Translations under genes and position numbers: made by a program | The notes under the pieces: generated by a model | The model's input: only the letters and a program-made list of their open reading frames with translations | Told to the model about the DNA's origin: nothing | The model's database searches: none | In this document: in pieces, positions 1 through 64,000 of the stretch | Layout: the number at the start of each line of letters is the position of its first letter | Position numbering within the stretch: position 1 is the first letter of the stretch | Source of the DNA: a virus | Virus record (IMG/VR): IMGVR_UViG_3300027749_000049 | Coordinates: 1 to 64,000 of that record | DNA: 64,000 nucleotides | Direction: 5' to 3' (one strand)

Positions 1-1665
1 TCTTCTGGAACTGCTGGTACTTCAGGTTCTTCTGGTTCAACTGGTAGTTCTGGAACATCAGGTTCTAATGGATCTAACGGCTCATCAGGAACAAGCGGAA
101 CCTCAGGCTCTTCAGGTTCTTCTGGTTTAACCGGTAGCTCAGGAACTTCAGGTTCAAGCGGATCTAATGGTTCTTCAGGAACATCAGGTTCAAGTGGAAC
201 TTCTGGATCAAATGGAAGCTCAGGAACTAGTGGAACGTCAGGTTCTAGTGGATCGAATGGTTCATCTGGTACAAGTGGTTCTTCAGGTTCAAACGGTAGC
301 TCTGGAACATCAGGAACTTCTGGTTCAAGCGGATTAACAGGTTCTTCTGGAACTTCAGGCTCTTCAGGTTCAAACGGTTCAAGTGGAACTAGTGGTACTT
401 CAGGCTCAAGCGGTTCTAACGGAAGCTCAGGAACATCAGGTTCTAATGGCTCAAGCGGAACTGCTGGTACTTCAGGAAGTTCAGGCTCAAATGGTTCAAG
501 TGGTACGTCAGGTACATCAGGTTCTAATGGATCAAACGGAAGCTCAGGAACTTCAGGTTCAAACGGTTCTTCTGGTACGTCAGGTACTTCAGGTTCTAAT
601 GGATCAAATGGTTCAAGCGGTACTTCTGGTACATCGGGAACTTCAGGAGCAAATGGAGCAAACGGTTCATCAGGAACTTCCGGTTCAAATGGTTCTTCTG
701 GAACTTCAGGTTCTAATGGATCAAACGGCTCAAGTGGAACTTCAGGTTCTAACGGATCAAATGGATCAAGCGGTACGTCAGGTTCTAATGGAAGCTCAGG
801 AACATCTGGGTCAAACGGTTCTTCCGGAACAAGTGGAACATCAGGAACTTCAGGTTCAAACGGCTCTTCTGGAACTTCAGGTTCAAATGGTAGCTCAGGA
901 ACTTCAGGTACTTCTGGCTCAAATGGTTCTAGTGGATCTTCTGGTACTTCAGGTTCAAATGGATCTAATGGAAGCTCAGGAACTTCAGGTTCTAATGGCT
1001 CAAACGGTTCTAGTGGAACTTCAGGAACATCTGGTTCAAACGGCTCTTCTGGAACTGCTGGTACTTCAGGTTCTTCTGGTTCAACTGGTAGTTCTGGAAC
1101 ATCAGGTTCTAATGGATCTAACGGCTCATCAGGAACAAGCGGAACCTCAGGTTCAAATGGCTCTAACGGTAGCTCTGGTACTTCTGGAACTTCAGGTTCA
1201 AGCGGATCTAATGGTTCTTCAGGAACATCAGGTTCAAGTGGTTCTAACGGCTCAAGTGGTACTTCTGGTTCTAGTGGAAGCTCTGGCTCAAACGGTTCTT
1301 CGGGAACTTCAGGTTCTTCCGGTTCAAACGGTTCTAGTGGAACTTCTGGTTCTAGTGGATCAAACGGTAGCTCAGGTTCTAATGGTTCTAGTGGAACAAG
1401 TGGAACCTCAGGTTCTAATGGTAGCTCAGGTTCTAATGGTTCTTCTGGTACTTCTGGCTCAAATGGATCTAACGGAAGCTCAGGAACTTCTGGTTCAAAT
1501 GGTTCTTCTGGAACAAGTGGAACCTCAGGTTCTAATGGTAGCTCAGGCTCAAATGGTTCTAGTGGAACCTCTGGTACTTCTGGTTCTTCTGGAACTTCTG
1601 GTACACGCGGAACTTCTGGTACTTCTGGAACTAGCGGTTCTTCCGGAACTTCTGGAACAAGTGGA
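1..1665 (+). repeat. Coding tandem repeat block 1 (GlySerSer/GlyThrSer/GlySerAsn 9-nt units)
   Basis: Degenerate 9-nt units such as ggttcttct, ggaacttca and ggttcaaac; includes an exact 107-nt duplicate (1-107 = 1045-1151). Confidence 0.9.
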
Positions 1666-4029
1666 TTATCTGCTTCTCCTCCAGCAAACTCTTTGATTTA
1701 TAATAATTGGGGTAGTTATTCAGCAGGTGGATGGTCATCTACTGGATCAGTCGGTCAACCTTTATCAGCATTCGCATTTATAGCATTCTATGAAACAAGT
1801 CTTATTGATTATATAGGTACTGCTGGATCTACTGGAAATGCTGCTAGCTTCTTTACCGGTCTTGCAATTGGTGATAAGATCCAACTTTATTATGTTGACG
1901 GCACCGGCTACGGTATTTACAATGTAACTTCAACTGCTTCACTTTCATTAGGTATGTATACAATTGGTGTTTCAGTTATATCTACTACTGGCACTGTTCA
2001 AGCTAAAAATATGACTGTGTCATATGTAGTTAGCGGAACTTCCGGTACTGCTGGTACGTCAGGTTCATCTGGTACTTCAGGAACACGTGGTACTTCAGGT
2101 ACTTCCGGTACATCAGGTTCAAACGGTTCTTCAGGAACAAGCGGTACATCTGGCGCAAACGGTGCTAACGGTTCTTCAGGAACAAGTGGAACATCAGGTT
2201 CTTCAGGTTCTAACGGTTCAAATGGCTCAAGTGGTACTTCAGGAAGTTCAGGCTCAAATGGTTCTAATGGTTCTTCCGGAACTAGCGGAACCTCAGGTTC
2301 AAGCGGTAGTTCAGGAACATCAGGAACCTCCGGTTCAAGCGGAACCGCTGGAACATCAGGAACGTCCGGTAGTTCAGGTTCTAACGGTTCTAGTGGAACA
2401 TCAGGTTCTAATGGAAGCTCTGGCTCAAATGGTAGTTCAGGAACATCTGGTACTTCTGGAGTAAATGGAGCTAATGGTACATCAGGCACAAGTGGTACAT
2501 CAGGTTCTTCAGGGTCAAACGGTTCTTCTGGTTCAAGCGGAACTTCAGGTTCTAGTGGATCAAACGGAAGCTCGGGATCAAACGGAAGTTCTGGTACCTC
2601 AGGTAATACCGGTTCTTCTGGAACTTCAGGTTCGAGCGGATCGAATGGCTCAAACGGTTCAAGTGGAACTTCTGGTTCTAGTGGCTCAAACGGTTCGTCG
2701 GGAACATCAGGTTCAAGCGGATCGAATGGTAGTTCTGGAACTTCAGGTTCTTCAGGCTCAACCGGCTCTTCAGGTACAAGTGGAGTTTCTGGTGCATCAG
2801 GTACGTCCGGCACCTCTGGAACAAGTGGTACTTCAGGTACGTCCGGGTCAAACGGTTCAAGCGGAACTTCGGGTACATCTGGAAGCTCAGGTAATACTGG
2901 TTCTTCAGGAACTTCAGGCTCAAGTGGCTCAAACGGTTCAAGTGGAACTGCTGGAACATCAGGTTCTAATGGTTCAAGCGGAACTTCAGGAACATCAGGA
3001 GCTAATGGAGCTAATGGTTCTTCTGGAACAAGTGGTACCTCTGGAGCAAATGGAGCTAACGGTTCGTCTGGAACAAGCGGAACTTCAGGTGCAAATGGTG
3101 CTAATGGAACAAGTGGAACTTCAGGTGCAAATGGAGCTAATGGAACAAGCGGAACTTCTGGAACTTCAGGTGCAAACGGTTCAAGTGGTACTTCAGGTGC
3201 AACTGGAGCTAACGGTTCTTCTGGAACTTCAGGAGCAAATGGTGCTAATGGTTCAAGCGGTACGTCAGGCGCAAACGGAGCTAATGGTTCAAGCGGTACT
3301 TCAGGTGCAAATGGAGCTAATGGTTCAAGCGGTACTTCTGGATCTAGTGGAACTTCTGGAAGAGCTGGAGGAAATGGTACTGACGGAAGCTCAGGAACTT
3401 CTGGAGCAAATGGTGCTAATGGTACAAGCGGTACTTCTGGAGCAAATGGTGCTAATGGTACATCAGGCACAAGCGGTACTTCCGGTGCAACTGGTGGAAG
3501 CGGTTCTTCTGGAACGTCAGGAACACGAGGTACCTCTGGTACTTCAGGAACAAGCGGAAGTTCAGTAGTAATATCACTTACGGCTGGAAAAATTCCTAAA
3601 ACAAATACAGGCGGAGCAACCTTAACTGACAGTATTATTACAGAGGCTAGCGGAAAGATCGGAGTTGGAATTAGCCCAACCACTTATGTATTTGAAGTAG
3701 CTGGTGATATTTATGCTAGTTCTAATATTATTGCATATTCAGATCGATCAGTTAAAGATAATGTGAAGACCATCACTGATGCTCTAGATAAGGTAACATC
3801 AATGAGAGGCGTTACATTCACCAGAAATGATCAAAAAGATACGACACGGATTCATGCGGGTGTTATTGCTCAGGAAATGGAAATGGTATTCCCAGAAGTT
3901 GTATTTGAAAATGCGGATGGTACCAAGGCAGTTGCCTATCCAGCCCTTGTGTCGGTTCTAATTGAGGCAATCAAGCAACAGCAACACCAAATTGATGACT
4001 TAAGGGATCAAATTGAAAAATTATTATAA
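1..4029 (+). CDS. Tail fibre-like protein, 5'-partial: Gly-X-Y (GSS/GTS/GSN/GAN) repeats plus C-terminal peptidase S74 intramolecular chaperone
   Basis: Frame 1 is open from base 1 and continuous with the called ORF at 1693 (TTG in the same frame). Gly occurs every third residue over ~1-1665 and ~2032-3561. The C-terminus SDRSVKDNV...RGVTF...GVIAQE...VAYPALVSVLIEAIK plus coiled coil is the S74 chaperone signature. Confidence 0.88.
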   Translation, partial: SSGTAGTSGSSGSTGSSGTSGSNGSNGSSGTSGTSGSSGSSGLTGSSGTSGSSGSNGSSGTSGSSGTSGSNGSSGTSGTSGSSGSNGSSGTSGSSGSNGSSGTSGTSGSSGLTGSSGTSGSSGSNGSSGTSGTSGSSGSNGSSGTSGSNGSSGTAGTSGSSGSNGSSGTSGTSGSNGSNGSSGTSGSNGSSGTSGTSGSNGSNGSSGTSGTSGTSGANGANGSSGTSGSNGSSGTSGSNGSNGSSGTSGSNGSNGSSGTSGSNGSSGTSGSNGSSGTSGTSGTSGSNGSSGTSGSNGSSGTSGTSGSNGSSGSSGTSGSNGSNGSSGTSGSNGSNGSSGTSGTSGSNGSSGTAGTSGSSGSTGSSGTSGSNGSNGSSGTSGTSGSNGSNGSSGTSGTSGSSGSNGSSGTSGSSGSNGSSGTSGSSGSSGSNGSSGTSGSSGSNGSSGTSGSSGSNGSSGSNGSSGTSGTSGSNGSSGSNGSSGTSGSNGSNGSSGTSGSNGSSGTSGTSGSNGSSGSNGSSGTSGTSGSSGTSGTRGTSGTSGTSGSSGTSGTSGLSASPPANSLIYNNWGSYSAGGWSSTGSVGQPLSAFAFIAFYETSLIDYIGTAGSTGNAASFFTGLAIGDKIQLYYVDGTGYGIYNVTSTASLSLGMYTIGVSVISTTGTVQAKNMTVSYVVSGTSGTAGTSGSSGTSGTRGTSGTSGTSGSNGSSGTSGTSGANGANGSSGTSGTSGSSGSNGSNGSSGTSGSSGSNGSNGSSGTSGTSGSSGSSGTSGTSGSSGTAGTSGTSGSSGSNGSSGTSGSNGSSGSNGSSGTSGTSGVNGANGTSGTSGTSGSSGSNGSSGSSGTSGSSGSNGSSGSNGSSGTSGNTGSSGTSGSSGSNGSNGSSGTSGSSGSNGSSGTSGSSGSNGSSGTSGSSGSTGSSGTSGVSGASGTSGTSGTSGTSGTSGSNGSSGTSGTSGSSGNTGSSGTSGSSGSNGSSGTAGTSGSNGSSGTSGTSGANGANGSSGTSGTSGANGANGSSGTSGTSGANGANGTSGTSGANGANGTSGTSGTSGANGSSGTSGATGANGSSGTSGANGANGSSGTSGANGANGSSGTSGANGANGSSGTSGSSGTSGRAGGNGTDGSSGTSGANGANGTSGTSGANGANGTSGTSGTSGATGGSGSSGTSGTRGTSGTSGTSGSSVVISLTAGKIPKTNTGGATLTDSIITEASGKIGVGISPTTYVFEVAGDIYASSNIIAYSDRSVKDNVKTITDALDKVTSMRGVTFTRNDQKDTTRIHAGVIAQEMEMVFPEVVFENADGTKAVAYPALVSVLIEAIKQQQHQIDDLRDQIEKLL
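2032..3561 (+). repeat. Coding tandem repeat block 2 (GSS/GTS/GAN units)
   Basis: Same 9-nt periodicity, shifting to GANGANGSSGTS units after ~3000. Confidence 0.9.
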
Positions 4030-4032
4030 TTA

Positions 4033-4728
4033 ATGCCAACCACAATAGTAGGAGCATCTAGCGGTCAAATGTCTATTCAGGATGCAGGCAATGACACGAG
4101 ATCAATTGCAGCAATCTTAACCCAGACGACTGGAAGCGGTAGCAACACCGGTGTTCGTCCAAATAAAACCGGCCTGCCAGAGTTTTATTGGTCATTTACC
4201 AATGTCGGTGGTTCTGGTGCTGGAAATTTTTATATTAATCGTAATGACCCTCAAGGTTTAGCCTATTGGACCCAAGCCTATACCGGCTACCCCATCGGAT
4301 TTGACCAATTTTATAATTATGATCATTGGTCTGATAAACATTACTATGATGGGCAGATTTCAGTAACCTCGCCTTTTGCAGTACAGGTGGACCTATCGTT
4401 AGACGATTCATTCCAAGGCCCTTCTACCTATATGTCTAATACGTATAGTACTGGGCCAGGGCAATCACTAACTGGTGGACTTACTTTATATAATTATCAA
4501 CACACCTATCCAAATACCCCATTTAACGTGCATCAAATTAGGCTAACCAGTCTTGCACCTCCTGGTCCAATGATAAGTGTAAATACGCTTGATGTAACTG
4601 ACCTTGATACTGGAGCTACAATTGCCTCGTTCGGCGGTGGAACTATATTAGCTCCAGGTGCACCGAAGGATTTTAACCATAAATTACCATTTAATGGTAG
4701 ATATTATATTACAATTAATATTGCCTAA
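4033..4728 (+). CDS. Hypothetical virion/tail-fibre-associated protein
   Basis: 231-aa Gly/Thr/aromatic-rich, beta-type ORF starting 3 nt after the fibre stop. Confidence 0.65.
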   Translation: MPTTIVGASSGQMSIQDAGNDTRSIAAILTQTTGSGSNTGVRPNKTGLPEFYWSFTNVGGSGAGNFYINRNDPQGLAYWTQAYTGYPIGFDQFYNYDHWSDKHYYDGQISVTSPFAVQVDLSLDDSFQGPSTYMSNTYSTGPGQSLTGGLTLYNYQHTYPNTPFNVHQIRLTSLAPPGPMISVNTLDVTDLDTGATIASFGGGTILAPGAPKDFNHKLPFNGRYYITINIA

Positions 4729-4747
4729 ACTAAAAATAAATAAAGAT

Positions 4748-4987
4748 ATGACCACAGATATTCAAAACTATTCAGTACTTGGTAAAACTGCAACAAGTAT
4801 TAAATTTATACCCGTAACCTATGAATTGGGTTCAACTGCAGTTTCGGTAATTTATCAATTAATGGATAGCGGCAATGCAATCATATGCACAGGCTCAATT
4901 AAATTAACTGATATATCAGATTGGGGTACAAATGACTCAGTCATTGTTACTAAAGTCTTAACTGCACTAGGCTTAACCACCGCATAA
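4748..4987 (+). CDS. Small hypothetical tail-fibre accessory protein
   Basis: ATG at 4748, in frame with the called 4658 ORF and just after ATAAATA at 4736-4742; WG.ND motif. Confidence 0.6.
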   Translation: MTTDIQNYSVLGKTATSIKFIPVTYELGSTAVSVIYQLMDSGNAIICTGSIKLTDISDWGTNDSVIVTKVLTALGLTTA

Positions 4988-5053
4988 TTTTTTTTAAGAC
5001 TACATAACCTTATTGCCAAACTTTAGTATAAAATAAAAAGTTTAGCAAAAGGC

Positions 5054-7864
5054 ATGTCAATTAAAATTAAAGCGCACACCTCAATTATTGGGGAAACTGG
5101 TTACAACTGTCATTCTAGAAATTTCTTTAAAGCCCTAAATTCTCTAGAAGATTTACAGGTTGATGCCAGAAATTGGACAGTAGGTTCAACCTGGACAGGT
5201 TACAATAATGATGAACCTCATAATGATGAGTACTATATTGATACTGAGTTAAAAACAATCCTAACTCAACAAACTCTACAGACCCCAAACGGTTCACAAG
5301 AGTTTCCACTATATCAAAACTATCAAAATCCTGGAAAACCTGATGTTCACATTGTCTTAAATGATGTTAATCATAAATATTTTGGTGATAAGTATGATGG
5401 CCCAAAAATTGCCTATAATGTTTGGGAAACTACCAAATATCCTGATGATTTTTTTAATAAACTAAAAACATTTGATCAGGTTTGGGTTCCAAGCAGCTGG
5501 CAAAAAGAGTGCACGGTTGCTCAAGGTATCAGAGCAGATAAAGTAAAGGTTGTACCTGAGGGAGTTGATACCCAAATGTTTAAACCGCTTTCGCAAGAGA
5601 CCTCATTTCCAAAAGGTCGCCCATTCAAATTTGTTTTAGTTGGGCGTTGGGAATATCGCAAATCGACTAAAGAGATTATAAAGGCATTCATTGATACCTT
5701 TTCAGAAGATGAAAATGTTGAGCTTATCTTAAATGTTGAAAATCCATTTGCAAATGATGACTGTTCAAATACTCAAGAACGCCTTGCCAAATTTGGCTTA
5801 GCACATAGAGGTATTAAGATACTTACTCATTTAAGCAAAGCCGACTATGTAGCATTATTACAAACGGCTGATGTCTTTGTTTCTTGTGCTCGTAGTGAAG
5901 GTTGGAATCTTCCATTAATTGAGGCAATGGCCTGCGGTACCCCATCAATCTATTCTAATTGGGGAGCTCAATTAGAATTTGCCGCAGGTAAAGGTTTGCC
6001 GGTAGCAACCCATGGAGAAGTTCCAGCTGGTGTTGCAAATGATGAATCCTGGAATCCAAATGCTCCAGGTAATTTTGTTGAGCCAAACTTTGAAGACCTT
6101 AAACTTAGACTTAGAGAAGTTTATGATAATTATGAAATTTATAAAAAATCCGCGCTAATGGAATCAAAACAAATCCGAACTCAATTCACTTGGGAAAATG
6201 CAGCAAAAATCGCACAAGATCACATCCAGGAACTTATTCAACCTGAGGTAAATGAATACTCAACTGACTTTGCATGGGTGACCTGTGGTAACCTGGCATA
6301 TATGCCGATCATTCAGAAATTAGCTGAATCGCTATTGGAATTCTCAAATCGTAAACTTATTGTTTATGGAATTGACTGTGATGTTCCATTTGACTATTTG
6401 CCAAATGTAATTGCCCGAAAATTAACAATTCCATACTATTCAAACTATGATAAATGGTATTGGAAGCAATATGCCTGTCTTGCAGCATTTAACGAAAGTT
6501 TTGAAAATTTTGTTTGGCTAGACGGTGATATTATTGCAAACCATACAATTGATAAATTAGCAGATCATTTTGCAAATATTGAGAATTATCCATTAGCTGA
6601 TATTCATGTACAGGAAGATTTTATTGGATATTATACAAAACCAGACGGGTCAAGAGGTCAGCAGCTATTTAATGAAAATCTATGCAAAGCCAAAGGCGTT
6701 AATCGTCTTGCGACTAAAGCCCATATTTGCATGTACTTATACAATCGAAATTGCGAATGGTGGTTTAATGAAATCTTAAATGTATATAAAGAAACTGCTC
6801 TTACTGACTATCCAAGTTTACTGCAATGGAATGATGAAGGTATTGATAATTACCTAAGATGCAAATACGGTTATAATAAGTTTTTACCAATTTCAAATTT
6901 TGATGTTTCTGAATGGGATGGTGATTTACTTGGAACAACCGGCAAAGCAATGGAACACTTTATTTCTTTTTGGAGAGATCAAGGCCCTAAGAATTTTGGA
7001 AAAGTATACGGTTGGCAGTTTATCCCAAAGAATAAAGATCAAATCCTATACTTTCATGGAAATAAAAATCTAGGCTTTGCTCAAATTATGATTGACCATA
7101 TTAAAGCTCAAAGAGACCAGAATTTCCATGATACTGAATATTTCTTTGTTGCTAAAGATGAAATTAAAAATTTAGGTTCAATCAAAAAAGTAGAAGGTGG
7201 TACAATGGATATTGCCTATAAATACGGATGGGATTATGCAATTTATCATGAAATTTATAACCTAACTGATTACGAACATCCTCATCGCTCAGAAAATCCA
7301 GTTGTTAAAATCCAACCAGGAGATGTAGTTGTTGATCTTGGTGGAAATATTGGAATTTTTACTCGGTATGCATACCATATGGGAGCAAGTAAAATTGTAA
7401 CATTTGAACCTGATCGTAGATATTTTGAGATCCTAAAACAAAATGCTCCAGCAAATGCCATCCTATTTAATGCAGCAATTGGAGATCAGTTAGGAACCCT
7501 AACCTTAACTGAAAGTTCTCACTTGGGCGGCTCTAACCTATGGCATCAAAAGGATCCAACTCTTACTCAATACGATGTTAATCTATACACATTAGACTAT
7601 ATTTTAGATAACGGGCTAATTGACAGAATTGACTTCTTAAAGGTAGATATTGAAGGTTCTGAAATTATTGCACTAAAAGGTATCAGTGATGCTAACTTAG
7701 CTAAGATCCGAAATGTTGCAGTTGAATATCATCATGAGCACCTTAATTTTAATGATGAGCTACGCAATGAATTTATTGGCAGATTTAACAGATTAGGTTT
7801 TAATTCCTACCTATTATTTTGCGGCCCAAACAATGCACTACAATTAATTTATTTTTGGAAATAA
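5054..7864 (+). CDS. Multidomain glycosyltransferase: GT4 (GT-B) + GT-A-like domain + FkbM-family methyltransferase
   Basis: GT4 motif RSEGWNLPLIEAMACG; central DxD (WLDGD) and YFHGNK; C-terminal VVDLGGNIG...FLKVDIEGSE...VEYH typical of FkbM. Confidence 0.85.
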   Translation: MSIKIKAHTSIIGETGYNCHSRNFFKALNSLEDLQVDARNWTVGSTWTGYNNDEPHNDEYYIDTELKTILTQQTLQTPNGSQEFPLYQNYQNPGKPDVHIVLNDVNHKYFGDKYDGPKIAYNVWETTKYPDDFFNKLKTFDQVWVPSSWQKECTVAQGIRADKVKVVPEGVDTQMFKPLSQETSFPKGRPFKFVLVGRWEYRKSTKEIIKAFIDTFSEDENVELILNVENPFANDDCSNTQERLAKFGLAHRGIKILTHLSKADYVALLQTADVFVSCARSEGWNLPLIEAMACGTPSIYSNWGAQLEFAAGKGLPVATHGEVPAGVANDESWNPNAPGNFVEPNFEDLKLRLREVYDNYEIYKKSALMESKQIRTQFTWENAAKIAQDHIQELIQPEVNEYSTDFAWVTCGNLAYMPIIQKLAESLLEFSNRKLIVYGIDCDVPFDYLPNVIARKLTIPYYSNYDKWYWKQYACLAAFNESFENFVWLDGDIIANHTIDKLADHFANIENYPLADIHVQEDFIGYYTKPDGSRGQQLFNENLCKAKGVNRLATKAHICMYLYNRNCEWWFNEILNVYKETALTDYPSLLQWNDEGIDNYLRCKYGYNKFLPISNFDVSEWDGDLLGTTGKAMEHFISFWRDQGPKNFGKVYGWQFIPKNKDQILYFHGNKNLGFAQIMIDHIKAQRDQNFHDTEYFFVAKDEIKNLGSIKKVEGGTMDIAYKYGWDYAIYHEIYNLTDYEHPHRSENPVVKIQPGDVVVDLGGNIGIFTRYAYHMGASKIVTFEPDRRYFEILKQNAPANAILFNAAIGDQLGTLTLTESSHLGGSNLWHQKDPTLTQYDVNLYTLDYILDNGLIDRIDFLKVDIEGSEIIALKGISDANLAKIRNVAVEYHHEHLNFNDELRNEFIGRFNRLGFNSYLLFCGPNNALQLIYFWK

Positions 7865-7873
7865 CTAAACAAT

Positions 7874-8569
7874 ATGATAACGACCTTTAAGCAAGACCCT
7901 GAAATACTTAACTCAATTAGTCCAAAAAACTATTTAGAGAGTTATTTTATAAACAATGAAAAACGAAAAATTCATAAATGGTTTCACTATTTAGAAATCT
8001 ATGAGGCTCACTTTAGTAAATTTAGAGATACTCCAGTAAATATCCTTGAGATTGGAATTGACAATGGAGGCTCGTTACAAATGTGGAAAGACTATTTTGG
8101 TAAAAACTGCAAGATCTATGGAATTGATATTCTTGAAAAATGTAAAGAGTATGAAGATGATCAAATTAACATAATTATCGGATCTCAAGAAGATCGTAAT
8201 TTTTGGAAAACCGTAAAGGATACTTGTCCAAAATTTGATATTATAATAGATGATGGAGGTCATACTATGAATCAACAAGTAATTACTTACGAAGAAATGT
8301 TTCCATTTTTAAATGACAATGGTGTCTATTTATGCGAAGATGTGCATACCTCATATTGGCCTGGAGAATATGGTGGAAGTTATAAAGGAAATACCTTCAT
8401 TGAATATTCTAAAAATTTCATAGACTATTTACATGCATCATATTCATCAGCCATACCTAAAACCTATTCAGGAGATAATATCCACGGTATTCATTATTAC
8501 GATAGTATGATAGTAATTGAAAAACGAAAAAAGCCACAAATATTTCATACTGTTACTGGAAAAATATAA
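7874..8569 (+). CDS. Class I SAM-dependent methyltransferase (sugar O-methyltransferase-like)
   Basis: LEIGIDNGGSLQMW, YGIDI, DIIIDDGGH and CEDVHTSY motifs. Confidence 0.85.
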   Translation: MITTFKQDPEILNSISPKNYLESYFINNEKRKIHKWFHYLEIYEAHFSKFRDTPVNILEIGIDNGGSLQMWKDYFGKNCKIYGIDILEKCKEYEDDQINIIIGSQEDRNFWKTVKDTCPKFDIIIDDGGHTMNQQVITYEEMFPFLNDNGVYLCEDVHTSYWPGEYGGSYKGNTFIEYSKNFIDYLHASYSSAIPKTYSGDNIHGIHYYDSMIVIEKRKKPQIFHTVTGKI

Positions 8570-8576
8570 ATTAACT

Positions 8577-9209
8577 ATGCAAAGATACGATATAATAAAC
8601 GAATTAATTCTAAAAAATGGTTTTACCAAATATTTAGAAATTGGAGTTAGGGAGCCTAATGACTGCTTTAACTTAATTAATATTAATACAAAACATTCAG
8701 TTGATCCATGTTTTGAAGTTGATGCTCAAATCGACTATAAACAGACATCTGACCAATTCTTTAGGTCATTAAGAGATTCCGAATTAAATTTAGACCCTAA
8801 TTATAAATGGGATATTATTTTTATTGACGGCCTTCATGAGTCTGACCAAGTTGACCGAGATATTGAAAATTCGCTAGCGCATCTTAGTCCAACTGGCTAT
8901 ATTGTTTTACATGACTGTAATCCACCAACAATCCATCATGCTCGGGAAGATTTTTACGATCACTCTACTCCAGCCGAAGGTAATTGGAATGGAACTGTTT
9001 GGAAAGCAATATATAAGTATCGAGCAACCAGACCGGATCTTGAAATTTTTACAATTGATACAGATTGGGGCGTTGGTATTATTAAACACGGTTTTCAAGA
9101 ATGTTGCGATTTTGACAATCCATACTATGAGTACAATAAATTTAACAATGAACGTGGCCTCTACTTAAACTTAATTAGCGTAGACGAGTTTTTAAAAAAT
9201 AAACTATAA
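8577..9209 (+). CDS. Class I SAM-dependent methyltransferase (Methyltransf_24-like)
   Basis: YLEIGV, DIIFIDGLH, IVLHDCNP and WNGTVWKA motifs; start moved to the ATG at 8577. Confidence 0.85.
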   Translation: MQRYDIINELILKNGFTKYLEIGVREPNDCFNLININTKHSVDPCFEVDAQIDYKQTSDQFFRSLRDSELNLDPNYKWDIIFIDGLHESDQVDRDIENSLAHLSPTGYIVLHDCNPPTIHHAREDFYDHSTPAEGNWNGTVWKAIYKYRATRPDLEIFTIDTDWGVGIIKHGFQECCDFDNPYYEYNKFNNERGLYLNLISVDEFLKNKL

Positions 9210-9212
9210 TAA

Positions 9213-11987
9213 ATGGCACATAAAGAACAGCAAGATTTTTGTAAAAAGATCAAATTAAATTTTCCAAAATACTTCCAAAATAAAAAAGTATTAGATATTG
9301 GATCACTTGATGTTAATGGAAATAATCGTTTTCTATTTGATAATTGTAACTATATTGGATTAGATGTTGGTGATGGCGCTAATGTTGATGTAGTAGTCCC
9401 AGGGAATCTATATGATGCACCATCTGAGCAGTTTGATGTAATTATTTCAACTGAAGTATTTGAACACGATCTATATTATGAAACTACTATTCAAAATATT
9501 ATTCGTATGTTAAAGCCAGGTGGAATGTTTATTTTTACTTGTGCATCAGGTCAAAGACCTGAACATGGAACTAGAAGACGTGGAGAAAGGGATGCTCCAT
9601 TATTAATTCAACAATCAAGCGAATGGGCTGACTATTATAAAAATCTTGAAGCTGACGATTTTTTAAAAATTAATGGATTTGAAACCGCTTTTCCAGATGG
9701 AGTATTTGAATACGGTTCACATGGTAGCTATAATCATGAATGGCAAAATCCAGACATGCAAAATATACATTCAGATATTTACTTCTTTGGGGTTAAAGGT
9801 GGAATTGCAAATGACCTAAAATATTCAGCGGATAACAGGCCTTCGATAATCAGACCGAATGAATATCCTGATGATATTTTTGTTGTTGACACTTGGCCAA
9901 ATACTCCAGAAAAAGAATCAGACCTAATTGAATGTATTAAAAAGCTTAGAGAATTTTCAGGAATTCCAATCTTGTTAGTTTCGCATTATGCAATCAAACC
10001 TGAAATTCAAAAATTAGTTGATTATTACATATATGATAAAGAAAATCCACTGCTATTAAATTCTGAATTTGAAGAATATGCAGTTGGTAGTGGAAGATGG
10101 TGTACATTTGGAAAAACCAGAGTAGACAATCAAATGGAATATCATCATGATTATGCAATTTGGAGATCAATGACCCATGCCTTTAATTTCTGTAAGTATC
10201 TAGGAAAGAAGATGATTCACTTTATGGAATACGATAATCTGCTTGATACTTTTCAATATCGCCAAGCCTTCTTGGAAAGAGCTCACCAGCATGATGCAGT
10301 AATTTATGAATACCATTCTGGTTCAGCAAAGGATACTCACCTAGCTAAATTTATGGCAACCTTTATTTTCTCAATTAAAACTGAGGTTGCTCTAAATATC
10401 ATAAATGAAGTAAAGACAAAAAAGGAATACTTCATGGGTCGCCCAAACGGTTGGCAGTTAGAAAGAGTATTCCTGCACTATTTAGAAAAACACGCAAAGG
10501 ATATTTGGTTAACTAATTATATTGCAAATTCAAATGAATTAAATACTCAAGCAGTTTGGAATAGAGATGGTATTCTAAGAGATGACGCTAAATTTCAAAT
10601 TTATACAGCAGCTGACGATTTTAATAATTTATATGTGCAACTTGTTTCAGGATTTCATGATGAACCTGCAACCAAAGATTACCTACTTGAAATCAAATAT
10701 AATGGAACCGTACAGTTTACGACTCTTAAAAAGGGCGACTTTTTACTTATTAAATTAGGCGAATACTGTAAAGGCTATACCGTAACTGTTAATTATTTAG
10801 GTAAATGCGCATTCACTCAATTTTTAAGTGATGATTTCCAAACTTTTGCAAAAATGAATCATGTAACAATTGACGGAGTTCAGCCACTGCCTACTGTAAA
10901 TCATAATTTAGTAGACGGCCCGTTTGTTGAATTGAAAACTACAAGTCCAATGAAATATCAAGTAGAGTTTATTGATAATGAAACTGACAAATTAGTTTAT
11001 TCAACAAAATTAAGTGGCGGAACTTGGGCAAAAAGTGCAATCAAATATTTTAAAGATTGGAAAATTAAAGTTAAGGACCAAAGCGGAAATCCGGTAATAA
11101 TATTTAATACTGACCTAAAAGGTAAACGTGTCTATATTCCATTAGAGTCAAAAGCACTAGGTGATACCTTAGCATGGTTTCCATATGTTGAAGAATTTAG
11201 AAAGAAGCACGATTGTATTATGATCTGTTCAACTTTCTGGAATCAATTATTTAAAGATACTTATCCAAATATTGAATTAATTGAACCGGGTCAAATGGTA
11301 ACTAATTTACATGCAATGTACCGAATAGGCTGGTTCCATAATGGCGATAATATTGATCTTGAAAAAAATCCTAGCGATTTTAAATTAGGTCCATTACAAA
11401 GAACTGCGACCGATATTTTAGGATTAGAATATAAAGAGATTAAACCAATTATTAATTATCCAACTGGTCCAGTAGTTAAGAAAAAAGTAGGCCTTGGAAT
11501 TCACAGTACTGCTCAAGCAAAATATTGGAATAATCTAACTGGTTGGCAAGAAGTTACAGATTGGTTAATTGCAAACGGTTATGAACCGGTAGTATTATCT
11601 AGAGAAGAAGACGGCTATATGGGAAATCGTAATCCAGTTGGAGCCGCTAAACTTGAAGCTGGTACAATTGACCGAGTAATTACTGAATTAACTGAATGCG
11701 CTGCTTTTATTGGAATTAGTAGTGGATTGACTTGGTTAGCTTGGGTAACAAATACTCCAAGTATTCAAATCTCCGGTTTTACTGAACCTTATAATGAACC
11801 AGATGGCGGTATTATTAAATTAGCTGCACCAACTGGCGCGTGTTCAGGTTGTGCAAATCGATTAAGGCTCAATGCTGGTGATTGGAATTGGTGCCCAGAT
11901 CAAAAAGGTACACCTCGTCAATTTGAATGTTCAAAATTGATCACAGCTGATCAGGTAATTGAAAAGTTAAAGACAATTCTAATATAG
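9213..11987 (+). CDS. Fusion: SAM methyltransferase + GT-like domain + Aah/TibC (autotransporter O-heptosyltransferase)-like glycosyltransferase
   Basis: N-terminal VLDIGSLDVNG...STEVFEHD. C-terminal ALGDTLAWFPYVEEF, AKYWNN..GW, FIGISSGLTWLAW and C-x2-C-x13-C-x11-C ending TPRQFEC, resembling the TibC iron finger. Confidence 0.8.
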   Translation: MAHKEQQDFCKKIKLNFPKYFQNKKVLDIGSLDVNGNNRFLFDNCNYIGLDVGDGANVDVVVPGNLYDAPSEQFDVIISTEVFEHDLYYETTIQNIIRMLKPGGMFIFTCASGQRPEHGTRRRGERDAPLLIQQSSEWADYYKNLEADDFLKINGFETAFPDGVFEYGSHGSYNHEWQNPDMQNIHSDIYFFGVKGGIANDLKYSADNRPSIIRPNEYPDDIFVVDTWPNTPEKESDLIECIKKLREFSGIPILLVSHYAIKPEIQKLVDYYIYDKENPLLLNSEFEEYAVGSGRWCTFGKTRVDNQMEYHHDYAIWRSMTHAFNFCKYLGKKMIHFMEYDNLLDTFQYRQAFLERAHQHDAVIYEYHSGSAKDTHLAKFMATFIFSIKTEVALNIINEVKTKKEYFMGRPNGWQLERVFLHYLEKHAKDIWLTNYIANSNELNTQAVWNRDGILRDDAKFQIYTAADDFNNLYVQLVSGFHDEPATKDYLLEIKYNGTVQFTTLKKGDFLLIKLGEYCKGYTVTVNYLGKCAFTQFLSDDFQTFAKMNHVTIDGVQPLPTVNHNLVDGPFVELKTTSPMKYQVEFIDNETDKLVYSTKLSGGTWAKSAIKYFKDWKIKVKDQSGNPVIIFNTDLKGKRVYIPLESKALGDTLAWFPYVEEFRKKHDCIMICSTFWNQLFKDTYPNIELIEPGQMVTNLHAMYRIGWFHNGDNIDLEKNPSDFKLGPLQRTATDILGLEYKEIKPIINYPTGPVVKKKVGLGIHSTAQAKYWNNLTGWQEVTDWLIANGYEPVVLSREEDGYMGNRNPVGAAKLEAGTIDRVITELTECAAFIGISSGLTWLAWVTNTPSIQISGFTEPYNEPDGGIIKLAAPTGACSGCANRLRLNAGDWNWCPDQKGTPRQFECSKLITADQVIEKLKTILI

Positions 11988-11997
11988 ATAATTCTAT

Positions 11998-12615
11998 ATG
12001 ATATTAAACGCTAGACAAAATTCATTTTTAGTAAACCTACCAATGGACTTCTTTAATAGTGTTGTGCAACAAAAGTACAACAAATATTATAGAAGTCTAT
12101 TATTGCCATATAAGTCATTATCTGATTTTATGGCATCAACTATACAAAGTGTGAATTTTCCAGGATTTTCTTCAACTTTGCCAACTCAAACCCGAACACT
12201 TGGAAAGATTCAAGAATTACAGAGTGCAAAACCAATAGCTGATCAATTTACTAGAGAACTTAAATTGACTTTTAAATTAACTGATGCATACCTAAACTAT
12301 TTTATATTTTTAGATAATGCCCTAAATTATTTAGAACCAGCAAATGTTAATCCAGACAATCTTGGCAATAATTCATTAGGTCAAGCCTTATCGGTAAATC
12401 CAATTTCAAATGTAAATCATCCGTTCTTTCATCCAATCCGATTAACTCTCTTAAATAATGAAGGTTATGCAGTATCGTCTATTGTGTTTAACAGACCAAT
12501 GCTAAAGTCATTAAGCGAAATGAATCTATCGTATTCATCAATAACTCCGCAGTTTACAACGTTCACTGCCACTTTCCAATATTATAATTTTGACTTGGAA
12601 TTAGATTTTGATTAA
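11998..12615 (+). CDS. Putative tail tube-fold / tail completion protein (T4 gp3/gp19-like)
   Basis: IQSVNFPG...LTFKL...LSEMNLSY...FTATFQY pattern resembles T4-like tube-fold proteins; structural context. Confidence 0.45.
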   Translation: MILNARQNSFLVNLPMDFFNSVVQQKYNKYYRSLLLPYKSLSDFMASTIQSVNFPGFSSTLPTQTRTLGKIQELQSAKPIADQFTRELKLTFKLTDAYLNYFIFLDNALNYLEPANVNPDNLGNNSLGQALSVNPISNVNHPFFHPIRLTLLNNEGYAVSSIVFNRPMLKSLSEMNLSYSSITPQFTTFTATFQYYNFDLELDFD

Positions 12616-12625
12616 TTATGCAAGG

Positions 12626-14059
12626 TTATGCATTTTGATCAACGAATCCAAAACAAACTGTACAATAATATTCTGAAACAGTATAGACGAAACTTACAAT
12701 TTGTACGGTACCGTCTATTCGAATAATATTAAATCCTTCTGTTCCAGTAAACTGAGTGTATTGAGTTCCATTAACTGCATTTTGATAGGTTGTAGCCTGT
12801 GAAAAAATTGGTGTAAATGGCGCAGATACTTGAACTGGTACAGATAAACTTCCATTACCAACACTAGCAAATGCAACTAGTGGATCGGTAACCGGTTGGC
12901 TAAATATTGCTGTAAATGTTCCAGCTGCTTGATTTAAAATTTGAATACCATTAAATGGTACTCCGTATTGTTCAGGAAAAGTATTTGCGGCGTACATACC
13001 GCTATGTTGTCCCATACCGCCTCCGCTTTGACTAATTGTAATACCTATTGAGTTTTGACCTACTCCTGATGCTGAACTTCCGGTAACCGAACCAATTGTC
13101 ATCCATTGAAATCCTGAACTTCCAAAATTTGACCAATTATTCCAATACCCATTTGCGGTTAACCAGGTACTTGCAGCATTGCCGCTTATAAAAACTTGGC
13201 CACTTATGCTATTTGCAACTTCAATAAAACTGGCTTCGGTTAGTGAAGTTGACCTATTAAATCCAACTGCTGCAACTTCTTCACCTAAAAATTTAAAATT
13301 GCTTGGGGTTCCATATGCTGCGGTATTTTGTATTGTCATTGTACCTTCATATCCAGGACATAATACTGGATAAAAAGGCCCGCCAATAATCTCAATACCA
13401 TAAGCATTAGTTGCTGGGTCGGCACTAGGGTTATTATTCCAAAGACCACCATTTACTCTAACCCACATACCATTAAGGTTACTATCAATCACCACATCAA
13501 TAATATTATTATGCGTCCAAGGTTCTAAACCTGAGATGGTTTCAATACCGTTGTACCAAATGGTTCCATCACTACGATAACCCATACTAAAACCATCATT
13601 ACCGGGATATCCACCATATGGATTACCTTGATAATTCATGAATTGATAACCAATACCAATAAAGTGAGAATTTGCTAGAACTCCTGGATTTGACAAACTA
13701 ACCAGTACACTAAACATAATTTTGTCAGTAGATTTAATTTCATTAACCCCTAATACTGATTGTTGGTAACCAAATTGTTGATGAGCTATTTGAAGCGGTG
13801 ATCCGCTTAAATTTATATCTGTTCCTTTATGCGTATTATCCAAATACAGGTAACTTGAGGCTGGCGTAGGTTGAGTATTATTTGGCACAGTATGCGCAAT
13901 AACATAGCCCAGATCCTGATCTGGACCTTGCCACCATTGAACTCCACCTGGAGAAGTTGTATAATCTAGGTCGGCTACACTAATTGCTAAATCTCCAACT
14001 TGATCTGTTCCAGCAATTGGAGAACCTGGATTATATGAAAACGATTTTGATGTTGACAT
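12626..14059 (-). CDS. Putative virion surface protein with SPRY/ConA-like beta domain
   Basis: Gly/aromatic-rich; FSMGYRSDGTIW...IIDVVID...MWVRVNGGLW...FYPVL resembles SPRY. Confidence 0.55.
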   Translation of the reverse strand: MSTSKSFSYNPGSPIAGTDQVGDLAISVADLDYTTSPGGVQWWQGPDQDLGYVIAHTVPNNTQPTPASSYLYLDNTHKGTDINLSGSPLQIAHQQFGYQQSVLGVNEIKSTDKIMFSVLVSLSNPGVLANSHFIGIGYQFMNYQGNPYGGYPGNDGFSMGYRSDGTIWYNGIETISGLEPWTHNNIIDVVIDSNLNGMWVRVNGGLWNNNPSADPATNAYGIEIIGGPFYPVLCPGYEGTMTIQNTAAYGTPSNFKFLGEEVAAVGFNRSTSLTEASFIEVANSISGQVFISGNAASTWLTANGYWNNWSNFGSSGFQWMTIGSVTGSSASGVGQNSIGITISQSGGGMGQHSGMYAANTFPEQYGVPFNGIQILNQAAGTFTAIFSQPVTDPLVAFASVGNGSLSVPVQVSAPFTPIFSQATTYQNAVNGTQYTQFTGTEGFNIIRIDGTVQIVSFVYTVSEYYCTVCFGFVDQNA

Positions 14060-14076
14060 TTGTTTATTTTATTATT

Positions 14077-14832
14077 TTAAGTATTTGCACGGTTTTGATC
14101 AGCCCAAGTAGTCTTAGTTAATTTATCACCATTTGGCCCTTTACGATTAACTTCAAATCTTTCAATGACATTTGAACTCTTACGTTTAGAGGTTTTTTCA
14201 AAACTGGGAAAGTAAGTTTCTACATCAATTGACAAATTTATATTTAATTTATTATTGTCAGTCATTGAGAACTTATAGGACTTATCAACTGTTTCATTTG
14301 CTGGAAATTGAAATTGAGCAGGAATTCTGACTCCGTGATATTGAAAATACATTACCCGGTTTGAATAAAAAATATGTAGCATATTTTCAGCAATCTTAAA
14401 TGCTTTATTTAAGTTATCACAAATAATTTTAATATCAAATTTAATTGACATTGGAAAAGAAAATAGCTGAGCTGAATAGCCAGTTAGGATATTTTCATCA
14501 TTTTCTCCTCTTTCAGGTTCAGTAAAACTACCCCTAACAAACTTATTTGTAATATCAGACGGTTTAACTTGGAAGCTTGACAGAGTTACAATTCCTCTTG
14601 GAATAATATCATAGGTGCCTTCTGCGGCTGGAATGCGACAGTTATCCGGCAGTCCAATATAAAAATCCTTTAAGAAGCCTTCATCTGTTCCATAATTATA
14701 AAGAAACGGAACCTTAAAAGTTTCATTATGATCATTTCGTGCAATCGTAATCTCCATTTCTCCATTTAACAAATCAAGCAAGGCAATTGTTAAATTTCTT
14801 AGAAAAATATCGTCGGTGTTTAATGTTTTCAT
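14077..14832 (-). CDS. Tail sheath terminator/stabiliser (T4 gp15-like)
   Basis: KVPFLY and IIPRGIVTLSSF motifs resemble the gp15 family; TATTTAT late motif upstream. Confidence 0.6.
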   Translation of the reverse strand: MKTLNTDDIFLRNLTIALLDLLNGEMEITIARNDHNETFKVPFLYNYGTDEGFLKDFYIGLPDNCRIPAAEGTYDIIPRGIVTLSSFQVKPSDITNKFVRGSFTEPERGENDENILTGYSAQLFSFPMSIKFDIKIICDNLNKAFKIAENMLHIFYSNRVMYFQYHGVRIPAQFQFPANETVDKSYKFSMTDNNKLNINLSIDVETYFPSFEKTSKRKSSNVIERFEVNRKGPNGDKLTKTTWADQNRANT

Positions 14833-14883
14833 CTGGTTTATTTATTTATGCCCAGACTCAACTCTTAGAAAATAAAAAAAAGG

Positions 14884-15537
14884 TTAATTAGTTGGACTCT
14901 TCCTACCTAGGACATATCCGATTGTTAGATATGACTCAACTGCTGACTTGCTAACTTTTATTGCACCAATAGTTGGATGATAGACCCATTTTGTTCCAAA
15001 TTGGCTATTGTTTTCTCCTAATTGACTAATTGAATTCGCTAGTCCTATTTTTGATTTAGTTTCAACATTATGAGATTTACCGGTCCAATCGTAAGTTTTT
15101 TGCCAGTTAAGATGAGTTCCAGCAGCTTTAGCGTCAGTATGATACTTAGTCATGCGCTCGCTAGCTAATCTTGATTTAGTAGGGTTGTTTGATAAACCGC
15201 CGGCTGCTGAACACTTGAGTTGATGTTCAATTGAAATAAACCCATGCCAGCCTTCTCCGCCCTTAACTAAATTCATGCACATAGGATCAGATAATAGTGA
15301 TTCATTTACTAACTCTCTTTCTCGATTAGCTAGAGATTTTCTATCTGGTAAAAATTCAAGTATTTCCCTAGCGTGATTTTCTTTTCCGTGGTAATTTATA
15401 GAATGCCACAACTTTTTTCCACTACCTAAATATGAATCTTCTATTTTTGGAGTAGAATGCATGCCAATATAATAACGACCGGTTATTAAGCATGTTGTTT
15501 TGTAGATAAAGTGGTATTTATGTTTTGATTGAGCCAT
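14884..15537 (-). CDS. GIY-YIG (Seg-like) homing endonuclease with NUMOD3-like motif
   Basis: FIYKTT...YYIGMH...YLGSG...E...N catalytic pattern; GKSHNVETKSKI NUMOD3-like segment. Confidence 0.85.
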   Translation of the reverse strand: MAQSKHKYHFIYKTTCLITGRYYIGMHSTPKIEDSYLGSGKKLWHSINYHGKENHAREILEFLPDRKSLANRERELVNESLLSDPMCMNLVKGGEGWHGFISIEHQLKCSAAGGLSNNPTKSRLASERMTKYHTDAKAAGTHLNWQKTYDWTGKSHNVETKSKIGLANSISQLGENNSQFGTKWVYHPTIGAIKVSKSAVESYLTIGYVLGRKSPTN

Positions 15538-15538
15538 A

Positions 15539-15583
15539 TTGCAAACAAGTCTTTGATTTTATTTATCTAAGACTTGTTTGCAA
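15539..15583 (-). promoter_or_regulatory. 15-bp perfect hairpin enclosing a GATAAATA late-promoter motif, directly upstream of the endonuclease start
   Basis: Arms TTGCAAACAAGTCTT (15539-15553) and AAGACTTGTTTGCAA (15569-15583); TATTTATC at 15560-15567. Confidence 0.7.
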
Positions 15584-15595
15584 AAGGTTGTGGTG

Positions 15596-15959
15596 TGGAG
15601 ATAGGCGGAATCGAACCGCCGTCCAAAAAACCTCTAATTAAACTTTCATTTACACGCTTAGTCCATTTTTCTAATTGGACGAAATATCTTATTCTTTAAC
15701 GACTTAAAGCTAAAGTCAGTAACGGTTCGACTTGGCCGCTACGCCATGCTGGTTTTGCAACTTTGGTTAGTCAAGCAGTTGCCGCTTGGTCACTTATGCA
15801 GCTAAAAGCTCTTCAGTAACAGGAGTGTTAACGCCTTGGTTAACTAGGCTCCAGAAAGTAGTGTTGCCACTTATTGTTTGTAATACATTTTAACGAGTCT
15901 TAGCATCATCCTCGGCGTGCAAGCGTAACCGATAATCTTTGTCAAAACCGGTTATCCCC
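15596..15959 (-). ncRNA. ssrA: tmRNA (transfer-messenger RNA)
   Basis: 5' GGGGATAACCGGTTTTGAC; 3' T-arm GGCGGTTCGATTCCGCC then TATCTCCA. Acceptor stem has the G3.U70 Ala identity pair. Internal tag ORF at 15868-15794 reads GNTTFWSLVNQGVNTPVTEELLAA*. Confidence 0.95.
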
Positions 15960-16055
15960 ATATAATAGTTATTATACCTAATTATTTATACAGGTGGTCT
16001 CTTTCATAAACGTTTTACTCTGCTGATAAATAACCTAAAAGAAGCTACTCCTTAA

Positions 16056-17750
16056 ATGGCAAACCTTACTAAACAAAATACCAGTCTAAGGCTCTTTACT
16101 AGTTTAAATATACGAGTTAGAGATATTCTTAGCGAAACTATACAGTTCTTACAAACAAAGTTTAAACAGAGTCGTTCTGTATTTACTGCAGCTTCTCCAT
16201 TTGGGCAGCTATTAATTGTTGTAGAAAACTTAAGTCAACTTATTTTTTATTATATTGAAGACTCAATTACTGAACTAAATATAAATGAAGCAAGTCGAGT
16301 TTCATCAATCTATTCATTAGCTACTCTAGCTGGCCATAATCCAAGTAGAGCAATTGGCGCAACCGGTCAAATCCGAATTGTTAGAAAACCTAATATTACC
16401 CCACCTGCCACTAAAGTTGTGCTTAATAACCTATTTAGAGTTCGTTGTGAAAATAATGGACTTACCTATGCAATTGAACTTACGCAAGAAGAGGTTAGGC
16501 TTGCGCTAAGCGGTACTGAAACTACTGCAATTTTTAGTGTTCGTCAAGGTCAAATTGAATCCCAAACATTTACTGCAAAGGGAATTGCATTTGAAAGTTA
16601 TCAAATGGGAGCTCCGAATAATTTCTATATTGATAATTTTATTGTTAATATTTATGTTAATGGCGAAAAATGGACTAAATATGAATCACTCTTAGATATT
16701 CCAAGAGGAGCAAAAGGATTTATTGCAAAAACTGGTATAACAAATGGATTAGACATCTATTTTGGTAATGGCTCGTTTGGTAAAATTCCAACCACCGGTT
16801 CAACCATTGTTGTTGAATACTTAAATACAGACGGCTCAGCTGGAAATGTTAAAGTTGATAATAATGCACAAGTATTATTTTCGTTTGTTGATACTGGATT
16901 TTCTCCAATTGGCGAAGAGATTATAATGAGCGACTATTTTGGAATTGTAACAGTAAGTGCTCCAAATTTCGGAGTAGACCCAGAGGATCCTACTTTAACC
17001 CGATTAATTGCACCTCGTGCATCAAAAAGCTTTGCGCTAGTTAATTTAGATAATTATGAAGTCTTATTGCAAAAAATGCAAATGTTTTCAACAATTAAAG
17101 TATTCCTAGATCAAGACACAACTGGAAATATCCTAGATTCTAGAATGATTAACTTATTCCTGGTACCGGATGTTACTCAAATGTTTAAAAATGGAACTGA
17201 CTATTTTAATTTACCAATCAGCAATTTTAAGCTAACCAATTTTCAAAAGAATGAGTTAATGAAGTACGTTGAAAAATCTGGAACAAAAATGATTTCAACC
17301 GACTTGAAAATAGTTGATCCAAAAATTACCAGATACATTATTAACTTAAGTATCATTGCATTTGATGATGTTTCTCAAGATATTGTTAAATCAGATATTG
17401 CTGATGCGCTAGGTAAATATTTCATTAAATTAAAGAGACATGATCGGGTTCCAAAAAGTGATTTAATTGCAGTAGTTGAAGCAATTAATGGAGTTGACTC
17501 AGTTAGTATTAATATGCTAAGCGAGTTTAATGAACTTTATAAAACCGCAAATCCAACTAGTGAAACTCTAGTAGGACTTGATGATTTTAACGATATTATT
17601 ATTGGACTAGACGAATTTCCGGTAGTACGTGGAGGTTGGACTGATTCTCAAGGTAATAAGTATGCAGAAGGATTATCTGAATCTGCACTAGGTGCACTAA
17701 ATATTTCAATTAAAGCACAGGTTGCTCGTAAAAATACTGGAATTATATGA
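16056..17750 (+). CDS. Baseplate wedge subunit (T4 gp6-like)
   Basis: SIYSLATLAGHNP, IYFGNGSFGKIP and VEYLNTDG motifs of the gp6/baseplate J family. Confidence 0.8.
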   Translation: MANLTKQNTSLRLFTSLNIRVRDILSETIQFLQTKFKQSRSVFTAASPFGQLLIVVENLSQLIFYYIEDSITELNINEASRVSSIYSLATLAGHNPSRAIGATGQIRIVRKPNITPPATKVVLNNLFRVRCENNGLTYAIELTQEEVRLALSGTETTAIFSVRQGQIESQTFTAKGIAFESYQMGAPNNFYIDNFIVNIYVNGEKWTKYESLLDIPRGAKGFIAKTGITNGLDIYFGNGSFGKIPTTGSTIVVEYLNTDGSAGNVKVDNNAQVLFSFVDTGFSPIGEEIIMSDYFGIVTVSAPNFGVDPEDPTLTRLIAPRASKSFALVNLDNYEVLLQKMQMFSTIKVFLDQDTTGNILDSRMINLFLVPDVTQMFKNGTDYFNLPISNFKLTNFQKNELMKYVEKSGTKMISTDLKIVDPKITRYIINLSIIAFDDVSQDIVKSDIADALGKYFIKLKRHDRVPKSDLIAVVEAINGVDSVSINMLSEFNELYKTANPTSETLVGLDDFNDIIIGLDEFPVVRGGWTDSQGNKYAEGLSESALGALNISIKAQVARKNTGII

Positions 17751-17992
17751 TAAGAAACTCTCTTTACCAAACAGTGTATAATAGAAAAGACAGACGTCTT
17801 CATTTAGGTTATAAGTATAAAAATAACTTAATGAAACGTGTCCTTTCAAATCAAATGTTCGGCGCAAACCCAATATTAGATTCGTTTATTGCATATATTG
17901 AAGCTTACATATACGAGCATATTGAGGCAGTTAAACAAATTAAAATATTTGCAAATCCGGCACTAGATAAGAACGAAAATCGACTAAACTAA
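17747..17992 (+). CDS. Hypothetical protein (possibly baseplate-related)
   Basis: 81-aa ORF overlapping the gp6-like stop (ATGA). Confidence 0.55.
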   Translation: MIRNSLYQTVYNRKDRRLHLGYKYKNNLMKRVLSNQMFGANPILDSFIAYIEAYIYEHIEAVKQIKIFANPALDKNENRLN

Positions 17993-17995
17993 TGT

Positions 17996-18748
17996 ATGGC
18001 TGGACCAGTATTCTCAAAGGAAAAAAAGGCTCAAATTAAGGGCGAACTTGAATCACTATTGAGTAGCTACTCAGGTGGACCTAATCAGGAAGACGATAAT
18101 ATTGATGAGCAGCTTGCTGAAATTGCAGCAGCACCTCCATTGGATTTTATTGAAATGAATGCAGGTTTTGAAAAGCAGGCTAAAAATATTACCGACTCTC
18201 TTCTTTCGTTTTATGTTGATCTTGGCGTACTAGACAAGCATGAATATATTAAACAGAAACAGGTTCTTGATAACTCAAGTATTCAAAATATTTTCTTTCA
18301 ATTAAAAACCATTCGAATGGCAATTGAAAAAATTGCTGAAGAAATTAATCAAGGCAATACTCATCCTAGACTATTTGAAGTATTTGGACAACTTCAAGAT
18401 AAATTAACAGCGGTTGTAAAAACTCAAGCAAATTATATGTTATTTCTAGAAGATACCTATAAAAAGGTAAATCAAGACATATCACAAAAAGAATTAGGTG
18501 GAAGTGGAACCGGTCCACAAGCAAGAGCAATACCCCAAAGTTCAAGCGATTACTATATCACAGCCGGTACAAAAAATTTAATAAAAGAAATTGACGCTCT
18601 TGAAATAGAAGAAGATACCTCTGATTCAAGACACCTAACTCATCCAGGTCGAAAGGCTGAAGTTATGATAGAGAGAGGCGTATCAAATGTTATTATTACA
18701 GAAGATAGTGATATTGATTATATGGATGACGTTAATTCATTAATATGA
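17996..18748 (+). CDS. Terminase small subunit (T4 gp16-like)
   Basis: HPRLFEVFGQL motif typical of gp16-like proteins; overlaps the TerL start. Confidence 0.65.
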   Translation: MAGPVFSKEKKAQIKGELESLLSSYSGGPNQEDDNIDEQLAEIAAAPPLDFIEMNAGFEKQAKNITDSLLSFYVDLGVLDKHEYIKQKQVLDNSSIQNIFFQLKTIRMAIEKIAEEINQGNTHPRLFEVFGQLQDKLTAVVKTQANYMLFLEDTYKKVNQDISQKELGGSGTGPQARAIPQSSSDYYITAGTKNLIKEIDALEIEEDTSDSRHLTHPGRKAEVMIERGVSNVIITEDSDIDYMDDVNSLI

Positions 18749-20715
18749 AAGATTTTATAGCAAATAGTGGAAGCCGAACTCAGATGAAGCTTTCTGACCT
18801 TGATCAGGAGAATAGTGCGATTTGGACGACAGTTAAGGTACAACAATTACTTGATGATTTTGAAAATGGTGTGATTGATATTAAAACAATCAAAAATTCG
18901 CCATTTAAAGATAATGATCCAGTTTGGAAAAAGGCAAATATTGTATTTGAATATACACCAGAAGAGCTTGAAGAAATCCGAAAATGTAAATCTGATCCAG
19001 TTTATTTTGCCGGTAAATATGCTCAAGTAATGCAGGAGCAAGGTATTGAGCAAATTATCTTACGCGACTATCAAGAAGAAATTATCCGATCATTTAAGAA
19101 TAATCGATTTAATTGCTTAATGGCAAGTCGTCAAATTGGAAAGACTGTAATGTCTGGCGTATTTATTGCCTGGTACTTAATATTCCATACTGATAAAAAT
19201 GTCCTGGCGGTAGCGAATATTGCAACAACTACTAAAGAGGTATTAGATAAAATTAAATCAGTACTTGAAAATCTACCGTTCTTCCTAAAACCTGGCTGTA
19301 TTTCAAATAACGTAATGTCAATGAAATTTGACAATGGCTGCCGATTAATTGGGCGTACTACAACTAAAAATACCGGTATTGGTTTTACAATTCACGTATT
19401 ATACATTGACGAGTTTGCGCATATTAATCCATCTTATTTAGACTTTTTTTATCGAGCAATTTATCCTACTATTTCAGCATCAAAGAACTCAAAAATCATA
19501 ATAACTTCAACTCCAAATGGCATGAATCGCTTTTATCAAATTTACATGGATGCAATGAATCATAATAATGAATACGTTCCATTAAGGGTAGATTGGTGGC
19601 AAGTCCCAGGTCGTGATGACGAATGGAAGCAATCAACCATTGCAAACTTAGGTTCAGAAGAAGATTTTAATCAGGAATATGGCCTACAATTCTTTTCATC
19701 GGATAAGTTGCTATTACCATCAAAGGATCTTAAGAAAATATTTAATTTACGCACATCATATATCACCCCAGAATGGGCTCAAAGCCCAGATCATTTAGTA
19801 CTATTAGATGGCTTTACGGTTCACCCAAACCTTGCCAAATTAACACCAGATGATATTAAAAACGATGGTAATAACTATATTTTTGCAATTGATACAGCTG
19901 ATGGATTAGGTAGAGATTATTCAGTAATTAATATTTTTAAATTAGCCGCTCTTCCTCTAAAAATGCTAGATCAAGTAAAAGACTTTATTAAAAATGAAGG
20001 TGATATTTTTACACTAGTGCAAGTTGCAACTTTTAGATCAAACAAAAAAGATATTAACGAATACTGTAATACTTTAGAACATTTGTTGTATAATATCTTT
20101 AATCCTGAAAAAGTTAAACTTTTAATTGAGCTTAACCACAAAGGCGAATGGGTAATGGATAAGCTAACACAAAATGAGGATTTTTGGCCAGGTCAAGTAA
20201 TTCACTCAAAACATACAACCACTTCAATAAATTGGAAACCTGGATTAAAAATGACAGAGACCAATAAAACTAAATACTGCGAGCGATTTAAGTATTTAGC
20301 TGCAGTAAATAAAATTTTACCAAATGAACATAAAACAGTTCATGAACTTGGTGCATTTGGCCGATCAAGTAATGGTAATTACCGAAGCCAAAGCGGTAAT
20401 GACGATTTAGCAATCACATGTGTTGAAACGGCGGCATTCTTTGAATCACCAAACTTTTGGGAATTAGTAAATGAAGAACTTGACAGATTACCAAAAGAGT
20501 ATTTGTCAAAAGTATATTCATTATATTTAGGCGAATCGTATCTTGGAAATTCATCAGGATTTGATCACTCTGCACTAAGGGAATTAAATACAACCGCTGA
20601 GGTTAAAAAACCGGGTAAACTGGTTAATGTATTTGATGAAATGACGATAGATCAAATAAAAAGAACCCGTGACACCTTTTACGGAAATAATTCAAAGTCA
20701 GGCTATGAAACATGA
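18745..20715 (+). CDS. terL: Terminase large subunit (T4 gp17-like)
   Basis: LRDYQ Q-motif, Walker A SRQIGKT, Walker B LYIDEFAH, TSTPNG, nuclease IDTADG...DYS and NDDL. Confidence 0.95.
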   Translation: MKDFIANSGSRTQMKLSDLDQENSAIWTTVKVQQLLDDFENGVIDIKTIKNSPFKDNDPVWKKANIVFEYTPEELEEIRKCKSDPVYFAGKYAQVMQEQGIEQIILRDYQEEIIRSFKNNRFNCLMASRQIGKTVMSGVFIAWYLIFHTDKNVLAVANIATTTKEVLDKIKSVLENLPFFLKPGCISNNVMSMKFDNGCRLIGRTTTKNTGIGFTIHVLYIDEFAHINPSYLDFFYRAIYPTISASKNSKIIITSTPNGMNRFYQIYMDAMNHNNEYVPLRVDWWQVPGRDDEWKQSTIANLGSEEDFNQEYGLQFFSSDKLLLPSKDLKKIFNLRTSYITPEWAQSPDHLVLLDGFTVHPNLAKLTPDDIKNDGNNYIFAIDTADGLGRDYSVINIFKLAALPLKMLDQVKDFIKNEGDIFTLVQVATFRSNKKDINEYCNTLEHLLYNIFNPEKVKLLIELNHKGEWVMDKLTQNEDFWPGQVIHSKHTTTSINWKPGLKMTETNKTKYCERFKYLAAVNKILPNEHKTVHELGAFGRSSNGNYRSQSGNDDLAITCVETAAFFESPNFWELVNEELDRLPKEYLSKVYSLYLGESYLGNSSGFDHSALRELNTTAEVKKPGKLVNVFDEMTIDQIKRTRDTFYGNNSKSGYET

Positions 20716-21016
20716 TGATTTTTTAAAATTCGACTATGGCACTAACAAAAAGCAAATTTTTGATATAGTAGTTGCCCAAATAGATGTAGCCCTTTCGGAA
20801 AAAAGGCCACATATCTATATTAAAAAATTAAAAATTGTTGATGAAGAATTAGATGTTATTGCGGAAAGTAAAGATTGGCCGGATTGCTTAACTAAAGCAC
20901 TTGCCTTTTACAAGCAAATTGAAGATTATGAATCTTGTTCAAAATGCCAAAAAATATTGGATAAGATCAATACCAAACCTAAAACTAAAAAAAGAACCAC
21001 TAAATCTAATGGCTGA
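20705..21016 (+). CDS. Hypothetical protein with UVR-like helical motif
   Basis: ATG at 20705; ALAFYKQIEDYESC..C motif. Confidence 0.6.
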   Translation: MKHDDFLKFDYGTNKKQIFDIVVAQIDVALSEKRPHIYIKKLKIVDEELDVIAESKDWPDCLTKALAFYKQIEDYESCSKCQKILDKINTKPKTKKRTTKSNG

Positions 21017-21731
21017 AAGACCGCAATCAAAGAGAAAAACTCAATCTTTTAAACCTGAATTAACTGAAAAGGAGTTACGTCAAATTAGCTTAAAACCTTC
21101 ACAGGCTGATTATTTACAAAAGATTATGTCCAGCGAAATAACTTTATGTTATGGGCCGGCTGGTACAAGTAAAACGTTTACTGCATGTCTAGCGGCACTA
21201 AAACTTTACCTAGGTGGAAAAATTAAAAAGATTATCCTATCTAAACCTATTCAGGAGTCTGGAGAGAAACTTGGATTTTTACCTGGAGAAATAAAAGATA
21301 AAATTGATCCATTTATGGAAAGTTATCGATCAAATTTGGTAAAATTATTAAATGATCCCAATAATGTTGGTTGGTTAGAAACTGCTGGAGTTATTGAATT
21401 TAGACCTCTTGCCTATATGAGAGGTGCTACCTTTGATAATTGTTTAATGATTTTAGATGAGGCACAAAATGCTGATTTTAAACAGTTAATGCTATTCATT
21501 ACTAGGATGGGTAAAGATTCTAAGGTATTAATATGTGGAGATGTAAGCCAATATGATATAGCAAAGAGTAAAGTAGCTCTACCTGATTTTATTGAATTGC
21601 TTAGCGGAATCAATGGATTAAGTATTCATACCTTTAAAGACGAAGATATTGTGAGAAATAAAATACTAATCCAGATAACTGAAAGATATGATAAATGGAA
21701 ATCTGCTAACCCAAACAAATACACCAACTAA
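21009..21731 (+). CDS. phoH: PhoH-like ATPase
   Basis: GPAGTSKT, LGFLPG, YMRGATF, LDEAQN and GDVSQ motifs; start at ATG 21009. Confidence 0.95.
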   Translation: MAERPQSKRKTQSFKPELTEKELRQISLKPSQADYLQKIMSSEITLCYGPAGTSKTFTACLAALKLYLGGKIKKIILSKPIQESGEKLGFLPGEIKDKIDPFMESYRSNLVKLLNDPNNVGWLETAGVIEFRPLAYMRGATFDNCLMILDEAQNADFKQLMLFITRMGKDSKVLICGDVSQYDIAKSKVALPDFIELLSGINGLSIHTFKDEDIVRNKILIQITERYDKWKSANPNKYTN

Positions 21732-21740
21732 CCCGACTAC

Positions 21741-22367
21741 ATGAGCGCATACGATCTACTGAATAAGCAATTAAATGACGAAATGCAAAGTCTTGCTGAA
21801 CTTATCAAAACCGGCAAATATAAAGAAAAAGATCGAAATCGGCTAGCCTCAATCATGTACCCAAAATTAAAATATTTTATTTGGAAATTTTTTAATGACG
21901 CAGATGAAACTGATGAGGTATTACACAATACCCTTTTTAAAATATTTAAAGGAATTGCATCGTATAGTGATAGTTATCGATTTACTACTTGGATTTATAC
22001 AATTGCAAAAAATGAGGCATTACTTCATCAACATAAATTAAAGCAGCAATATGCAATAAGTTTAGATAATTTAACTAAACCATTAAATATACCAGATAAT
22101 TCAGCAGAGACCTTTGAAAAGGAAGTATATTTTGATGATTTATATAATATGACTAAGTTTGAAATTAATGCCTTACCTGAATGTATTGAAAAGTCAATAT
22201 TAATCGATAAAGAATTACATCATATGCGAGGTAATGAAATTGCTGAGAAATATGAAATGAATCTAAATACGGTTAAAACTAAAATCAGAAAAGCTCGTAA
22301 AATGTTAAAAGAGGCCGTGTTGACTAAAAATCCTCACATGGTTGATAAACTTGGAGAATATTTTTAA
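21741..22367 (+). CDS. ECF-type RNA polymerase sigma factor
   Basis: Region 2 (FTTWIYTIAKN) and region 4 HTH (EIAEKYEMNLNTVKTKIRKARKML). Confidence 0.88.
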   Translation: MSAYDLLNKQLNDEMQSLAELIKTGKYKEKDRNRLASIMYPKLKYFIWKFFNDADETDEVLHNTLFKIFKGIASYSDSYRFTTWIYTIAKNEALLHQHKLKQQYAISLDNLTKPLNIPDNSAETFEKEVYFDDLYNMTKFEINALPECIEKSILIDKELHHMRGNEIAEKYEMNLNTVKTKIRKARKMLKEAVLTKNPHMVDKLGEYF

Positions 22368-22369
22368 TT

Positions 22370-22876
22370 ATGAAACTACTTAACTATTTAAACCCAATTG
22401 ATGCATTTAGCTCAGCTAAACTAATTGTAAAGGACATTAGCAATTATCTTTTTTACCGAAAGAAAATAACTGGACTGGAAGAGTCAGGTTTTATCAAAGG
22501 CTTTAAGATGCGAGCCGATTTACTAAAGCGAGTATACTATGTTATTAACCTTGAACCTGAAACGCTATTGGCAACTGGCGATTTAATTGATCTTGAAAAA
22601 AGTAGAGTATTTGATTCGGTTTCTAAGTTTCAAAATAAATTCGCAGATCTAAATCTTACTGAAATAGTGGATATTTCAACAAAACGAATTAAATCTGCTG
22701 ATTATTATGCCTATTTGGTTTGGGTAAAGTGTAAATTCTTCTCGGAAAGGTCAGATTTTTTTAGAGTTATTGTATTTGGTGCTGCTTTATATTATGCAAT
22801 TAGCACCGGGTTGTGGATTTATCACAATAATGCTGATGTGCAACTATGGATAACAAATAAACTAACTACCAAGTAA
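22370..22876 (+). CDS. Hypothetical protein with C-terminal TM segment
   Basis: 168-aa ORF with a hydrophobic C-terminus. Confidence 0.6.
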   Translation: MKLLNYLNPIDAFSSAKLIVKDISNYLFYRKKITGLEESGFIKGFKMRADLLKRVYYVINLEPETLLATGDLIDLEKSRVFDSVSKFQNKFADLNLTEIVDISTKRIKSADYYAYLVWVKCKFFSERSDFFRVIVFGAALYYAISTGLWIYHNNADVQLWITNKLTTK

Positions 22877-22903
22877 ATAAATAACCAAAAAGATATTTTA
22901 ACC

Positions 22904-23194
22904 ATGAATTTTATTAAACTTCATTTTGAAAAATTTGTGTTGGCATTTATGCTAATTGTATTTCTTCAACAGTGTAATAATTCTAGTCGACTTTCTAAAA
23001 TTGAAAAACAGGACAAAATTACAAATGCACAATTAGATTCACTGTGTACTACTAAAGAACTTAATAAGTACCTTGAAATTGAAGGATTAAAAGCTGAAAA
23101 GCGCATGATCCAATCTACTGATCGTAAAATCTTTGATGTTAATCGTCAATCTGAAATTGATTTACAAATTAAAAAATTAGAATCTTCTAAATAA
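22904..23194 (+). CDS. Hypothetical membrane-anchored protein
   Basis: N-terminal hydrophobic helix ending QQC; ATAAATA at 22877-22883. Confidence 0.6.
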   Translation: MNFIKLHFEKFVLAFMLIVFLQQCNNSSRLSKIEKQDKITNAQLDSLCTTKELNKYLEIEGLKAEKRMIQSTDRKIFDVNRQSEIDLQIKKLESSK

Positions 23195-23967
23195 TGAGTA
23201 AAAAAGCCGTTAGTTATTTTATAATAGGCACGTTTGTTACGCTATATTTGCTGGTTTCAATAATTTCAACAATTCACGTTATTGACTTTTTTAGCCTGTC
23301 TAATCCTCAGTGGCTAGCAATAAGTTTAGCAATTGCGTTTGAGGTTGGAGCAGCAGCGTCACTTGCCTCACTTATTACCCTTGATAAAATGAATAAGGGT
23401 ATTGTTTGGATGCTATTTCTTTTATTAACTGCAATGCAGGCAATGGGAAATATGTATTATGCGTATGTTCACTTAACCAATTTCCAAGGCTGGATAGAAT
23501 TATTTGGCTTAGTCGAAGAAGAATTAATTTATCAAAAACGGGTTCTTTCTATTGTAAGTGGTGCAATTTTACCAATTGTTGCACTTGGATTTATTAAATC
23601 ACTGGTTGACTATATTAAACCTGATAATAAAGTAGGCGAAATTATTAATCCTCAAATAACTGATGCAGTTACCCAAGTAGCTAAAGAAACTTCAGTTATT
23701 ATATCTGAGCCAATAGTTGAAACTACAACTCAGCCAATTGAACCTTCTTATCTTTCTAAAATCAGTATTGAAATGCCGGATGTTAAACCTGCTGAAATTA
23801 ATGAACCTAACTTAAATGAGGTTTCTAAAACAGCAGTTGATGTTCAAGAAATTGCGGCCGAACCTAAGGTAGATAATAATATACAAAGAGAACGCAAAAT
23901 AGACAAAGAATTAGCTAGAGGCAGTAATCCTGGTTCTGGTAAAATAATGTTTAATGATCGCCCTTAA
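23194..23967 (+). CDS. Multi-pass membrane protein
   Basis: About four TM helices in the first 140 aa and an acidic low-complexity tail. Confidence 0.65.
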   Translation: MSKKAVSYFIIGTFVTLYLLVSIISTIHVIDFFSLSNPQWLAISLAIAFEVGAAASLASLITLDKMNKGIVWMLFLLLTAMQAMGNMYYAYVHLTNFQGWIELFGLVEEELIYQKRVLSIVSGAILPIVALGFIKSLVDYIKPDNKVGEIINPQITDAVTQVAKETSVIISEPIVETTTQPIEPSYLSKISIEMPDVKPAEINEPNLNEVSKTAVDVQEIAAEPKVDNNIQRERKIDKELARGSNPGSGKIMFNDRP

Positions 23968-23982
23968 AAAAGTCTACTATGA

Positions 23983-24702
23983 ATGGCATATATTAATTTT
24001 CAAGATGATCCAATTGCAAAAAGATTTAATAATTCTTTTGCAAATCTGTGTGCAGGTGACCCAACTAAAAAGGTCTTAAAATTATTAGACAAATGTTTTA
24101 ATATCTATAATAAAGGTCAATCTGAAGCAAGTTTTTGTAATCTAAAGGACTTTCTTTATCCAGTTGATAGTTATCAAGTAATTAACTTTGAAGTTTGTGC
24201 AGGTGATACTTTATCAATATTTGATAATAATTTAGGGAATCAAATTAGCTCAGTTAGCCCAGGAGATCCAGATCCAGCTCATCCTGGTGATTTTATCTCA
24301 GTTGACATAAATTATCCATTTGATATAAGCTCAGAATATATGGCTCATGCAGGTAGTGACCTATCTCCAGAATATTATATTTTGCCTAATGACCGAAATT
24401 TCAGTAGAGGCTGCCTTTTATATATTGAATACCCTAAGACTAATAAAATGGGAGAAGATATTATGCCAGCAAATATGTCAAGTAATATAACATTAGGCTC
24501 ATTTAGTAATGGTTCAACTAGTTCTATAACATTGCCGGTTGCTCAATTCTTTTCTAACTTCAGTAACCCTGAGACGCTTAACGCAAATAACCTAATAAAT
24601 AAGATAGAGATAACTAACCCTAATCCTAATTTCAGTATTAAGGTATCAGGTTTAATAGTCTATGTAAAAAGTAATAACGATCCAAATGATTGTGCTTGCT
24701 AA
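23983..24702 (+). CDS. Hypothetical (likely structural) protein
   Basis: 239-aa ORF in the late operon. Confidence 0.6.
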   Translation: MAYINFQDDPIAKRFNNSFANLCAGDPTKKVLKLLDKCFNIYNKGQSEASFCNLKDFLYPVDSYQVINFEVCAGDTLSIFDNNLGNQISSVSPGDPDPAHPGDFISVDINYPFDISSEYMAHAGSDLSPEYYILPNDRNFSRGCLLYIEYPKTNKMGEDIMPANMSSNITLGSFSNGSTSSITLPVAQFFSNFSNPETLNANNLINKIEITNPNPNFSIKVSGLIVYVKSNNDPNDCAC

Positions 24703-24717
24703 AAATATTAAAACCAA

Positions 24718-25050
24718 ATGAACACTACTATTGCTAAAATTTTAAAAACCCACACTGATTCAGATAATGGAACCAATTATACTCCAGTCTTTGTTAATCA
24801 AAGTTCTAGAAATATTACTGATTTAGATACTGGCGTAGGCTACTATACTGATACATTTTTTGGAATTCACAATCCAAACAGTTCAGCAGTTACAGTAAAT
24901 GTAAAAACTGCTGCTCAGGGAATTTCTGGAGATGGAGTAGACGTTAGAATTAATGCAGGCGACACATTCTATGCAGTAATTTCAAAAATAACAGTTGCGA
25001 ATGGAGTTACTGTAGCATTACTTGCAATTCCATCTACTTTTAGCCGATAA
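24718..25050 (+). CDS. Hypothetical beta-rich protein
   Basis: 110-aa ORF. Confidence 0.6.
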   Translation: MNTTIAKILKTHTDSDNGTNYTPVFVNQSSRNITDLDTGVGYYTDTFFGIHNPNSSAVTVNVKTAAQGISGDGVDVRINAGDTFYAVISKITVANGVTVALLAIPSTFSR

Positions 25051-25502
25051 TGGTACCAGTATTAACCTTTGGTCAAAGACAACAAGCAATGAAAGGTCTG
25101 CCTTTTTATGGAAGAGGCGACTTTAGTTTTGTGTCAAACCGTAGTGGTTTTACCAATGGTATATCAGTTCAGCTATTACCGTTATCCGATCTTTCGCTAC
25201 CTCAGCAAATTGAAGTTGACGATTTTGATCAAGAAATAAAGAAACTTAATAACCTATTTAAAAAAGGTTCACGTCTTGGTGGAGTAGTTGTTAACTCAAC
25301 CTTTAAAAACTCCAAAGGCAATCCAGATAGCATTATTGGAAAATTTGATAGTTTTAAAATCGATACCAAGCATAAAACAATTAGAGCATTCATTCGAGAT
25401 ACAAATTCAATGAAACTAGTTGAAGTTTACCCAGAGACTCTATCTAAACTAAATGAGTCCAATTCCCATCTAGCAAAAACCTTTCTAGAGTTTTTGATAT
25501 AA
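25050..25502 (+). CDS. Hypothetical protein with C-terminal LNE...KTFLEFL tag
   Basis: 150-aa ORF ending LNESNSHLAKTFLEFLI. Confidence 0.6.
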   Translation: MVPVLTFGQRQQAMKGLPFYGRGDFSFVSNRSGFTNGISVQLLPLSDLSLPQQIEVDDFDQEIKKLNNLFKKGSRLGGVVVNSTFKNSKGNPDSIIGKFDSFKIDTKHKTIRAFIRDTNSMKLVEVYPETLSKLNESNSHLAKTFLEFLI

Positions 25503-25522
25503 TTTAATAAACAAAGTATTTA

Positions 25523-26551
25523 ATGGCAGAAGACAATAACACTCCGAATGTGGAGGATGCAGCATTGGCCTTTTTAGAAAAGGAAGATGTAAAGTATGGT
25601 AAGAATACGAATAGCCCAATTGATTCCAACCCAGCTGAACCTGGATCTCCAATAAGTAGTTTAGGCCAAGCAATTTCGCTTCAACCTACTTCAACTGTTT
25701 CTGGAGCTAATGATAATTATTGGAAAAATATTCCATTAGCAAATTTACCATCAAGGGGTATGTTCTATGCAGAAGGTTCAGAATTAACAATTAGAGCAGC
25801 AACTGTTTCTGAAATTAGGCACTGGTCTACCATTGATGAATCCGATGTATTAGATATTGATGATAAGTTAAATTTTATTATTGAAAAGTGTACCCGATTC
25901 AAAATTAAAGGCGGTCAGTCTTGGTTAACTTGGAGAGATATTGCAGAAGTAGATCGTCTCTATATTATTTTCATAATTCACGAAATTACTTTCCCTGAAG
26001 GCCAAAATGAACTTTCCACAAAACTTGAGTGTACTCAAACCTGTGCAGAAGATGGAGGTTGGTCAGATGATGTTAAAGTTAGAAGTAGCATGTTACAATT
26101 ATTTGATATGCCTGAAGAAATTAATCAATGGTATTCTGCACAATATCGTTGCTTTGAAGTAGTTTCTCCAAAACTAAATGAGACCTTTTATTTGTATATG
26201 CCAACTCTTGGTGTAATTGAAAGACTTCGTAAACGAATTTCTGAAGCCAAATCACAGAGTAAAACAATTGATAAGTCATTTATTAAAGTTGCTCCATATC
26301 TTGTACAAGATTGGTCAAAATTCGGTCAACCTGAATATGCAGCAAGTCAATCTGAAACTTTTAATTGGCACCTTAATAAATTTACATTTGTTACTAAGTT
26401 TGCTGAACTAATGCAAGGTTCAAGAGAAAGTGTCTTAACTACTGTCTGCCCTAAATGTGGATCAACATTATCCAGTTCAATTTTTTCGTCAGACAGCTTC
26501 ACGATCAAAGATCTTTTCCTTATTTCAGGTAGACTTAATGAACTTATTTGA
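25523..26551 (+). CDS. Baseplate hub assembly protein / tail chaperone (T4 gp26-like)
   Basis: LPSRGMFY motif and Cys pairs (CTQTC, CPKCG). Confidence 0.65.
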   Translation: MAEDNNTPNVEDAALAFLEKEDVKYGKNTNSPIDSNPAEPGSPISSLGQAISLQPTSTVSGANDNYWKNIPLANLPSRGMFYAEGSELTIRAATVSEIRHWSTIDESDVLDIDDKLNFIIEKCTRFKIKGGQSWLTWRDIAEVDRLYIIFIIHEITFPEGQNELSTKLECTQTCAEDGGWSDDVKVRSSMLQLFDMPEEINQWYSAQYRCFEVVSPKLNETFYLYMPTLGVIERLRKRISEAKSQSKTIDKSFIKVAPYLVQDWSKFGQPEYAASQSETFNWHLNKFTFVTKFAELMQGSRESVLTTVCPKCGSTLSSSIFSSDSFTIKDLFLISGRLNELI

Positions 26552-26708
26552 GACTAATCGTCTCTTGGCCGTGAAGCTGAACCAATCGATCAACGAACTT
26601 TATTCATTACCTTTATATGAATATTTAAGTTACGTTAAATTTTTAGTAAATGAATCTGGCGAAAATAGCCAGCAAACTTTTGAAATCCAGACTGGACTTG
26701 ATGACTAA
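26538..26708 (+). CDS. Baseplate hub assembly catalyst (T4 gp51-like)
   Basis: NLFETNRLLAVKLNQSINELYSLPLYEY resembles gp51; it follows the gp26-like gene as in T4-like phages. Confidence 0.55.
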   Translation: MNLFETNRLLAVKLNQSINELYSLPLYEYLSYVKFLVNESGENSQQTFEIQTGLDD

Positions 26709-26758
26709 CACTCTCAAGTCCTTCTTTTTTTAATAAATAACTAAAAGAACTTAATTAA

Positions 26759-28198
26759 GTGAAATACAATTTAAACTACTCAACTGTCTTTGAATTACTT
26801 CCGACTGGCGTAGATAAGCAGTCAGTCTTTGTAATTAGGGTTGTAAATATTGAAACTGGAACGATAGTCGCCAATGCTGAAGAACTTGGCTCTTTAAAAT
26901 CCGCTTATAAATCAGCAATTGGCCAAATAAAAACTCAACTCGCTGACGAAAAGATTGAGGGCGTAATTTTACCAAGCGTAAATCAAATAAATCAAGGAGT
27001 TACTAGTTTATCGCCGTCTGAACCTTTGCCTGGGAGCCTTATCTCATCAAGCGTTACTGAATTAACTCCGGCTGCTGTTTTAGATAGCGCAATTAATAAA
27101 TCAACAACAGCTAGTACTATTCCAACTAGCGAAACGGTTTTATCAAAAGAAACAGCAAAACCTTCTCCTAATCTACCAGTAACTGCAAATATTAAACCGG
27201 CTAAAATTGAACAGCCTTCACCTAAACCTGAAGAGCAGGTTAAATTAACTTCGCCTGACCAAACTAGTGCAATTGCTGCAACTAGCGGAAATGTTGCTAG
27301 CATTGCAAGTACGCCAGCGATTCAAGCTCAAACTCCGGCTCCTTTAATTGCAAATACCACAATTAATAATAATATTACAAACTCTAAATCTGAATCAGCT
27401 AATAATTCAAATAGTGCAGTAAATTCAAAAAACGTATTAAATAATGAGGCTAACTCTGAAAAGAATACTAGTTCAACTTCTATATCTGAAAAAACTAAAA
27501 GCATAACCGTTGAATCTGATCCTACTGTTAAAATGCTTGAGACATTAATGGGAATACCTCAATCCGCAACTAAAAATGAAGTCTCAACCGTTAATCAAAA
27601 ATCAGCTAATTTAAGTTCTGTAAATAAAACAAAAGAGTCAATTAATTCCAAGCTTTCAAATGTACTTAAATCAACAGTTGATAATAAGTTGTCTACTTCA
27701 ACTAAGGAAGAAGAAGAGACTAAAGCAAATCAGGCAATGTTAAATACCTTAATGGGAATACCAAATATTCCTGAATCTACTGAAGTCAATAAAACGAATA
27801 TTAATAAAACAAATACAAATGAATCAGTTAACGTAAAATCTACTAAATTGGTTGAATCCTCTAGTGTAAAAAAAATGTTGGAACCAGATAAAACATTAGA
27901 AAAGAGTGTAGGCAAATTATCAAAAGATTTACCAGCTGCTGTAAATAACCTAAGTTCATCAGTTACCTCAATGAATCCTCAAACAAGCTCATCAAGTTCA
28001 ATTACCAATGAAGGTAATAACGTTGATCAAAGTTCAAAAACTGTAATTAATCAAAACTCTGGACAAACTGGCCCACAAGAACAAACTTCTCGACCTAAAG
28101 AAATGGGACAACCTCCACAAAGTAGCGATTTTTATCTACAAGGAATCTATGCTGCTCTTATGTCTGGCAAAATCAAAGTAAAACTTGAATATCAATAA
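26759..28198 (+). CDS. Low-complexity Ser/Thr/Asn/Pro-rich protein (tail/baseplate-hub position)
   Basis: 479-aa ORF after the gp26/gp51-like pair; repeated ML(E/N)TLMGIP; ATAAATA at 26733-26739. Confidence 0.55.
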   Translation: MKYNLNYSTVFELLPTGVDKQSVFVIRVVNIETGTIVANAEELGSLKSAYKSAIGQIKTQLADEKIEGVILPSVNQINQGVTSLSPSEPLPGSLISSSVTELTPAAVLDSAINKSTTASTIPTSETVLSKETAKPSPNLPVTANIKPAKIEQPSPKPEEQVKLTSPDQTSAIAATSGNVASIASTPAIQAQTPAPLIANTTINNNITNSKSESANNSNSAVNSKNVLNNEANSEKNTSSTSISEKTKSITVESDPTVKMLETLMGIPQSATKNEVSTVNQKSANLSSVNKTKESINSKLSNVLKSTVDNKLSTSTKEEEETKANQAMLNTLMGIPNIPESTEVNKTNINKTNTNESVNVKSTKLVESSSVKKMLEPDKTLEKSVGKLSKDLPAAVNNLSSSVTSMNPQTSSSSSITNEGNNVDQSSKTVINQNSGQTGPQEQTSRPKEMGQPPQSSDFYLQGIYAALMSGKIKVKLEYQ

Positions 28199-28428
28199 TG
28201 GAATATTTAACTGAAATAAAAGAAATCGTAACTGAATACGATAAAATAAATGCTGGCTTATCTGAATTAGAGAAAATGGCAAATCTATTAGAGATTAGAA
28301 AGAATGAGTTAATGCATGCACTAGACTCTAACCGACTAAAGGAGAAAGCCCTAATAGATAAAATAGTAGAGGAAACTGGCAAAGCCCCTGACTATTATAA
28401 AATTATGCTGAACTTGAATGAACATTAA
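28198..28428 (+). CDS. Hypothetical coiled-coil protein
   Basis: 76-aa ORF translationally coupled (TAATG). Confidence 0.6.
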   Translation: MEYLTEIKEIVTEYDKINAGLSELEKMANLLEIRKNELMHALDSNRLKEKALIDKIVEETGKAPDYYKIMLNLNEH

Positions 28429-29050
28429 AGACTTACTTAAGCTTGACTTTAAAACATTAGCAGTAATTGTATTAATTATAATTATTATCCTAATGAGAGC
28501 CTGTGATGGTACTGGGGTTAAACCAGTAGATATAATTAAAGTTGATGGTAAAAAATATGAATTACTTAAACATACTATTGATACGGTATACATACCTAGG
28601 GATACTATTGTTTATAAAAGGGGTAAAGATATTTACCATGAAAAACCTGTATACATTAAACTTCCACTATCAATCGATACAATAGCGGTCCTTAATGACT
28701 ATTATTCAAAAAAGGTTTATATTGATACTTTACAATTAGCCGATTCATTAGGCTATATTATAGTGAATGATACTGTTTCTCAAAATACAGTATTGGGAAG
28801 ATTATGGAACGCCCAAGTAAATAAAATACAAATTAGAGAAACTGTAATAGTTAAAGAGCTTCCTAAAAATCAAGTATATATTGGTTTAGTTGGAGGCTTC
28901 GATAAAGTAAATGCTGTTAATTTTATAGGTCCATCAATATTATTAAAAACAAAAAGTGATAAAATATACAGTATAGGAGTTGGCTACTCTGCCAGTAAAA
29001 CAATCTCAATTCAAGGAAGTATTTACTGGAAAATTAAGCTAAAGAAATAA
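28418..29050 (+). CDS. Membrane-anchored hypothetical protein (spanin-like candidate)
   Basis: N-terminal TM helix, DTV repeats and amphipathic beta C-terminus. Confidence 0.55.
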   Translation: MNIKDLLKLDFKTLAVIVLIIIIILMRACDGTGVKPVDIIKVDGKKYELLKHTIDTVYIPRDTIVYKRGKDIYHEKPVYIKLPLSIDTIAVLNDYYSKKVYIDTLQLADSLGYIIVNDTVSQNTVLGRLWNAQVNKIQIRETVIVKELPKNQVYIGLVGGFDKVNAVNFIGPSILLKTKSDKIYSIGVGYSASKTISIQGSIYWKIKLKK

Positions 29051-29062
29051 CAATTAAAAACA

Positions 29063-30997
29063 ATGACTTCTAGATTTGTAACCCTATCTGACTATTGTAT
29101 ATTAGAATACATGATGACTCCATTGGGGGATCCTGCTCCAAATATAGTTAATTCTGATTACTATTTTGTTAAAAATAATAATGTAGATTTATATCAAATT
29201 TATAATAAAGACGCAGATGCAGCAGCTACTAAAAATGCTAGAGCCTCAAGTGTTGTACCAATTGGAGAGTCTAGATTAGTTCAAGTTGACCTAACTTCAA
29301 ATCCAATATATACAGCATACGATCCAAATATTATAGAATCTAGTGTATTACCTAGTTTATCAAGTGCACTAGTGATGGATACTATGAGATTCCATTTTGC
29401 TTCTGGTTTTAATTTTACTGAGGTTGAAAATATTGTAGTTGGAGCAAGAGTAAAACTAAATAACTTAAAGCAACTTCAAACTGCAAATGTTTTAATTAAT
29501 GCAGCCTCTTATCAAGAGTTATTAACCTTTAATACCAGACCTCTATTTTTAGCAAATACAATTTACGATAAGTACGTTGATATTAAAGTTCCAAACTCCG
29601 CATACTTAGATGCAGACTTTGCTCAATTTGGAATAGATTCATTTGAATCAGTTGTAACTGAAGGTACCGGTTTAATTGCAGGTTCTCCAATTACGGTATC
29701 TTTAGCTGAAGTAAGTTATGAACCGTATTATGCAGATAATGGAGAAACTTATAATTTATATCGAGTTGTTTCCTATTTTGAAGGATCAGTTCCTCAAACT
29801 AACGAATTTGATAGTTTAGGTGCAGTTATTCAAGAAGCAACAGATGGAGACTATATTGAGTTTTTTGCAACATGGAATGGAGCATTTCCAGATCAATTAA
29901 TTTCAAACTTAGATTCTCAAGGTGCAGGCAATGATTGGATCTTTGTACATCAACTTCAGGTATATGAGCAAATTGGAGGTAATACTTTGCCGTCTGGTAA
30001 TTTCTTAGTATATCAAGAAGAGAATTTTGATGTTCCATTAAGTTATAGACCAATCCTAAAAGAGGCTGGGTTTGCAGTATCTATGTCAATTGACTATACT
30101 CTTAGGCTCTTAAATAAAAATACCGGAGATCAAGTTATCCGAACTGGGTCTATGAGCCTATTTAATCCTAACAAATACGGTAAGCACTTAGCCAAACTTG
30201 AATTAGCTGAGGCTCCTCAATCATTAAAGGTATACAATAAAATTGTTCAAAAAAATATTGATATTACCAATTTATTTACCGGTAAAAAATTAGCACCCGC
30301 AGCAGCCGGCGCAGCAGCCGGCACAATTACCTTTGTTGATCGAGAAGTAAAAGTATCAGTTCCAACTTTTTATAAACAGGCAAATATCCGAATAAGTCAA
30401 AAGAATGCTCTATTAAAAGCAACTGATGGTTCTGCTGAATTAATTTATGGCCAGGGAGAATTAATTATACCAATTGATCCAACTGATAACTTTATAAAGA
30501 TTGCAGTATATGAAGAAAGCGTTTTGGATCCAGGAAGTCAAACTCCAGCTAATCTAAATAATAATTCAAAATTTGTTCTTAATTTTGGAGCAGATGCAAA
30601 ATATTCATATTCTTCATTAGTTGACTCAGCCTTTGAAAATCCTAGCCAAGGCCAAATTGCATTTAGAATACCTAAGGACCAAGCCAGAAAGATTTTGGAC
30701 CTAAGTGATCAAATGATGTACATATCATTAATTGCAGAAGACGGTACTGAAACTCTTTTATATACAGGTAAATGGTTATCATCTAGCGACTATGCAAATA
30801 TTTTAAAAGCTACAGCTGCTGCAAAAAATGCACTGGTTAATGATCCAGCAATAACAATTGCCGGTTTAAATAAAACTATTCAAACTTTAATATCTGAAAA
30901 TGATACTTTAAAAGCACGACTTAATACAGGTACTTCAATATCTAGCACACAGAGAGATGACAACATTCAAAATGTGAATACTATATCAGGCAGATAG
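29063..30997 (+). CDS. Large hypothetical structural protein
   Basis: 644-aa beta-rich ORF with a C-terminal coiled coil. Confidence 0.6.
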   Translation: MTSRFVTLSDYCILEYMMTPLGDPAPNIVNSDYYFVKNNNVDLYQIYNKDADAAATKNARASSVVPIGESRLVQVDLTSNPIYTAYDPNIIESSVLPSLSSALVMDTMRFHFASGFNFTEVENIVVGARVKLNNLKQLQTANVLINAASYQELLTFNTRPLFLANTIYDKYVDIKVPNSAYLDADFAQFGIDSFESVVTEGTGLIAGSPITVSLAEVSYEPYYADNGETYNLYRVVSYFEGSVPQTNEFDSLGAVIQEATDGDYIEFFATWNGAFPDQLISNLDSQGAGNDWIFVHQLQVYEQIGGNTLPSGNFLVYQEENFDVPLSYRPILKEAGFAVSMSIDYTLRLLNKNTGDQVIRTGSMSLFNPNKYGKHLAKLELAEAPQSLKVYNKIVQKNIDITNLFTGKKLAPAAAGAAAGTITFVDREVKVSVPTFYKQANIRISQKNALLKATDGSAELIYGQGELIIPIDPTDNFIKIAVYEESVLDPGSQTPANLNNNSKFVLNFGADAKYSYSSLVDSAFENPSQGQIAFRIPKDQARKILDLSDQMMYISLIAEDGTETLLYTGKWLSSSDYANILKATAAAKNALVNDPAITIAGLNKTIQTLISENDTLKARLNTGTSISSTQRDDNIQNVNTISGR

Positions 30998-31025
30998 TAA
31001 GTTTCATTAAATTAAACTGGGTTAA

Positions 31026-31082
31026 GATAAATAACTGTACAAGTACAAGATAAATAAATTTAGCAACAAAAGCTGATAAATA
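31026..31082 (+). promoter_or_regulatory. Three tandem GATAAATA late-promoter-like motifs
   Basis: GATAAATA at 31026, 31049 and 31075, upstream of the 31104 ORF; resembles the T4 late promoter TATAAATA. Confidence 0.65.
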
Positions 31083-31103
31083 ATAAAAAAGACAAACGTT
31101 TCA

Positions 31104-32642
31104 ATGAACGGTCTCATACAAGAACTAACTAACGAGCTCAAAAATAATTCGAGCATAAGCTCTAATATTGCTGCAAAGGTGGTATTAGAATCAATTAATA
31201 ACTCATTACTTTTGGGAGTTTCGCCTGATCAAATTTTAGAAAATTCTCTAAACACATTAGAGCAATTTGCTAATGAACTAGTAAACGAAAATCTTAAAGA
31301 AGTAGTTGCTAAATTCAAAAAGATGGCAGACAAGCCAACTAAGCGTCTTCAAAATATGGCTAGCGAAGCTGGTCTTTCTTTAAAACTTAAAGTCTTAAAG
31401 GAAAGTGAAATTTATGCAGATCCGGTAGTTAAACATACGGTTGCTAGATTAGAAGAAGCAGTTGCATCCATGCCAGAATACAGAGCTTTAAACTTCTTTT
31501 TTAATGCGTTATCTAAATTCTCTTACGATAAGACAGTTTCTACAATTCTAGAATCTCTTATTACTTATGTAAATGAAAACTCAGTGAAACTTGAAATCTT
31601 AAATTCAATTTATGAAATGCGAGTTACTGGTGCAATTCTTTACAAAGATGCATGTGCTCTATTAGAAGAAGCCCTACTTGAAAATATTGCAACCTCTGAT
31701 TCATTAAAAATGAAATTACGTTCTCATGCTCAATTACCGGTAGTTAATCAGTTAATTAATAAAATTAGCATGTTAGAATCAAAAACAACTGGTACCTTTA
31801 ATCTAGGAATTGGTAACAGCGATTCACAGGTAAAACCAATTATTGCACCTTTCTATAAAATTAGCGAAAGCGATGCAATTGTTTTTGTTGATAATAAATT
31901 CATTAAAGTATCAGAAGATTCTGATCCATCTCAAATGACAGCCGAAGAAGTTAAGGAATTCCCTGAGTTCTTTGAAACTTGCGAAGCTTTTGCAACTTTA
32001 AATTTTAAAGAGCACAGTACTGAGTTAGTATCTACTTGCAGAAATTTAACTATCGCATTTGGTATTAATGAAAATGGTACACTAAATTTAAAAATCAATA
32101 ATTCAATTATTGAAAATATTAACAATATTAAATTGTCTGAAATTTTCTTAATGGAAACTATTGAGACTCGTAATGCTCTTTCTAAATTGTTTAATAATTT
32201 AGATTTAGTGGTTAATCTTGAATTTGGAAAAACCATTATTAATGAAAGACTTGGAAGAGATTCAATTGTTCTTAATTTAGACGAAAATATTTTTGTATTT
32301 GAAAAACTTGGAGAAACTAGAATTGTTAAGAAAATGAAAGGTTTAACTTTCCATAATTATGTTATGGAGAACTTTAAATATGATATTAGCGAAATGTACT
32401 CAATTCAATTAGAAGAAAGAGAAGCTAATATTAAAGCCTTTGATCTTGAAAAAACCACAATTGAAGAAAATCTTGCTAAATTAGAAGCATCAATTTCTCA
32501 AATTGAAGAAGCTCTATCTGATAAAGGTCTTACTGCTGAGTATCAAGAAAAATTAACTGAACTTAAAGTATCTATCGAGAAAAACGTAAATGCTCTTAAG
32601 AGTCAGTATATTGTAGTTGATCAATCCAAAAAAAAAGCATAA
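31104..32642 (+). CDS. Putative prohead core/scaffold-like protein
   Basis: Helical and Glu-rich, with many (L/I/V)-x-E sites (LTNE, LVNE, LKES, VNE, INE) and a C-terminal coiled coil; triple late motif upstream. Confidence 0.5.
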   Translation: MNGLIQELTNELKNNSSISSNIAAKVVLESINNSLLLGVSPDQILENSLNTLEQFANELVNENLKEVVAKFKKMADKPTKRLQNMASEAGLSLKLKVLKESEIYADPVVKHTVARLEEAVASMPEYRALNFFFNALSKFSYDKTVSTILESLITYVNENSVKLEILNSIYEMRVTGAILYKDACALLEEALLENIATSDSLKMKLRSHAQLPVVNQLINKISMLESKTTGTFNLGIGNSDSQVKPIIAPFYKISESDAIVFVDNKFIKVSEDSDPSQMTAEEVKEFPEFFETCEAFATLNFKEHSTELVSTCRNLTIAFGINENGTLNLKINNSIIENINNIKLSEIFLMETIETRNALSKLFNNLDLVVNLEFGKTIINERLGRDSIVLNLDENIFVFEKLGETRIVKKMKGLTFHNYVMENFKYDISEMYSIQLEEREANIKAFDLEKTTIEENLAKLEASISQIEEALSDKGLTAEYQEKLTELKVSIEKNVNALKSQYIVVDQSKKKA

Positions 32643-32932
32643 GTGAGTCGGAAGATATTACTTTAGTTTCACCTACTTCTTCTAAATACATAACTGGCCA
32701 AGAGGTCATGTTAAAATCAGGTCATACTGCCAAAATTATTGGAGTTGATCCAATTTCTAAAACCTATAAGGTTATGGGCTCTGATAATAAAGTTCAATCA
32801 GTTAAATCTGATGAGATTGAAAAGACTGAGCCTAGCCGATATGATGATTATCAAACAGCTGGACCAAATCCTGAAAATCCAAATGAGCTTTTAATTAAAC
32901 AAAAGGACGTTAACGTAGACCAAAGCCGATAA
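32636..32932 (+). CDS. SH3/Tudor-like domain, probably the -1 frameshift extension of 31104..32642 (called ORF starts at 32708)
   Basis: The -1 frame is open from the A9 run (32628-32636) through 32932. The first strand of the domain (YITGQEV) lies upstream of the ATG. Confidence 0.55.
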   Translation, partial: SISESEDITLVSPTSSKYITGQEVMLKSGHTAKIIGVDPISKTYKVMGSDNKVQSVKSDEIEKTEPSRYDDYQTAGPNPENPNELLIKQKDVNVDQSR

Positions 32933-32966
32933 ACTGTAGTATAATTAGCCTAAACAACATTTATAA

Positions 32967-33779
32967 ATGGCAGACGTATTATGCTCGATTGAAGAGGCTA
33001 GACAGAATGGAACCCTTCAGGTTTTCCAAAAGAAAACCAAATATCACGATTATCAATTTTTAGTTAGGTCTGAGGAGGAGATTAAATTTAATGTCTCTCA
33101 AAATATTTCAACTAAGCCTACCGGCGGTGAATATTTTAAACCTCTATTCATACCGCATTATGCGCAAAATGGGGGTCCTTTAAATCTTGAAGATTTAAAC
33201 CATGAAGATACTTGGTTAGATGCCGGAGGTCACATTGGTATTTTTGCAACCCGTTTATTAACTCAATTTCCAAAAGTAAAGAAAGTCTATTCATATGAAC
33301 CTTTCCATAATAACGTGGAGTTCCTGGAACAAAATGTTCAAATGAATGGCGTTCAAGACCGTTGCGAAATTATTGAAAAGGCAATTGTTGCAGATGATTC
33401 GTCTGAAGTAGAATTTTACCTATCTCAAGACTCTGGCAAGCACAGCGTGCATCACATTAGAGGTCGTCAGGTTACAACTGTACCTGCTGAAAATATAAAC
33501 ACTATTATTAAAGAAAAAGGCATCACGGCCATCAAGATGGACATTGAGGGGTTAGAGTATGATATGATTAAGGCCTTAAATCAAGAGAGCCTAGATCAAA
33601 TCCGCCTTTTTATTGTTGAATACCATTTTCATTATAGTTGGTTATTGGAAAATCGGTCAGCTAAATTTACTGAAATCCTTGATATTTTTAGAGCAAACTT
33701 TGGGCAATTATTCGTTAATCCACGTACAATAAACGGAAAGCATTTTATTACGCATTTTGCCGGTTTTAAAAATACCTAA
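32967..33779 (+). CDS. FkbM-family methyltransferase
   Basis: WLDAGGHIGIF, YEPF, IKMDIEGLE and VEYH motifs; AGTATAAT at 32938. Confidence 0.88.
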   Translation: MADVLCSIEEARQNGTLQVFQKKTKYHDYQFLVRSEEEIKFNVSQNISTKPTGGEYFKPLFIPHYAQNGGPLNLEDLNHEDTWLDAGGHIGIFATRLLTQFPKVKKVYSYEPFHNNVEFLEQNVQMNGVQDRCEIIEKAIVADDSSEVEFYLSQDSGKHSVHHIRGRQVTTVPAENINTIIKEKGITAIKMDIEGLEYDMIKALNQESLDQIRLFIVEYHFHYSWLLENRSAKFTEILDIFRANFGQLFVNPRTINGKHFITHFAGFKNT

Positions 33780-33804
33780 TCTAAAATCGAGTATAATACA
33801 TATT

Positions 33805-34869
33805 ATGGAAAATAAAAGAGCACTCTATGCATATTTTGGCGAACTAGGAATATTTAATGATAATATCCCAGGTCATACCTTTTACCAATTAGGTTTATTA
33901 GATGAATTAGCTAATCAATATGAAATTAATAAATTTGATTTTGTAAATTATTTAGATACTGGAATGGTTAATCTTGCTAGTCGACCTAGCTTCCCAGACG
34001 ATCAATTGGGCAAAGTATTTAATCAATTTGCAGATAAATTAATTGATAACTATAGATTACATCAATTTGCAGTGCTTGAGGCTATTAAAAATAAAGAATA
34101 TTCAAAATTATTCTTAAAGGCTCGATTCAGAAATTTGTCTACACTTGAAAAGAAATTAAAGGATGCTGCCTATTTTGAAAAAATAATTAATGTTGCATTA
34201 GAGTCAGGTTATGAACCTGCTGATATTATTATATTAGATACAGATCTTTCATTATCTGCCGAGTTTCTTACTAAATTAACAGAATTAGGAATAAGTAGAG
34301 AAATTCCATCAATTACTATTCTGGGTTGTAGTAAAGGCTTTATGAATGCGTGTTTAGCCGTACACCAAGCCCATGCAAATAAAGAGTCAACTCATTTAAT
34401 ATATTATGGAAACCTATCATTTGATAATTACAAAGAAGGTCATTCTAAAAATCCAATAATTAATGATATTATTTCTGCAATTGATACCACCTGTAAATTT
34501 GATGGAAGTTCATTTAATATGACAGTTGCTGCAAAGCAACATCCAACTCTGGAAAGCTGGATTGACACAATGAACCTGGTTGCTCTTTGCCCAAGAGAAA
34601 ATCGTGAAGCGATTTGGGCGGACATGCAAGTTGCACAAGTATCAGTAAACGTAAGCAAAGATCTCTACCTAAAAGAAAAGTTCATTCCAGCTAGGGTTTA
34701 TGAATCTGTTATATTTGGAACTATTCCAGTTTCTTATAAAGACCCAAGATTTCATCCAGCAATGTCGTTTGATACAGTTGATGAGTTCTTTGAGATTTGT
34801 AAATTTTTATCAGAGTGTTCAACTGGTGACTATTTTAAAATATTACGCCAGATTGCAGATTCACTTTAA
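33805..34869 (+). CDS. GT-B fold glycosyltransferase (T4 BGT/CgeB-like C-terminus)
   Basis: LIYYGN and FIPARVYESVIFGTIP motifs; ATG at 33805, 7 nt after AGTATAAT. Confidence 0.6.
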   Translation: MENKRALYAYFGELGIFNDNIPGHTFYQLGLLDELANQYEINKFDFVNYLDTGMVNLASRPSFPDDQLGKVFNQFADKLIDNYRLHQFAVLEAIKNKEYSKLFLKARFRNLSTLEKKLKDAAYFEKIINVALESGYEPADIIILDTDLSLSAEFLTKLTELGISREIPSITILGCSKGFMNACLAVHQAHANKESTHLIYYGNLSFDNYKEGHSKNPIINDIISAIDTTCKFDGSSFNMTVAAKQHPTLESWIDTMNLVALCPRENREAIWADMQVAQVSVNVSKDLYLKEKFIPARVYESVIFGTIPVSYKDPRFHPAMSFDTVDEFFEICKFLSECSTGDYFKILRQIADSL

Positions 34870-34915
34870 TACCAAATCACTCGAATAAATAATAAGAAAT
34901 TACCATTATTAGCTA

Positions 34916-37342
34916 ATGAAATATGTAATTTCAGCAGATCAATACTTTAGTCAAGGCGCTAACCCAGTTAATGAAAAACTTGTTCAATACTTTGAGAGTA
35001 TTCCTGAAGCTTTTTGGACTGCATTAGACGCAGTTGACTTTAGCAAATTAAGTAAACCTAGAACTCCTAATCATTCAGAAAAAGAAATCTTTGAACATCA
35101 AGTTTTTTTACTTGACAATATTGAAGATATTAATAATATTATCCAAAAAGAGGACTTTTTGGTTAGACAAGGATATGATACCGTTAAGCTTAGACTTAAT
35201 GAATCCTATCTACCGACAGTTCAATTAATTAACGAAGGTGTAATGAGTTCAGTTATGAACTTTGTAAAAGCCCTAGTTGCCGATCCGGATCCATTTGAAA
35301 TGGGTCTAAATATCCTAAGATTAGTACTAGACGTAATTGGAATTGTTCCTTTTACTTGGGCTGGATTTCCAATTGATATAGTTGCAAATGTTCTATCGGC
35401 AATAATTTCTCTATATAAAGGCGAATATATTTCAATGATGCTTAGTGTAATTGCGGCAATTGATGTTTCTAAAACTTCAAATTTCTTAAAAACTATTAAA
35501 TGGTTACCTAAACCTGCACTAAAACTACTTGAAAAACTAGCAAAGATTCTATGTAGGGCTGGAAGTTCAGCAACTGAAATTGGGCCAGCTGTTCTTGCAC
35601 TAAAGAATGGAATTAGAACCCTAGGCGATAAAAGCATTTCGGGAATAATTGTCTCTTTATTTAAAGGAGTTGCTAGCTTTTTTAGTACAATTGCAGTTGG
35701 CATAGTTAAATTTGTTACTAATTTTATAAAAACTGTTTTTAATTTAGTTCCAATTGTTGGAAAATACGGAGTAAAGGCAGTCCAAGCATTTGAAAGACTT
35801 GGCCTTGAAGCTCAACTTGCTCTATTTGGGCGTAATTTCTCAACTGCTGCTACCTTATTAGGGGAAGAGGGTACTAAAAAGGAAATTGCAAAAGGCGTTG
35901 ATAAATTAGGAGATACTGTAGTTTCTGCACCAAAGCTTGGAGCAGATGGAAAACCTTTAATTGGAGCAGATGGACTGCCAGTAAAAGGCAAAGAATATGC
36001 AGCAACCAGTCCACAAGGAAGAGCAATACTTAATTCAAAAGCATATAAAGATTTTGATGCAGCGGTAATTACAGCCTATGCAAAAGAAGGAGGGTATGCA
36101 GCTGACTTGCTAAAAGCAGTTAAGTCAGATACTAAGTTTATGGCCTCGATTGCAGGTCAACCTGAGGCTATACAGAAGGTTGCAATAGCTGCAAAGGTTG
36201 AAAATGAATTAATTGGAGCATCAGTTGATGCAATTGATCAAATTGTTAAAAAGGATCCAACGTTAGCTGACTATTTTGCAGTTAAGTATAGATGGAAGCC
36301 AAGTGGAGAATATATTACTCAACTTGCAAAAGATGGCAAAGTTGATGATATTGGCAAAGTTTTTAAAACAATGTTAACTGACCCAGCGGTTGCTAAAAAT
36401 TTATCAAAGGCTGAAGTTAGGGCATTTACGCCATGGGCAACCAAACCTGAAATTTTTATTCAAGGTGTTAAAAACTTTGATGATACGGTTTATGTATTAG
36501 CTAAATTAACCAAAGCCGGCGGAGCTCTTGCAACTAGAGCAGTATTTCTAAAGAGGCTACTTAATTTTATTTCTAGACTTGTTTGGCAACGCTATGGAAG
36601 TTTGGATTGTATTAAACAAATGGCAACCGCTAAGACTAATGGTTTAATTGGAAAAGCATTAACCCCTGCATTAAATGAAGAAGACGTTTTGACTGGAGAT
36701 GCTACTGTTGATGCAAATAATGCAACCGCAAATGCAGCCAATGCTGCTCAAGCTAATATTACTAATCCTGACACCAACCCGCCAGTTAAGTCAGCTGAGG
36801 TAGAAGAAGTTATTAATAAAAATGACGAGACCATTGAAAAAGCAAAAGCAAATGGTGGCAAAACCAATTGTAACTTAATGAGTAACGTTGTTAAAACCGC
36901 GGTTGGCGCTCATTGTGCAAATTTCCCAGGATCAACTGCTCTACTTGGAGGTCAATCCGATATGTCTGATCCAAAAGTAGCAGCTGAGTTTCAAAGGAAG
37001 AGTACTGAATATACTAAACAAATTTTAAAGTCAATGGGATTAGATGATTCAATTGATGCTCAGCATGCACTAAATGCTCAATCTCTTGAAGATAAGGCAG
37101 CCTTGGCCGATGTATGGGATTATGAAAATGGTATAGTTAGTTTAAATACAGAAGATACATCAAGAGTACATATTACTTTGCAAAAATGGGTTAAGGACGG
37201 TTACTGTACTCAAGAAGAGGCAGATGCTGCTGAACAGAAGGCAATTGAACGAATAAAAAATGCAAATCCACCTGAATTAAAACTTCCAGATAATTCAGCT
37301 AATGAAGGTTTATTTAGGACTAAAACCTTTAATTTTGCATAA
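34916..37342 (+). CDS. Large putative virion-internal (ejection) protein with pre-toxin-TG-like hydrophobic segment
   Basis: ATAAATA at 34885; several xNE sites; LDVIGIVP...IDIVANVLSAIISLYKGEY segment. Confidence 0.55.
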   Translation: MKYVISADQYFSQGANPVNEKLVQYFESIPEAFWTALDAVDFSKLSKPRTPNHSEKEIFEHQVFLLDNIEDINNIIQKEDFLVRQGYDTVKLRLNESYLPTVQLINEGVMSSVMNFVKALVADPDPFEMGLNILRLVLDVIGIVPFTWAGFPIDIVANVLSAIISLYKGEYISMMLSVIAAIDVSKTSNFLKTIKWLPKPALKLLEKLAKILCRAGSSATEIGPAVLALKNGIRTLGDKSISGIIVSLFKGVASFFSTIAVGIVKFVTNFIKTVFNLVPIVGKYGVKAVQAFERLGLEAQLALFGRNFSTAATLLGEEGTKKEIAKGVDKLGDTVVSAPKLGADGKPLIGADGLPVKGKEYAATSPQGRAILNSKAYKDFDAAVITAYAKEGGYAADLLKAVKSDTKFMASIAGQPEAIQKVAIAAKVENELIGASVDAIDQIVKKDPTLADYFAVKYRWKPSGEYITQLAKDGKVDDIGKVFKTMLTDPAVAKNLSKAEVRAFTPWATKPEIFIQGVKNFDDTVYVLAKLTKAGGALATRAVFLKRLLNFISRLVWQRYGSLDCIKQMATAKTNGLIGKALTPALNEEDVLTGDATVDANNATANAANAAQANITNPDTNPPVKSAEVEEVINKNDETIEKAKANGGKTNCNLMSNVVKTAVGAHCANFPGSTALLGGQSDMSDPKVAAEFQRKSTEYTKQILKSMGLDDSIDAQHALNAQSLEDKAALADVWDYENGIVSLNTEDTSRVHITLQKWVKDGYCTQEEADAAEQKAIERIKNANPPELKLPDNSANEGLFRTKTFNFA

Positions 37343-37369
37343 TAAATAACTAAAAATAAGTAAAAACAA

Positions 37370-38425
37370 ATGACCCTTATTAAAACATTTGACGAATTTA
37401 AAAAACCGCCAGTAATTGATGAAGCTCGAAGAGTTGAAAAGATTTCAGCAGCTAACGCACAAAAAGGCGAATTAAAAAGATGGAACGTAGTAATACGTAG
37501 TGGAGAAGAAGATACTGCTGATTTATCTAATCCATATACTACAATATTACGAGAACTTTCCCAAGACAGTGATTTTAAAAATTGGATTAACGGGTCTAGT
37601 CCAGTGAAAGATCCAGTTCAAGGCACTGATGTAACTATTTCAAATCGTAATTTATTAGCGGTTATTAATTTAGGCGTTCAAAATAAAACCAATTTAATTG
37701 GGCAAAAGGTTTTTAAAGGACAAGTTGCATTTTTGCCTTATGCAACAGCTCAACTTCGTACAGGCTTGACCACAGGTATGTGGGTTACATATGATGTTAC
37801 AAAAGTTCCACACAGAGGTGAGGTTGTTGATAGTTCAAATGTTAAATTGGTTGCTTGGGATGAACAGGATTTGCCTAAGTTAAAAGTTATTGATAATAAG
37901 GATAAAGGCATCTTTAACAACAGAATAGAGGCAATATATAAAAAGGATGGATCAAATATACCAGAATATTTAGTTTCGCCAGCATATGTTGAAGAAAATG
38001 GAGCACCAGACGGAATTTATAAGGCTGCTCCAAATGCTGCTGCAGGTGGAGGCGTAACTACCACAACTACAACGGCTGCTCCTGGTACAACTGGTGTTAC
38101 TGCTACCACTATTAAAACTGGTCTAAAATCAAATAACTTATTTAGCCAAGATGTTAAAGATTTACAAAACAAAATTCTGGCTAATGGTGGAGATGCCGCT
38201 GCTAAAATTAAGGCAGTAGGCGGAGCTGATGGTAAATATGGAAATGCAACAGCTACGGCGATTGGAATTCTAACCGGTAAGCCGGCTGTTCCAGTTATTG
38301 ATATTACTCAAGACATTGCAGATAAATTAAATACTATACTAAAGGACGTAAAGGTTGAAGCACCGGTAGTGAAGCCTGATACAACTAAGAAAAAAAAGCA
38401 GGCAAGTGCTGACCCTGGATTTTAA
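37370..38425 (+). CDS. Putative virion-internal protein with C-terminal peptidoglycan-binding domain
   Basis: N-terminal IKTFDEF tag; VKDLQNKI...ADGKYGNATATAI PG-binding motif. Confidence 0.6.
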   Translation: MTLIKTFDEFKKPPVIDEARRVEKISAANAQKGELKRWNVVIRSGEEDTADLSNPYTTILRELSQDSDFKNWINGSSPVKDPVQGTDVTISNRNLLAVINLGVQNKTNLIGQKVFKGQVAFLPYATAQLRTGLTTGMWVTYDVTKVPHRGEVVDSSNVKLVAWDEQDLPKLKVIDNKDKGIFNNRIEAIYKKDGSNIPEYLVSPAYVEENGAPDGIYKAAPNAAAGGGVTTTTTTAAPGTTGVTATTIKTGLKSNNLFSQDVKDLQNKILANGGDAAAKIKAVGGADGKYGNATATAIGILTGKPAVPVIDITQDIADKLNTILKDVKVEAPVVKPDTTKKKKQASADPGF

Positions 38426-38446
38426 TAAAAAATAAAAAACAAAGAT

Positions 38447-39115
38447 ATGATTGACTTAAGAAATTATGCACTACTTGCTGAACAGAAAAAATTTGGCTAT
38501 TTTAATAAACTAAATGAATCAGGTCCAGATCAACAATCGGACGCCGGCCTTAAAGCTGTATTAAGCGGAAAAACTGATGCAAAGTACCTAAATCAATGGG
38601 AGCAATTAGTTGCTGATTTTAATAAAAACGTACAGACTCCTGGTCTACACACTGTAATTATTAATCACGATGATGGGAAAACGCAGATGGTATCAATTGA
38701 CTATCAAATTGGAACAGATAAAAAGCCAATAAAAGGCAGCGTAGTACTTACTCCAGCGGTTAAGACCTTAGCACCTACTGGGACAGTTACTAATCCTATC
38801 AACTATACTGACGTACAATTACAAGCTGACGTTGACACGTTAGTTGATGAGTTAGATGGTATTGTTAATATTAAAAATTTGCAAACCATTAAAACTATGT
38901 TAACAAAATATATAGGCCATTTTGGTCTTGGCGATGATGATACTACCAAAGTTTCAGCAATTGGCCGTATTTTAACATTGTATAAAAGAGATGAGAGTGG
39001 CGATACTCTACCTGGAGATATTGCAGACGTTGGTACTTCCACGTTAGCTCCTGAGGCTGAAAAATTAAAAAGCCAGCTTGCAACTCTACTTAAACCTTAT
39101 AAAGAGGAAGCTTAA
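38447..39115 (+). CDS. Hypothetical (putative virion-internal) protein
   Basis: 222-aa ORF with N-terminal LAE and LNE sites. Confidence 0.55.
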   Translation: MIDLRNYALLAEQKKFGYFNKLNESGPDQQSDAGLKAVLSGKTDAKYLNQWEQLVADFNKNVQTPGLHTVIINHDDGKTQMVSIDYQIGTDKKPIKGSVVLTPAVKTLAPTGTVTNPINYTDVQLQADVDTLVDELDGIVNIKNLQTIKTMLTKYIGHFGLGDDDTTKVSAIGRILTLYKRDESGDTLPGDIADVGTSTLAPEAEKLKSQLATLLKPYKEEA

Positions 39116-39116
39116 T

Positions 39117-39302
39117 ATGCTAATAATAAACGTAAAGGACAATGGAACTTTAGACAGGGCTCTTAAAGTTTTAAAACGCAAATTTGAAAAAACTGGTACA
39201 GTAAAGCAGTTACGTTCCCGAAAGGAATTTATAAAACCAAGTATAAAACGTCGAGAAGAGATTCGTAATGCACAGTACCGCCAATCTCTAAACAATGATT
39301 AA
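39117..39302 (+). CDS. rpsU: Ribosomal protein bS21 (phage-encoded)
   Basis: MLIINVKDNGTLDRALKVLKRKFEKTGTVKQLRSRKEFIKPS...Y matches Bacteroidota bS21; ATG at 39117. Confidence 0.93.
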   Translation: MLIINVKDNGTLDRALKVLKRKFEKTGTVKQLRSRKEFIKPSIKRREEIRNAQYRQSLNND

Positions 39303-39762
39303 AACATTTTCTAATTTCTTGGCAGAAACAAAGAAATATTCAGATGGAGCTGGTGTAGCTATTCTTTATCAAAAAAAGATTCTACTAGTTCATCCAACTA
39401 ATGGTAGCTGGACCAAACCAATTATGGGAATTCCAAAAGGCAAAATTGAAGTTGGAGAAGACCTAATGGAGGCAGCGCTTAGGGAACTTCGCGAAGAAAC
39501 TGGAATTAGGCTCTCACCCGATAAATTAGAACCAGGGGTTGAAACTGTTCAAGTTTTTGATAAGGACGGCAACTATAAAAGCTCACTTCATTATTTTATT
39601 TGTAGAATCTCAAACCTTTCCGAAATTGGCCTAGACGGATTGGCTATTCCAAAGAATCAATTACAGCCAGAAGAAATTGACTGGGCTGGCTTTATCAATA
39701 TTAAAGATGCCTATTCAAAGGTATCCAGAGCACAATTAATAATTTTAGATAGAATTTCCTAA
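39295..39762 (+). CDS. Nudix hydrolase with N-terminal capsid-targeting-like tag
   Basis: Nudix box GKIEVGEDLMEAALRELREETG; N-terminus MIKTFSNFLAE. Confidence 0.9.
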   Translation: MIKTFSNFLAETKKYSDGAGVAILYQKKILLVHPTNGSWTKPIMGIPKGKIEVGEDLMEAALRELREETGIRLSPDKLEPGVETVQVFDKDGNYKSSLHYFICRISNLSEIGLDGLAIPKNQLQPEEIDWAGFINIKDAYSKVSRAQLIILDRIS

Positions 39763-39813
39763 AACTCCTTCACCATTTTTAGTAAAATAGCTAAACAACA
39801 AATTTTATATAAA

Positions 39814-40374
39814 ATGGAAAATCAACAAGACCTAATTACTGACGAACTAGTAATTGACGAAGCTACAGTAGCTATCGAAGAACCTCAAACTGAAATGGCA
39901 CCAGACATGGAAATGGAAGAGCCAACCCAAGAACCTCAAGCTGAAATGTCAGAGTTAGACATGTTAATCAACAAACGAACTGGATTTTTCCAAGTTAATT
40001 TGGACATTAAAGATCTAAAATGGATTAAAAATTCATGTAATGATGGTAAATTTGGATTCACAGGCCCAAATGAAGCCTTTATGATTATGAATTGTTTCAT
40101 GGGATTCTCTTCTGCTATTGCACGTCTTGAGCAAGAAGAAAAAGCGGCTGAATCAGCTGGAGTTCAAATTCAAGCTTCTGCTGTTGAAGCTGCAGCAATC
40201 CTTATTAATAAATTCGAAGGTTCAAGTTTAGAATCAGCACAACGAATTTTTAGAATTGCAATTGCTCTTAACAATCCAGTAATGGAAATGAAGCAACTTG
40301 ACCAAATCATTAACCAAATTAAATTGGAAAGTGCAAAGCAGGACGAACTTGCTAATCAGGAATCTCAAGCTTAA
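39814..40374 (+). CDS. Hypothetical acidic protein
   Basis: 186-aa ORF followed by a terminator. Confidence 0.65.
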   Translation: MENQQDLITDELVIDEATVAIEEPQTEMAPDMEMEEPTQEPQAEMSELDMLINKRTGFFQVNLDIKDLKWIKNSCNDGKFGFTGPNEAFMIMNCFMGFSSAIARLEQEEKAAESAGVQIQASAVEAAAILINKFEGSSLESAQRIFRIAIALNNPVMEMKQLDQIINQIKLESAKQDELANQESQA

Positions 40375-40391
40375 TTTTTAAATTTTTATTT

Positions 40392-40416
40392 AAAAGCCGC
40401 GTCAGCGGCTTTTTTT
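40392..40416 (+). terminator. Rho-independent terminator
   Basis: AAAAGCCGC-gtca-GCGGCTTTT followed by a T run. Confidence 0.85.
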
Positions 40417-40434
40417 GTTTAGTATAATAGCCAT

Positions 40435-41724
40435 ATGACAAATCTAGATTTTAAAGCAGTTGCACAATTCATTGAAGAAATGAAAGCAACTTCTTCAACA
40501 AATGATAAAAAAGAGATACTTAAAAAGTACGATACTCCGGTATTGCGTAAGCTGTTTGAATACGTATATTCTCCTTTTAAACAGTATTATGTTACTTCGG
40601 ATAACCTAAAGAAACGTCAGGATCTTAGTTTTGATAACTATGATGATCTATTTGCTTTACTTGATGATCTGAATGCAAGGCTAATCACAGGTCACAATGC
40701 TATTCAAGTAGTTAATGGTTTTATTGCCAAGAATCAGGAGTTCGCGGAGGTCATCTATGATGTGATAGACCGAAACCTAAAAACACGAGCAACTACAACC
40801 CTAATTAATTCAGTAATGCCAGGTACAGTACCTACATTTGATGTTGCCCTAGCTGAGAAGTTTGATGGTAATGAGAAAAAGGTAAACTTTGAGTCCGGAG
40901 AATGGTGGGCAAGTCGTAAGCTTGATGGAGTTCGATGTATTACTGTAATTGATGCAGATGGAGAACCTAAATTCTATTCACGAGCAGGCAATGAATTCTT
41001 AACTCTTTCAGTCCTGGCCCAAGATATTAAGAGGCTTGGCTTAAAGAATAAAATATTGGATGGAGAAGTTTGCGTTATGAAAGAAGGCGGGCTTGAAGAT
41101 TTCCAAGGTATTATCAAAGAAATTGGCAGAAAGAACCATACTATTCAAACTCCAAAATATTATGTATTTGATTTTTTAGAAGCCGCTGAATTTTGGAATC
41201 AAGCTGGAGACGTTTCTCTGTCAGCCCGACTAATTATCCTAAATGCAATTGTAACTGACTTAACCTATGCTGAACCGTTACCTCAATTCCAAATTAAATC
41301 AGTTGAAGAATTTGAAAAAATTGTAGCTGATGCAACTGAAATGGGTTATGAAGGAGTAATGATGCGCAAGGATATTGGTTACGAAGGCAAACGTTCAAAG
41401 AACCTGCTTAAGGTTAAAAAGATGCATGATGCCGAATATGTCGTAATCGATCTTGAATCTGACGTAAATCGTATTATTGATATGGGTAAAGAAGTTGAAG
41501 AACTTATGTTAAAGGCCGTAATTGTAGAACATAAAGGCAATAAGGTTAGAGTAGGTTCAGGCTTTAATCTTGAACAAAGACGTCACTATCACGAAAACCC
41601 AAATGAAATTTTAGGTAAAACAATTACCGTACAATTCTTTGAAGAAACTACTGATCAACATGGTGCTCACTCACTAAGATTTCCAGTATTCAAAGCAGTT
41701 CACGGCCAAAAGAGAGAATTTTAA
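40435..41724 (+). CDS. lig: ATP-dependent DNA ligase
   Basis: KLDGVR (motif I), LDGE, YEGVMMR, LLKVK and SLRFPVF. Confidence 0.95.
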   Translation: MTNLDFKAVAQFIEEMKATSSTNDKKEILKKYDTPVLRKLFEYVYSPFKQYYVTSDNLKKRQDLSFDNYDDLFALLDDLNARLITGHNAIQVVNGFIAKNQEFAEVIYDVIDRNLKTRATTTLINSVMPGTVPTFDVALAEKFDGNEKKVNFESGEWWASRKLDGVRCITVIDADGEPKFYSRAGNEFLTLSVLAQDIKRLGLKNKILDGEVCVMKEGGLEDFQGIIKEIGRKNHTIQTPKYYVFDFLEAAEFWNQAGDVSLSARLIILNAIVTDLTYAEPLPQFQIKSVEEFEKIVADATEMGYEGVMMRKDIGYEGKRSKNLLKVKKMHDAEYVVIDLESDVNRIIDMGKEVEELMLKAVIVEHKGNKVRVGSGFNLEQRRHYHENPNEILGKTITVQFFEETTDQHGAHSLRFPVFKAVHGQKREF

Positions 41725-41732
41725 TTTAATAT

Positions 41733-42212
41733 ATGAGCAAAAGAATAATTTTAGTCGGCAAAGCCGCAAGCGGCAAGGATTTCCTTCGCAAAAAATTTGA
41801 AGATCGCGGGTTTAAATACGCAATCAGTTACACAACACGGCCGCCAAGAGAAGGCGAAATAGATGGAAAGGATTATTTCTTTATGACACGAGCAAATGCT
41901 CAAGATATGATTGACACAGGTCAGTTTTATGAATGGGTTGCATTTAACAACTGGATATACGGAACAACGGTTGACCAGTTTGAAGAAGACGATCTTTTTA
42001 TTATGACGCCATCTGGCCTAGCTCACTTATCAGATGATGCGCGTAAAGAATCACTTGTAATCTTTTTTGATATTGATGAAGAGATTAGACGTAAGCGTAT
42101 GCTTAGTCGCAATATGCCTGGAGATTCAGTTGATCGTCGACTTGAAGCAGATCGCAAAGATTTTGAAAATTTTACTAACTACGATATAAAAATAACTAAT
42201 CACGATTTCTAA
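41733..42212 (+). CDS. gmk: Guanylate kinase-like protein
   Basis: GKAASGKD P-loop; YTTRPPREGEIDGKDYFF. Confidence 0.88.
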   Translation: MSKRIILVGKAASGKDFLRKKFEDRGFKYAISYTTRPPREGEIDGKDYFFMTRANAQDMIDTGQFYEWVAFNNWIYGTTVDQFEEDDLFIMTPSGLAHLSDDARKESLVIFFDIDEEIRRKRMLSRNMPGDSVDRRLEADRKDFENFTNYDIKITNHDF

Positions 42213-42213
42213 T

Positions 42214-42633
42214 ATGGCATTTGAATTAACAGGGGTAATTATCGAAATATTCCCAGCACAGACATTTAACAAAGGCTTTCGCAAAAGAGAGTTTGTAATT
42301 GAATCAGGGGACAAGTACCCACAAAAAATAATATTTGGACTAGTCCAAGATAAATGCGATATGATTGACTCATATGGCGTTGGAGACACAGTGTCTATTT
42401 CATTTGATGTAAAAGGCCGAGATTGGACAGATAAGTCTGGTCAAACCAAATACTTCAATAGTCTTGAGGCTTACCGAATTAGTGGTCAACAGCGTGCATC
42501 CACTAAAAGTAAAAAAGTTGAAGAAGAGGACGAAGACGATGAAATCTTCCGCAGTCTTGGAATTGACACTGGTCCTAAAAAATCATCAGCACCAGCTAGT
42601 TCATTTAGTGATGATAGTGATTTACCATTTTAA
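42214..42633 (+). CDS. DUF3127 family OB-fold (SSB-like) protein
   Basis: FRKREFVI...YPQKI...GRDW...YFNSL with an acidic DLPF tail; family typical of Bacteroidota. Confidence 0.85.
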   Translation: MAFELTGVIIEIFPAQTFNKGFRKREFVIESGDKYPQKIIFGLVQDKCDMIDSYGVGDTVSISFDVKGRDWTDKSGQTKYFNSLEAYRISGQQRASTKSKKVEEEDEDDEIFRSLGIDTGPKKSSAPASSFSDDSDLPF

Positions 42634-42642
42634 TCTATAAAT

Positions 42643-43269
42643 ATGAAATATATCTCAATCGATATCGAAACAACTGGTCTAAATCCAGAGTCTTGTCAAA
42701 TTCTTCAAATTGGTGCAGTGATTGAAGACACTCAAAATTTGCTACCATACGATCAACTGCCTAAATTTCAGTGTATCATTGAACATGAAGCTTATGTTGG
42801 AAGTGCATTTGCGCTTTCCTTAAATTCATGGATCCTAAAAATCTTAGGTGGTCTTGAAAATAAAACCAAGGAAGAACGTTTGGAATACCGAAAGGTCCAT
42901 AATATTTTACCTGCCGGCTTGGTTGCAAAATCTTTTCAAATGTGGTTAATCACAAATGGGTTTCCATGTGAAGCAACCGGTGGTGTAAAGATTAATGCTG
43001 CTGGTAAAAACTTTGCAAGTTTTGATAAAGTATTTCTACAAAAACTTCCAAATTGGATGAGCTCAATTCAAATGAGACAGCGTATCCTGGACCCAGCTAT
43101 TCTATTAATGGACTGGCACAATGATGAAAGTTTACCGAATTTACAAACATGTATGAATCGATGTAAATTAACAGGTGAAGTAACCCATGATGCTCTGCAA
43201 GATGCATTAGATGTGGTTAGAGTCATCCGAACTGTAACAAATGAGTACTTATTTTTAGGCCAACTTTAA
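42643..43269 (+). CDS. DEDDh 3'-5' exonuclease
   Basis: SIDIETTG, GKNFASFD and HDALQDA motifs. Confidence 0.88.
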   Translation: MKYISIDIETTGLNPESCQILQIGAVIEDTQNLLPYDQLPKFQCIIEHEAYVGSAFALSLNSWILKILGGLENKTKEERLEYRKVHNILPAGLVAKSFQMWLITNGFPCEATGGVKINAAGKNFASFDKVFLQKLPNWMSSIQMRQRILDPAILLMDWHNDESLPNLQTCMNRCKLTGEVTHDALQDALDVVRVIRTVTNEYLFLGQL

Positions 43270-43278
43270 TTAATTAGG

Positions 43279-43557
43279 ATGAATATTTTAAAACTAAAAG
43301 AGTTTTTATTGCTATTTGCAATTCAGCTTTTACTTTATGGAATTCTGTGTATAAATTTTAGAGCAGTTGCTGAAACTCAATATCACTTAGCAGCAGTTAG
43401 CGATTTTACAATAGCTTCACTAAATTTTTTCGTAATCCGAAAAATTGCAAAGAGCGAAGATTCACTACACCAATGGTTTGGTTATGTTGCAGGTTCAGTA
43501 GCCGGGTCCTATTTAGGAATTTGGTTATCGGTTCAACTAGCCAATACAATTTTGTAG
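43279..43557 (+). CDS. Small membrane protein
   Basis: Three hydrophobic helices; GYVAGSVAGSYLG. Confidence 0.65.
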   Translation: MNILKLKEFLLLFAIQLLLYGILCINFRAVAETQYHLAAVSDFTIASLNFFVIRKIAKSEDSLHQWFGYVAGSVAGSYLGIWLSVQLANTIL

Positions 43558-43569
43558 TATAATAACTAC

Positions 43570-44544
43570 ATGAAAGATACTAATGTCCGTTTGGGTTATT
43601 GTTGCATTAATTTGTCTCTAGCCGACCAAAAAATTACAGCTAACCGAGGTATGATCCGTAAAACTTTTCAGGAAAAGGGTGTTTCATATTGTGCCGAGCT
43701 TGCGCATCAAAATATAAAAGATGTTCTAAAAATTCTGGAATGGAATTTGGCCAATGGCATTTACGTATACCGAATGTCAAGTGATATTTTTCCATGGATG
43801 TCAGAATACGAAATTCAAAGGCTGCCAAATTTTCCAGAAATTTTATCAGACATGCAGGAGATTGGCAAGTTTGCAGTTGCAAATAATATCAGGGTATCAA
43901 TGCACCCAGGCCAGTTTGATGTCTTGCCTTCTCCAAGAGCCGATGTTGTTGCAAAAACAGTAAAAGATCTGGATCAGCACTGCGAAATTATGGATCTTAT
44001 GAAGTTGCCAACAAATGTAGGGTTTCCAATCAATATTCATATTGGCGGTACCTATGGCGATAAAATTGCAGCTGCTAAACGTTTTTGCGAGAATTTTCAA
44101 CTACTTAAACCAAATACCAAAGCCAGGCTGGTTGTAGAAAATGACGATAAGGCTACTCAATATTCAGTAGTAGATCTTTATCAACTCGTATACCTTGAAA
44201 TAGGTACTCCTATTACTTTTGATTTTCATCATCACAGGTTCAATACTAGTGATCTTACCGAAGAGGCTGCACTTAAGCTGGCCGCTACCACTTGGCACGG
44301 CCATACTCCGCTTACTCATTATTCAAGTAGCAAAAAAACATTTGAGGATCCGGGCGTAATTGCCAGATCTCATGCTGATTACATTTATGAGCAAATAAAT
44401 AATTACAGTCAGGCAATAGATATTGAAATTGAGGCAAAGGCCAAAGACTTAGCTGTACTTAAGTATCGTGAAGGTTTTAATTCTTTGCTTGAAAACTATT
44501 TAGAGTTTGACGATAAGAGACTATTTGAAAAAATTGAAGCATAA
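43570..44544 (+). CDS. uvsE: UV DNA damage endonuclease
   Basis: LGYCCIN, YRMSSDIFP, SMHPGQF, VENDD, FDFHHH, HADY and EAKAKD motifs. Confidence 0.95.
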   Translation: MKDTNVRLGYCCINLSLADQKITANRGMIRKTFQEKGVSYCAELAHQNIKDVLKILEWNLANGIYVYRMSSDIFPWMSEYEIQRLPNFPEILSDMQEIGKFAVANNIRVSMHPGQFDVLPSPRADVVAKTVKDLDQHCEIMDLMKLPTNVGFPINIHIGGTYGDKIAAAKRFCENFQLLKPNTKARLVVENDDKATQYSVVDLYQLVYLEIGTPITFDFHHHRFNTSDLTEEAALKLAATTWHGHTPLTHYSSSKKTFEDPGVIARSHADYIYEQINNYSQAIDIEIEAKAKDLAVLKYREGFNSLLENYLEFDDKRLFEKIEA

Positions 44545-44804
44545 TGGCTGAAGAAACAACTAAAGATTGCGGTTGCGGTAATAAACAACCAGTTCCACAA
44601 ACTACCGTACTCAGTAGAATCATGAATAAAGTATTTGTGAATGATGCAGAAAAAGACCGTCGAATGGCAATTTGCAAAGAGTGTCCACACTTTGGAGAGA
44701 TCCTAACCCAGTGCGGCATATGCGGCTGTTTCTTAGAGGCAAAAACCAGACTTGTTGGATTTCATTGCGCACTAGATCAAATTGGCGAGGAACCTAAGTG
44801 GTAA
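44544..44804 (+). CDS. Small Cys-rich (Zn-binding) protein, DUF6171-like
   Basis: RMAICKEC...CGICGCFLEAK...C...KW. Confidence 0.7.
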   Translation: MAEETTKDCGCGNKQPVPQTTVLSRIMNKVFVNDAEKDRRMAICKECPHFGEILTQCGICGCFLEAKTRLVGFHCALDQIGEEPKW

Positions 44805-44880
44805 TAAATAAATTTGAAATTTTAGAAATTTCCTGGCGATCTTAAATTAGTGAGCTTGAAAAAAGAGACACATATGGACA

Positions 44881-45105
44881 GTGACAGTCAAAACTCAAAG
44901 AAGAACCCTACTCGGGAATCTATCCACTTGGAGCATGATGCTCGCACTATTTTTCAACCCATTTGGCTTCGATATTGTCCAATTTTGGCTAATCGAAGCG
45001 ACTGGCAGCTTGTGGCGAGCCAATTTCGTTATGTACTGTATTGCGGCAGTTTTCTTTGGATCCTCTATTTACTTTCGTTGGCGTTATAAAAAACTATCTG
45101 TATGA
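44881..45105 (+). CDS. Small two-TM membrane protein
   Basis: LFFNPFGFD segment, two TM helices and a basic C-terminus; ATAAATA at 44804. Confidence 0.6.
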   Translation: MTVKTQRRTLLGNLSTWSMMLALFFNPFGFDIVQFWLIEATGSLWRANFVMYCIAAVFFGSSIYFRWRYKKLSV

Positions 45106-45329
45106 GAGACTGTTTATCCCTAATCAATACGACCCTAACCAAAGATGGAATTATGCATCAAATAAAAGACCTTAGCGTTAGTTGCCTAAATCATACCTAT
45201 ATTACAGTCCAGTGCAGTCAAACCGGCTGTAGAATCAACTATAAGTTCACAGATTTTCAGTCCTTCTTAAACGACAATGGATTCTCATTAAGAGAATCCA
45301 TTGCTAAAGAATATCAATTTAAGGATTAG
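45102..45329 (+). CDS. Hypothetical protein
   Basis: 75-aa ORF with ATGA overlap. Confidence 0.5.
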   Translation: MRDCLSLINTTLTKDGIMHQIKDLSVSCLNHTYITVQCSQTGCRINYKFTDFQSFLNDNGFSLRESIAKEYQFKD

Positions 45330-46408
45330 ATTCCGTATATTGCAGAAATTGCAGCATAGTTTGAATTTGAAATTGCATTGACTGCCCCGGTTGCTGTTGC
45401 TTGGTCATAATACCCATAAGCTTTAAATCCATAAACTCTGGTAGTGGTTGCATGGGTTGGAGAAACAACAGATTCGCATAGCGTAAGATCTGGAATTGTT
45501 GAACTCGCTAGAGAACCTGTACCAGATAGCACACCGCCGCCAGCATTGTGACCGTTTATATAAAGAGTGGCTTGGCCTGGATCATCGAATCCAGTTGGAA
45601 TATGTGCAGCAATATGAAATATACCAGTGGTAACTAGAGCACCTGCCCAGCTAATAGTAAAGCCTCCAGATTTCATAATAATGTTTCCGCTACTGGCGAT
45701 AATTGAAATACTATCAGTATGAGTACCTACTAAATAATTTTCGGTTCCATCTTGATAAAATACTCCTTCTACCGCTAACGATTCATTAAATGAACCACCT
45801 GCAGCATTTTTAAAAGCACCTAGCCTTAAACTACCGTTGCTAACTGATCTAAAATAACCTACAAAACTTCCAGCTGCTGGAGCTGTAAATGCACCATCGG
45901 TTGCCCTAAAAATATTTTGTGAACCTCCAGCAACTAAATCATAAACATATGAGTCTGTTCCTGGGTAACTTGCTAAGAATCCTAATTCAAGATTTACTGC
46001 GCATTCAGTATCTAGTAAATATTCAGGATAGTGTGTGTTAACCAACATGTATTTACCAGTACCAATTAGCCAGGCAATTGCGGTTGCATAATCTGCAAAT
46101 AATTCGTAATTATTTGCTGATCTTTCAGGTAAACGACTAATTAATTCAATAATATCTGGTTGAGATTGACCACTAATCCAGTGAATTGATGGTTTTGCTG
46201 CTGTTTGAGTATCAACTCCGCGGCTGTAAGTGTCTGTATAAATTACAGTGTTGGTTGATGGGTTAATACCCGCTCTCCAATTATTATTGGTTAGAGTAGT
46301 GTAGTCTTTTTTAACGGTCCCTAATGAAACTGGGCCGAAATTAACGGAATCCCTGTTTGGTTTAGATAACCCGTTGTAACATACTGGGTTAATGTAATTT
46401 ACTGCCAT
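45326..46408 (-). CDS. Putative virion surface protein with LamG/ConA-like domain
   Basis: SYPGT...DL and FHIAA...LYING motifs; shares an N-terminal module with 12626..14059; TATTTAT at 46432. Confidence 0.55.
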   Translation of the reverse strand: MAVNYINPVCYNGLSKPNRDSVNFGPVSLGTVKKDYTTLTNNNWRAGINPSTNTVIYTDTYSRGVDTQTAAKPSIHWISGQSQPDIIELISRLPERSANNYELFADYATAIAWLIGTGKYMLVNTHYPEYLLDTECAVNLELGFLASYPGTDSYVYDLVAGGSQNIFRATDGAFTAPAAGSFVGYFRSVSNGSLRLGAFKNAAGGSFNESLAVEGVFYQDGTENYLVGTHTDSISIIASSGNIIMKSGGFTISWAGALVTTGIFHIAAHIPTGFDDPGQATLYINGHNAGGGVLSGTGSLASSTIPDLTLCESVVSPTHATTTRVYGFKAYGYYDQATATGAVNAISNSNYAAISAIYGI

Positions 46409-46481
46409 AATGTATAAAAATTATTTTAAGTTATTTATTTAGCCAAATTTTAGATTTTTTGAAAACCTTTTTTGCTAACCA

Positions 46482-46520
46482 TGATATAATAAATAGACTT
46501 TACAATAATCGTTCTTTAAT
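46482..46520 (+). promoter_or_regulatory. Promoter (TGnTATAAT overlapping ATAAATA) and boxA-like element upstream of the ncRNA
   Basis: TGATATAAT at 46482-46490, ATAAATA at 46489-46495 and CGTTCTTTAA at 46510-46519. Confidence 0.6.
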
Positions 46521-46523
46521 TTA

Positions 46524-46925
46524 CGTTGGAAAAACCTGATAGGAAGTCATGAGCCTTTCAGGAGTATGTGCCAGAACAACCTGATTGTAAAACAGGTAAT
46601 GGTTTAGATTAGGAGGATGCTCCGCAAGTATTGGCTGAACGGTCAACTTGAACCAGTTAACCGCTGGAGTCTAAGGTTTTGATATCCATATATGGTATTT
46701 TGCAATCGGCATACGGGTATAAAATAGTCCCGTTAAATGGCTGAATAATCCTTTGCTAGGTGGGATAAAGCACTCGTACTGTTGTGGTTAACACGATAGT
46801 GATTCAAGCGGATCCAACTTGCTTTGAGTCGACTCTGACAGGAGTGTACGAAGGTTGTCGTTATAACGCAAGCTCAGCATCAAATTGGAGGTAAACCCTA
46901 CCCCTCTCATACGTTTTTTCCGACG
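46524..46925 (+). ncRNA. Unassigned ~400-nt highly structured non-coding RNA
   Basis: No ORF of 60 aa or more and higher GC than the flanks. The ends pair (CGTTGGAAAAA/TTTTTCCGACG), with many internal helices whose G.U pairs fit the + strand. Flanked by a promoter and a terminator. Confidence 0.75.
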
Positions 46926-46930
46926 ATACC

Positions 46931-46963
46931 AAGGCTAGCCGTAAAAAAGCTAGCCTTTTTTTT
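46931..46963 (+). terminator. Rho-independent terminator
   Basis: AAGGCTAGC-loop-GCTAGCCTT followed by a T run. Confidence 0.85.
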
Positions 46964-46988
46964 GTTTACAGAGTATAATAATATTATT

Positions 46989-47213
46989 ATGGGATTTAAC
47001 AAATTTTTTGTACCTGAACCAGCCGAAGTTGCTAGACAGGTAAAATTAAACGGGCCGACTCAATTTATTAATCGTAAAATTGATGCAATAATCGGTAATT
47101 CAACTAGTATTGATATAATGGATCATATTTATGAAAGGTCACAAACTGGCCAAACTGATGATCAGATCCTAAAAAGTCTAGTCAAAAAATTTCCGGTGTA
47201 TTTTAATGCCTAG
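46989..47213 (+). CDS. Hypothetical protein
   Basis: ATG at 46989 (MGFNKFF), just after AGTATAAT at 46972. Confidence 0.6.
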   Translation: MGFNKFFVPEPAEVARQVKLNGPTQFINRKIDAIIGNSTSIDIMDHIYERSQTGQTDDQILKSLVKKFPVYFNA

Positions 47214-47496
47214 TCCAGCCAGAGCAAAAGAGGTTTGTTTACTAACGGTTGTCACTGGAGAAGCCCAAACTCATCTATGCGTTATTGGTACCTTTAGGGG
47301 AGCCTATAAACTTGCACTATTTGAGGCAGCTATTTCTTTTCCAAATTTAACAGAGCGTGCAGCTCAGACCCTAATGAATCAAACAGGCGCAGTTAAACTT
47401 TGGGATACCAAAAAGTTTGCATATGAAGAAGAGGCCAGGTGGTCGCCAGTTGGAAAGATAATTTCAGTCTGTAAAGTTCCAGTAAAACACACATAA
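47206..47496 (+). CDS. Hypothetical protein
   Basis: 96-aa ORF ending at a terminator. Confidence 0.55.
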   Translation: MPSPARAKEVCLLTVVTGEAQTHLCVIGTFRGAYKLALFEAAISFPNLTERAAQTLMNQTGAVKLWDTKKFAYEEEARWSPVGKIISVCKVPVKHT

Positions 47497-47523
47497 AAAA
47501 AGAGAGCAGTTGCTCTCTTTTTT
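47495..47523. terminator. Bidirectional terminator
   Basis: A-run GAGAGC-agtt-GCTCTC T-run between convergent genes. Confidence 0.8.
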
Positions 47524-47540
47524 ATTTAAGTAAGTTAGGG

Positions 47541-47738
47541 TTATTCAATTAGGCCTAGAATCCTTGATTCTTGAACTGCTTCTAATTGACATGGCGAAAT
47601 TCCTTCACCAAATCTTTTTAATAATTTTTCTTCGGCTTCTCCGATTGAAGTTGCTTCAACCAAGTACTGTTCACGAATTTTTTTCGTTTTGCCGTTGTCG
47701 TCTTCCGACTCAAATCTTAATTTTGCTAGATAATACAT
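47541..47738 (-). CDS. DUF4494-like protein
   Basis: YYLAKLRF...NGKTKKIREQYLVEATSIGEAE matches the Bacteroidota DUF4494 N-terminus. Confidence 0.75.
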   Translation of the reverse strand: MYYLAKLRFESEDDNGKTKKIREQYLVEATSIGEAEEKLLKRFGEGISPCQLEAVQESRILGLIE

Positions 47739-47774
47739 ATTGCTTTTAAATTTATGTTATGTTATACTAGTAAA

Positions 47775-48341
47775 TTATCGAGTAGTTTTACGAGGTCTTA
47801 AAGATTGAGGCTTTTTACCAGTTTCAAGATTTGAATCTTTTGCGGAAACCGTTAACACTCCATTATCTGGAATATTATTGGTCTTTGCAAATATCTTTTT
47901 CTTATTCATAGACTCTTCAGTTTTCTGTGCAGATTTTAAAGCGCCTGGAGCTGGATAACCTTTTTCTCCTGGCTTTGCAGGTTTTTCTCCACGCTTTCTT
48001 TTTGCATTAATATTATCCCATAAACCTTTTTTCTTTTCGGAAATTTCTAGGCTTGCTAATAGTGCATCAGACTCGTCTGCAAAACTTTGAGCAATATCTT
48101 CTCCAAATTCGTCATAAATTTTTGTAATAAGATCATTTTGTAAATCTTTAATTCGGCTTGCCGTTTCATACTTATTGGAGTGTTGATCAATTTCAACTGG
48201 CTCATTTGTATAGTTACTAGCTAATTCAATTAGATCTTTTGAAATATTATGGTAAAAAGAATCCGATTTTGTATTTGGTGCTTGGTGGAATTCATCGTAA
48301 CTCTCTTCAAAGCTTTCAAATAGTGCAATGTAATTTTTCAT
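47775..48341 (-). CDS. Putative head-internal protein
   Basis: N-terminal YIALFESFEE tag; basic GLWDNINAKRKRG...PG..GYP motif; GATAAATA upstream. Confidence 0.6.
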   Translation of the reverse strand: MKNYIALFESFEESYDEFHQAPNTKSDSFYHNISKDLIELASNYTNEPVEIDQHSNKYETASRIKDLQNDLITKIYDEFGEDIAQSFADESDALLASLEISEKKKGLWDNINAKRKRGEKPAKPGEKGYPAPGALKSAQKTEESMNKKKIFAKTNNIPDNGVLTVSAKDSNLETGKKPQSLRPRKTTR

Positions 48342-48377
48342 TTGTTTTTGGTATAATTTTATAAACTTATTTATCTA

Positions 48378-48452
48378 ATGCCGGAAGTAGTAGTTAGAGA
48401 AGAAACACCAGACGGCCGAACCACACATTGGGTTCCAAGTCTACAATCATAG
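48378..48452 (+). CDS. Possible 24-aa micro-ORF
   Basis: MPEVVVREETPDGRTTHWVPSLQS*, preceded by GTATAAT at 48351. Confidence 0.3.
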   Translation: MPEVVVREETPDGRTTHWVPSLQS

Positions 48453-48463
48453 TATAATAAAAT

Positions 48464-48817
48464 ATGAAAGATATTATTGACTTGGGCAATCTAGTATTTA
48501 ATCAGCTAGTAAAATCACATGGGGAACTTGAAGAGTCTAGGACCCTGTTTCTTTATGGAATCACAGTTGGTTCAGATTGGCAAGTATTGGGTTCAGTAAA
48601 GGTCGTAATAATTGACCAAACTGGAGTATCAATTAATTTTGAAGATCAGATAATTACTGATGTAAACAGTCAATGGAAACAAATAATTACAAATCGCCAA
48701 GGAGTTAAAGCAGCCGCTGAGCTTTCAAAAATAAAATCAAATACTAAACAATTTAAGGACGGGGAAACCTATGAATTTTGGCAAAATGAAGGTCCTTGGA
48801 GAGAAATAAATTTTTAA
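48464..48817 (+). CDS. Hypothetical protein
   Basis: 117-aa ORF 5 nt after AGTATAAT. Confidence 0.6.
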   Translation: MKDIIDLGNLVFNQLVKSHGELEESRTLFLYGITVGSDWQVLGSVKVVIIDQTGVSINFEDQIITDVNSQWKQIITNRQGVKAAAELSKIKSNTKQFKDGETYEFWQNEGPWREINF

Positions 48818-48821
48818 AAAT

Positions 48822-49055
48822 ATGAAAAGACTTGGATTAATTAATAGTGGAGCACTTTCGTATAATCATCGAATTTATTGGGAAACTCAATTATTCGCTA
48901 GAGTCAGAAAGTGGTCAGATGGTATTACCATTTTTAAATTTGATATAAACTGGGATCGTTATGTTAGTGATCATACCCCGGCATTTCAAATAGAGCTAAC
49001 AATTTTAAACATATATAATCAAATACACATACACCAAAATAATTATGAAGAATAA
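48822..49055 (+). CDS. Hypothetical protein
   Basis: 77-aa ORF in the operon. Confidence 0.6.
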   Translation: MKRLGLINSGALSYNHRIYWETQLFARVRKWSDGITIFKFDINWDRYVSDHTPAFQIELTILNIYNQIHIHQNNYEE

Positions 49056-49140
49056 AATAGAAAAAATAGCCACACATTTACTGCTAATATTGGGAATCTT
49101 ATTATTTTTTAGTATACCATTTTTAGTATGGTCAATTTAA
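49045..49140 (+). CDS. Small single-TM protein (31 aa, below the ORF-track cutoff)
   Basis: MKNKIEKIATHLLLILGILLFFSIPFLVWSI* fills the operon gap. Confidence 0.5.
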   Translation: MKNKIEKIATHLLLILGILLFFSIPFLVWSI

Positions 49141-49155
49141 AAAAAAAATAAAAAT

Positions 49156-49452
49156 ATGAAAAAACTATTATTAATTATAATGTTAATATTAACATTAACC
49201 ACATTTTCGCAGAATTATACAGATTCGGTTTCTTGTAGACAAACAATAAGTATGTATAAGAGAATAGAATCTAAACTACAATCTAGCATAACTGCCCAGG
49301 GTAATACGTTAAAAACAAAAAATTTAGAAATAGGTTTATTAAATGAGACTATTATTAAAAACAATAAACGGATTAAAAAGCAAAAGATATACAAATGGTT
49401 GTCAATTTTAGGTAATGTTGGGCTAGTTTGGTATATTATAAAAACCAATTAA
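49156..49452 (+). CDS. Hypothetical exported/membrane protein
   Basis: Signal peptide, coiled coil and C-terminal TM helix. Confidence 0.6.
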   Translation: MKKLLLIIMLILTLTTFSQNYTDSVSCRQTISMYKRIESKLQSSITAQGNTLKTKNLEIGLLNETIIKNNKRIKKQKIYKWLSILGNVGLVWYIIKTN

Positions 49453-49453
49453 T

Positions 49454-50014
49454 ATGAAAAGCAAAGAAGACATAGAACAGTTAGCTAAAACTGAATATCC
49501 AATTAAAATAGGGGGTTCAATGTGGATGCCTAATACTAATGATATTAAAAAATCTAATAAACAAGAAGGTTATATCAAAGGCTACACTCAATGCCAAGAA
49601 GATATGATAAAAGAAGAACTTAAAGATTGGGATGTAACGTTAAATGATGGTTTAGAAGATGAACCATATGTTTCAGATGACTTTCAAATTGGTCCAGATG
49701 GAGCATATGAGCATACCGAAGATATGACACCAAAAGAAAAAGCAAAAGATGAATTAATCAAAGTATTATACTCTCAAGTAATAGATTTAACCATGATGTC
49801 CAAAATAGAATTAGGTGATGCTGTAATTGCTGAAATTAAAAGATTGCAAGATATTATTGATAAGCCAAATACAAAAGAAGAGTTAGACTTATGGTGTAAC
49901 TATAGTAATATGCTTTCGCCAATGGCTTACATTGAATGTGAATACTGTGGTGAATTAAAAAGCGTGTGTGAGTGCATACACGAAGAAAAAATTAAACAAC
50001 AAACAGAAATATGA
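49454..50014 (+). CDS. Hypothetical mosaic protein
   Basis: 186-aa ORF; PYVSDDFQIGPDGAYE segment and C-terminal Cys cluster. Confidence 0.6.
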   Translation: MKSKEDIEQLAKTEYPIKIGGSMWMPNTNDIKKSNKQEGYIKGYTQCQEDMIKEELKDWDVTLNDGLEDEPYVSDDFQIGPDGAYEHTEDMTPKEKAKDELIKVLYSQVIDLTMMSKIELGDAVIAEIKRLQDIIDKPNTKEELDLWCNYSNMLSPMAYIECEYCGELKSVCECIHEEKIKQQTEI

Positions 50015-50316
50015 AAAGACTAATAATATTAGCAATAGCAATCTCTGCAACTACGCTGAGCTGCAAAACAGATAAACACACATTGACAAACAAAGAAGAA
50101 CTTGAATGGTCAACTAAAGGTGATACAATATTACGTAACAATAAACCAGTTGCTGTATACAATCATTTAGAATATGAACTGTATAATGGCAAAGCAACTA
50201 TTGAAATATCAATAGATCAGATTGACCGCTCTCCGGAAAACACAATTCCTTTAATTAAATATGTTCACCTTAAACATAAGAAAAACAAGGTAGAAATTGT
50301 AGTACAAAATAAATAA
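50011..50316 (+). CDS. Putative lipoprotein
   Basis: Signal peptide with lipobox TLSC. Confidence 0.65.
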   Translation: MKRLIILAIAISATTLSCKTDKHTLTNKEELEWSTKGDTILRNNKPVAVYNHLEYELYNGKATIEISIDQIDRSPENTIPLIKYVHLKHKKNKVEIVVQNK

Positions 50317-51600
50317 ATGAACAACCTCGATAACCAATATCAAAAACTCCTAACTGACATTTTAAAGAATGGTGTCTATAAGTCTGACCGAACTGGTACA
50401 GGAACTCTATCAGTATTTGGAAGACAAATCAGACATAAAATGTCAGAAGGCTTTCCTTTACTCACAACTAAGAAGATGGCATTTAAAACTATTGTAACTG
50501 AATTGTTATGGTTCTTAAAAGGTGATACTAATATCAAGTTCTTAGTTGATAACGGATGTCATATTTGGGATGGTGATGCATATAAGAATTATGAAAAGAC
50601 CGTTAAGCTATCAATTGATAAAGCTACTGACGAGGGTATACTTAAAGAGGCAACTGATTACAATATTCTAAGTAAAGAAGGATTTATTGAACGTATTAAA
50701 ACAGATGATGAGTTTGCTAAAGAGTGGGGTGATTTAGGCTTAATTTATGGTAAGCAATGGAGAAGTTGGAGCCGAAACGCAACTCGTGATGAGAAAATAG
50801 TTGACCCTGGTGTTTATACAAAACAAATAGACCAAATCGCAAACCTAATCAACGACCTTAAAACAAATCCAGACTCAAGACGATTAATGGTTAATGCTTG
50901 GAATGTAGGTGAATTAGACCAAATGGTTCTTCCTCCTTGTCATTATGGATTTCAAGTTTATACAAGAGAGTTGAGTTGGGAAGAAAGAGAAGACTATGGT
51001 TATAAGATAAATATAGATGGAATATTAACAAAAGAATGGGCTGACAAGTTACGTTTACCGACAAGAGCAATCTCTTTAATGTGGAATCAACGTTCAGTAG
51101 ATACATTCTTAGGGTTACCATTCAACATTGCATCTTATGGCTTATTGTTAGAGATCATTGCTACTGCAGTTAATATGGTTCCCGATGAATTGATTGGTAA
51201 TCTAGGTGATGTACACTTGTATTCAAATCATATTGAACAAGCAAAAGAACAGATCGGTAGAAAATATGACCATGAAGAAAGGGAGACCATGCTAAAAGAT
51301 GCAATGAGCTGGCATTTGTATAACAAAGCGGTTAACGAATTGATGCCATTTGGTGGAGGTATGTCTGAGTATTATGATGCTCACAAAATTCCTTATCGAA
51401 CAAGAGCACCTTATCCGTTACCTTCTCTAAATATCAATACTGAATTTTGGCCTAGGGAAACTGAAGACGGTCCAATAAATGCAGTCTCAGTATTTAATAA
51501 TTTCCCTGATATTTATTTTTGTAAATGTTTGTTGGAAGAAGATATTCAGTTAGCTAATTATCAATCTCACCCAACCATTAAAGCACCTTTATCTAATTAA
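50317..51600 (+). CDS. thyA: Thymidylate synthase
   Basis: DRTGTGT, FPLLTTKK, YGKQWR, LPPCH, QRSVD.FLGLPFNIASY and HLYSNH. Confidence 0.96.
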   Translation: MNNLDNQYQKLLTDILKNGVYKSDRTGTGTLSVFGRQIRHKMSEGFPLLTTKKMAFKTIVTELLWFLKGDTNIKFLVDNGCHIWDGDAYKNYEKTVKLSIDKATDEGILKEATDYNILSKEGFIERIKTDDEFAKEWGDLGLIYGKQWRSWSRNATRDEKIVDPGVYTKQIDQIANLINDLKTNPDSRRLMVNAWNVGELDQMVLPPCHYGFQVYTRELSWEEREDYGYKINIDGILTKEWADKLRLPTRAISLMWNQRSVDTFLGLPFNIASYGLLLEIIATAVNMVPDELIGNLGDVHLYSNHIEQAKEQIGRKYDHEERETMLKDAMSWHLYNKAVNELMPFGGGMSEYYDAHKIPYRTRAPYPLPSLNINTEFWPRETEDGPINAVSVFNNFPDIYFCKCLLEEDIQLANYQSHPTIKAPLSN

Positions 51601-51603
51601 AAT

Positions 51604-51951
51604 ATGGAAATTAGAAAAATAACCTATAAGGAAGTTGATCATGAATTCAGCGAACTTAAGCCTGATCTATTAGATGAATATGCAACCTATTATGGGTGCT
51701 TTATTAAGGATGACTTGGTTGGAGTAGTTTCATATGTTGAACACGCTGCTGTAATTTATCTTTGCCATGCATATGTTAAAGAAGAACACAGAAGTCAGGG
51801 TATCTATAAATTATTGTGGAACTATAGAGACTCTAAAATAAAAGAATCAGATAAATCTATTTATGCACATTGTAATGTTGATAGTTTAAAATATTTTATC
51901 AACAACGGATATGCAATTGAAAAGGCCCTATTTAAAGTAGTTAAATTATGA
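51604..51951 (+). CDS. GNAT-family acetyltransferase
   Basis: YVKEEHRSQGIY acetyl-CoA-binding motif; SLKYFINNGY. Confidence 0.8.
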   Translation: MEIRKITYKEVDHEFSELKPDLLDEYATYYGCFIKDDLVGVVSYVEHAAVIYLCHAYVKEEHRSQGIYKLLWNYRDSKIKESDKSIYAHCNVDSLKYFINNGYAIEKALFKVVKL

Positions 51952-52154
51952 AGAAAGTATTAAGAATTGAACCGTATTGTTATAAAACATGGTCACCAGC
52001 CTTTAAGCAAATTGGCTTAATTTCCCCGTATATTACATATAATCCAGAAGGTCACTTTGTTGAACCTGGAGTTAGCTCTTGGCTATTAATAGTAAGCTTT
52101 AATATACTAATTTGGGATTTTGGATTCAGGATCTATTATGATCTTGAGTATTAA
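51948..52154 (+). CDS. Hypothetical protein
   Basis: 68-aa ORF with ATGA overlap. Confidence 0.5.
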   Translation: MKKVLRIEPYCYKTWSPAFKQIGLISPYITYNPEGHFVEPGVSSWLLIVSFNILIWDFGFRIYYDLEY

Positions 52155-53536
52155 GCAGTTGCAGTTGAGTCTAATGAACTAGCAAAAGCTTTTGCTTTTT
52201 GAAAACCAACCGAAACAACTGCTCCATCTAATGAAGTTCCCCAACCTGCATTTGACCTAATATAGTCAGTAACTGCTGAATCTAAATCTGAATAGTTATT
52301 TGGATCTTTACCGTGTCTTTTAAATGAATCAATAAAATATAGGATTGCAAATTCTGCCGCAACCTCAGGTTTTTCAAGAAGTTCAGGATTTTTAACAATG
52401 TCAATACTACCTAAAGCCTGATTTGTCTTATTATAAATCTTTTGTAGATTTTCGTAATTTCCTTTGAAAGTTATTCCGTTAAAACCTCGGCCTCTGTATT
52501 TTTCTCCATCTCCTGGTGCAGTATTACCGTACATTCCACCATATACTGCTTCCCAAAATTTATGGTCAAATTCAGTTTTACCTAATTGTTTCCAACCTTC
52601 AATTTCTTGATCTGAGTATTTTGTAATTCTGGCTCCAAATACTTCTTTCATTCTTGCAAGTGATGTACTAAAATAGGAAGTTTCGCTACCGCCCTTTGAA
52701 GACTCTTTTGAAATTACACCTAAAATTGCTTTACGTGCAAATTCATTAGTTATTCCATTTTTATCCATTGACTGTTCTAATGCAATCATATTTTCTTTTG
52801 GAAAACCTCCTCCAGCTTTAAAATTAGTGCCTTTACCTGCAATTAATGAAGTTGAATATTTGTCTAAATCAGCTTGAGAAAAATTCTTTTCTTTTAATTT
52901 TGCAATAAGTCGCTTAATTAGATCTGAATCAATTGTAGCAACTTTTTGATTACCGCCAGCCATTGGGCTAGCTTTGTCAACTGTTGTTTCTTTATCAAAT
53001 ACGGATAAGTCAATTGGATCGTCAAAATGATCCATTACATATTGTTTAATGGTTGCACCCTCAGTTGCAGCCTTATGGCCTGGATTAACTTCGCCATGGC
53101 CAAATATTTGATTCTTAGTATAACCAAGATGTTTAATAATCTTTAATACTGCAATTCCTTGTTCAGGCATTTGTATATCAGCATCATTCTTTGCAATAAC
53201 TTCAACCCCTTGGGCATTTGAATTTGAAATTCCTGGAGGTGCTCCACGATAACCGTCAGATGCTCCAACATGAGCGCCTCTTGAATTTGAAGGAAGTGTT
53301 TTATAAATTGTACCGTCTCTATCAACCACCCACTGTACGCCTAATTTACCTCTAGAATTTAAAACGCCAACAACGCCAGATGCAGTTCCACGACCAGCGG
53401 TATGGTGAATTATGAAAAAATTATTTGATGCAAGAGGTTCTCCTTTTCTAGCATATTGTGACTCAGCTGAAATATCAATAATTTCGTCAGCTGCTTCATT
53501 AATTATTTTAGTAAATTGGTTAAACGTTTTAAGCAT
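52151..53536 (-). CDS. Two-domain peptidoglycan hydrolase: Amidase_2 + GH19-like
   Basis: IIHHTAG...GAHVG...GVEV...GHGEV amidase motifs; YGGMYGN...GDGEKYRGRGFNGIT GH19 motif; N-terminal LKTFNQF..IINE tag. Confidence 0.85.
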   Translation of the reverse strand: MLKTFNQFTKIINEAADEIIDISAESQYARKGEPLASNNFFIIHHTAGRGTASGVVGVLNSRGKLGVQWVVDRDGTIYKTLPSNSRGAHVGASDGYRGAPPGISNSNAQGVEVIAKNDADIQMPEQGIAVLKIIKHLGYTKNQIFGHGEVNPGHKAATEGATIKQYVMDHFDDPIDLSVFDKETTVDKASPMAGGNQKVATIDSDLIKRLIAKLKEKNFSQADLDKYSTSLIAGKGTNFKAGGGFPKENMIALEQSMDKNGITNEFARKAILGVISKESSKGGSETSYFSTSLARMKEVFGARITKYSDQEIEGWKQLGKTEFDHKFWEAVYGGMYGNTAPGDGEKYRGRGFNGITFKGNYENLQKIYNKTNQALGSIDIVKNPELLEKPEVAAEFAILYFIDSFKRHGKDPNNYSDLDSAVTDYIRSNAGWGTSLDGAVVSVGFQKAKAFASSLDSTATA

Positions 53537-53537
53537 A

Positions 53538-53906
53538 TTAAATATGTTCTATTTTAGGTAGAGTTTCTAAATTAAATTTATCAATAGCAGCAGCCGTTTC
53601 TGGGCCAAAATATCCATCTACTCCGTATTTTTCAAGTTTATATCCTAAAAATTCTAATGCAAGTTGAATATTTTCAACCATTTTAGAATATTCAAACTTG
53701 CCTGAAAGTTGAGTATTAACTGATTTATTTGAATTTGCAAAGTCTTCAAGGGTTTTATAAAAGTCGGCAACTTTTGCATCAAGTACACCTTGGTTTTCAG
53801 TATTTCCTTGAGTTTTAGTATCGCCTTTTTCACTCTTACCGGTTAGCCAGTCCCAAAAACCATCTTCATTGATGGTTGAATTAAATTCGGTAAATGTTTT
53901 AATCAT
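53538..53906 (-). CDS. Peptidoglycan-binding domain protein
   Basis: VENIQLALEFLGY...GVDGYFGPETAAAI; N-terminal IKTFTEF..INE tag. Confidence 0.8.
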   Translation of the reverse strand: MIKTFTEFNSTINEDGFWDWLTGKSEKGDTKTQGNTENQGVLDAKVADFYKTLEDFANSNKSVNTQLSGKFEYSKMVENIQLALEFLGYKLEKYGVDGYFGPETAAAIDKFNLETLPKIEHI

Positions 53907-53956
53907 GTTAAACTTTAAATATTTATTGTGTACTATATTGTAAAGTTATTTATCTA

Positions 53957-54709
53957 ATGCCTGAATCAATTAAAAGAGTTGTGCTGAATGGATTTCGATA
54001 CTATCAAGTATCTGATTCAACTGGAATATTGGGAACTTTCCCAAGTGTAACTTCTGTGCTTGGAGATACCTCTGATAAATCTGGGCTTGATGCTTGGAGA
54101 AACCGGATAGGTCATCAAAAAGCTGATCAAATAGGTCAAGATGCAGCTAACCGTGGAACGGTAATGCACAGACTATGCGAAATTTATCTTAATTTGCCAC
54201 AGTCAATGTCTGCTAAGGACAGACTTGAGGACACCCTGGCCTTGGCCAGAATAGATGATGAGATTGATCAATTTGATAATCGGGCAAAAATTGTAGGCGG
54301 CATGCTCTTCTATAATTTTATAAAATCAAATTCATTTGACGAAATTAAACGGGTAATTGCTCAAGAGCGATTCCTATGGACCGCAAGAGACGGTGGATTT
54401 GCTGGTACTGTAGATAATGTTTCTGAATTAATAACCGGTGACCATGCAATTGTAGATTTTAAAACTGCTCGTAAACCCAAGGAAGAAAAATGGATTGAAG
54501 ACTATAAAAATCAAGTTGCAGCATATTCAGTTGCGGTTTGGGACCGCATGCAGGTTAAAACAGTTACTTGCAGAATTTGGATTTCAAATGAAGTAAACTT
54601 AGCGCCACAACATTTTAGAATGGACTCTAGCGAAATGCGAGAATACTATTTTAAATTCAGAGAAAGATTAGCAGAATTCTATAAGAAGAATCCGCCAATT
54701 GTACTTTAG
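53957..54709 (+). CDS. PD-(D/E)XK (Cas4-like) exonuclease
   Basis: PSVTSVL, RGTVMH, AGTVD, IVDFKT and QVAAY motifs. Confidence 0.88.
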   Translation: MPESIKRVVLNGFRYYQVSDSTGILGTFPSVTSVLGDTSDKSGLDAWRNRIGHQKADQIGQDAANRGTVMHRLCEIYLNLPQSMSAKDRLEDTLALARIDDEIDQFDNRAKIVGGMLFYNFIKSNSFDEIKRVIAQERFLWTARDGGFAGTVDNVSELITGDHAIVDFKTARKPKEEKWIEDYKNQVAAYSVAVWDRMQVKTVTCRIWISNEVNLAPQHFRMDSSEMREYYFKFRERLAEFYKKNPPIVL

Positions 54710-56670
54710 GCAATCTCAGTTCGGTCAGTTATCTTTCTTAAAAGATCCAATCTAACTGGAGTAGGTCTTTCAGCTCCACCAAATGTTCGTAAGTAAATAA
54801 ACGGCTGATTTGCAGTATTTCTGGTTGTATAATCGCATTTAGATAAAATACCCCAATTGTTTTGGTGATTTGCAATATAATAATGATCTCCAGCTCTGGC
54901 CATTAATTTATCCTGTTCTGTAACTGGTTCAAGACTTAGGGCAACTAATCCCATTCCAACAAATGGACCTTCAACTGTTTTACCGGTAACTACATTAATC
55001 AAGCTAATATTACGCGGATTACTGATTAATTCCTGTGGACTTTCAACTGACCGTGTTGCTCTACCTATTTTTTCAACTGCTACAAATACTGGAACGCCAG
55101 CGGCTCCTCTAAGGGTTGCTTGTTGAGGTTCTGCTAGAACTACAAATTTTGCAAAATTACCAGTTCTGATTTTCTTAAGCAGGTCAAGATTATCCAAAGT
55201 TTGGCGATTATTAACAGCCTGTTTTAATTCAGCTCCAGTAAAATCAAGTTTACCAAATAGGGCTTTATCTGCAGTTCTGGCCAAGTTTTGAGAACGATCT
55301 CTTTCAATACGTTCTCTTTCTGCTTGAGCTTCAGCATCTCGACGTTGTTGAACTACTTCAGGACGTAATCTATTACTAATAAATGTTTTACCAGCTGGGG
55401 TTAGGTTAACTCTATCTAAGTCCGGAATACTTTCAATATTTACTTTAACCCAGGTTGATTTATCATCAGTTGTTCGAGTATCACTTGCATTTCCTGGTGT
55501 AATCTCTCCAGCCTCAATTCGGATAGCATCATTAATATTTACAGCAATATAAGTCCCGTTACGTACATCAACCACATACCTAATTGGTAAGCTACCATAA
55601 CTTGCATCATACAGATAGCTTTTAACTACAATAAAGTCGCCAACTTGCCATTCTGCATCTGGCTCTGCGCCAAATTGTGTAATACGAGAAGCAAGACGTT
55701 GTCGAGTTTCAGCCTCTTCACGAGTTCTACGCTCTCTATCTGCAATTGCTTGGCGTTCTGCTCTTTCTCTGTCAAGGCGCTGTACTTCTGATCTAGCTGC
55801 ATTAATTGAGGTTAATCTCTCATTTGGTACACGGCCGTCTCGGCCTAATGAAGCCAAATAAGCATCATCTAATTTTGTTAAAAATGTATCAGGTAAAATT
55901 GAAAGAAGCTCATCATCAATATCAAATCTGTCGGGTTTTGTGTTATTAAAACCAATTTGGCGTTCAATAAATCTTTCAGCTACATCAATTTTTGATTGAG
56001 TGCTTATACCTTTATCCATTGCCATCCAACTACCTGGACCAATTATGGCTAAGGCATCATCGACTGATGGTGTTCCATCTGGATTTGCTTTATAGTCTAA
56101 TAATGATCCCCAAGCTTTGTCCTTTTCAGGAGTTCCACTTGAGTTTGATGAAATATAACCCGCATATTTTAATAGTGTTCTGTACAATTTATAACCTAAT
56201 CCTGTACCCCTAAGCGCAGGTCTAATTCCATCATTTGGGAAATGGCTTCGTTGAAATGAGCTTGGCTCTTCAGTTCTAAGATAAATTGAAGTACCTGATG
56301 GATAAACATCTCTCCATTTACCAAAATCATCTTTCATTCTACCTTCATCAATCTGCTTGAGTTCTTTAAGTAAATCAACAATTGGTTGTGGAAATCTTGG
56401 ATAGTAGTCTCTTGTATTACTAGGCTTTTCCATTGTAATCTCAAGTCTAGTAACCTGCTTTAGTGCACGAGTTAACTCAGCAGCAACTTCTGCGTAACTT
56501 CTACGAACTGGCTGATTTGCAAGCTGCTGTCTACGAGTAACGGTTTCCTGTCTAGCTCTACCAATATGACTGCCCGCTAATCGTTCAGGGCGTTTAACTC
56601 CCATTTCATCAACTAGCCCACCCTGATTAATATTTGATTCATTAATTGTTTCTATAAAAGACTTTGCCAT
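54706..56670 (-). CDS. Large putative virion-internal protein with GNAT-like motif
   Basis: N-terminal KSFIETINE; IRPALRGTGLGYKLY resembles GNAT motif A; TATTTAT at 56696. Confidence 0.55.
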   Translation of the reverse strand: MAKSFIETINESNINQGGLVDEMGVKRPERLAGSHIGRARQETVTRRQQLANQPVRRSYAEVAAELTRALKQVTRLEITMEKPSNTRDYYPRFPQPIVDLLKELKQIDEGRMKDDFGKWRDVYPSGTSIYLRTEEPSSFQRSHFPNDGIRPALRGTGLGYKLYRTLLKYAGYISSNSSGTPEKDKAWGSLLDYKANPDGTPSVDDALAIIGPGSWMAMDKGISTQSKIDVAERFIERQIGFNNTKPDRFDIDDELLSILPDTFLTKLDDAYLASLGRDGRVPNERLTSINAARSEVQRLDRERAERQAIADRERRTREEAETRQRLASRITQFGAEPDAEWQVGDFIVVKSYLYDASYGSLPIRYVVDVRNGTYIAVNINDAIRIEAGEITPGNASDTRTTDDKSTWVKVNIESIPDLDRVNLTPAGKTFISNRLRPEVVQQRRDAEAQAERERIERDRSQNLARTADKALFGKLDFTGAELKQAVNNRQTLDNLDLLKKIRTGNFAKFVVLAEPQQATLRGAAGVPVFVAVEKIGRATRSVESPQELISNPRNISLINVVTGKTVEGPFVGMGLVALSLEPVTEQDKLMARAGDHYYIANHQNNWGILSKCDYTTRNTANQPFIYLRTFGGAERPTPVRLDLLRKITDRTEIA

Positions 56671-56753
56671 AATTATATAAAAAATACTTTTTAGTTATTT
56701 ATTCTTGAATCCGGTTAGATAACCATAGTAGAATACTTAAAAAGATTTGGATC

Positions 56754-57476
56754 ATGCAAAAACTCACATTTACTAAATACTCTATCCTAGTTTCATTTTG
56801 GGATGAAACTTCTGAAAAATGGATCGACCGAAATATTGCTGATACGAGCTTACCTATTACTTGGTATTTACCATATGAAGTTCATATAGAAAAAAATGTT
56901 ACCTTAAGAGACATTATTAATATGTTAACTCCATATTCTGAGCAATTAAATTTTGTATTTCTTGCATATCTTAATGGCGTGCAAGTTGAAGACCTATTTA
57001 TAGAATTGTTAAGTCGACCGGCTGAGCCGCATAATCTTAAAATAGATGCAATTTGTCTATTGTGGATGGGTAAAGTAAAACCTTTACCTGATATAGATGA
57101 TCCAAAAATATACACATTTTCAGCCCTACTAGCTCTAGAAATTATTGATGAAGAAGATGATGGATCAGAGGACGAACTCCATAGCATTTATGATATAACA
57201 GTTGATCAATTATTAGATACGTCAATTGTGATCGATGATTTCCTAGAATATTATGATGATGATAAACATGATGATGCACTATTTAGTGGAATAACTGATT
57301 GGCAATTTTTTGATTTTATCCGAACAATATTAAGCGAATTGGTTCTTTATAGTTTTACAACTGATATAATTAAAAAATCTGAATTAGATACTGCCCCAAT
57401 TGGAGCAGCTGAATTATTTGAACATCTTGATAAATTAGATAAATTTTTTAAAGATGAACCAACTGATTTAGGTTAG
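56754..57476 (+). CDS. Hypothetical acidic protein
   Basis: 240-aa ORF. Confidence 0.65.
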   Translation: MQKLTFTKYSILVSFWDETSEKWIDRNIADTSLPITWYLPYEVHIEKNVTLRDIINMLTPYSEQLNFVFLAYLNGVQVEDLFIELLSRPAEPHNLKIDAICLLWMGKVKPLPDIDDPKIYTFSALLALEIIDEEDDGSEDELHSIYDITVDQLLDTSIVIDDFLEYYDDDKHDDALFSGITDWQFFDFIRTILSELVLYSFTTDIIKKSELDTAPIGAAELFEHLDKLDKFFKDEPTDLG

Positions 57477-57533
57477 TGGTAATATAATATGCAATCGAAA
57501 GTATCTAAGCTTTTGTGGTATATTATATTAAGT

Positions 57534-58541
57534 ATGAGATCAAAGAAAATAAAAACTTTTTATACGCCAAAACAGGTTTTAGAAAATGACAAGACTTCTA
57601 ATTATAGTAAGTCTCCATTAAAACCTAAACTTCTGTTGGCATATTTAAAACAGAAAAAACTTCTCGGCAATTTTTCAATAACTGATGACTTTAAACCATT
57701 TACTAAAACTGATTTTAGAATGGCTCATCATAAAAGTTACGTGGACGATTTTTTTAATGGGACCGGTCTGTGCTGTTCAAATTCATTAGCGTGGTCAAAA
57801 CAGTTTGCTGACTCAATTAGATATACAAATTCATCACTATATGCAGCAATTCGAAATTCAATAGTTAATCCAAAACAGGTTAGTTTCAGTCCAACTAGCG
57901 GATTTCACCATGCTAGACCAAGTGGAGGTAGCGGTTTCTGTACATTTAGTGGTCAAGTAATTGCATCACTTAAAATCTATAATGAATTTGGATTAAGTGG
58001 GGCCTATTTAGATTTAGATGGCCATTTTGGAAATTCAATTGAAGACAGTCGTGCATTTTGTAAAAACTTAAATAAAGCAGTTCCATTAGATTTTAATATT
58101 AATCCAGAAGGATATGACTCTGACTATTTAGCCGATCTTGCAAAATGGTTAGAGCGATTAAAATATGCTATTCTAAATAATAAAATTCATTATGTGGTTT
58201 GGTGTCACGGAGCAGATTCTCACGCAGATGATAATTTAGGCAGACAATGTGATACTGATCATTGGTCTGCATGCTCAACTCTTTTTTGGAAATGGGTAAA
58301 AGGCATGGATAAAATATTAGGTCGGCCATTGCCAGTTTCATGTGCACTGTTTGGCGGATATCGAGATGATGACTATAATTCAGTACTAAGTTTACACACC
58401 AACGATTTTGTTAAGTGCTTTAAAGAATTACTTGAGGTCGACGTTAAATATACTATAGAGGTACTGCCTCGTCAAAAAATTGGATATGGTGATGGTACGA
58501 GACTACGTAGAAAACGAAGAAGCCTGGATCAAAAAGTATAA
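57534..58541 (+). CDS. Histone deacetylase (HDAC)-family Zn-dependent deacylase
   Basis: SGFHHA, SGFCTF, DLDGHFGN, GADSH..D and GGY motifs; alternative start at 57489. Confidence 0.88.
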   Translation: MRSKKIKTFYTPKQVLENDKTSNYSKSPLKPKLLLAYLKQKKLLGNFSITDDFKPFTKTDFRMAHHKSYVDDFFNGTGLCCSNSLAWSKQFADSIRYTNSSLYAAIRNSIVNPKQVSFSPTSGFHHARPSGGSGFCTFSGQVIASLKIYNEFGLSGAYLDLDGHFGNSIEDSRAFCKNLNKAVPLDFNINPEGYDSDYLADLAKWLERLKYAILNNKIHYVVWCHGADSHADDNLGRQCDTDHWSACSTLFWKWVKGMDKILGRPLPVSCALFGGYRDDDYNSVLSLHTNDFVKCFKELLEVDVKYTIEVLPRQKIGYGDGTRLRRKRRSLDQKV

Positions 58542-58695
58542 AGATATTGACAGTAAAGGAGTTACCTCAACCTATTGGAAGGAGGTTCTTGAAGTAATTG
58601 GATATTTAGAATATAAAGAAAATTATGAAAGTTGCCAAGAGCTTTGGGACTATTATAAGGAAATAACAAATGGTAAACAGGACGATACTGACTAA
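58486..58695 (+). CDS. Hypothetical protein with UVR-like motif
   Basis: YLEYKENYESCQEL, similar to 20705..21016. Confidence 0.55.
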   Translation: MVMVRDYVENEEAWIKKYKDIDSKGVTSTYWKEVLEVIGYLEYKENYESCQELWDYYKEITNGKQDDTD

Positions 58696-58697
58696 AC

Positions 58698-58727
58698 AAA
58701 AATAGCCCTAATATTAGGGCTATTTTT
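58698..58727. terminator. Bidirectional terminator (perfect 30-bp palindrome)
   Basis: AAAAATAGCCCTAATATTAGGGCTATTTTT between convergent genes. Confidence 0.8.
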
Positions 58728-58744
58728 ATTAGATTCGTTTTTAA

Positions 58745-59062
58745 TTATGAATTAAGTTGTTCTGGCAAAGTTGATTCAGCTGGTGCCTCTACTAAATCTG
58801 TTGCTGCTGGTTTTTTACCATTCATAACATTTTTAACACCAAGTAGAGTTGCTCCAATTAAGGTAAAGGTTATTGCTTGAGTAATAACATCAATTGATTT
58901 ACTAATCCATAACTTGTCAATACATCCTAATAAGAAGCATAAGCCCCCAATAAAGATAATATAGAGACCAGCAACTGAAGTACCTGAAGTTTTACCATTA
59001 TCGTTTGAGGTCATTTCACCAAATGAAAAACGTTTAACATCTCCGATTTTAGAAATTTTCAT
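58745..59062 (-). CDS. Two-TM membrane protein (holin-like candidate)
   Basis: NGKTSGTS followed by two TM helices. Confidence 0.55.
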   Translation of the reverse strand: MKISKIGDVKRFSFGEMTSNDNGKTSGTSVAGLYIIFIGGLCFLLGCIDKLWISKSIDVITQAITFTLIGATLLGVKNVMNGKKPAATDLVEAPAESTLPEQLNS

Positions 59063-59079
59063 TGTATTTTATATTTTTT

Positions 59080-59883
59080 TTAGTTGACGTAGTTATTAAG
59101 AACTGTTTCAAGATCGTCAGTCTTTTCAAGAGTAGATGAAGGCTCGCCATAATATAATTCATAACGATCTTCTAAAAGATCAGCTGCATCCACTGCATTT
59201 TTTAGTTTAAGTAGTCTAATACCAAACCAGTCAGCTTCCATTTCTTGGCGTTCATCATATTGATTTGCTCGATCGTATTTAGACGCTGAGTGATCTAATT
59301 CAAAATGTGCAATTTCATGAGCCTCAATTGCAAGTATGTGATCACTTGTTAAGTTTTGACTCTCAATTATTACTCCGTCAATATAGATTGTTTTTGAAGA
59401 AAGATCTGCAAATGCAATTCCTAAATAGTTAAAGATCTTTGCAAAATCTTTATATAGAGAATCCTCTGGCCACAAGGCAATAACTGTCCAGTCTGGATCA
59501 AGTTTACTTTTCCAAGCAGTAGGTTCTGCCGATTCTGATAAATTATAACGCTTCATCTTTGAAGCACGTTGACCAGTTAAGTCTCTCCATAACTCGCGTA
59601 CATCAGGTTGAGCTAAAGTATCCGCCTGTACCATTGAATAAAATTGATTATCTGAGTTCTGCATCATTGCGAACCATTCTTCTAGCGTTGGTTTCTTAGG
59701 TAGTGCGGCTATTCTAGTCTTTAACCGACGGAACATTGGAAACAGTTCAGTTTCATATTTGTCACCGGTATGAGGGTTTCTGCCGAATTTACGATTAATA
59801 CCAAGATCGCCTAATTGCTTAAGAGGTCTTGGATGCTCAATATTTTCAGATACCCATGTATTAAAGTTTACAATCGTTGCCAT
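59080..59883 (-). CDS. Zn metallopeptidase-like protein (HExxH)
   Basis: AHEIAH with downstream EMEAD; N-terminal IVNFNTWVSE tag; GATAAATA upstream. Confidence 0.7.
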   Translation of the reverse strand: MATIVNFNTWVSENIEHPRPLKQLGDLGINRKFGRNPHTGDKYETELFPMFRRLKTRIAALPKKPTLEEWFAMMQNSDNQFYSMVQADTLAQPDVRELWRDLTGQRASKMKRYNLSESAEPTAWKSKLDPDWTVIALWPEDSLYKDFAKIFNYLGIAFADLSSKTIYIDGVIIESQNLTSDHILAIEAHEIAHFELDHSASKYDRANQYDERQEMEADWFGIRLLKLKNAVDAADLLEDRYELYYGEPSSTLEKTDDLETVLNNYVN

Positions 59884-59890
59884 TCTGTTT

Positions 59891-59915
59891 TATTTATCCC
59901 TAGCGTAGATAAATA
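59891..59915. promoter_or_regulatory. Back-to-back divergent GATAAATA late-promoter motifs
   Basis: TATTTATC at 59891-59898 and GATAAATA at 59908-59915 between divergent genes. Confidence 0.6.
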
Positions 59916-59933
59916 ATAAGAAAATCAATAGTA

Positions 59934-60380
59934 ATGATTCATAAATATCAACAATGGATTGAAGAATCTGAAAAAGTTGAAGCAAACGAACAGGTGCCAA
60001 CGGATACTCCAGAAGTACCGGCAACAATGGATGCAGCAGCTTTACCAGCTACCACCGAAACTCCAGCAGCAACTACTCCAGAACTTCCATCTGAACCAGA
60101 AATCGTATCAGCCGAGTCTGAAATTGAAGAATACCAAACTTTAGACAAAGCTCGTAGAGACGCGATTAAAGCATTTAAAGAAAAACAAGGCGAATTTTTG
60201 GAAATTCCAGCAGACATTCGTAAAAACCCAGTTGAAGAAGCTGATAAAACAAAAGTTGAAGAATTAAAGACCTCTTTAATTGAGCTTAATAAAACCATGA
60301 AAGCTGCAATTACTGCCTGGAATAAATTTAATTCAATGGCTCTTGGTATCGAAGATGAAGAAGACCAAGTTGAACCATAA
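59934..60380 (+). CDS. Acidic putative head-internal protein
   Basis: MIHKYQQWIEE N-terminus; Pro/Glu-rich region and coiled coil. Confidence 0.6.
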   Translation: MIHKYQQWIEESEKVEANEQVPTDTPEVPATMDAAALPATTETPAATTPELPSEPEIVSAESEIEEYQTLDKARRDAIKAFKEKQGEFLEIPADIRKNPVEEADKTKVEELKTSLIELNKTMKAAITAWNKFNSMALGIEDEEDQVEP

Positions 60381-60395
60381 AATAACTAACTTACA

Positions 60396-60593
60396 ATGTC
60401 AATTATAAAAAATTTTAAAGATTTTCTTAACGAAAGCTGGCATCCATATGATGCATACGAAACTGGCGAATCAAATTGTTGTGGTGCACCAATCATGCAA
60501 GGCGGAATTTGCTCAGACTGTAAAGAGCATTGTGAAGCTGAAGAAGAGGACTTTGAACCAGGTAATGATTTACCTAATGTTGAAGGATTTTAA
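60396..60593 (+). CDS. Small Zn-finger-like protein with capsid-targeting-like tag
   Basis: MSIIKNFKDFLNE; SNCCGA...CSDCKEHC. Confidence 0.65.
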   Translation: MSIIKNFKDFLNESWHPYDAYETGESNCCGAPIMQGGICSDCKEHCEAEEEDFEPGNDLPNVEGF

Positions 60594-61381
60594 TGCAGTA
60601 CCTATTAGAATATAGCGATTGGACAAACGCACGAGAACACGAACTCAATGAAGATTGGGGATGGGATGATTTAGCTCATCTTGGAGTTGATGTGATTAGC
60701 GCAGTTGCTGATTCATGGGTTCCAGGTTCAGGCAGTATAATTGACGTAATTCATGCAATTTCCTATACGCTGCAAGCAAAAGTTGCAAATACTGAAGCTG
60801 AAAAGGTTTCTTTAAATATGCAAGGCTTAATAACACTAGCATCCGTTGCTGCAATTAGCGGAGCTCAAGCTTTGGCGGTTGCACTAAAGGCTCAAATTAA
60901 AATAGTAATGACAGCTTTTACTGAAGGCCTTTCTAACCCAACTGCTTTTAAATTAGCAAAGTCTGTTGCCCCAGACGTGTCAGCTAAAATTAAAGTTTTG
61001 CTTGGAATGGTTGAAGCTATTGGAAAATGGGTTGGTCAAAAAATTAAATCATTTAAAAATTCAGAATTAGGCGAATGGGTTATTGGTAAATTTGGATCAA
61101 TTGATATTGCAATTACTAAATTAGGAGAAATAATAACCAAAAGTATTCCAGCCTCAATTAATAAATTTTTACAATTTCTAGCAAAGCTTAATCCATTAAA
61201 ACTGGGAGCACACGGAGCAGCTGGTGAAACTGGTGAACTTTTACTTAAAACCGCTGCTAAACACTATGTAGCATCAAAGGCAACAAATACTACAATTGCA
61301 GCAATTACAAATACAACAAGTCAAACTAACAAAGAGATTGCGGCTTTAACTAAGAAACCTCAAACCAAACCTGGAGCATAA
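60593..61381 (+). CDS. Putative virion-internal protein with pre-toxin-TG-like hydrophobic segment
   Basis: LNE followed by HLGVDVISAVAD..VPGSGSIIDVIHAISY. Confidence 0.55.
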   Translation: MQYLLEYSDWTNAREHELNEDWGWDDLAHLGVDVISAVADSWVPGSGSIIDVIHAISYTLQAKVANTEAEKVSLNMQGLITLASVAAISGAQALAVALKAQIKIVMTAFTEGLSNPTAFKLAKSVAPDVSAKIKVLLGMVEAIGKWVGQKIKSFKNSELGEWVIGKFGSIDIAITKLGEIITKSIPASINKFLQFLAKLNPLKLGAHGAAGETGELLLKTAAKHYVASKATNTTIAAITNTTSQTNKEIAALTKKPQTKPGA

Positions 61382-61421
61382 TGGATCAATTAAAATCATT
61401 ATATACGTTATTATAAACACC

Positions 61422-61445
61422 AAAAGCCGGATTCCCGGCTTTTTT
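61422..61445 (+). terminator. Rho-independent terminator (possibly bidirectional)
   Basis: AAAAGCCGG-attc-CCGGCTTTTTT. Confidence 0.8.
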
Positions 61446-61536
61446 AATGTGATCTGAGATGATTTAGTATTTGGGTTAGGTTACTATTGACTGACCCGTT
61501 AAATAGTGGCCAGTGTCATCTAGTAAGTGAAATATT

Positions 61537-62190
61537 TTATTTGGTTGTAAACTTATAGCCTGTTAATTTCTCAACCTGGGCTTTTGTAACTTTCCAATGC
61601 TCTAGTCCAACTGGTTTATCTGGCGTATTATTAAAAATATAATATTCCCAAACTTTTGTCTTTTTAACAAATAAAACTTTCCAACATTTAAGTGGTACCG
61701 AGGTTGAACCAATCTTTTTAGCTGCTCCAGTCGAGCCACACCAAACCATTACTGAATCAAATTCAGTAGCTAGCTCGCGAGTTCGGCCCTCAAGATTTTT
61801 CCAGTCTCCGGCGTTTAAGGAATGATATTGTGGTGCCATATTTGAAAAATAGAAACACTCCTTTTGCAATTCAGCACTACACTGATTATCTGCGGCTGGA
61901 CACATATGACCTCGATCAGTACCTGAACCTACATAATCATCCATTAAGTCAGTTTCTGCTGGTAATAGTGGGTCTGGTGCAAATTGATCTTTGCGTGCAA
62001 CCTTAGTGGCTGGACACTCAAGTCTGGCTTTAGTATCCCACCATTCAACCTTTAATGGATAGTGCAAGGTTTTACTGTAATAGGAAGTATAACCTGTGTG
62101 TTCTAATTTTATTGGACTGGGCTCTTTAACTGAGCTGGTGAACAGTAGTAGAGCAAGTACTGCTACTGATAAAAATTTAAAAGTTTTCAT
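61537..62190 (-). CDS. DNA/RNA non-specific endonuclease (NucA-like) with signal peptide
   Basis: DRGHMCPAAD and NMAPQ...N...W..LE motifs. Confidence 0.9.
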   Translation of the reverse strand: MKTFKFLSVAVLALLLFTSSVKEPSPIKLEHTGYTSYYSKTLHYPLKVEWWDTKARLECPATKVARKDQFAPDPLLPAETDLMDDYVGSGTDRGHMCPAADNQCSAELQKECFYFSNMAPQYHSLNAGDWKNLEGRTRELATEFDSVMVWCGSTGAAKKIGSTSVPLKCWKVLFVKKTKVWEYYIFNNTPDKPVGLEHWKVTKAQVEKLTGYKFTTK

Positions 62191-62258
62191 ATTTTTTATT
62201 TATTAAGGAAATTTTATTAATATCAGGAGTATATTAATCTTAATCAAATACTCTAATT

Positions 62259-62810
62259 ATGAAAACTTTAATCTCAATATTATTTTTAAGTTTTGGAATC
62301 AATGCATTCTCACAAACTCCTCAGGAATTAGAATTAATTAGATTAACAAATATTGAAAGAGCTAAAGAAAATCTTAGTCCGGTAGTTTATTCAGCCCTGT
62401 TAGATTCGGCTGCTCAATTTCATAATAGATACCAGGTTGCAAAAGATAAAATTGATCATATTGAATATGAAATCCAACCTGGAGAAACTACAGAATACGT
62501 TGGGCCAATGCAACGTATTGAAAAATATAATTCAAAATGGCTTAATATTTTTACTGGAGCAGTTGGTGAAATTTGTGCTGGTCGTTTTGCAACAGATTCA
62601 CCAACTAAAATTACCGAAGACTCTGCGGTTCAGTTAATTTTTAGTCAATGGATGAATTCAGAAGGGCATAGAGCCATATTAATGACCCGTGACATTACTC
62701 ATATTGCCTTTGCCTTAACTGTAAAACAGAGCCCAATCCGTAAAAGTATCTTTGGCGAACTTAGTACTTGGTCCTTTTATGGAACCGGTTTAGTAGCTAA
62801 AACTTTTTAA
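62259..62810 (+). CDS. CAP/SCP-domain exported protein
   Basis: Signal peptide; LTNIER...LDSAAQFH...GEI...WMNSEGHRAIL. Confidence 0.85.
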   Translation: MKTLISILFLSFGINAFSQTPQELELIRLTNIERAKENLSPVVYSALLDSAAQFHNRYQVAKDKIDHIEYEIQPGETTEYVGPMQRIEKYNSKWLNIFTGAVGEICAGRFATDSPTKITEDSAVQLIFSQWMNSEGHRAILMTRDITHIAFALTVKQSPIRKSIFGELSTWSFYGTGLVAKTF

Positions 62811-64000
62811 AATTTAGGACAACCAACTGAGCTAGTTTTGCCTGGTGCTTTTGTACCAGTACTAGAGCCTAATCCTGGTATTCCCGGTAATTTAATAGTG
62901 GTAGATTCATCAGCCCATCCAATGCGTACGTCCCAATTAGAAGAAGAGGTTGCAATTGGCTCAGTTATTTGAGGTTGTATTGAGGTTTTAGTAAAGTCTA
63001 TTGCAAAATGACCAAATGCAAATCTGTATTTACCAAATTTATCTTCATAGTCCGCCTGTAATTTTGGATCATTTGCTCTATTCGCATATTGTTCTTTATT
63101 CCATTTAACGGCTGGATCACCATTATTTGGTAAAGTTTGACTATTTGCATCAGCTGGTTTAATTATTGCAGCATCAACTCCGGCTGTTGTAAATGCAGAG
63201 TTAAGCGCAGTTTTTAAAGAGGTTAATCGGTCAAGGGCAAGATCGATATTCTTTTGGGTTGTATAATCTTTTAAACTAGGTTTCTTAGTTGCTTTATCAT
63301 ACGAACTTGGTACAATACTGGTAGAAGATGTTCCCCAAACTCTAACTGCTGTAATTTTACCACCATCCTGTGTAATTACGTCTACTGCATTTTTAACTGC
63401 AGTATTTAATGCAGTTTGCATTTCTGGTTTAATATCGATTGAATCGTCTGGAAAATAATTAACTGACTTCTTAAGTCCGTCAGAATTCCAGTCTCCATTT
63501 GCTTCTGGAAAAGTTCCGTTTAGTGTTGTTGATACTGGGGCAGCTGGAGTAGCTGATGGCTGTACTGTAATTGCTGATCCCTTTGGTACAATTGATAAAT
63601 TAGTTGCAAGCTTAATTGCTTGATCAGCAGTAAGTTCAGGTGTTCCAGGCTTAGCGGATTTAGCAGCTTTTACAATGTGCTCTTTAACTTTTGCATCAAG
63701 CGCATCCATAATTATTTTCTTATTTTCAGGCGTCATTGTCTGGTTTGCACTAAAATATTGAGAAATTGTTGCTTGTGAACCAAGGGCAGAGGTTAGTGTC
63801 TGAATATTTGCTTTTACTCTATCAAGAGTTAATTCTGAAATGTCTGTGCCCCAGCGATGATTTGAAAAGCCAGTAACTTTACCAGTGGTTGATAAGGCAT
63901 TAGCATATCCTTTAAAATAGTCAGCAAATGAAACTTGTTTACCGTCCATTGTGTAAGAGCCGGCTAACGAAGCGGTTGGAATAAGCATAGTTGCGGCACT
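62807..64000 (-). CDS. Hypothetical protein, 5'-partial, possible OmpA-like C-terminal fold
   Basis: Frame is open to the window edge beyond the ATG at 63988; VRVWGTSS...NIDLALDRL. Confidence 0.55.
   Translation of the reverse strand, partial: SAATMLIPTASLAGSYTMDGKQVSFADYFKGYANALSTTGKVTGFSNHRWGTDISELTLDRVKANIQTLTSALGSQATISQYFSANQTMTPENKKIIMDALDAKVKEHIVKAAKSAKPGTPELTADQAIKLATNLSIVPKGSAITVQPSATPAAPVSTTLNGTFPEANGDWNSDGLKKSVNYFPDDSIDIKPEMQTALNTAVKNAVDVITQDGGKITAVRVWGTSSTSIVPSSYDKATKKPSLKDYTTQKNIDLALDRLTSLKTALNSAFTTAGVDAAIIKPADANSQTLPNNGDPAVKWNKEQYANRANDPKLQADYEDKFGKYRFAFGHFAIDFTKTSIQPQITEPIATSSSNWDVRIGWADESTTIKLPGIPGLGSSTGTKAPGKTSSVGCPKF

Follow-up and report, generated by a model that had tools for sequence, protein, structure and literature searches.

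A candidate fibre glycosylation system in a phage: a proline-free Gly-X-Y fibre encoded beside a TibC/Aah-like glycosyltransferase

The stretch of DNA analysed here (64,000 nucleotides, hereafter the window) comes from a large uncultured phage and begins with the gene of a serine- and threonine-rich Gly-X-Y fibre. Downstream of it, four domains each of glycosyltransferase and of methyltransferase type are encoded, with a TibC/Aah homologue as the last. Judged from sequence comparisons, the TibC-like domain probably primes serine residues of the fibre, and the glycan would be lengthened and methylated by the glycosyltransferases and methyltransferases encoded next to it (probability roughly 0.73). 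In many phages, and also in methanotrophs, the enzyme accompanies repeats of this kind, which makes the phage's own fibre its likely target. The initial annotation of the window had proposed the same activity; homology and controlled co-occurrence now speak for it, whereas we still infer that the repeat is the acceptor. No published account of this phage system was found in the literature searched.

The fibre gene and the downstream cluster

The first base of the window is the start of a 128-kb contig (46% complete), which is why the fibre ORF is open at its 5' end. The gene order below agrees with that initially annotated (fibre, two small ORFs, GT4 + GT-A + FkbM fusion, two methyltransferases, TibC-like fusion).

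1..4029, + strand: fibre gene, 1342 aa; matches to Collagen (PF01391) and PHROG tail fibre families; predicted acceptor
7..1671, + strand: Gly-X-Y run 1, aa 3-557, 185 triplets (GTS/GSS/GSN), proline-free
1672..2034, + strand: non-repeat insert between the runs, 121 aa, without family match
2035..3564, + strand: Gly-X-Y run 2, aa 679-1188, 170 triplets (GTS/GSS/GAN/GSN)
3739..3903, + strand: Peptidase_S74 intramolecular chaperone, aa 1247-1301, E 3.9e-15
4033..4728, + strand: 231-aa ORF without family match, likely a fibre-associated protein
4748..4987, + strand: 79-aa ORF without family match
5054..7864, + strand: 936-aa fusion of GT4 (GT-B), GT8/glycogenin-like GT-A and FkbM methyltransferase
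7874..8569, + strand: class I methyltransferase (Methyltransf_24), related to macrolide-sugar O-methyltransferases
8577..9209, + strand: class I methyltransferase (Methyltransf_24), E 5.8e-9
9213..11987, + strand: 924-aa fusion of methyltransferase, GT-A/nucleotidyltransferase-fold domain, beta-rich segment and TibC-like domain
10908..11978, + strand: TibC/Aah-like GT-B domain (TIGR04414, 260.3 bits; 4RAP, E 9e-50)
11841..11930, + strand: iron-finger motif C877-x2-C880-x13-C894-x11-C906 (TibC residues from PMC4358343)

The two runs are uninterrupted and together comprise 355 triplets or 1065 residues, which bears out the more than 1000 residues of GSS/GTS/GSN repeat described initially; they are the only Gly-X-Y runs in the whole contig. 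The triplet tally gave 130 GTS, 109 GSS, 65 GSN and 25 GAN, and the fibre contains 450 serine and 178 threonine residues. Proline, lysine and glutamate do not occur in the runs, and charged residues are nearly absent. All six serine codons are in use, so the run is no simple DNA repeat; an assembly or DNA artefact was ruled out by the varied codons together with open frames that are conserved in relatives. The fibre counterpart in the close relative G090 has 2654 aa. For the 121-aa insert, a search among relatives was as empty as the family search.

In the ORF 5054-7864, profile matches were obtained to GT4 (PF00534, E 5e-13) and FkbM (PF05050, E 2e-16). Its GT8/glycogenin-like domain (about aa 406-735; glycogenin match, E 9e-8; predicted structure, pLDDT 79.9) has a conserved DxD motif, in which D96 and D98 are nearly invariant. 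The protein encoded at 7874-8569 matches sugar O-methyltransferases of the MycE/TylE type (3SSM, which we take to be MycE, E 3e-26; demethylmacrocin O-methyltransferase 8IA9, E 4e-24); the substrates of these enzymes are macrolide sugars, whereas a fibre glycan would be the substrate here. A search of the PDB with the ORF 8577-9209 gave no match. The middle domain of the last fusion protein (about aa 215-460) resembles mannosylglycerate synthase in fold (Z 14.8, rmsd 3.4, 177 residues aligned), but IspD-type nucleotidyltransferases tie with it, so that the fold does not tell a glycosyltransferase from a nucleotidyltransferase; the PDB sequence search with this domain was without match. A scan for promoters and terminators remained at chance level (56 versus 50.4 and 5 versus 6.4, respectively). 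A search for expression gave no evidence of it: 0.07 of the words were present in one RNA run, from which just short mixed contigs were obtained. The best SmpB and sigma factor matches lie on a single contig of 254 kb, assigned to a Bacteroidetes bin but probably a mis-binned relative of the phage, and hence give no host assignment.

Relationship of the TibC-like domain to the BAHT heptosyltransferases

The closest known systems are TibC-TibA and Aah-AIDA-I of E. coli (BAHT; TIGR04414; PDB 4RAP, 4RB4; PMC4358343). Homology of the C-terminal region of the last fusion protein to TibC, suggested in the initial annotation, was confirmed by the 4RAP match and by a TIGR04414 score above the cut-off of 200 bits. 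Common to both are the GT-B domain, the catalytic Asp (D651, TibC D110), the phosphate- and sugar-binding Thr, Lys and Trp (T766, K770 and W841, corresponding to T226, K230 and W305) and all four cysteines of the iron finger, with iron binding predicted for the phage enzyme. In both cases, the gene adjoins a repetitive serine-rich partner. However, this partner is a beta-helix autotransporter in TibC/Aah and a Gly-X-Y fibre in the phage, where the neighbours are fibre and tail genes and no autotransporter gene is adjacent. Unlike TibC/Aah, the enzyme is phage-encoded and fused to other enzymes, and its clade stands apart with 33-37% identity to the enterobacterial plasmid members. The thumb beta-hairpin is three residues shorter than that of TibC, and a Tyr-Met pair aligns with the hydrophobic F265 and V266, which serve the dodecamer of TibC (PMC4358343). 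For the N-terminal beta-barrel, the PF21129 match (E 0.004) is below the cut-off, and the alignment starts at TibC residue 39. The phage enzyme belongs to a clade that is sister to the BAHT heptosyltransferases and is not itself one of their members.

In TibC, Arg286 reads the adenine, and its replacement by Ala removes most of the activity (PMC4358343). This residue is conserved in 35/35 canonical rows of the alignment but in only 2/60 rows of the phage enzyme's clade, and V822 occupies the position in the window protein. An arginine one residue before V822 is kept in just 4/60 clade rows. Because Arg286 is lost, the donor would be a nucleotide sugar other than ADP-heptose, and heptose is probably not the sugar transferred; the initial caveat that the donor need not be heptose is thereby strengthened. 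A true heptosyltransferase that uses host ADP-heptose would agree with the TIGR04414 score, with the retention of T226, K230 and W305 and with a serine at position 300 as in AAH (S836, P300 in TibC), but with Arg286 missing from 58/60 clade rows we regard it as unlikely. Neither gmhA nor rfaE had a match in the contig. Heptose made by the phage itself was dropped as a candidate on this result, which is uninformative for the whole genome at 46% completeness.

Co-occurrence of enzyme and repeat in phages and bacteria

A Ser/Thr-rich Gly-X-Y run was present within 10 kb in 57 of the best 80 viral TibC-like loci, which form 36 groups at 90% identity. In the reverse direction and at the same distance, a TibC-like gene was near 8/59 GTS contigs and 0/77 Gly-Pro-Thr collagen contigs, whereas the GT2-TPR family was near 24/77 of the latter and 0/59 of the former; presumably, these GT2-TPR enzymes, which take the place of the TibC-like enzyme in the control set, are akin to spore-collagen glycosyltransferases. 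Across whole records, 23/44 with GTS repeats and 0/46 with Gly-Pro-Thr collagen contained a TibC-like homologue, the control records being shorter and from other phage lineages; the 21 GTS records without a match are mostly fragments. The background is 4/50,697 phage records, three of which (2/3 distinct genomes) have repeats nearby. The pairing is also carried by the cultured phage Mel-JY01 (PP395634.1), whose repeat ORF is on the + strand in the region 836-2176. The repeat pattern occurs in an estimated 4200 IMG/VR stretches. By blastn against annotated phages, the repeat retrieved a 735-kb phage and two weak Erwinia matches; this search missed Mel-JY01 and is too insensitive for counting.

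Further support comes from four sister phages (G096, G097, G098, G102), in which the same slot holds non-repeat fibres and enzyme matches are absent, with the wedge/sheath-stabiliser/tube order kept; the four may represent one event. The association that the initial annotation proposed to test held as an enrichment, but a few phages have TibC-like genes without detectable repeats: G092 (85% complete), LR756504 (636 kb) and G105, which is a fragment. In G093, another phage with a TibC-like gene, the sole run is GAQ-rich with 37% Ser/Thr. Conversely, G006 (84% complete) encodes long GTS fibres and has no TibC-like match. G032 (98% complete, enzyme-free) was rejected as a counter-example, its only run being one of 12 GTT triplets.

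In a quick tree with SH-aLRT support only, a repeat neighbour was found for 44/60 rows of the phage enzyme's clade, six of these 44 having been found via the repeat, and for 0/35 canonical rows. Within one methanotroph family, the enzyme occurs in 10/11 pattern-positive genomes compared with 23/151 overall, and two-gene cassettes carry enzyme and repeat partner: an adjacent secreted protein with a Ser/Thr tract was present in 17/20 genomes having this enzyme clade. The tracts of the bacterial partners are short; 3/17 methanotroph partners are poly-Ser rather than Gly-X-Y, and, at odds with the modification of Ser but not Thr by TibC, Thr predominates at Y in three bacterial partners. One partner in Burkholderiaceae is an almost pure GTS lipoprotein, whose repeat lies 113 bp from the enzyme ORF.

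These loci bear on two other readings. The cluster might modify host surface polysaccharide or LPS for receptor masking or superinfection exclusion, with the fibre adjacent as part of a variable module. Polysaccharide loci typically encode domains of the GT4, GT8-like, FkbM and sugar-methyltransferase types, weak PF01075 and TIGR02193 matches tie the TibC-like fold to LPS heptosyltransferases, and some homologues lack repeats. This alternative, already raised initially, is weakened by the bacterial stand-alone enzymes beside secreted Ser/Thr-tract proteins and by the split between glycosyltransferase type and collagen type, neither of which it explains; it also gives no account of the further, unlinked repeat genes of G147 and G174, and the cluster genes sit on one strand between the fibre and tail-tube genes. 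We consider it very improbable. Slightly less so is priming of the fibre by another enzyme, an HPAT-like gene product or a GT-A domain, with the TibC-like domain acting later or on another virion protein. The GT8-like domain resembles the self-priming glycogenin in fold, and immediately before the fibre array of G090 lies an upstream ORF of 317 aa, for which one look-alike cluster has PF23452 (HPAT) on 10% of its members, a lead only. However, an HPAT-like gene was found in just 8/80 records, each of which also has a TibC-like gene, and chromosomal bacterial cassettes combine TibC-like gene and partner with the window's other enzymes in 0/8 cases.

Proposed route, fibre structure and comparison with known systems

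In the favoured reading, priming by the TibC-like domain, the first sugar would be added in the cytoplasm of the infected cell to serine, perhaps also threonine, of the Gly-Ser/Thr-Ser repeat; TibC modifies Ser, not Thr (PMC4358343). The neighbouring enzymes, whose domain types fit extension and capping and which vary between phages, may then lengthen and methylate the glycan. As a result, the virion would bear a long trimeric whisker coated with glycans, whose sugars could mask the particle or aid adhesion. The 82 N-x-S/T sequons of the fibre are probably incidental, because 16/38 partner loci have fewer than 2 per 100 triplets. N-glycosylation as the main route was rejected, as no N-glycosyltransferase family match was obtained and many partners are without sequons.

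A collagen-like trimer is suggested by the long runs with glycine in every third position and by the C-terminal chaperone domain; Peptidase_S74 is a mark of trimeric phage fibres. Throughout both runs (185 and 170 triplets), the three-residue phase of glycine is strict, and Gly hardly ever occupies X or Y. That the glycosylated repeat forms no triple helix but a chain that is flexible and mucin-like, or a bundle of the polyglycine-II type, is nevertheless a substantial minority possibility, in line with the short or poly-Ser bacterial tracts and with the lack in the runs of both usual stabilisers, Pro/Hyp and KGD/KGE salt bridges, named in PMC11923368. Against it, the same paper states that (Gly-Pro-Thr)10 changes from a coil into a triple helix when galactosylated. 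The sugars may help the proline-free, charge-free chain to fold or stay soluble. Only tentatively do we extend this to a general scheme, in which large aquatic phages bear serine-collagen whiskers of several hundred nm, free of proline and charge, that fold only after glycosylation by the TibC sister enzyme; swappable transferases and methyltransferases would give a phage-specific methylated coat, and in bacteria this enzyme and its partner would serve as a portable two-gene tag-and-writer system for Gly-Thr-Ser tracts.

If the fibre is indeed the acceptor, TibC-type protein O-glycosylation would extend from the adhesins of pathogens to virions and to bacteria of the environment, and these enzymes would gain a new acceptor class. 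It would also explain how phage Gly-X-Y fibres can be stable without proline or salt bridges and would assign a function to glycosyltransferase clusters that large aquatic phages often carry and that still lack an explanation. With (GTS)n as a simple tag, a soluble enzyme that attaches sugars to it might become useful in glycoengineering.

Mycobacteriophage glycosyltransferases decorate virion proteins (Freeman et al. 2023, as cited in PMC12619734). They are likewise phage-encoded, but their glycans are placed there at the C-termini of capsid and tail-tube proteins, whereas the present system is predicted to use a TibC-like enzyme and hundreds of fibre sites. According to PMC11923368, Bacillus BclA and the vent-worm cuticle collagen are Thr-glycosylated collagens, in which O-glycans at Gly-X-Y positions replace hydroxyproline, as is predicted here; their X is Pro and their Y is Thr, whereas the proline-free phage fibre has Ser/Thr at X and Ser/Asn at Y.

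Fibre gene and downstream enzymes

The source contig is linear (128,004 bases, estimated 46% complete), and the window forms its first half. Genes for the tail tube, a sheath stabiliser, a baseplate wedge and the terminase follow downstream of the candidate glycosylation cluster, which places the cluster inside the tail module of a large T4-like myophage. The layout described in the initial annotation, a Ser/Thr-rich Gly-X-Y fibre followed by a glycosyltransferase (GT)/methyltransferase (MTase) cluster with a TibC-like domain, is real and was confirmed by domain matches:

1-4029: fibre ORF, 5' part lost at the contig start, C-terminal S74 chaperone
ORF starting at 5054: GT4, middle domain and FkbM (profile matches)
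ORF starting at 7874: best matches are macrolide-sugar O-methyltransferases, including 3SSM, which we take to be MycE
8577-9209: Methyltransf_24
ORF starting at 9213: MTase, GT-A-fold domain and C-terminal TibC-like domain

The fibre ORF contains two Gly-X-Y runs with 355 triplets in total (X position: Ser 177, Thr 140; Y position: Ser 243, Asn 92), and no Pro, Lys or Glu was found within either run. In the near relative G090 (96% identity in the TibC-like domain, 98% in the terminase), the fibre array consists of four repeat genes in tandem, which encode 542, 2432, 3192 and 2654 amino acids and approximately 2150 triplets. This array shows the kind of fibre region that is missing at the start of the window contig.

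The middle domain of ORF 5054 retains the DxD motif, and its model (pLDDT 79.9) matches the fold of glycogenin and other GT8-like enzymes. For the predicted model of the GT-A-fold domain of ORF 9213 (pLDDT 79.1; fold match with Z 14.8, rmsd 3.4, 177 aligned), nucleotidyltransferases tie with a glycosyltransferase. The comparison of the C-terminal domain with TibC held (4RAP, E 9e-50; TIGR04414, 260 bits at a cut-off of 200). In a single-sequence search, each of the window's seven accessory domains was present in 0-16 of 32 viral loci, and this variation suggests glycan diversification. The methyltransferase at 8577-9209 had no match in L007, from a relative whose TibC-like domain is 96% identical to that of the window, and this suggests rapid swapping of accessory genes.

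Co-occurrence of enzyme and repeats in phages

The best 80 of 244 viral matches to the TibC-like domain were fetched (36 groups at 90%), and 57 of these 80 loci contained a run at least 12 triplets long in which Ser/Thr filled 60% or more of the X and Y positions. In the reverse direction, contigs were sampled by the GTS/GSS pattern and control contigs by a Gly-Pro-Thr pattern. A TibC-like gene was located within 10 kb in 8/59 GTS contigs versus 0/77 control contigs (p 0.0009), and a GT2-TPR family gene in 0/59 versus 24/77 (p 3e-7); both p-values are a guide only, the contigs being non-independent. The GT2-TPR genes near Gly-Pro-Thr collagen (L276:4034-5095 and 23 other control contigs) likely represent a parallel fibre-glycosylation system.

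For whole records, the 50 longest contigs were chosen from the 120 with GTS and likewise from the 77 controls, which gave 44 and 46 records, respectively. The proposed co-occurrence across phages is supported by TibC-like matches in 23/44 versus 0/46 records, or 6/8 versus 0/11 of those at least 90% complete; the sets share one record, and the control records are shorter and of other lineages. Against it stand G092, G105 and LR756504, which have the enzyme and in which no repeats were found, G093, with only a weak GAQ-rich run, and G006, in which long repeats occur and no TibC-like match was found. Among annotated phage records, 4 of 50,697 gave a TibC-like match. In Microcystis phage Mel-JY01 (PP395634.1), GTS runs precede a GT4-GT-MTase-TibC fusion at a distance of 2.5 kb; the GTS/GSS frames are open on the + strand (L081:1-2300), where − strand hypothetical proteins are annotated. 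In a 735-kb phage, short repeat runs lie close to the TibC-like gene.

As a lineage control, the 14 longest contigs of 78 terminase relatives were searched. The enzyme was present in eight and the exact repeat pattern in four, all of them among the eight; neither was found in the other six. Of the enzyme-bearing contigs without an exact pattern match, G101 and G104 end within a repeat gene and G094 stops 2 kb upstream of the enzyme gene; the G105 enzyme is a short, divergent copy at another location. Four of the six that lack both (G096, G097, G098 and G102; terminase 68-69% identical) retain the order of wedge, sheath stabiliser and tube. Upstream in this slot, their fibres end in S74 and contain no Ser/Thr triplet runs, and blastp against the window proteins gave no match to its enzymes there. 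G090 and G096 share one fibre anchor (54% over 80 aa), located in a 2432-aa repeat gene of the former and in a repeat-free 308-aa gene of the latter. The four relatives may reflect one single event.

Active site and bacterial homologues of the TibC-like domain

The passages on TibC in PMC4358343 give D110, T226, K230, R286, W305 and four iron-finger Cys as key residues, place F265/V266 on the thumb and describe modification on Ser and not on Thr. The window domain retains D, T, K, W and the four Cys, carries Val at R286, and has a thumb three residues shorter than that of TibC with Tyr-Met at the F265/V266 pair. Judged from these residues, the enzyme looks active and the ADP-heptose determinant R286 is lost. 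A quick IQ-TREE phylogeny (95 rows from 182 domains collapsed at 85%; SH-aLRT support only) separated two clades with support 100: a canonical one of 35 rows, which includes an E. coli Aah homologue, and one of 60 rows, which includes the window protein. R286 is present in 35/35 versus 2/60 rows. A repeat neighbour was found in 44/60 rows of the window-protein clade, six of the 44 stemming from repeat-based finding (10 loci short, 6 without), and in 0/35 canonical rows (21 without, 14 short). Some rows from MAGs are probably mis-binned phage. The domain probably works like TibC/Aah, but two tested family features, R286 and an autotransporter partner, are missing, and it was therefore filed as a sister clade of TibC/Aah.

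On bacterial chromosomes, the closest homologues stand alone amid housekeeping genes and adjoin secreted proteins that carry (GTS)n, (GTT)n or (GSS)n tracts. Distant bacterial homologues are often located next to large S/T/G-rich adhesin-like ORFs. Among 151 genomes of the Methylomicrobium lacus family, 23 contain a homologue and 11 the repeat pattern. The enzyme is also present in ten of these 11; the pattern match in the remaining genome holds stop and Cys codons. Three of the 23 homologues are of canonical type. Of the other 20, 17 lie next to the gene of a protein that has both a signal peptide and a Ser/Thr tract (3 loci short); three of these partners are poly-Ser-like, so the Gly-X-Y phase is not required. 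Two genomes of the family have extra repeat genes hundreds of kb from the enzyme. The other window enzymes were matched at 0/8 chromosomal loci, which reduces the minimal unit to the enzyme and a Ser/Thr-tract protein. In a Burkholderiaceae locus, a lipoprotein adjoining the enzyme gene (L377:11199-11387) consists almost entirely of signal peptide and GTS/GSS tract.

Candidate route of fibre glycosylation and further genes of the contig

On these sequence comparisons, the fibre/TibC-like pairing is real and robust. Virion glycosylation is already known in mycobacteriophages (as cited in PMC12619734). The passages of PMC12619734 list four glycosyltransferases as core to large aquatic phages and gave no match to heptos- or collagen terms. 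In the library searched, which covers a minority of subscription journals, neither TibC homologues of phages nor a Gly-Ser/Thr-Ser acceptor came up in any paper.

We consider it fairly probable (roughly 0.73) that the TibC-like domain primes repeat serines, with GTs extending and methyltransferases capping the glycan. Priming would be cytoplasmic and would precede or accompany assembly of the fibre; the GT-A, GT8-like and GT4 domains would carry out the extension. Alternatively, an HPAT-like gene might prime the fibre glycan, as such a gene adjoins the fibre array in relatives (in G090 a weak lead, a 317-aa ORF upstream of the array, L451:15402-16355); however, it was found in only 8/80 records, each time together with the TibC-like gene. 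Both usual collagen-type stabilisers named in the passages of PMC11923368, Pro and Lys-Asp/Glu bridges, are missing from the window runs, and (Gly-Pro-Thr)10 is described there as becoming triple-helical on galactosylation, which makes it plausible that the glycan helps the fibre fold.

Further features of the contig were the following:

12626-14059 (−): 477-aa ORF without family, flanked by the tail-tube and sheath-stabiliser genes; N-terminus similar by eye to two ORFs at G000:C1:113655 and 114540
14884-15537 (−): weak SegE-type GIY-YIG endonuclease match, adjoining the tmRNA gene
15595-15959 (−): tmRNA gene
G000:C1:71874-72824 and 74612-75340: two sigma-70 family genes
G000:C1:92118-92540: SmpB, exceeding the NCBIfam cut-off; completes a trans-translation pair with the phage-encoded tmRNA
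G000:C1:93918-95992 (L367:10918-12992): second, unlinked glycosylation cluster with GT2, class I MTase and a weak TOD1/MUCI70 glycosyltransferase-like match

Follow-up and report, generated by a model that had tools for sequence, protein, structure and literature searches.

A probable capsid-targeting peptide of the T4 type at the N-termini of diverse proteins in a T4-like jumbo phage

About one in eight genes of the phage contig studied here starts with a short peptide resembling the one that loads proteins into the T4 head. We put at roughly 0.8 the probability that the peptide they have in common is a capsid targeting sequence (CTS) of the T4 type. Its likeness to T4 makes it probable that dozens of different proteins, among them several enzymes, are packed into the head of this phage and injected. 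The kind of tag is known from T4; what is new is the greatly expanded set of proteins that carry it.

The tag and its carriers

The window, the 64-kb stretch of DNA that was analysed, covers half of a 128-kb fragment whose completeness is 46%; the phage is of the T4-like jumbo type, and its GC content is 0.36. Gene calls on the contig were crude: the longest non-overlapping ORFs were taken, with the first ATG as start. The tag consensus is M-x(0-6)-K-x-[FY]-x-x-[FW]-[ILV]-x-E, with Asn preferred before Glu, and about 27 contig genes carry it by eye. The preliminary description had quoted 11 such N-termini, all of which were found in the sequence at the starts and strands given there; the family is larger than listed, and 16 further tagged genes lie on the same contig outside the window. 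Scores below are in bits from a leave-one-out position weight matrix (PWM).

34916..37342, + strand, untagged or degenerate 808-aa protein of a late gene that heads the cluster; N-terminus ending PVNE at residue 20; ATAAATA upstream; PWM −2.4; no Pfam family
37370..38425, + strand, tagged 351-aa protein without a Pfam family; tag MTLIKTFDEFKKPPVIDE (18 aa, 37370-37423); ATAAATA at 37342-37348; 2.5, regex-positive
39295..39762, + strand, Nudix hydrolase, 155 aa; tag MIKTFSNFLAE (39295-39327); 23.6; Pfam NUDIX 1.6e-13, domain from residue 17
47775..48341, − strand, tagged 188-aa protein; tag MKNYIALFESFEE; ATAAATA at 48368-48374; 5.9
52151..53536, − strand, two-domain peptidoglycan hydrolase, 461 aa; tag MLKTFNQFTKIINE; 15.2; Amidase_2 at residues 39-150 (Pfam 1.3e-8)
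53538..53906, − strand, peptidoglycan-binding protein, 122 aa; tag MIKTFTEFNSTINE; ATAAATA at 53920-53926 and 53947-53953; 16.4; Pfam PG_binding_1 4.1e-6
54706..56670, − strand, tagged 654-aa protein without a Pfam family; tag MAKSFIETINE; ATAAATA at 56696-56702; 11.1
59080..59883, − strand, HExxH protein, 267 aa, HEIAH at residue 189; tag MATIVNFNTWVSE; ATAAATA at 59891-59897; 5.7
59934..60380, + strand, acidic 148-aa protein; tag MIHKYQQWIEE; ATAAATA at 59909-59915, divergent from the promoter-like site of 59080; 13.8
60396..60593, + strand, Cys-rich 65-aa protein; tag MSIIKNFKDFLNE; 22.4
60593..61381, + strand, weakly tagged 262-aa protein; N-terminus MQYLLEYSDWTNAREHELNE; 3.4, regex-positive
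62807..64000, − strand, C-terminal part of a tagged 588-aa gene starting with MKNQIIKSYTNWLLE at genome position 64573, past the window end; 20.9

The lower scores of 48341, 59883, 60593 and 37370 arise because the ungapped matrix penalises longer spacers. In the two-domain hydrolase (52151..53536) the C-terminal 269 aa are endolysin-like (PDB 7r6s, 1.1e-7; 4ok7, 1.3e-5). For the 59883 product the HExxH motif stands, and the Pfam matches to M78 (0.0019) and M48 (0.0059) both fall under the cut-offs. The label 'GNAT-like' for the 654-aa protein is unconfirmed, with no Pfam match and sub-noise Atlas leads only (0.77-0.78); its homologue in the related record G001 is 53% identical and tagged too. 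A weak tag had also been proposed at 38447, which at −0.7 bits is unsupported. Ligase, UvsE, ThyA and both exonucleases do lack the tag, as had been said, by inspection of their sequences and by PWM.

The tag motif occurs strictly at N-termini, and much more often than expected by chance. The leave-one-out PWM reached 10 bits or more at 16 of 195 N-termini and at none of 32,004 internal positions. A permissive regular expression matched 22 of the 195 N-termini, against a mean of 3.07 and a maximum of 9 in 1000 shuffles of residues 2-32, a comparison set beforehand as a refuting test; at internal Met positions it matched 6 of 479. In a scan of every ATG on both strands, called tagged genes made up 23 of 26 matches. 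The [hydrophobic]-x-E tripeptide by itself is common (1.9 per 100 aa), and some tags lack the Glu, as in the Nudix orthologue of G001, MIDTFDNFTKPKK.

Conservation and modularity

Homologues of the Nudix protein were retrieved through the Nudix domain, independently of the tag. Among the matches listed, 100 of 120 keep the tag, and 83 of the 120 were aligned. There the four matching tag columns hold F in 81/83, F or Y in 82/83, L/I/V/M in 75/83 and E in 71/83, and the columns beside them are free to change. Among homologues with identities as low as about 50%, the four tag columns are as conserved as those of the catalytic domain. Judged from this alignment, purifying selection is shown on exactly the four tag positions that are functional in T4. 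In an AF2 model of the protein (pLDDT 88.7 overall) the tag lies outside the fold; residues 1-13 score under 50 and include a short helix at 5-10.

When the tagged proteins were compared past residue 25, similarity was found in just 2 of 325 pairs. Cargo types include a Nudix hydrolase, a two-domain lysin (amidase plus glycosidase), a peptidoglycan-binding protein, a 2H phosphoesterase and a nucleotidyltransferase-like protein. Between the contig and G001, cargo domains that follow the tag directly in one of the two are preceded by an extra domain in the other; residues 100-144 of the 47775..48341 product, for example, match a G001 protein region directly behind that protein's own tag. By these sequence comparisons the tag-plus-cargo architecture is shown to be modular. 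G001 has homologues of 16 of the 26 tagged proteins, of which 13 score at least 10 bits, two are weaker and one is untagged as called; over the whole G001 genome, 27 of 343 N-termini reach 10 bits, against 9 of 65,984 internal positions. When two cargo proteins were compared by tblastn with 50,697 phage records, the matches were to uncultured huge phages only, with none in cultured relatives.

Likeness to T4 and the head machinery of relatives

In T4, targeting by the CTS is reported to depend on residues 4 and 7 and processing on residues 8 and 10, and the propeptides are given as 10-19 residues long (PMC9026906). Here, in 23 of the 26 tagged genes, the predicted tag runs for 10-18 residues up to [hydrophobic]-x-E, with the same two aromatics three apart followed by a hydrophobic residue, any residue and Glu. 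As in T4, the tag alone is common to otherwise diverse cargo. The prohead protease gp21 removes the CTS from T4 IPI, IPII and IPIII (and Alt). The T4 genome served as a blind test, the matrix having been built from the tags of this phage alone: 4 of 268 ORFs reached 8 bits, namely gp61.1 (21.0), ipIII (19.5), ipII (19.5) and ipI (17.2), and the next best scored 7.5. On this sequence evidence the tag is shown to be the same in kind as the T4 CTS. Among other control genomes, Tenacibaculum phage PTm1 (GC 0.30) had none of 319 ORFs at 12 bits or more, and in Flavobacterium phage MaF61 none of 195 reached 8 bits. Since PTm1 encodes an S77 protease but lacks canonical tags, the protease does not imply the tag.

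Neither an S77 protease, a gp23-type capsid protein nor a T4-type portal was found on the contig; because it is 46% complete, head machinery is known only from relatives. Peptidase_S77 was above cut-off in three of the five related records searched (G001, G002 and G003, with completeness of 94%, 93% and 84%), including both that are at least 90% complete; the TerL of the contig is 69-78% identical to those of the relatives with head machinery. In G001 the protease (Pfam Peptidase_S77, 33 bits) and a scaffold (phrog_207, 1.1e-35) share one reading frame, and the fused gene adjoins one for a Gp23-family capsid protein (2.5e-42), so that the gp21-family protease and gp23-family capsid protein of T4 both have counterparts in the lineage. 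In all three relatives residues 51-53 of the capsid protein are [LI]-N-E, followed by S or A, beyond which the residues differ; the phrog_138 major-head-protein match begins at residue 54. The G001 scaffold contains five [ILV]NE in 425 aa, the top count of 343 proteins (expected 0.54, P = 2.5e-4), which is weak once corrected for 343 proteins (0.086).

Of the 26 tagged genes, 17 have ATAAATA within 60 nt upstream, compared with 21 of the 169 untagged ones (Fisher p = 2.6e-8), in keeping with the co-occurrence noted in the preliminary description; where present, the motif stands 12-37 nt before the tagged gene. Untagged genes with the motif include a baseplate wedge gene, fibre-like genes and an endolysin-like gene. 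We infer a late promoter, since ATAAATA resembles that of T4, TATAAATA; late-promoter-like expression would then be a further likeness, here from the motif alone. The motif was not found in the 60 nt upstream of the other 9 tagged genes. By gene order most of these directly follow another late or tagged gene, which is less certain for 65782 and 39295. In these 9 genes the tag is therefore kept without an adjoining promoter-like motif.

Differences from T4 lie in the number of tags, their sequence and the cargo. About 27 tags occur on half a genome here and at least 27 among 343 proteins in the 253-kb relative, against four PWM matches in T4; if packed, the cargo would amount to dozens of species per head, many more than are known from T4 heads, which tells against the reading. 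The residue before the Glu is preferably Asn (11 of 23 tags), the cargo includes recognisable enzymes, and seven tagged proteins also share a second short motif, NLxRLxxLGI, after the tag.

Proposed route and alternative explanations

On the T4 model, at least 27 or so tagged proteins would be made late in infection from this contig alone, each with a start peptide of 10-18 residues. The two aromatics of the tag would dock the cargo to the scaffolding core while the prohead assembles, a gp21-type (Peptidase_S77) protease would cut after the Glu of [ILV]-x-E, mostly [ILV]-N-E, and free the mature cargo in the head, and the cargo would leave with the DNA at the next infection. Core binding, cleavage, packaging, ejection and action of the cargo in the host are all steps that we infer. 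Host takeover or anti-defence may be the purpose, going by T4 precedents and domain content.

Every in-silico test able to refute it favoured capsid targeting, in support of the earlier reading. An unlikely alternative, though the most credible of those weighed, is that the tag is a genuine N-terminal sorting or assembly signal with a target other than the head interior, such as another part of the virion, a membrane site, or regulated degradation of late proteins. Several cargoes are peptidoglycan hydrolases, which in many phages are located in the tail, and the tag is modelled as a short, amphipathic-looking helix. Yet the PWM picks the three internal head proteins of T4 from 268 ORFs, the conserved positions are those of T4 targeting and processing, the tag ends in the motif that relatives have in the scaffold and where the propeptide of the capsid protein ends, and it lacks a hydrophobic core, unlike the signal peptides at 49156, 61537 and 62259.

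Rather less probable still is conservation at the DNA or mRNA level, whether as a recombining promoter-plus-start cassette or as A/T-rich early codons that aid translation, the peptide itself being functionless. The genome is AT-rich, AAA, TTT and GAA dominate the tag codons, and the upstream promoter-like motif is conserved. What is kept, however, is the chemistry and not the bases: F/Y/W appear as TTT/TAT/TGG, I/L/V use six codons, and AAC and AAT occur five times each. The Nudix tag columns are conserved like catalytic ones as their neighbours drift, the AT-rich controls PTm1 and MaF61 have no such N-termini, and nine tagged genes have no nearby promoter motif. Chance, or an artefact of start-codon choice, gains some plausibility from the crude gene calls; we tested and rejected it, as the shuffles, internal positions, all-ATG scan and control genomes all contradict it.

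Capsid targeting of the T4 type can also be set beside other systems of head-packed proteins. In the giant phages phiKZ, 201phi2-1 and SPN3US a distant homologue of gp21 is reported to cleave many head proteins behind a Glu; their propeptides, described as mostly over 100 residues long, without a common sequence and with A/S/G at P3, are thought to target proteins into the prohead (PMC5694885). A long propeptide of the phiKZ/SPN3US type was rejected for the tags here, which in contrast are 10-18 residues long, share a consensus and have I/L/V at P3. Like the proposed cargo, proteins packed in the heads of T7, P22 and P1 (Dar) are described as being delivered with the DNA, some being anti-defence or cell-wall active. 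To our knowledge these have no cleavable common N-terminal tag and belong to families unrelated to the cargo here. A Sec or lipoprotein signal peptide, which has a positively charged start and then an uninterrupted hydrophobic core, was also rejected; on reading the sequences, polar residues separate the aromatics of the tags, which end in Asn-Glu and have no such core. Signal-peptide-like starts, likewise read from the sequences, are present on other ORFs of the window, those at 49156, 61537 and 62259.

The N-terminal tag and its extent

The contig (128,004 bp, GC 0.36) is held as a linear virus record with a completeness estimate of 46%, and the 64-kb window is its first half. Its large terminase belongs distantly to the T4 family, and related viral contigs reach 253 kb; the contig is therefore part of the genome of a T4-superfamily jumbo phage. 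Among named phages the terminase is best matched by Sphingomonas phage PAU and by Tenacibaculum phages (32–33% identity), and uncultured phages of ~635 kb match as well; near-identical DNA gave no match in the phage collection. Likely hosts of these T4-superfamily phages are Bacteroidota. The window genes also include a baseplate wedge gene, a tail-tube-like gene and a sigma factor.

The preliminary description quoted 11 N-termini as sharing a short peptide tag, and all 11 were found in the sequence; our consensus for the tag is M-x(0-6)-K-x-[FY]-x-x-[FW]-[ILV]-x-E. The shared tag is a real finding. In a crude gene list (first ATG of the longest non-overlapping ORFs, n = 195), a permissive regular expression matches 22 N-termini, against a mean of 3.07 and a maximum of 9 in 1000 shuffles; internal Met positions match in 6 of 479 cases. 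An 11-column weight matrix, scored leave-one-out, reaches at least 10 bits at 16 of the 195 N-termini versus 0 of 32,004 internal positions. ORF 46989, although positive by the regular expression, was left out of the matrix seeds as a poor match. Six of the quoted examples pass 10 bits and four are weaker, chiefly owing to longer spacers; gene 38447, proposed as a weak tag bearer, has no matrix support.

The family exceeds the quoted list. The second half of the contig holds 16 further tagged genes, one with a GTG start, bringing the total to ~27. Scanning every ATG-started ORF of at least 30 aa on both strands gave 26 matches at 8 bits or more, comprising 23 called tagged genes, a second ATG of one of them and two tiny ORFs. 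In 11 of 23 tags the Glu comes after an Asn, and in 17 of 23 it is itself followed by Ala, Ser or Asn. Substitutions in the tag codons preserve the kind of residue, not the bases.

The tag also occurs in other phages. In G001, a related uncultured record of 253,137 bp whose terminase is 77% identical, at least 10 bits is reached at 27 of 343 N-termini versus 9 of 65,984 internal positions, and in the uncultured phage LR745206 (634,780 bp) at 47 of 967 versus 16 of 162,330. From these internal rates, with 11 anchor positions per protein, about one false positive or fewer is expected per genome. A shorter variant, MKYLKxFE, is seen in both, and a large tagged sub-family in LR745206 starts MK[YH][LI]Kx[FY]xxFE.

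Cargo, gene context and a second motif

Tagged genes with a proposed function in this contig, by coordinate:

39295, Nudix hydrolase, as first described; confirmed by Pfam
52151, lysin, as first described; Amidase_2 found, with another part that matches solved endolysins
53538, peptidoglycan-binding protein, as first described; the family was found
59080 (−), HExxH protein; the HExxH is present, but Pfam families score only below their cut-offs
96012 (beyond the window), nucleotidyltransferase-like by a weak match
101830 (beyond the window), 2H-phosphoesterase/Acb1-like, with two H-x-T motifs; Pfam matches below cut-off, and nothing in a PDB sequence search

For 19 of the 26 tagged proteins scanned no family appeared at E ≤0.01. 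We reject as unsupported the label GNAT-like given earlier to a 654-aa protein, for which Pfam found nothing and Atlas scores (0.77–0.78) lie below the noise level. A Pfam survey of 71 tagged proteins from G001 and LR745206 (71 of 74 matrix hits, three being left out for crossing a locus boundary or having a non-ATG start) returned 22 families with one protein each, among them SMODS-associated Nudix, poly(A) polymerase head domain, VanY, phage lysozyme, CHAP, RNase T, DHH and MazE-like. In a search of 50,697 phage records with two of the cargo proteins, no cultured relatives with the cargo genes were found, the matches being uncultured huge phages only.

A motif-independent check came from the Nudix protein, whose 181 homologues at E ≤1e-5 were found via the Nudix domain. 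Of those listed (120), the tag scores at least 10 bits in 100, is weak in 12 and is absent from 8, the last including N-terminally shorter entries. An alignment of 83 of those listed (made after removal of near-duplicates and of entries whose N-termini were longer or shorter, some of these being truncated or with mis-called starts) has F in 81, F or Y in 82, L/I/V/M in 75 and E in 71 at the four key tag positions, and the residues between and after these vary freely. The AlphaFold prediction (mean pLDDT 88.7; residues 1–13 below 50, with a short helix) places the tag outside the Nudix fold. By fold the protein comes closest to RppH and Ap4A hydrolases, a likeness that does not fix its substrate.

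Past residue 25, similarity is limited to 2 of the 325 pairs that the tagged proteins form. G001 has homologues for 16 of the 26 tagged proteins: 13 score at least 10 bits, two are weaker and one, in our own gene call, has no tag. In several pairs the cargo domain stands straight behind the tag in one genome and behind an extra domain in the other, as a portable label would predict.

Tagged genes or their operons had been described as following an ATAAATA motif, and the association is borne out: 17 of 26 tagged genes have the motif in their upstream 60 nt, versus 21 of 169 others (p = 2.6e-8). Among the untagged genes that have it are the baseplate wedge gene, fibre-like genes and an endolysin-like gene. 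The other nine tagged genes have no ATAAATA in the upstream 60 nt, and by gene order most of them come directly after another tagged or late gene. ATAAATA resembles the T4 late promoter TATAAATA. At 59891–59915 two copies face apart between tagged genes 59080 (−) and 59934 (+), and look like a divergent late-promoter pair. In LR745206 (loci L131–L162), TTAATATATA is found upstream of many tagged genes instead of ATAAATA.

A second motif, N-[LFY]-x-R-L-x-x-L-G-[IL]-[ATV]-[DE], was noticed in loci of the contig beyond the window (L001:2639-5276, L002:4346-8693 and L003:12345-12902) and perhaps within it at 59080–59883 (LKQLGDLGI). By a loose regular expression, 9 of its 12 matches in this genome fall in seven tagged proteins and a tenth lies in the GTG-start gene; G001 has 15 copies. 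It lies a few residues past the tag or ahead of internal domains, sometimes twice per protein, and often ends in a cleavage-like I-A-E. We rejected the idea that it is a known domain: five small carriers gave only noise in Pfam, even with E values as high as 10. The sequences that follow the motif are mutually unrelated. A homologue search with a 151-aa carrier returned one protein, too few for a fold.

Likeness to T4 capsid targeting and head maturation

The preliminary description read the tag as a capsid targeting sequence (CTS) of the T4 type, which we judge the best reading, on a greatly expanded and partly enzymatic set of cargo. When this phage's matrix was run on the T4 record, only 4 of 268 ORFs reached 8 bits or more: ipIII (19.5), ipII (19.5), ipI (17.2) and gp61.1 (21.0), with the next-best ORF at 7.5. 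The first three are annotated in that record as internal virion proteins. A passage of PMC9026906 gives T4 propeptides a length of 10–19 residues, with CTS residues 4 and 7 mainly governing targeting and residues 8 and 10 processing; in our consensus these positions are taken by the two aromatic residues, the hydrophobic one and the Glu. The tag system belongs to a known kind, and the mechanism itself is not new. That tagged proteins would bind the core, be cleaved, packaged and ejected is what we infer from this likeness.

T4 gp61.1 (NC_000866, 18966–19130, −, locus L124) is a hypothetical protein of 54 aa that starts MKTFKEFIKE and outscores the three known internal proteins, so it may be a fourth CTS-bearing protein of T4. 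Of two Flavobacteriia control phages, Tenacibaculum phage PTm1 has 0 of 319 N-termini at 12 bits or more and Flavobacterium phage MaF61 0 of 195 at 8 bits or more. Two adjacent PTm1 genes (139854–142505, +) start MKLFETINE and MKELIKHIQE and score only 4.4 bits; they may represent a diverged form of the tag peculiar to that phage.

An S77 protease, a Gp23-type capsid protein and a T4-type portal were not found in the contig, which says little because the record is only 46% complete. Nor was a capsid gene found in three contigs with 97–98% terminase identity that are themselves 16–33% complete. Of the five related records searched, three have Peptidase_S77 over its cut-off, and the two with a completeness of 90% or more are among them. 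In G001 the protease domain and a repeat-rich scaffold share one open frame (L085:1-1989, −; G001:64465-66453), adjoined by a Gp23-family capsid protein. Because no ATG precedes the protease domain, either translation begins at a non-ATG codon or an internal ATG gives rise to the scaffold as a nested product. The counterpart frame in G003, another relative, starts MLFIIERVNE, which is tag-like, and a J-domain (DnaJ-like, HPD motif) protein directly adjoins the G001 gene (L085:2014-2928, −).

The capsid proteins of three related records (G001, G002 and G003) have [LI]-N-E at residues 51–53, followed by S or A and then by residues that differ; the major-head-protein profile match begins at residue 54. 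The scaffold has five [ILV]-N-E in 425 residues, the top count among 343 proteins, where 0.54 is expected (P = 2.5e-4 as a single pre-chosen protein, 0.086 corrected for all proteins). From the [ILV]-x-E of the tag, the [LI]-N-E of the capsid and the [ILV]-N-E of the scaffold, one short motif appears common to tag end, capsid propeptide boundary and scaffold. According to a section of PMC5694885, gp21 cuts all three classes in T4 (propeptides of internal proteins, capsid and scaffold).

Broader reading and other features of the contig

We give somewhat less than an even chance (roughly 0.45) to the broader reading that a programmable protein-injection system operates in T4-superfamily jumbo and huge phages, in which a sequence-readable label of 10–18 residues would mark 30 to ~50 or more cargo proteins per genome (8–13% of genes here). 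Such a system would be the phage counterpart of a secretion system's effector repertoire, pre-loaded to act before phage expression, and the second motif (NLxRLxxLG[IL]) would be an added docking or processing module, with multi-domain cargo cut into pieces. Among the domain-bearing cargo are cell-wall hydrolases, Nudix proteins (one of them SMODS-associated), phosphoesterases of the 2H/Acb1-like and DHH types, a poly(A)-polymerase-type nucleotidyltransferase, an RNase T-type exonuclease and a MazE-like antitoxin. Provided that the tag does what it does in T4, the proteins injected by uncultured jumbo and huge phages could be predicted by a simple rule on sequence. Such proteins act before phage gene expression and are therefore prime candidates for counter-defence or takeover; in T4, GmrSD is blocked by IPI* and IPIII is required on some hosts. 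The tagged set, mostly proteins with no assigned function, is a focused list for such activities, and the tag is near enough to that of T4 for a direct test in the T4 packaging system.

The literature searched, supplementary tables being outside its scope, contained no description of this tag expansion, and the terms 'N-terminal' and 'internal protein' are absent from the text, as distinct from the supplementary tables, of a paper that describes a similar lineage of freshwater jumbo phages. What makes the tag interesting is its scale, the access that it offers to injected proteins of uncultured large phages, and the second motif, which is unexplained.

Some other features of the contig were noted. 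A very long collagen-like Gly-X-Y (GSS/GTS/GSN) repeat protein, open at the window start and globular in its C-terminal part, occupies 1–4029 and is followed by large glycosyltransferase and methyltransferase-like ORFs at 5054–11987. Between convergent and divergent genes, 46409–46988 is a gap poor in ORFs, where those listed are just 40–41 aa long. Short GC-rich islands at 67.3–67.8 and 82.4–83.0 kb of the genome (L001 and L002) have Pro/Arg/Gly-rich ORFs that are probably spurious calls.

Follow-up and report, generated by a model that had tools for sequence, protein, structure and literature searches.

Positions 46524-46925 of an uncultured freshwater phage encode a single RNA chain of ~402 nt that contains two cores of the manA type (RF01745). 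The two cores are not independent; they are manA folds fused by swapping strands, and they have the P1 hairpin, the pseudoknot-type helix and the outer closing helix in common, with one copy of each. The RNA represents a known family in a new arrangement, not a new class. On balance, we consider it probable that it is a stand-alone RNA gene with two strand-exchanged manA cores and a structural role, predicted to be a hard-wired dimer. The window analysed here comprises 64,000 nucleotides (positions 1 to 64,000 of IMG/VR record IMGVR_UViG_3300027749_000049), and near-complete relatives of the phage have genomes of ~250 kb.

Assignment to the manA family

An earlier note, made from the sequence alone, had described an ORF-free, GC-richer block holding an RNA that was either unassigned or GOLLD/ROOL-like. 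The block is as described, with no ORF of more than 41 aa overlapping 46482-46963 and a GC content of 0.39–0.44 inside versus 0.28–0.29 just upstream. The class is a different one, as a covariance-model search detected manA twice in tandem, at 46537-46743 (47.5 bits) and 46712-46915 (34.9 bits), with significant E-values per record (2e-12 and 1e-8). Each match spans model positions 1-192 with the helix order P1–P9 kept, and the two matches in the phage record compare with none in 14 control genomes.

Both scores lie below the curated gathering cut-off of RF01745 (55.2 bits), hence a default Rfam scan is empty. The earlier note had held that confident assignment to a known family would remove novelty, and the assignment is confident by E-value but not by score. 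Furthermore, cmscan reports only the best among overlapping matches, so the first scan showed one core only; the same rule may explain why each clade 2 locus (see below) gave one match. Relatives G020–G022 have two manA matches apiece at 40–54 bits, also below 55.2, and single-core metagenome RNAs carrying the core 2 P2 motif obtain 36–62 bits against RF01745, hence sub-cut-off scores are usual for manA in environmental DNA.

Besides manA, Rfam gave no match at E < 2 across 46350-47050. RNase P, of which short pieces had seemed recognisable, GOLLD, ROOL, OLE and group I/II introns had no match there at E up to 10, nor any at the gathering cut-off in the whole window, and the RNase P resemblance finds no support. 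GOLLD, ROOL and OLE are likewise large ornate RNAs, often phage-borne, and differ from the present RNA in size and helix plan. ROOL and GOLLD form multimeric cages.

The RNA shares with manA the helix order, the three-hairpin P4 domain, the GGGUA...UCCC P9 hairpin, the GUGGU and UAACC loops and an occurrence in phages and aquatic metagenomes. The P2/P3 motif CUGAAUAA...UAAAG is exact in core 2, where GCUGAAUAAU...AUAAAGC matches single-core metagenome manA RNAs exactly; the corresponding internal loop (CUGAAUAA ... UAAgG) is present in core 1 as the variant CCAGAACAA...GGUAAUGG. In contrast to manA, there are two cores per chain, served by a single P1 and a single pseudoknot-type helix, a closing helix is added, the P8 strands cross between cores, each core has one complementary loop, and the scores are below the cut-off. 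It also lies between promoter-like boxes and its own terminator instead of in a 5' UTR, and in a large freshwater phage instead of a T4-like cyanophage.

Fold, covariation and layout

Folding of the + strand gives -132.7 kcal/mol (z -2.75, 0/100 shuffles as good), versus a z of -1.05 with 15/100 shuffles as good on the - strand, in agreement with the strand read earlier from G.U pairs. In the alignment of seven homologues, two-sided changes are seen at 42 of 126 pairs and 97.9% of cells are paired, a result that none of 500 shuffles equalled, while slid controls were 37–45% paired. The covariation asked for in the earlier note is hence found, and it backs the manA-local helices P2–P7 and P9 (Table 1).

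Table 1 Features of the double-core manA RNA and its flanks, in window coordinates
Feature	Position	Strand	Support or remark
Promoter-like boxes AAAACC, 17 nt, (GA)TATAAT	46462..46490	+	both conserved in homologues
Leader box GTTCTTTAA (boxA-like)	46511..46519	+	GTTCTT invariant in 7/7 homologues
H0, outer closing helix	46524-46534 with 46915-46925	+	11 pairs, 2 with two-sided changes; 98.6% of cells paired
P1 hairpin (CCTGAtAGG/CCTtTCAGG)	46535..46562	+	7/9 pairs covary
P1 loop, 10 nt	46544-46553	+	self-complementary UCAUGA, invariant in 7/7
Pseudoknot-type helix (GTATG/CATAC)	46564-46568 with 46908-46912	+	3/5 pairs covary; 100% paired
Core 1, manA P2-P7	46570..46674	+	cmscan alignment; 97-100% paired, 13 pairs covary
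Core 1 P2/P3	46570-46603	+	
Core 1 P4, around three hairpins	46604-10 with 46668-74	+	
Helix A (P8 strands, core 1 x core 2)	46678-46683 with 46879-46884	+	6 pairs, 2 covary; 100% paired
Core 1 inner P8 hairpin	46684..46698 (46684-87 with 46695-98)	+	read by eye
Helix B (core 1 3' P8 strand x core 2)	46707-46711 with 46856-46860	+	97.1% paired
Core 1 P9-type hairpin GGGUA...UCCC	46713..46733	+	invariant except for one-sided changes
Core 2, manA P2-P7, GCUGAAUAAU...AUAAAGC	46740..46853	+	covariance-model alignment and covariation
Core 2 P4, around three hairpins	46773-79 with 46846-53	+	all 7 stem pairs covary
Core 2 stretch: helix B 3' strand, 18-nt linker, helix A 3' strand	46856..46884	+	
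Core 2 P9-type hairpin	46887-46907	+	pair support in seven-sequence alignment
Intrinsic terminator: 9-bp stem, 9-nt loop, 8-T run	46931..46963	+	read from sequence
Promoter-like motif AGTATAAT	46972-79	+	outside the RNA, ahead of the 74-aa ORF
74-aa ORF	46989-47213	+	outside the RNA; no Pfam or PHROG match

Several helices proposed from the single sequence hold on the seven-sequence alignment, namely the closing helix, CCTGAtAGG/CCTtTCAGG, ACCTG/CAGGT, TTAGATT/AGTCTAA and GGAG/CTCC. ACTGTTGTG/CACGATAGT and GATTCAA/TTGAGTC also hold, with one-sided changes only, as does ACGGG/CCCGT, which is invariant and hence uninformative. The long-range GTATG/CATAC pairing stands with the distal CATAC at 46908-12, whereas pairing with the internal CATAC at 46710-14 does not hold. 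TTGGCTG/CAGTTAA, GCTGA/TCAGC and CACTC/GAGTG were unsupported; together with GTATG and the internal CATAC, these helices are 86% paired with one covarying pair, which is not above shuffles.

The P9-type hairpin of core 1 doubles as P1 of core 2 in the alignment of the manA model. The inner P8 hairpin of core 1, misaligned by MAFFT and so left out of the formal pair count, reads AUAC/GUAU in most sequences, ACUUC/GAAGU in L014 and AAUAC/GUAUU in L342, with one C-U mismatch in the window's own copy. The 18-nt linker of core 2 forms at most a weak 3-bp hairpin (46860-62/46871-73), given by RNAalifold only and poorly supported. A four-way junction that would include a second inner P8 hairpin was considered and dropped, since this hairpin has 3 bp at most in the window and is missing from clade 2. 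GGAUCC in the P6 loop of core 2 was rejected as a second palindrome, its G residues being paired in the stem.

Strand exchange between the cores

In manA, the P8 stem forms within one core. Here the P8 strands pair across cores as helices A and B, with 97–100% of cells paired and with covariation, versus 59% of cells and no covariation for the intra-core alternative. The manA pseudoknot, in which a strand before P2 pairs with one after P9 of the same core, is also replaced: core 1 contributes the 5' strand and core 2 the strand downstream of its P9 to the sole pseudoknot-type helix, while the inter-core linker finds no partner. In helix B, one of the five pairs covaries, one has a one-sided change and one is U-U in L342, so that its support consists of few changes.

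A second clade of 16 metagenome sequences, very different from the first, has the same strand exchange. RNAalifold alone, applied to this clade, independently yields the same three long-range helices, with 99.2% of cells paired and 34 of 86 pairs covarying, a level reached by 0/500 shuffles. Five of eight pairs covary in its helix A and two of six in the counterpart of helix B.

The RNA has diverged less than the genes around it, which points to selection: compared with L008, it is 96% identical (387/402), versus 73% DNA and 66% protein identity for the upstream gene. Among 50,697 cultured-phage records, blastn found nothing that matches the region. A junction-pattern search returned 55 stretches, of which 11 are family members, and a manA search of 29 records from these stretches found two matches each in three and none in 26. 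The matchless records include ~20 loci that resemble a conserved coding gene, a chance match to the pattern. Two loose DNA patterns (nhmmer, 298 loci) added no further family member among the matches listed.

Flanking signals and expression

The -10 box TATAAT (46485-46490) is kept in six of seven homologues and reads TATAAA in L014. The preceding TG and the overlapping ATAAATA, which had been taken for early plus late expression, are not conserved, the stretch being deleted in L025 and L015, and the double promoter finds no support. The AAAACC-17 nt-(GA)TATAAT pattern also occurs at 25476-25503, before an ATG at 25523, giving two matches in the window versus 0.24 expected. Exact copies of the leader box GTTCTTTAA number only two in the 64-kb window; at the RNA level (GUUCUUUAA), GUUCUU is invariant in 7/7 homologues, and the equivalent place in clade 2 is taken by GUUUUUUGACAAUUU. 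We take the box to resemble the boxA consensus, boxA being a leader element that is bound by NusB/NusE and renders transcription termination-resistant. The leader box may hold RNA polymerase processive on the untranslated RNA.

The terminator, also recognised earlier, starts 5 nt past the closing helix, and its stem is kept by compensatory changes with different sequences in L025/L015 and L014/L342. A promoter/terminator scan listed neither the promoter-like boxes nor the terminator described here; the latter was overlooked because its 9-nt loop exceeds the 8-nt limit of this simple scan. The terminator and AGTATAAT separate the RNA from the next ORF, hence it does not occupy the 5' UTR position of the cis-regulatory manA type. 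AGTATAAT also precedes, by 6–9 nt, the starts of three further ORFs of the window, and relatives of the 74-aa ORF make up only seven protein clusters. We read the RNA as a stand-alone gene with promoter-like boxes, a leader box and its own terminator.

Six metatranscriptome runs contain 24–31% of the words of a 1101-nt query. Four of them gave one contig each (46540-46924, 46584-46935, 46612-46898 and 46546-46926), with none over 46200-46532 or 46940-47300, an absence that is not proof of silence, and none beyond 46935. The RNA is hence present in RNA libraries without its flanks, in several studies; as contigs, these data carry no strand, true ends or level, and DNA carry-over is possible. 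Contigs of two runs end at 46924 and 46926, one continuing into adapter-like letters, which is a weak hint at the 3' end of the RNA. Library contigs confined to ~46540-46935 and covariation bear out the earlier proposal of a large structured phage RNA with its own transcription.

Alternative explanations

Since 2010, manA has had the status of an orphan “riboswitch candidate”, proposed to lie in 5' UTRs (Weinberg et al. 2010, PMC2864571), hence two cooperative manA aptamers might sense a metabolite and gate read-through of 46931-63 into the 74-aa ORF. The short distance from closing helix to terminator and the same-strand ORF beyond are compatible with such a tandem riboswitch, and terminated leaders too can be abundant in RNA libraries. 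We nevertheless regard it as very doubtful, since the covarying 11-bp closing helix seals the fold without overlapping the terminator, and reading the alignments revealed no alternative pairing to the terminator arm that is conserved and could serve as an expression platform; a lone GCUAG match to the arm, present in the window, has disappeared in L014. Between terminator and ATG, the ORF carries a AGTATAAT of its own, like three others, and L011 retains terminator, AGTATAAT motif and 74-aa ORF where the RNA is absent. RNA contigs never pass 46935, and the clade 2 loci examined have other surroundings: different ORFs downstream at locus L347, four of them without a Pfam or PHROG match, and a tRNA-Cys gene at two further loci. 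The tandem glycine riboswitch (cf. the abstract of PMC13648278) also places two homologous domains in contact within one transcript, but each aptamer has its own helices and the pair, together with an expression platform, is part of a 5' UTR, whereas in the double-core manA helices are exchanged and no platform was found.

An RNA acting in trans through proteins, as decoy, sponge or scaffold, with any RNA-only assembly being without a role, is a possibility to be taken seriously, if still an improbable one. Conceivable partners, of host or phage, are RNA-binding defence proteins, ribonucleases and transcription factors. Such a role would suit a stand-alone, highly conserved RNA present in RNA libraries, and the invariant single-stranded GUAUUUUGCAAU (~46695-46706) and the P1 loop could be protein sites, or equally RNA contacts. 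However, no partner is indicated, the neighbouring ORFs having no Pfam and no PHROG match, and single manA cores assemble protein-free in vitro according to preprint 10.64898/2026.07.01.735769. Finally, nothing apart from the sub-threshold Rfam scores would suggest a chance structure or a decaying, functionless remnant, a view to which covariation in two clades, a conservation exceeding that of the genes on either side and detection in the RNA libraries of several studies leave a negligible probability.

Proposed assembly and implications

The structural reading that we favour draws on the same 2026 preprint (10.64898/2026.07.01.735769), which reports that single manA cores self-assemble in vitro from RNA only, into decamers and 60-mer cages held by loop-loop contacts. 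The core fold family is the same, and its contact loops L5-L7', L8-L9' and the L6 GNRA loop, with numbering inferred from the text, match loops conserved here; the RNAs there are of less than 200 nt. On this basis, the phage RNA is probably a covalently hard-wired, strand-exchanged dimer of the self-assembling manA protomer, and would act as a structural RNA and not a switch. “Tandem” is absent from the main text of the preprint, and its abstract, section 7 and parts of sections 3, 8 and 13 contain no fused or strand-exchanged manA. In titles and abstracts of the manA papers found no double core is described, although supplements may list tandem manA RNAs; likewise, the article of Weinberg et al. 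(PMC2864571) applies “tandem” to other motifs only, and its additional files may differ.

The complementary loops of manA, L5 GUGGUG and L7 UAACCA, are divided between the cores, each of which keeps one only: core 1 has UAACC with GAUG as L5, and core 2 has GUGGUU with GACA as L7. Clade 2 shows the mirror arrangement of this GUGGU/UAACC split. As the letters are invariant, covariation is mute on the loop pair; as the pair is split between cores, the contact could be intramolecular or could join separate molecules head to tail. In the P1 loop, the invariant UCAUGA is self-complementary and could link two molecules. P1-loop palindromes occur in 7/7 clade 1 and 14/16 clade 2 sequences, and a palindrome of at least 6 nt arises in 6–19% of shuffled P1 loops.

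A bolder proposal, which we put forward tentatively and consider rather improbable, is that double-core manA RNAs are natural strand-swapped dimers mass-made by large phages for intracellular RNA-only shells or lattices, the geometry of which would be set by the split GUGGU/UAACC loops and the P1 loop. If true, it would provide the first demonstration of an RNA nanostructure at work in vivo, for example in host-factor sequestration or the shielding of phage molecules.

The Rfam cut-off hides double-core manA RNAs in routine annotation of large phages. The fused, strand-exchanged form occurs in two very different clades, with its own signals and in environmental RNA libraries, which argues that manA functions as a structural RNA gene and not a switch, and the double core offers a natural experiment on the wiring of protomer contacts.

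Identification of a tandem manA-like RNA

The virus record is 128 kb long (CheckV completeness estimate 46%), and the window is its first half, carrying phage genes for DNA ligase, UvdE endonuclease, thymidylate synthase and an amidase-type endolysin; among cultured phages, the best match to the ligase reaches only 32.5% identity. No ORF longer than 41 aa was found between a − strand ORF ending at 46408 and a + strand ORF starting at 46989, and GC content is 0.39–0.44 in this block versus 0.28–0.29 immediately upstream, in line with the ORF-free, GC-richer block described in the earlier note. Folding of the + strand gives −132.7 kcal/mol (z = −2.75, with 0/100 shuffles equally good), compared with z = −1.05 for the − strand.

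At gathering thresholds, Rfam detected only a tmRNA in the whole window. With E-value reporting, a scan around the block returned manA (RF01745), and a search of the whole record gave two full-length matches in tandem, while 14 control genomes gave none. The next-best Rfam family near the block had an E-value of 2.7, hence an unassigned or distant GOLLD/ROOL-type class, as first proposed, is no longer tenable. The scan suggested as a check on novelty thus gave significant E-values for a known family, although both window matches score below the curated cut-off of 55.2 bits. The 2010 description of manA (PMC2864571) drew on marine metagenomes, T4-like cyanophages and two gamma-proteobacteria, and cyanophage S-CREM1 is listed with a single copy of 215 nt and 100.6 bits (PMC9964418, Table 4). 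The window RNA differs from manA as modelled in its score and in lacking both an intra-core P8 and a pseudoknot in each core. We read it as a manA descendant that works as manA does. No description of the double-core layout was found among titles and abstracts of papers on manA.

Features of the RNA locus and of other window regions
Feature	Position (strand)	Details
RF01745, scan around block	46547–46738	44.3 bits
RF01745, first full-length match	46537–46743 (+)	47.5 bits, E 2.2e-12
RF01745, second full-length match	46712–46915 (+)	34.9 bits, E 1.2e-8
Promoter-like boxes	46462–90	AAAACC, 17 nt, TATAAT; both kept in homologues
Second copy, AAAACC-N16/17-GATATAAT	25476–25503 (+)	20 nt before ATG 25523 of a 342-aa ORF
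Closing helix	46524–34/46915–25	11 bp, encloses whole molecule; two pairs covary
Pseudoknot-type helix	46564–68/46908–12	GUAUG/CAUAC, 3/5 pairs covary; window G-C/U-A/A-U/U-A/G-C; L014 one C-G replacement; L342 A-U/U-A/A-U/C-G/A-U
Helix A	46678–83/46879–84	UUUGAU/AUCAAA; L014 UUUGAC/GUCAAA; L342 CUUGAC/GUCAAG
Helix B	46707–11/46856–60	CGGCA/UGUCG
Single strand in GUAUUUUGCAAU	46699–46706	Invariant or almost so in 7/7 homologues
3′ tail ACGAUACCAA	46926–46930	Invariant or almost so in 7/7 homologues
Terminator	46931–63	Stem kept across homologues with differing sequences
Promoter-like motif AGTATAAT after terminator	46972–79	9 nt 5′ of ATG of the 74-aa ORF
AGTATAAT, + strand positions	32938, 33790, 40421, 43556, 46972, 48451, 60734
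RNA contig	46540–46924	Depth 21
RNA contig	46584–46935	Depth 8
RNA contig	46612–46898	Depth 2.8
RNA contig, run X20	46546–46926	Depth 281; L025-type variant with 14-nt insertion
tmRNA, phage-borne	15593–15959 (−)	Rfam 111 bits; ARAGORN tag peptide GNTTFWSLVNQGVNTPVTEELLAA; TATAAT-like and TATAAATA-like boxes just upstream
Thymidylate synthase ORF	50317–51600 (+)	427 aa; Pfam match residues 6–319, profile positions 1–228/266 only; PHROG match 1–426

The partial Pfam match of the thymidylate synthase ORF seems to reflect an insertion of approximately 100 aa or more.

Conservation among related phages

Using the 74-aa ORF downstream as query, we recovered seven viral loci, six of which possess the RNA. 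The exception, L011 (73% protein identity; region 3440–4002), keeps the terminator, the promoter-like motif after it and the ORF; other, apparently coding, sequence is found in place of the RNA. Loci L025, L015, L014 and L342 were added by a junction pattern, nhmmer and one metagenome scan, giving seven distinct sequences in total. Three related virus records (G020, G021 and G022) contain exactly two manA matches each (40–54 bits), including the near-complete G021 and G022 (252.6 and 253.1 kb, 93–94% complete), and 26 other records reached via the junction pattern contain none.

Identity of the RNA to that of the window is 397/402 in L005, 387/402 in L008, 372/400 in L025, 350/400 in L015, 291/396 in L014 and 278/395 in L342. 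DNA of the upstream gene is only 73–74% identical between the window and either L005 or L008, and the downstream ORF falls to ~70% in L025 and L015, hence the RNA is more strongly constrained than its neighbours. The P6 hairpin in core 1 is longer in three lineages (L008, L025, L015) owing to a 14-nt insertion after window position 46637. The conserved 3′ tail and single strand could be processing or tertiary-contact sites.

Strand exchange between the two cores

The structure, an RNAalifold fold in which three poorly supported helices were replaced, has 126 pairs and was tested on the seven-sequence alignment of the window's clade (clade 1). In total 97.9% of cells are paired and 42 pairs show two-sided changes, neither value being reached in 500 shuffles; sliding partners by 1–3 columns gave 37–45% pairing and at most seven covarying pairs. 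The covariation among homologues on which the ncRNA call had been made to depend is therefore present. Approximately 15 G-U pairs in the window would become A-C on the other strand, which establishes the + strand originally called.

Local helices follow the manA fold, present twice, and every helix is nested. Three long-range helices are incompatible with two independent manA copies. Helix A joins the 5′ P8 strand of core 1 to the 3′ P8 strand of core 2, and in helix B the 3′ P8 strand of core 1 meets the 5′ P8 strand of core 2. A lone pseudoknot-type helix links the 5′ end of core 1 to the 3′ end of core 2. The P8 stems within single cores that the Rfam alignments would imply are paired in only 59% of cells, with no covariation. 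The closing helix was recovered as claimed; the long-range GTATG/CATAC pairing holds with the distal CAUAC but fails with an internal copy at 46710–14.

A metagenome pattern for P2 of core 2 matched at least 119 stretches. Twenty were run against Rfam, of which 15 had one manA match (36–62 bits, five above cut-off) and five had none; most look like ordinary single cores. A second P2-like motif lies 180–191 nt upstream in 22 of 119 among the matches listed, three of them from the window's clade, and downstream in none of those listed. An AT-rich metagenome group, clade 2 (L317, L326, L333–L335, L340, L344, L347, L351, L369, L378, L379, L381, L386, L388, L411, L418, L420, L423), was represented by a 16-sequence alignment with almost no sequence in common with the window beyond the manA signature. 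RNAalifold alone gave the same plan, with a GGGAU/AUCCC helix around both cores, helix A of eight pairs (five covarying) and helix B of six (two covarying, plus one one-sided change). Here 99.2% of cells are paired and 34 of 86 pairs covary (0/500 shuffles as high); the pseudoknot-type helix is invariant save for a G-C to G-U change. Since clade 2 shows the same exchange, the layout is old and conserved rather than a local accident. L340 and L333 each have a tRNA-Cys gene downstream of the RNA, at a distance of a few hundred bases.

In the Rfam manA consensus, loop L5 (GUGGUG) is complementary to L7 (UAACCA). In clade 1, UAACC is retained in core 1, where L5 is GAUG, and GUGGUU in core 2, where L7 is GACA; clade 2 has the reverse arrangement. 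Each double core therefore holds exactly one complementary pair, split across its halves, a complementarity without covariation because the letters never vary. The P1 loop is self-complementary in clade 1 (UCAUGA, 7/7) and in 14/16 of clade 2 (UAAUUA, GUAAUUAC or UUAUAA), the other two having GACG as in the Rfam consensus. Shuffled loops gave such palindromes in 5.7% and 18.7% of trials, and this self-complementarity, hexamer or octamer, is no more than suggestive.

Transcription unit and expression

The promoter-like AAAACC and TATAAT boxes upstream of the RNA are conserved. Neither the TG ahead of the −10 (TATAAT) nor ATAAATA, which overlaps it, is conserved among the seven homologues, and the claim of early plus late expression finds no support. 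The bipartite pattern occurs twice in the window versus 0.24 expected and may represent a promoter class of the phage. A leader box, in which GUUCUU is invariant in 7/7 of clade 1 and whose place is taken by GUUUUUUGACAAUUU in clade 2, may resemble boxA. The predicted terminator stands. Copies of AGTATAAT also precede the ligase and UvdE genes and the ORF at 48464, at 6–9 nt from each start; the window has nine matches versus 5.0 expected (nine reached in 6/100 shuffles). An mRNA starting at these four copies, 6–9 nt before ORF starts, would have almost no leader.

Parts of a 1101-nt query occur in 20 public runs. Fourteen of these are DNA runs with the labels freshwater, lake water or just metagenome, and six are metatranscriptomes containing 24–31% of the query's words. 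Contigs were placed for four metatranscriptomes, each of a separate study (one contig per run); none covers the flanks of the RNA, and one has adapter-like letters directly after 46924. Because cover is confined to the RNA in four studies, a discrete, stable transcript, as anticipated earlier, fits these contigs, which carry no strand, true ends or level and could formally include DNA carry-over. The 2010 description (PMC2864571) placed manA in 5′ UTRs and proposed it as a candidate riboswitch; for the window RNA this reading is weak.

A possible hard-wired dimer

In the available part of a July 2026 preprint (10.64898/2026.07.01.735769), single manA RNAs of <200 nt are reported from cryo-EM to assemble into decamers, into octamers and into an icosahedral cage of 60 subunits through kissing loops L5-L7′ and L8-L9′ or an L6 GNRA contact; tandem or fused forms are not mentioned in that part. 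By our inferred numbering, the GUGGU/UAACC pair would be the L5-L7′ contact. As single manA assembles in vitro and this contact may persist, the double core is read here as a hard-wired dimer of an assembling manA protomer. With P8 and the pseudoknot swapped, the halves would be unable to fold apart; one inter-protomer loop contact would be retained between them, the other loops being altered, and the palindromic P1 loop would be on hand for symmetric pairing. The outcome may be an assembly closed at the dimer or a new lattice.
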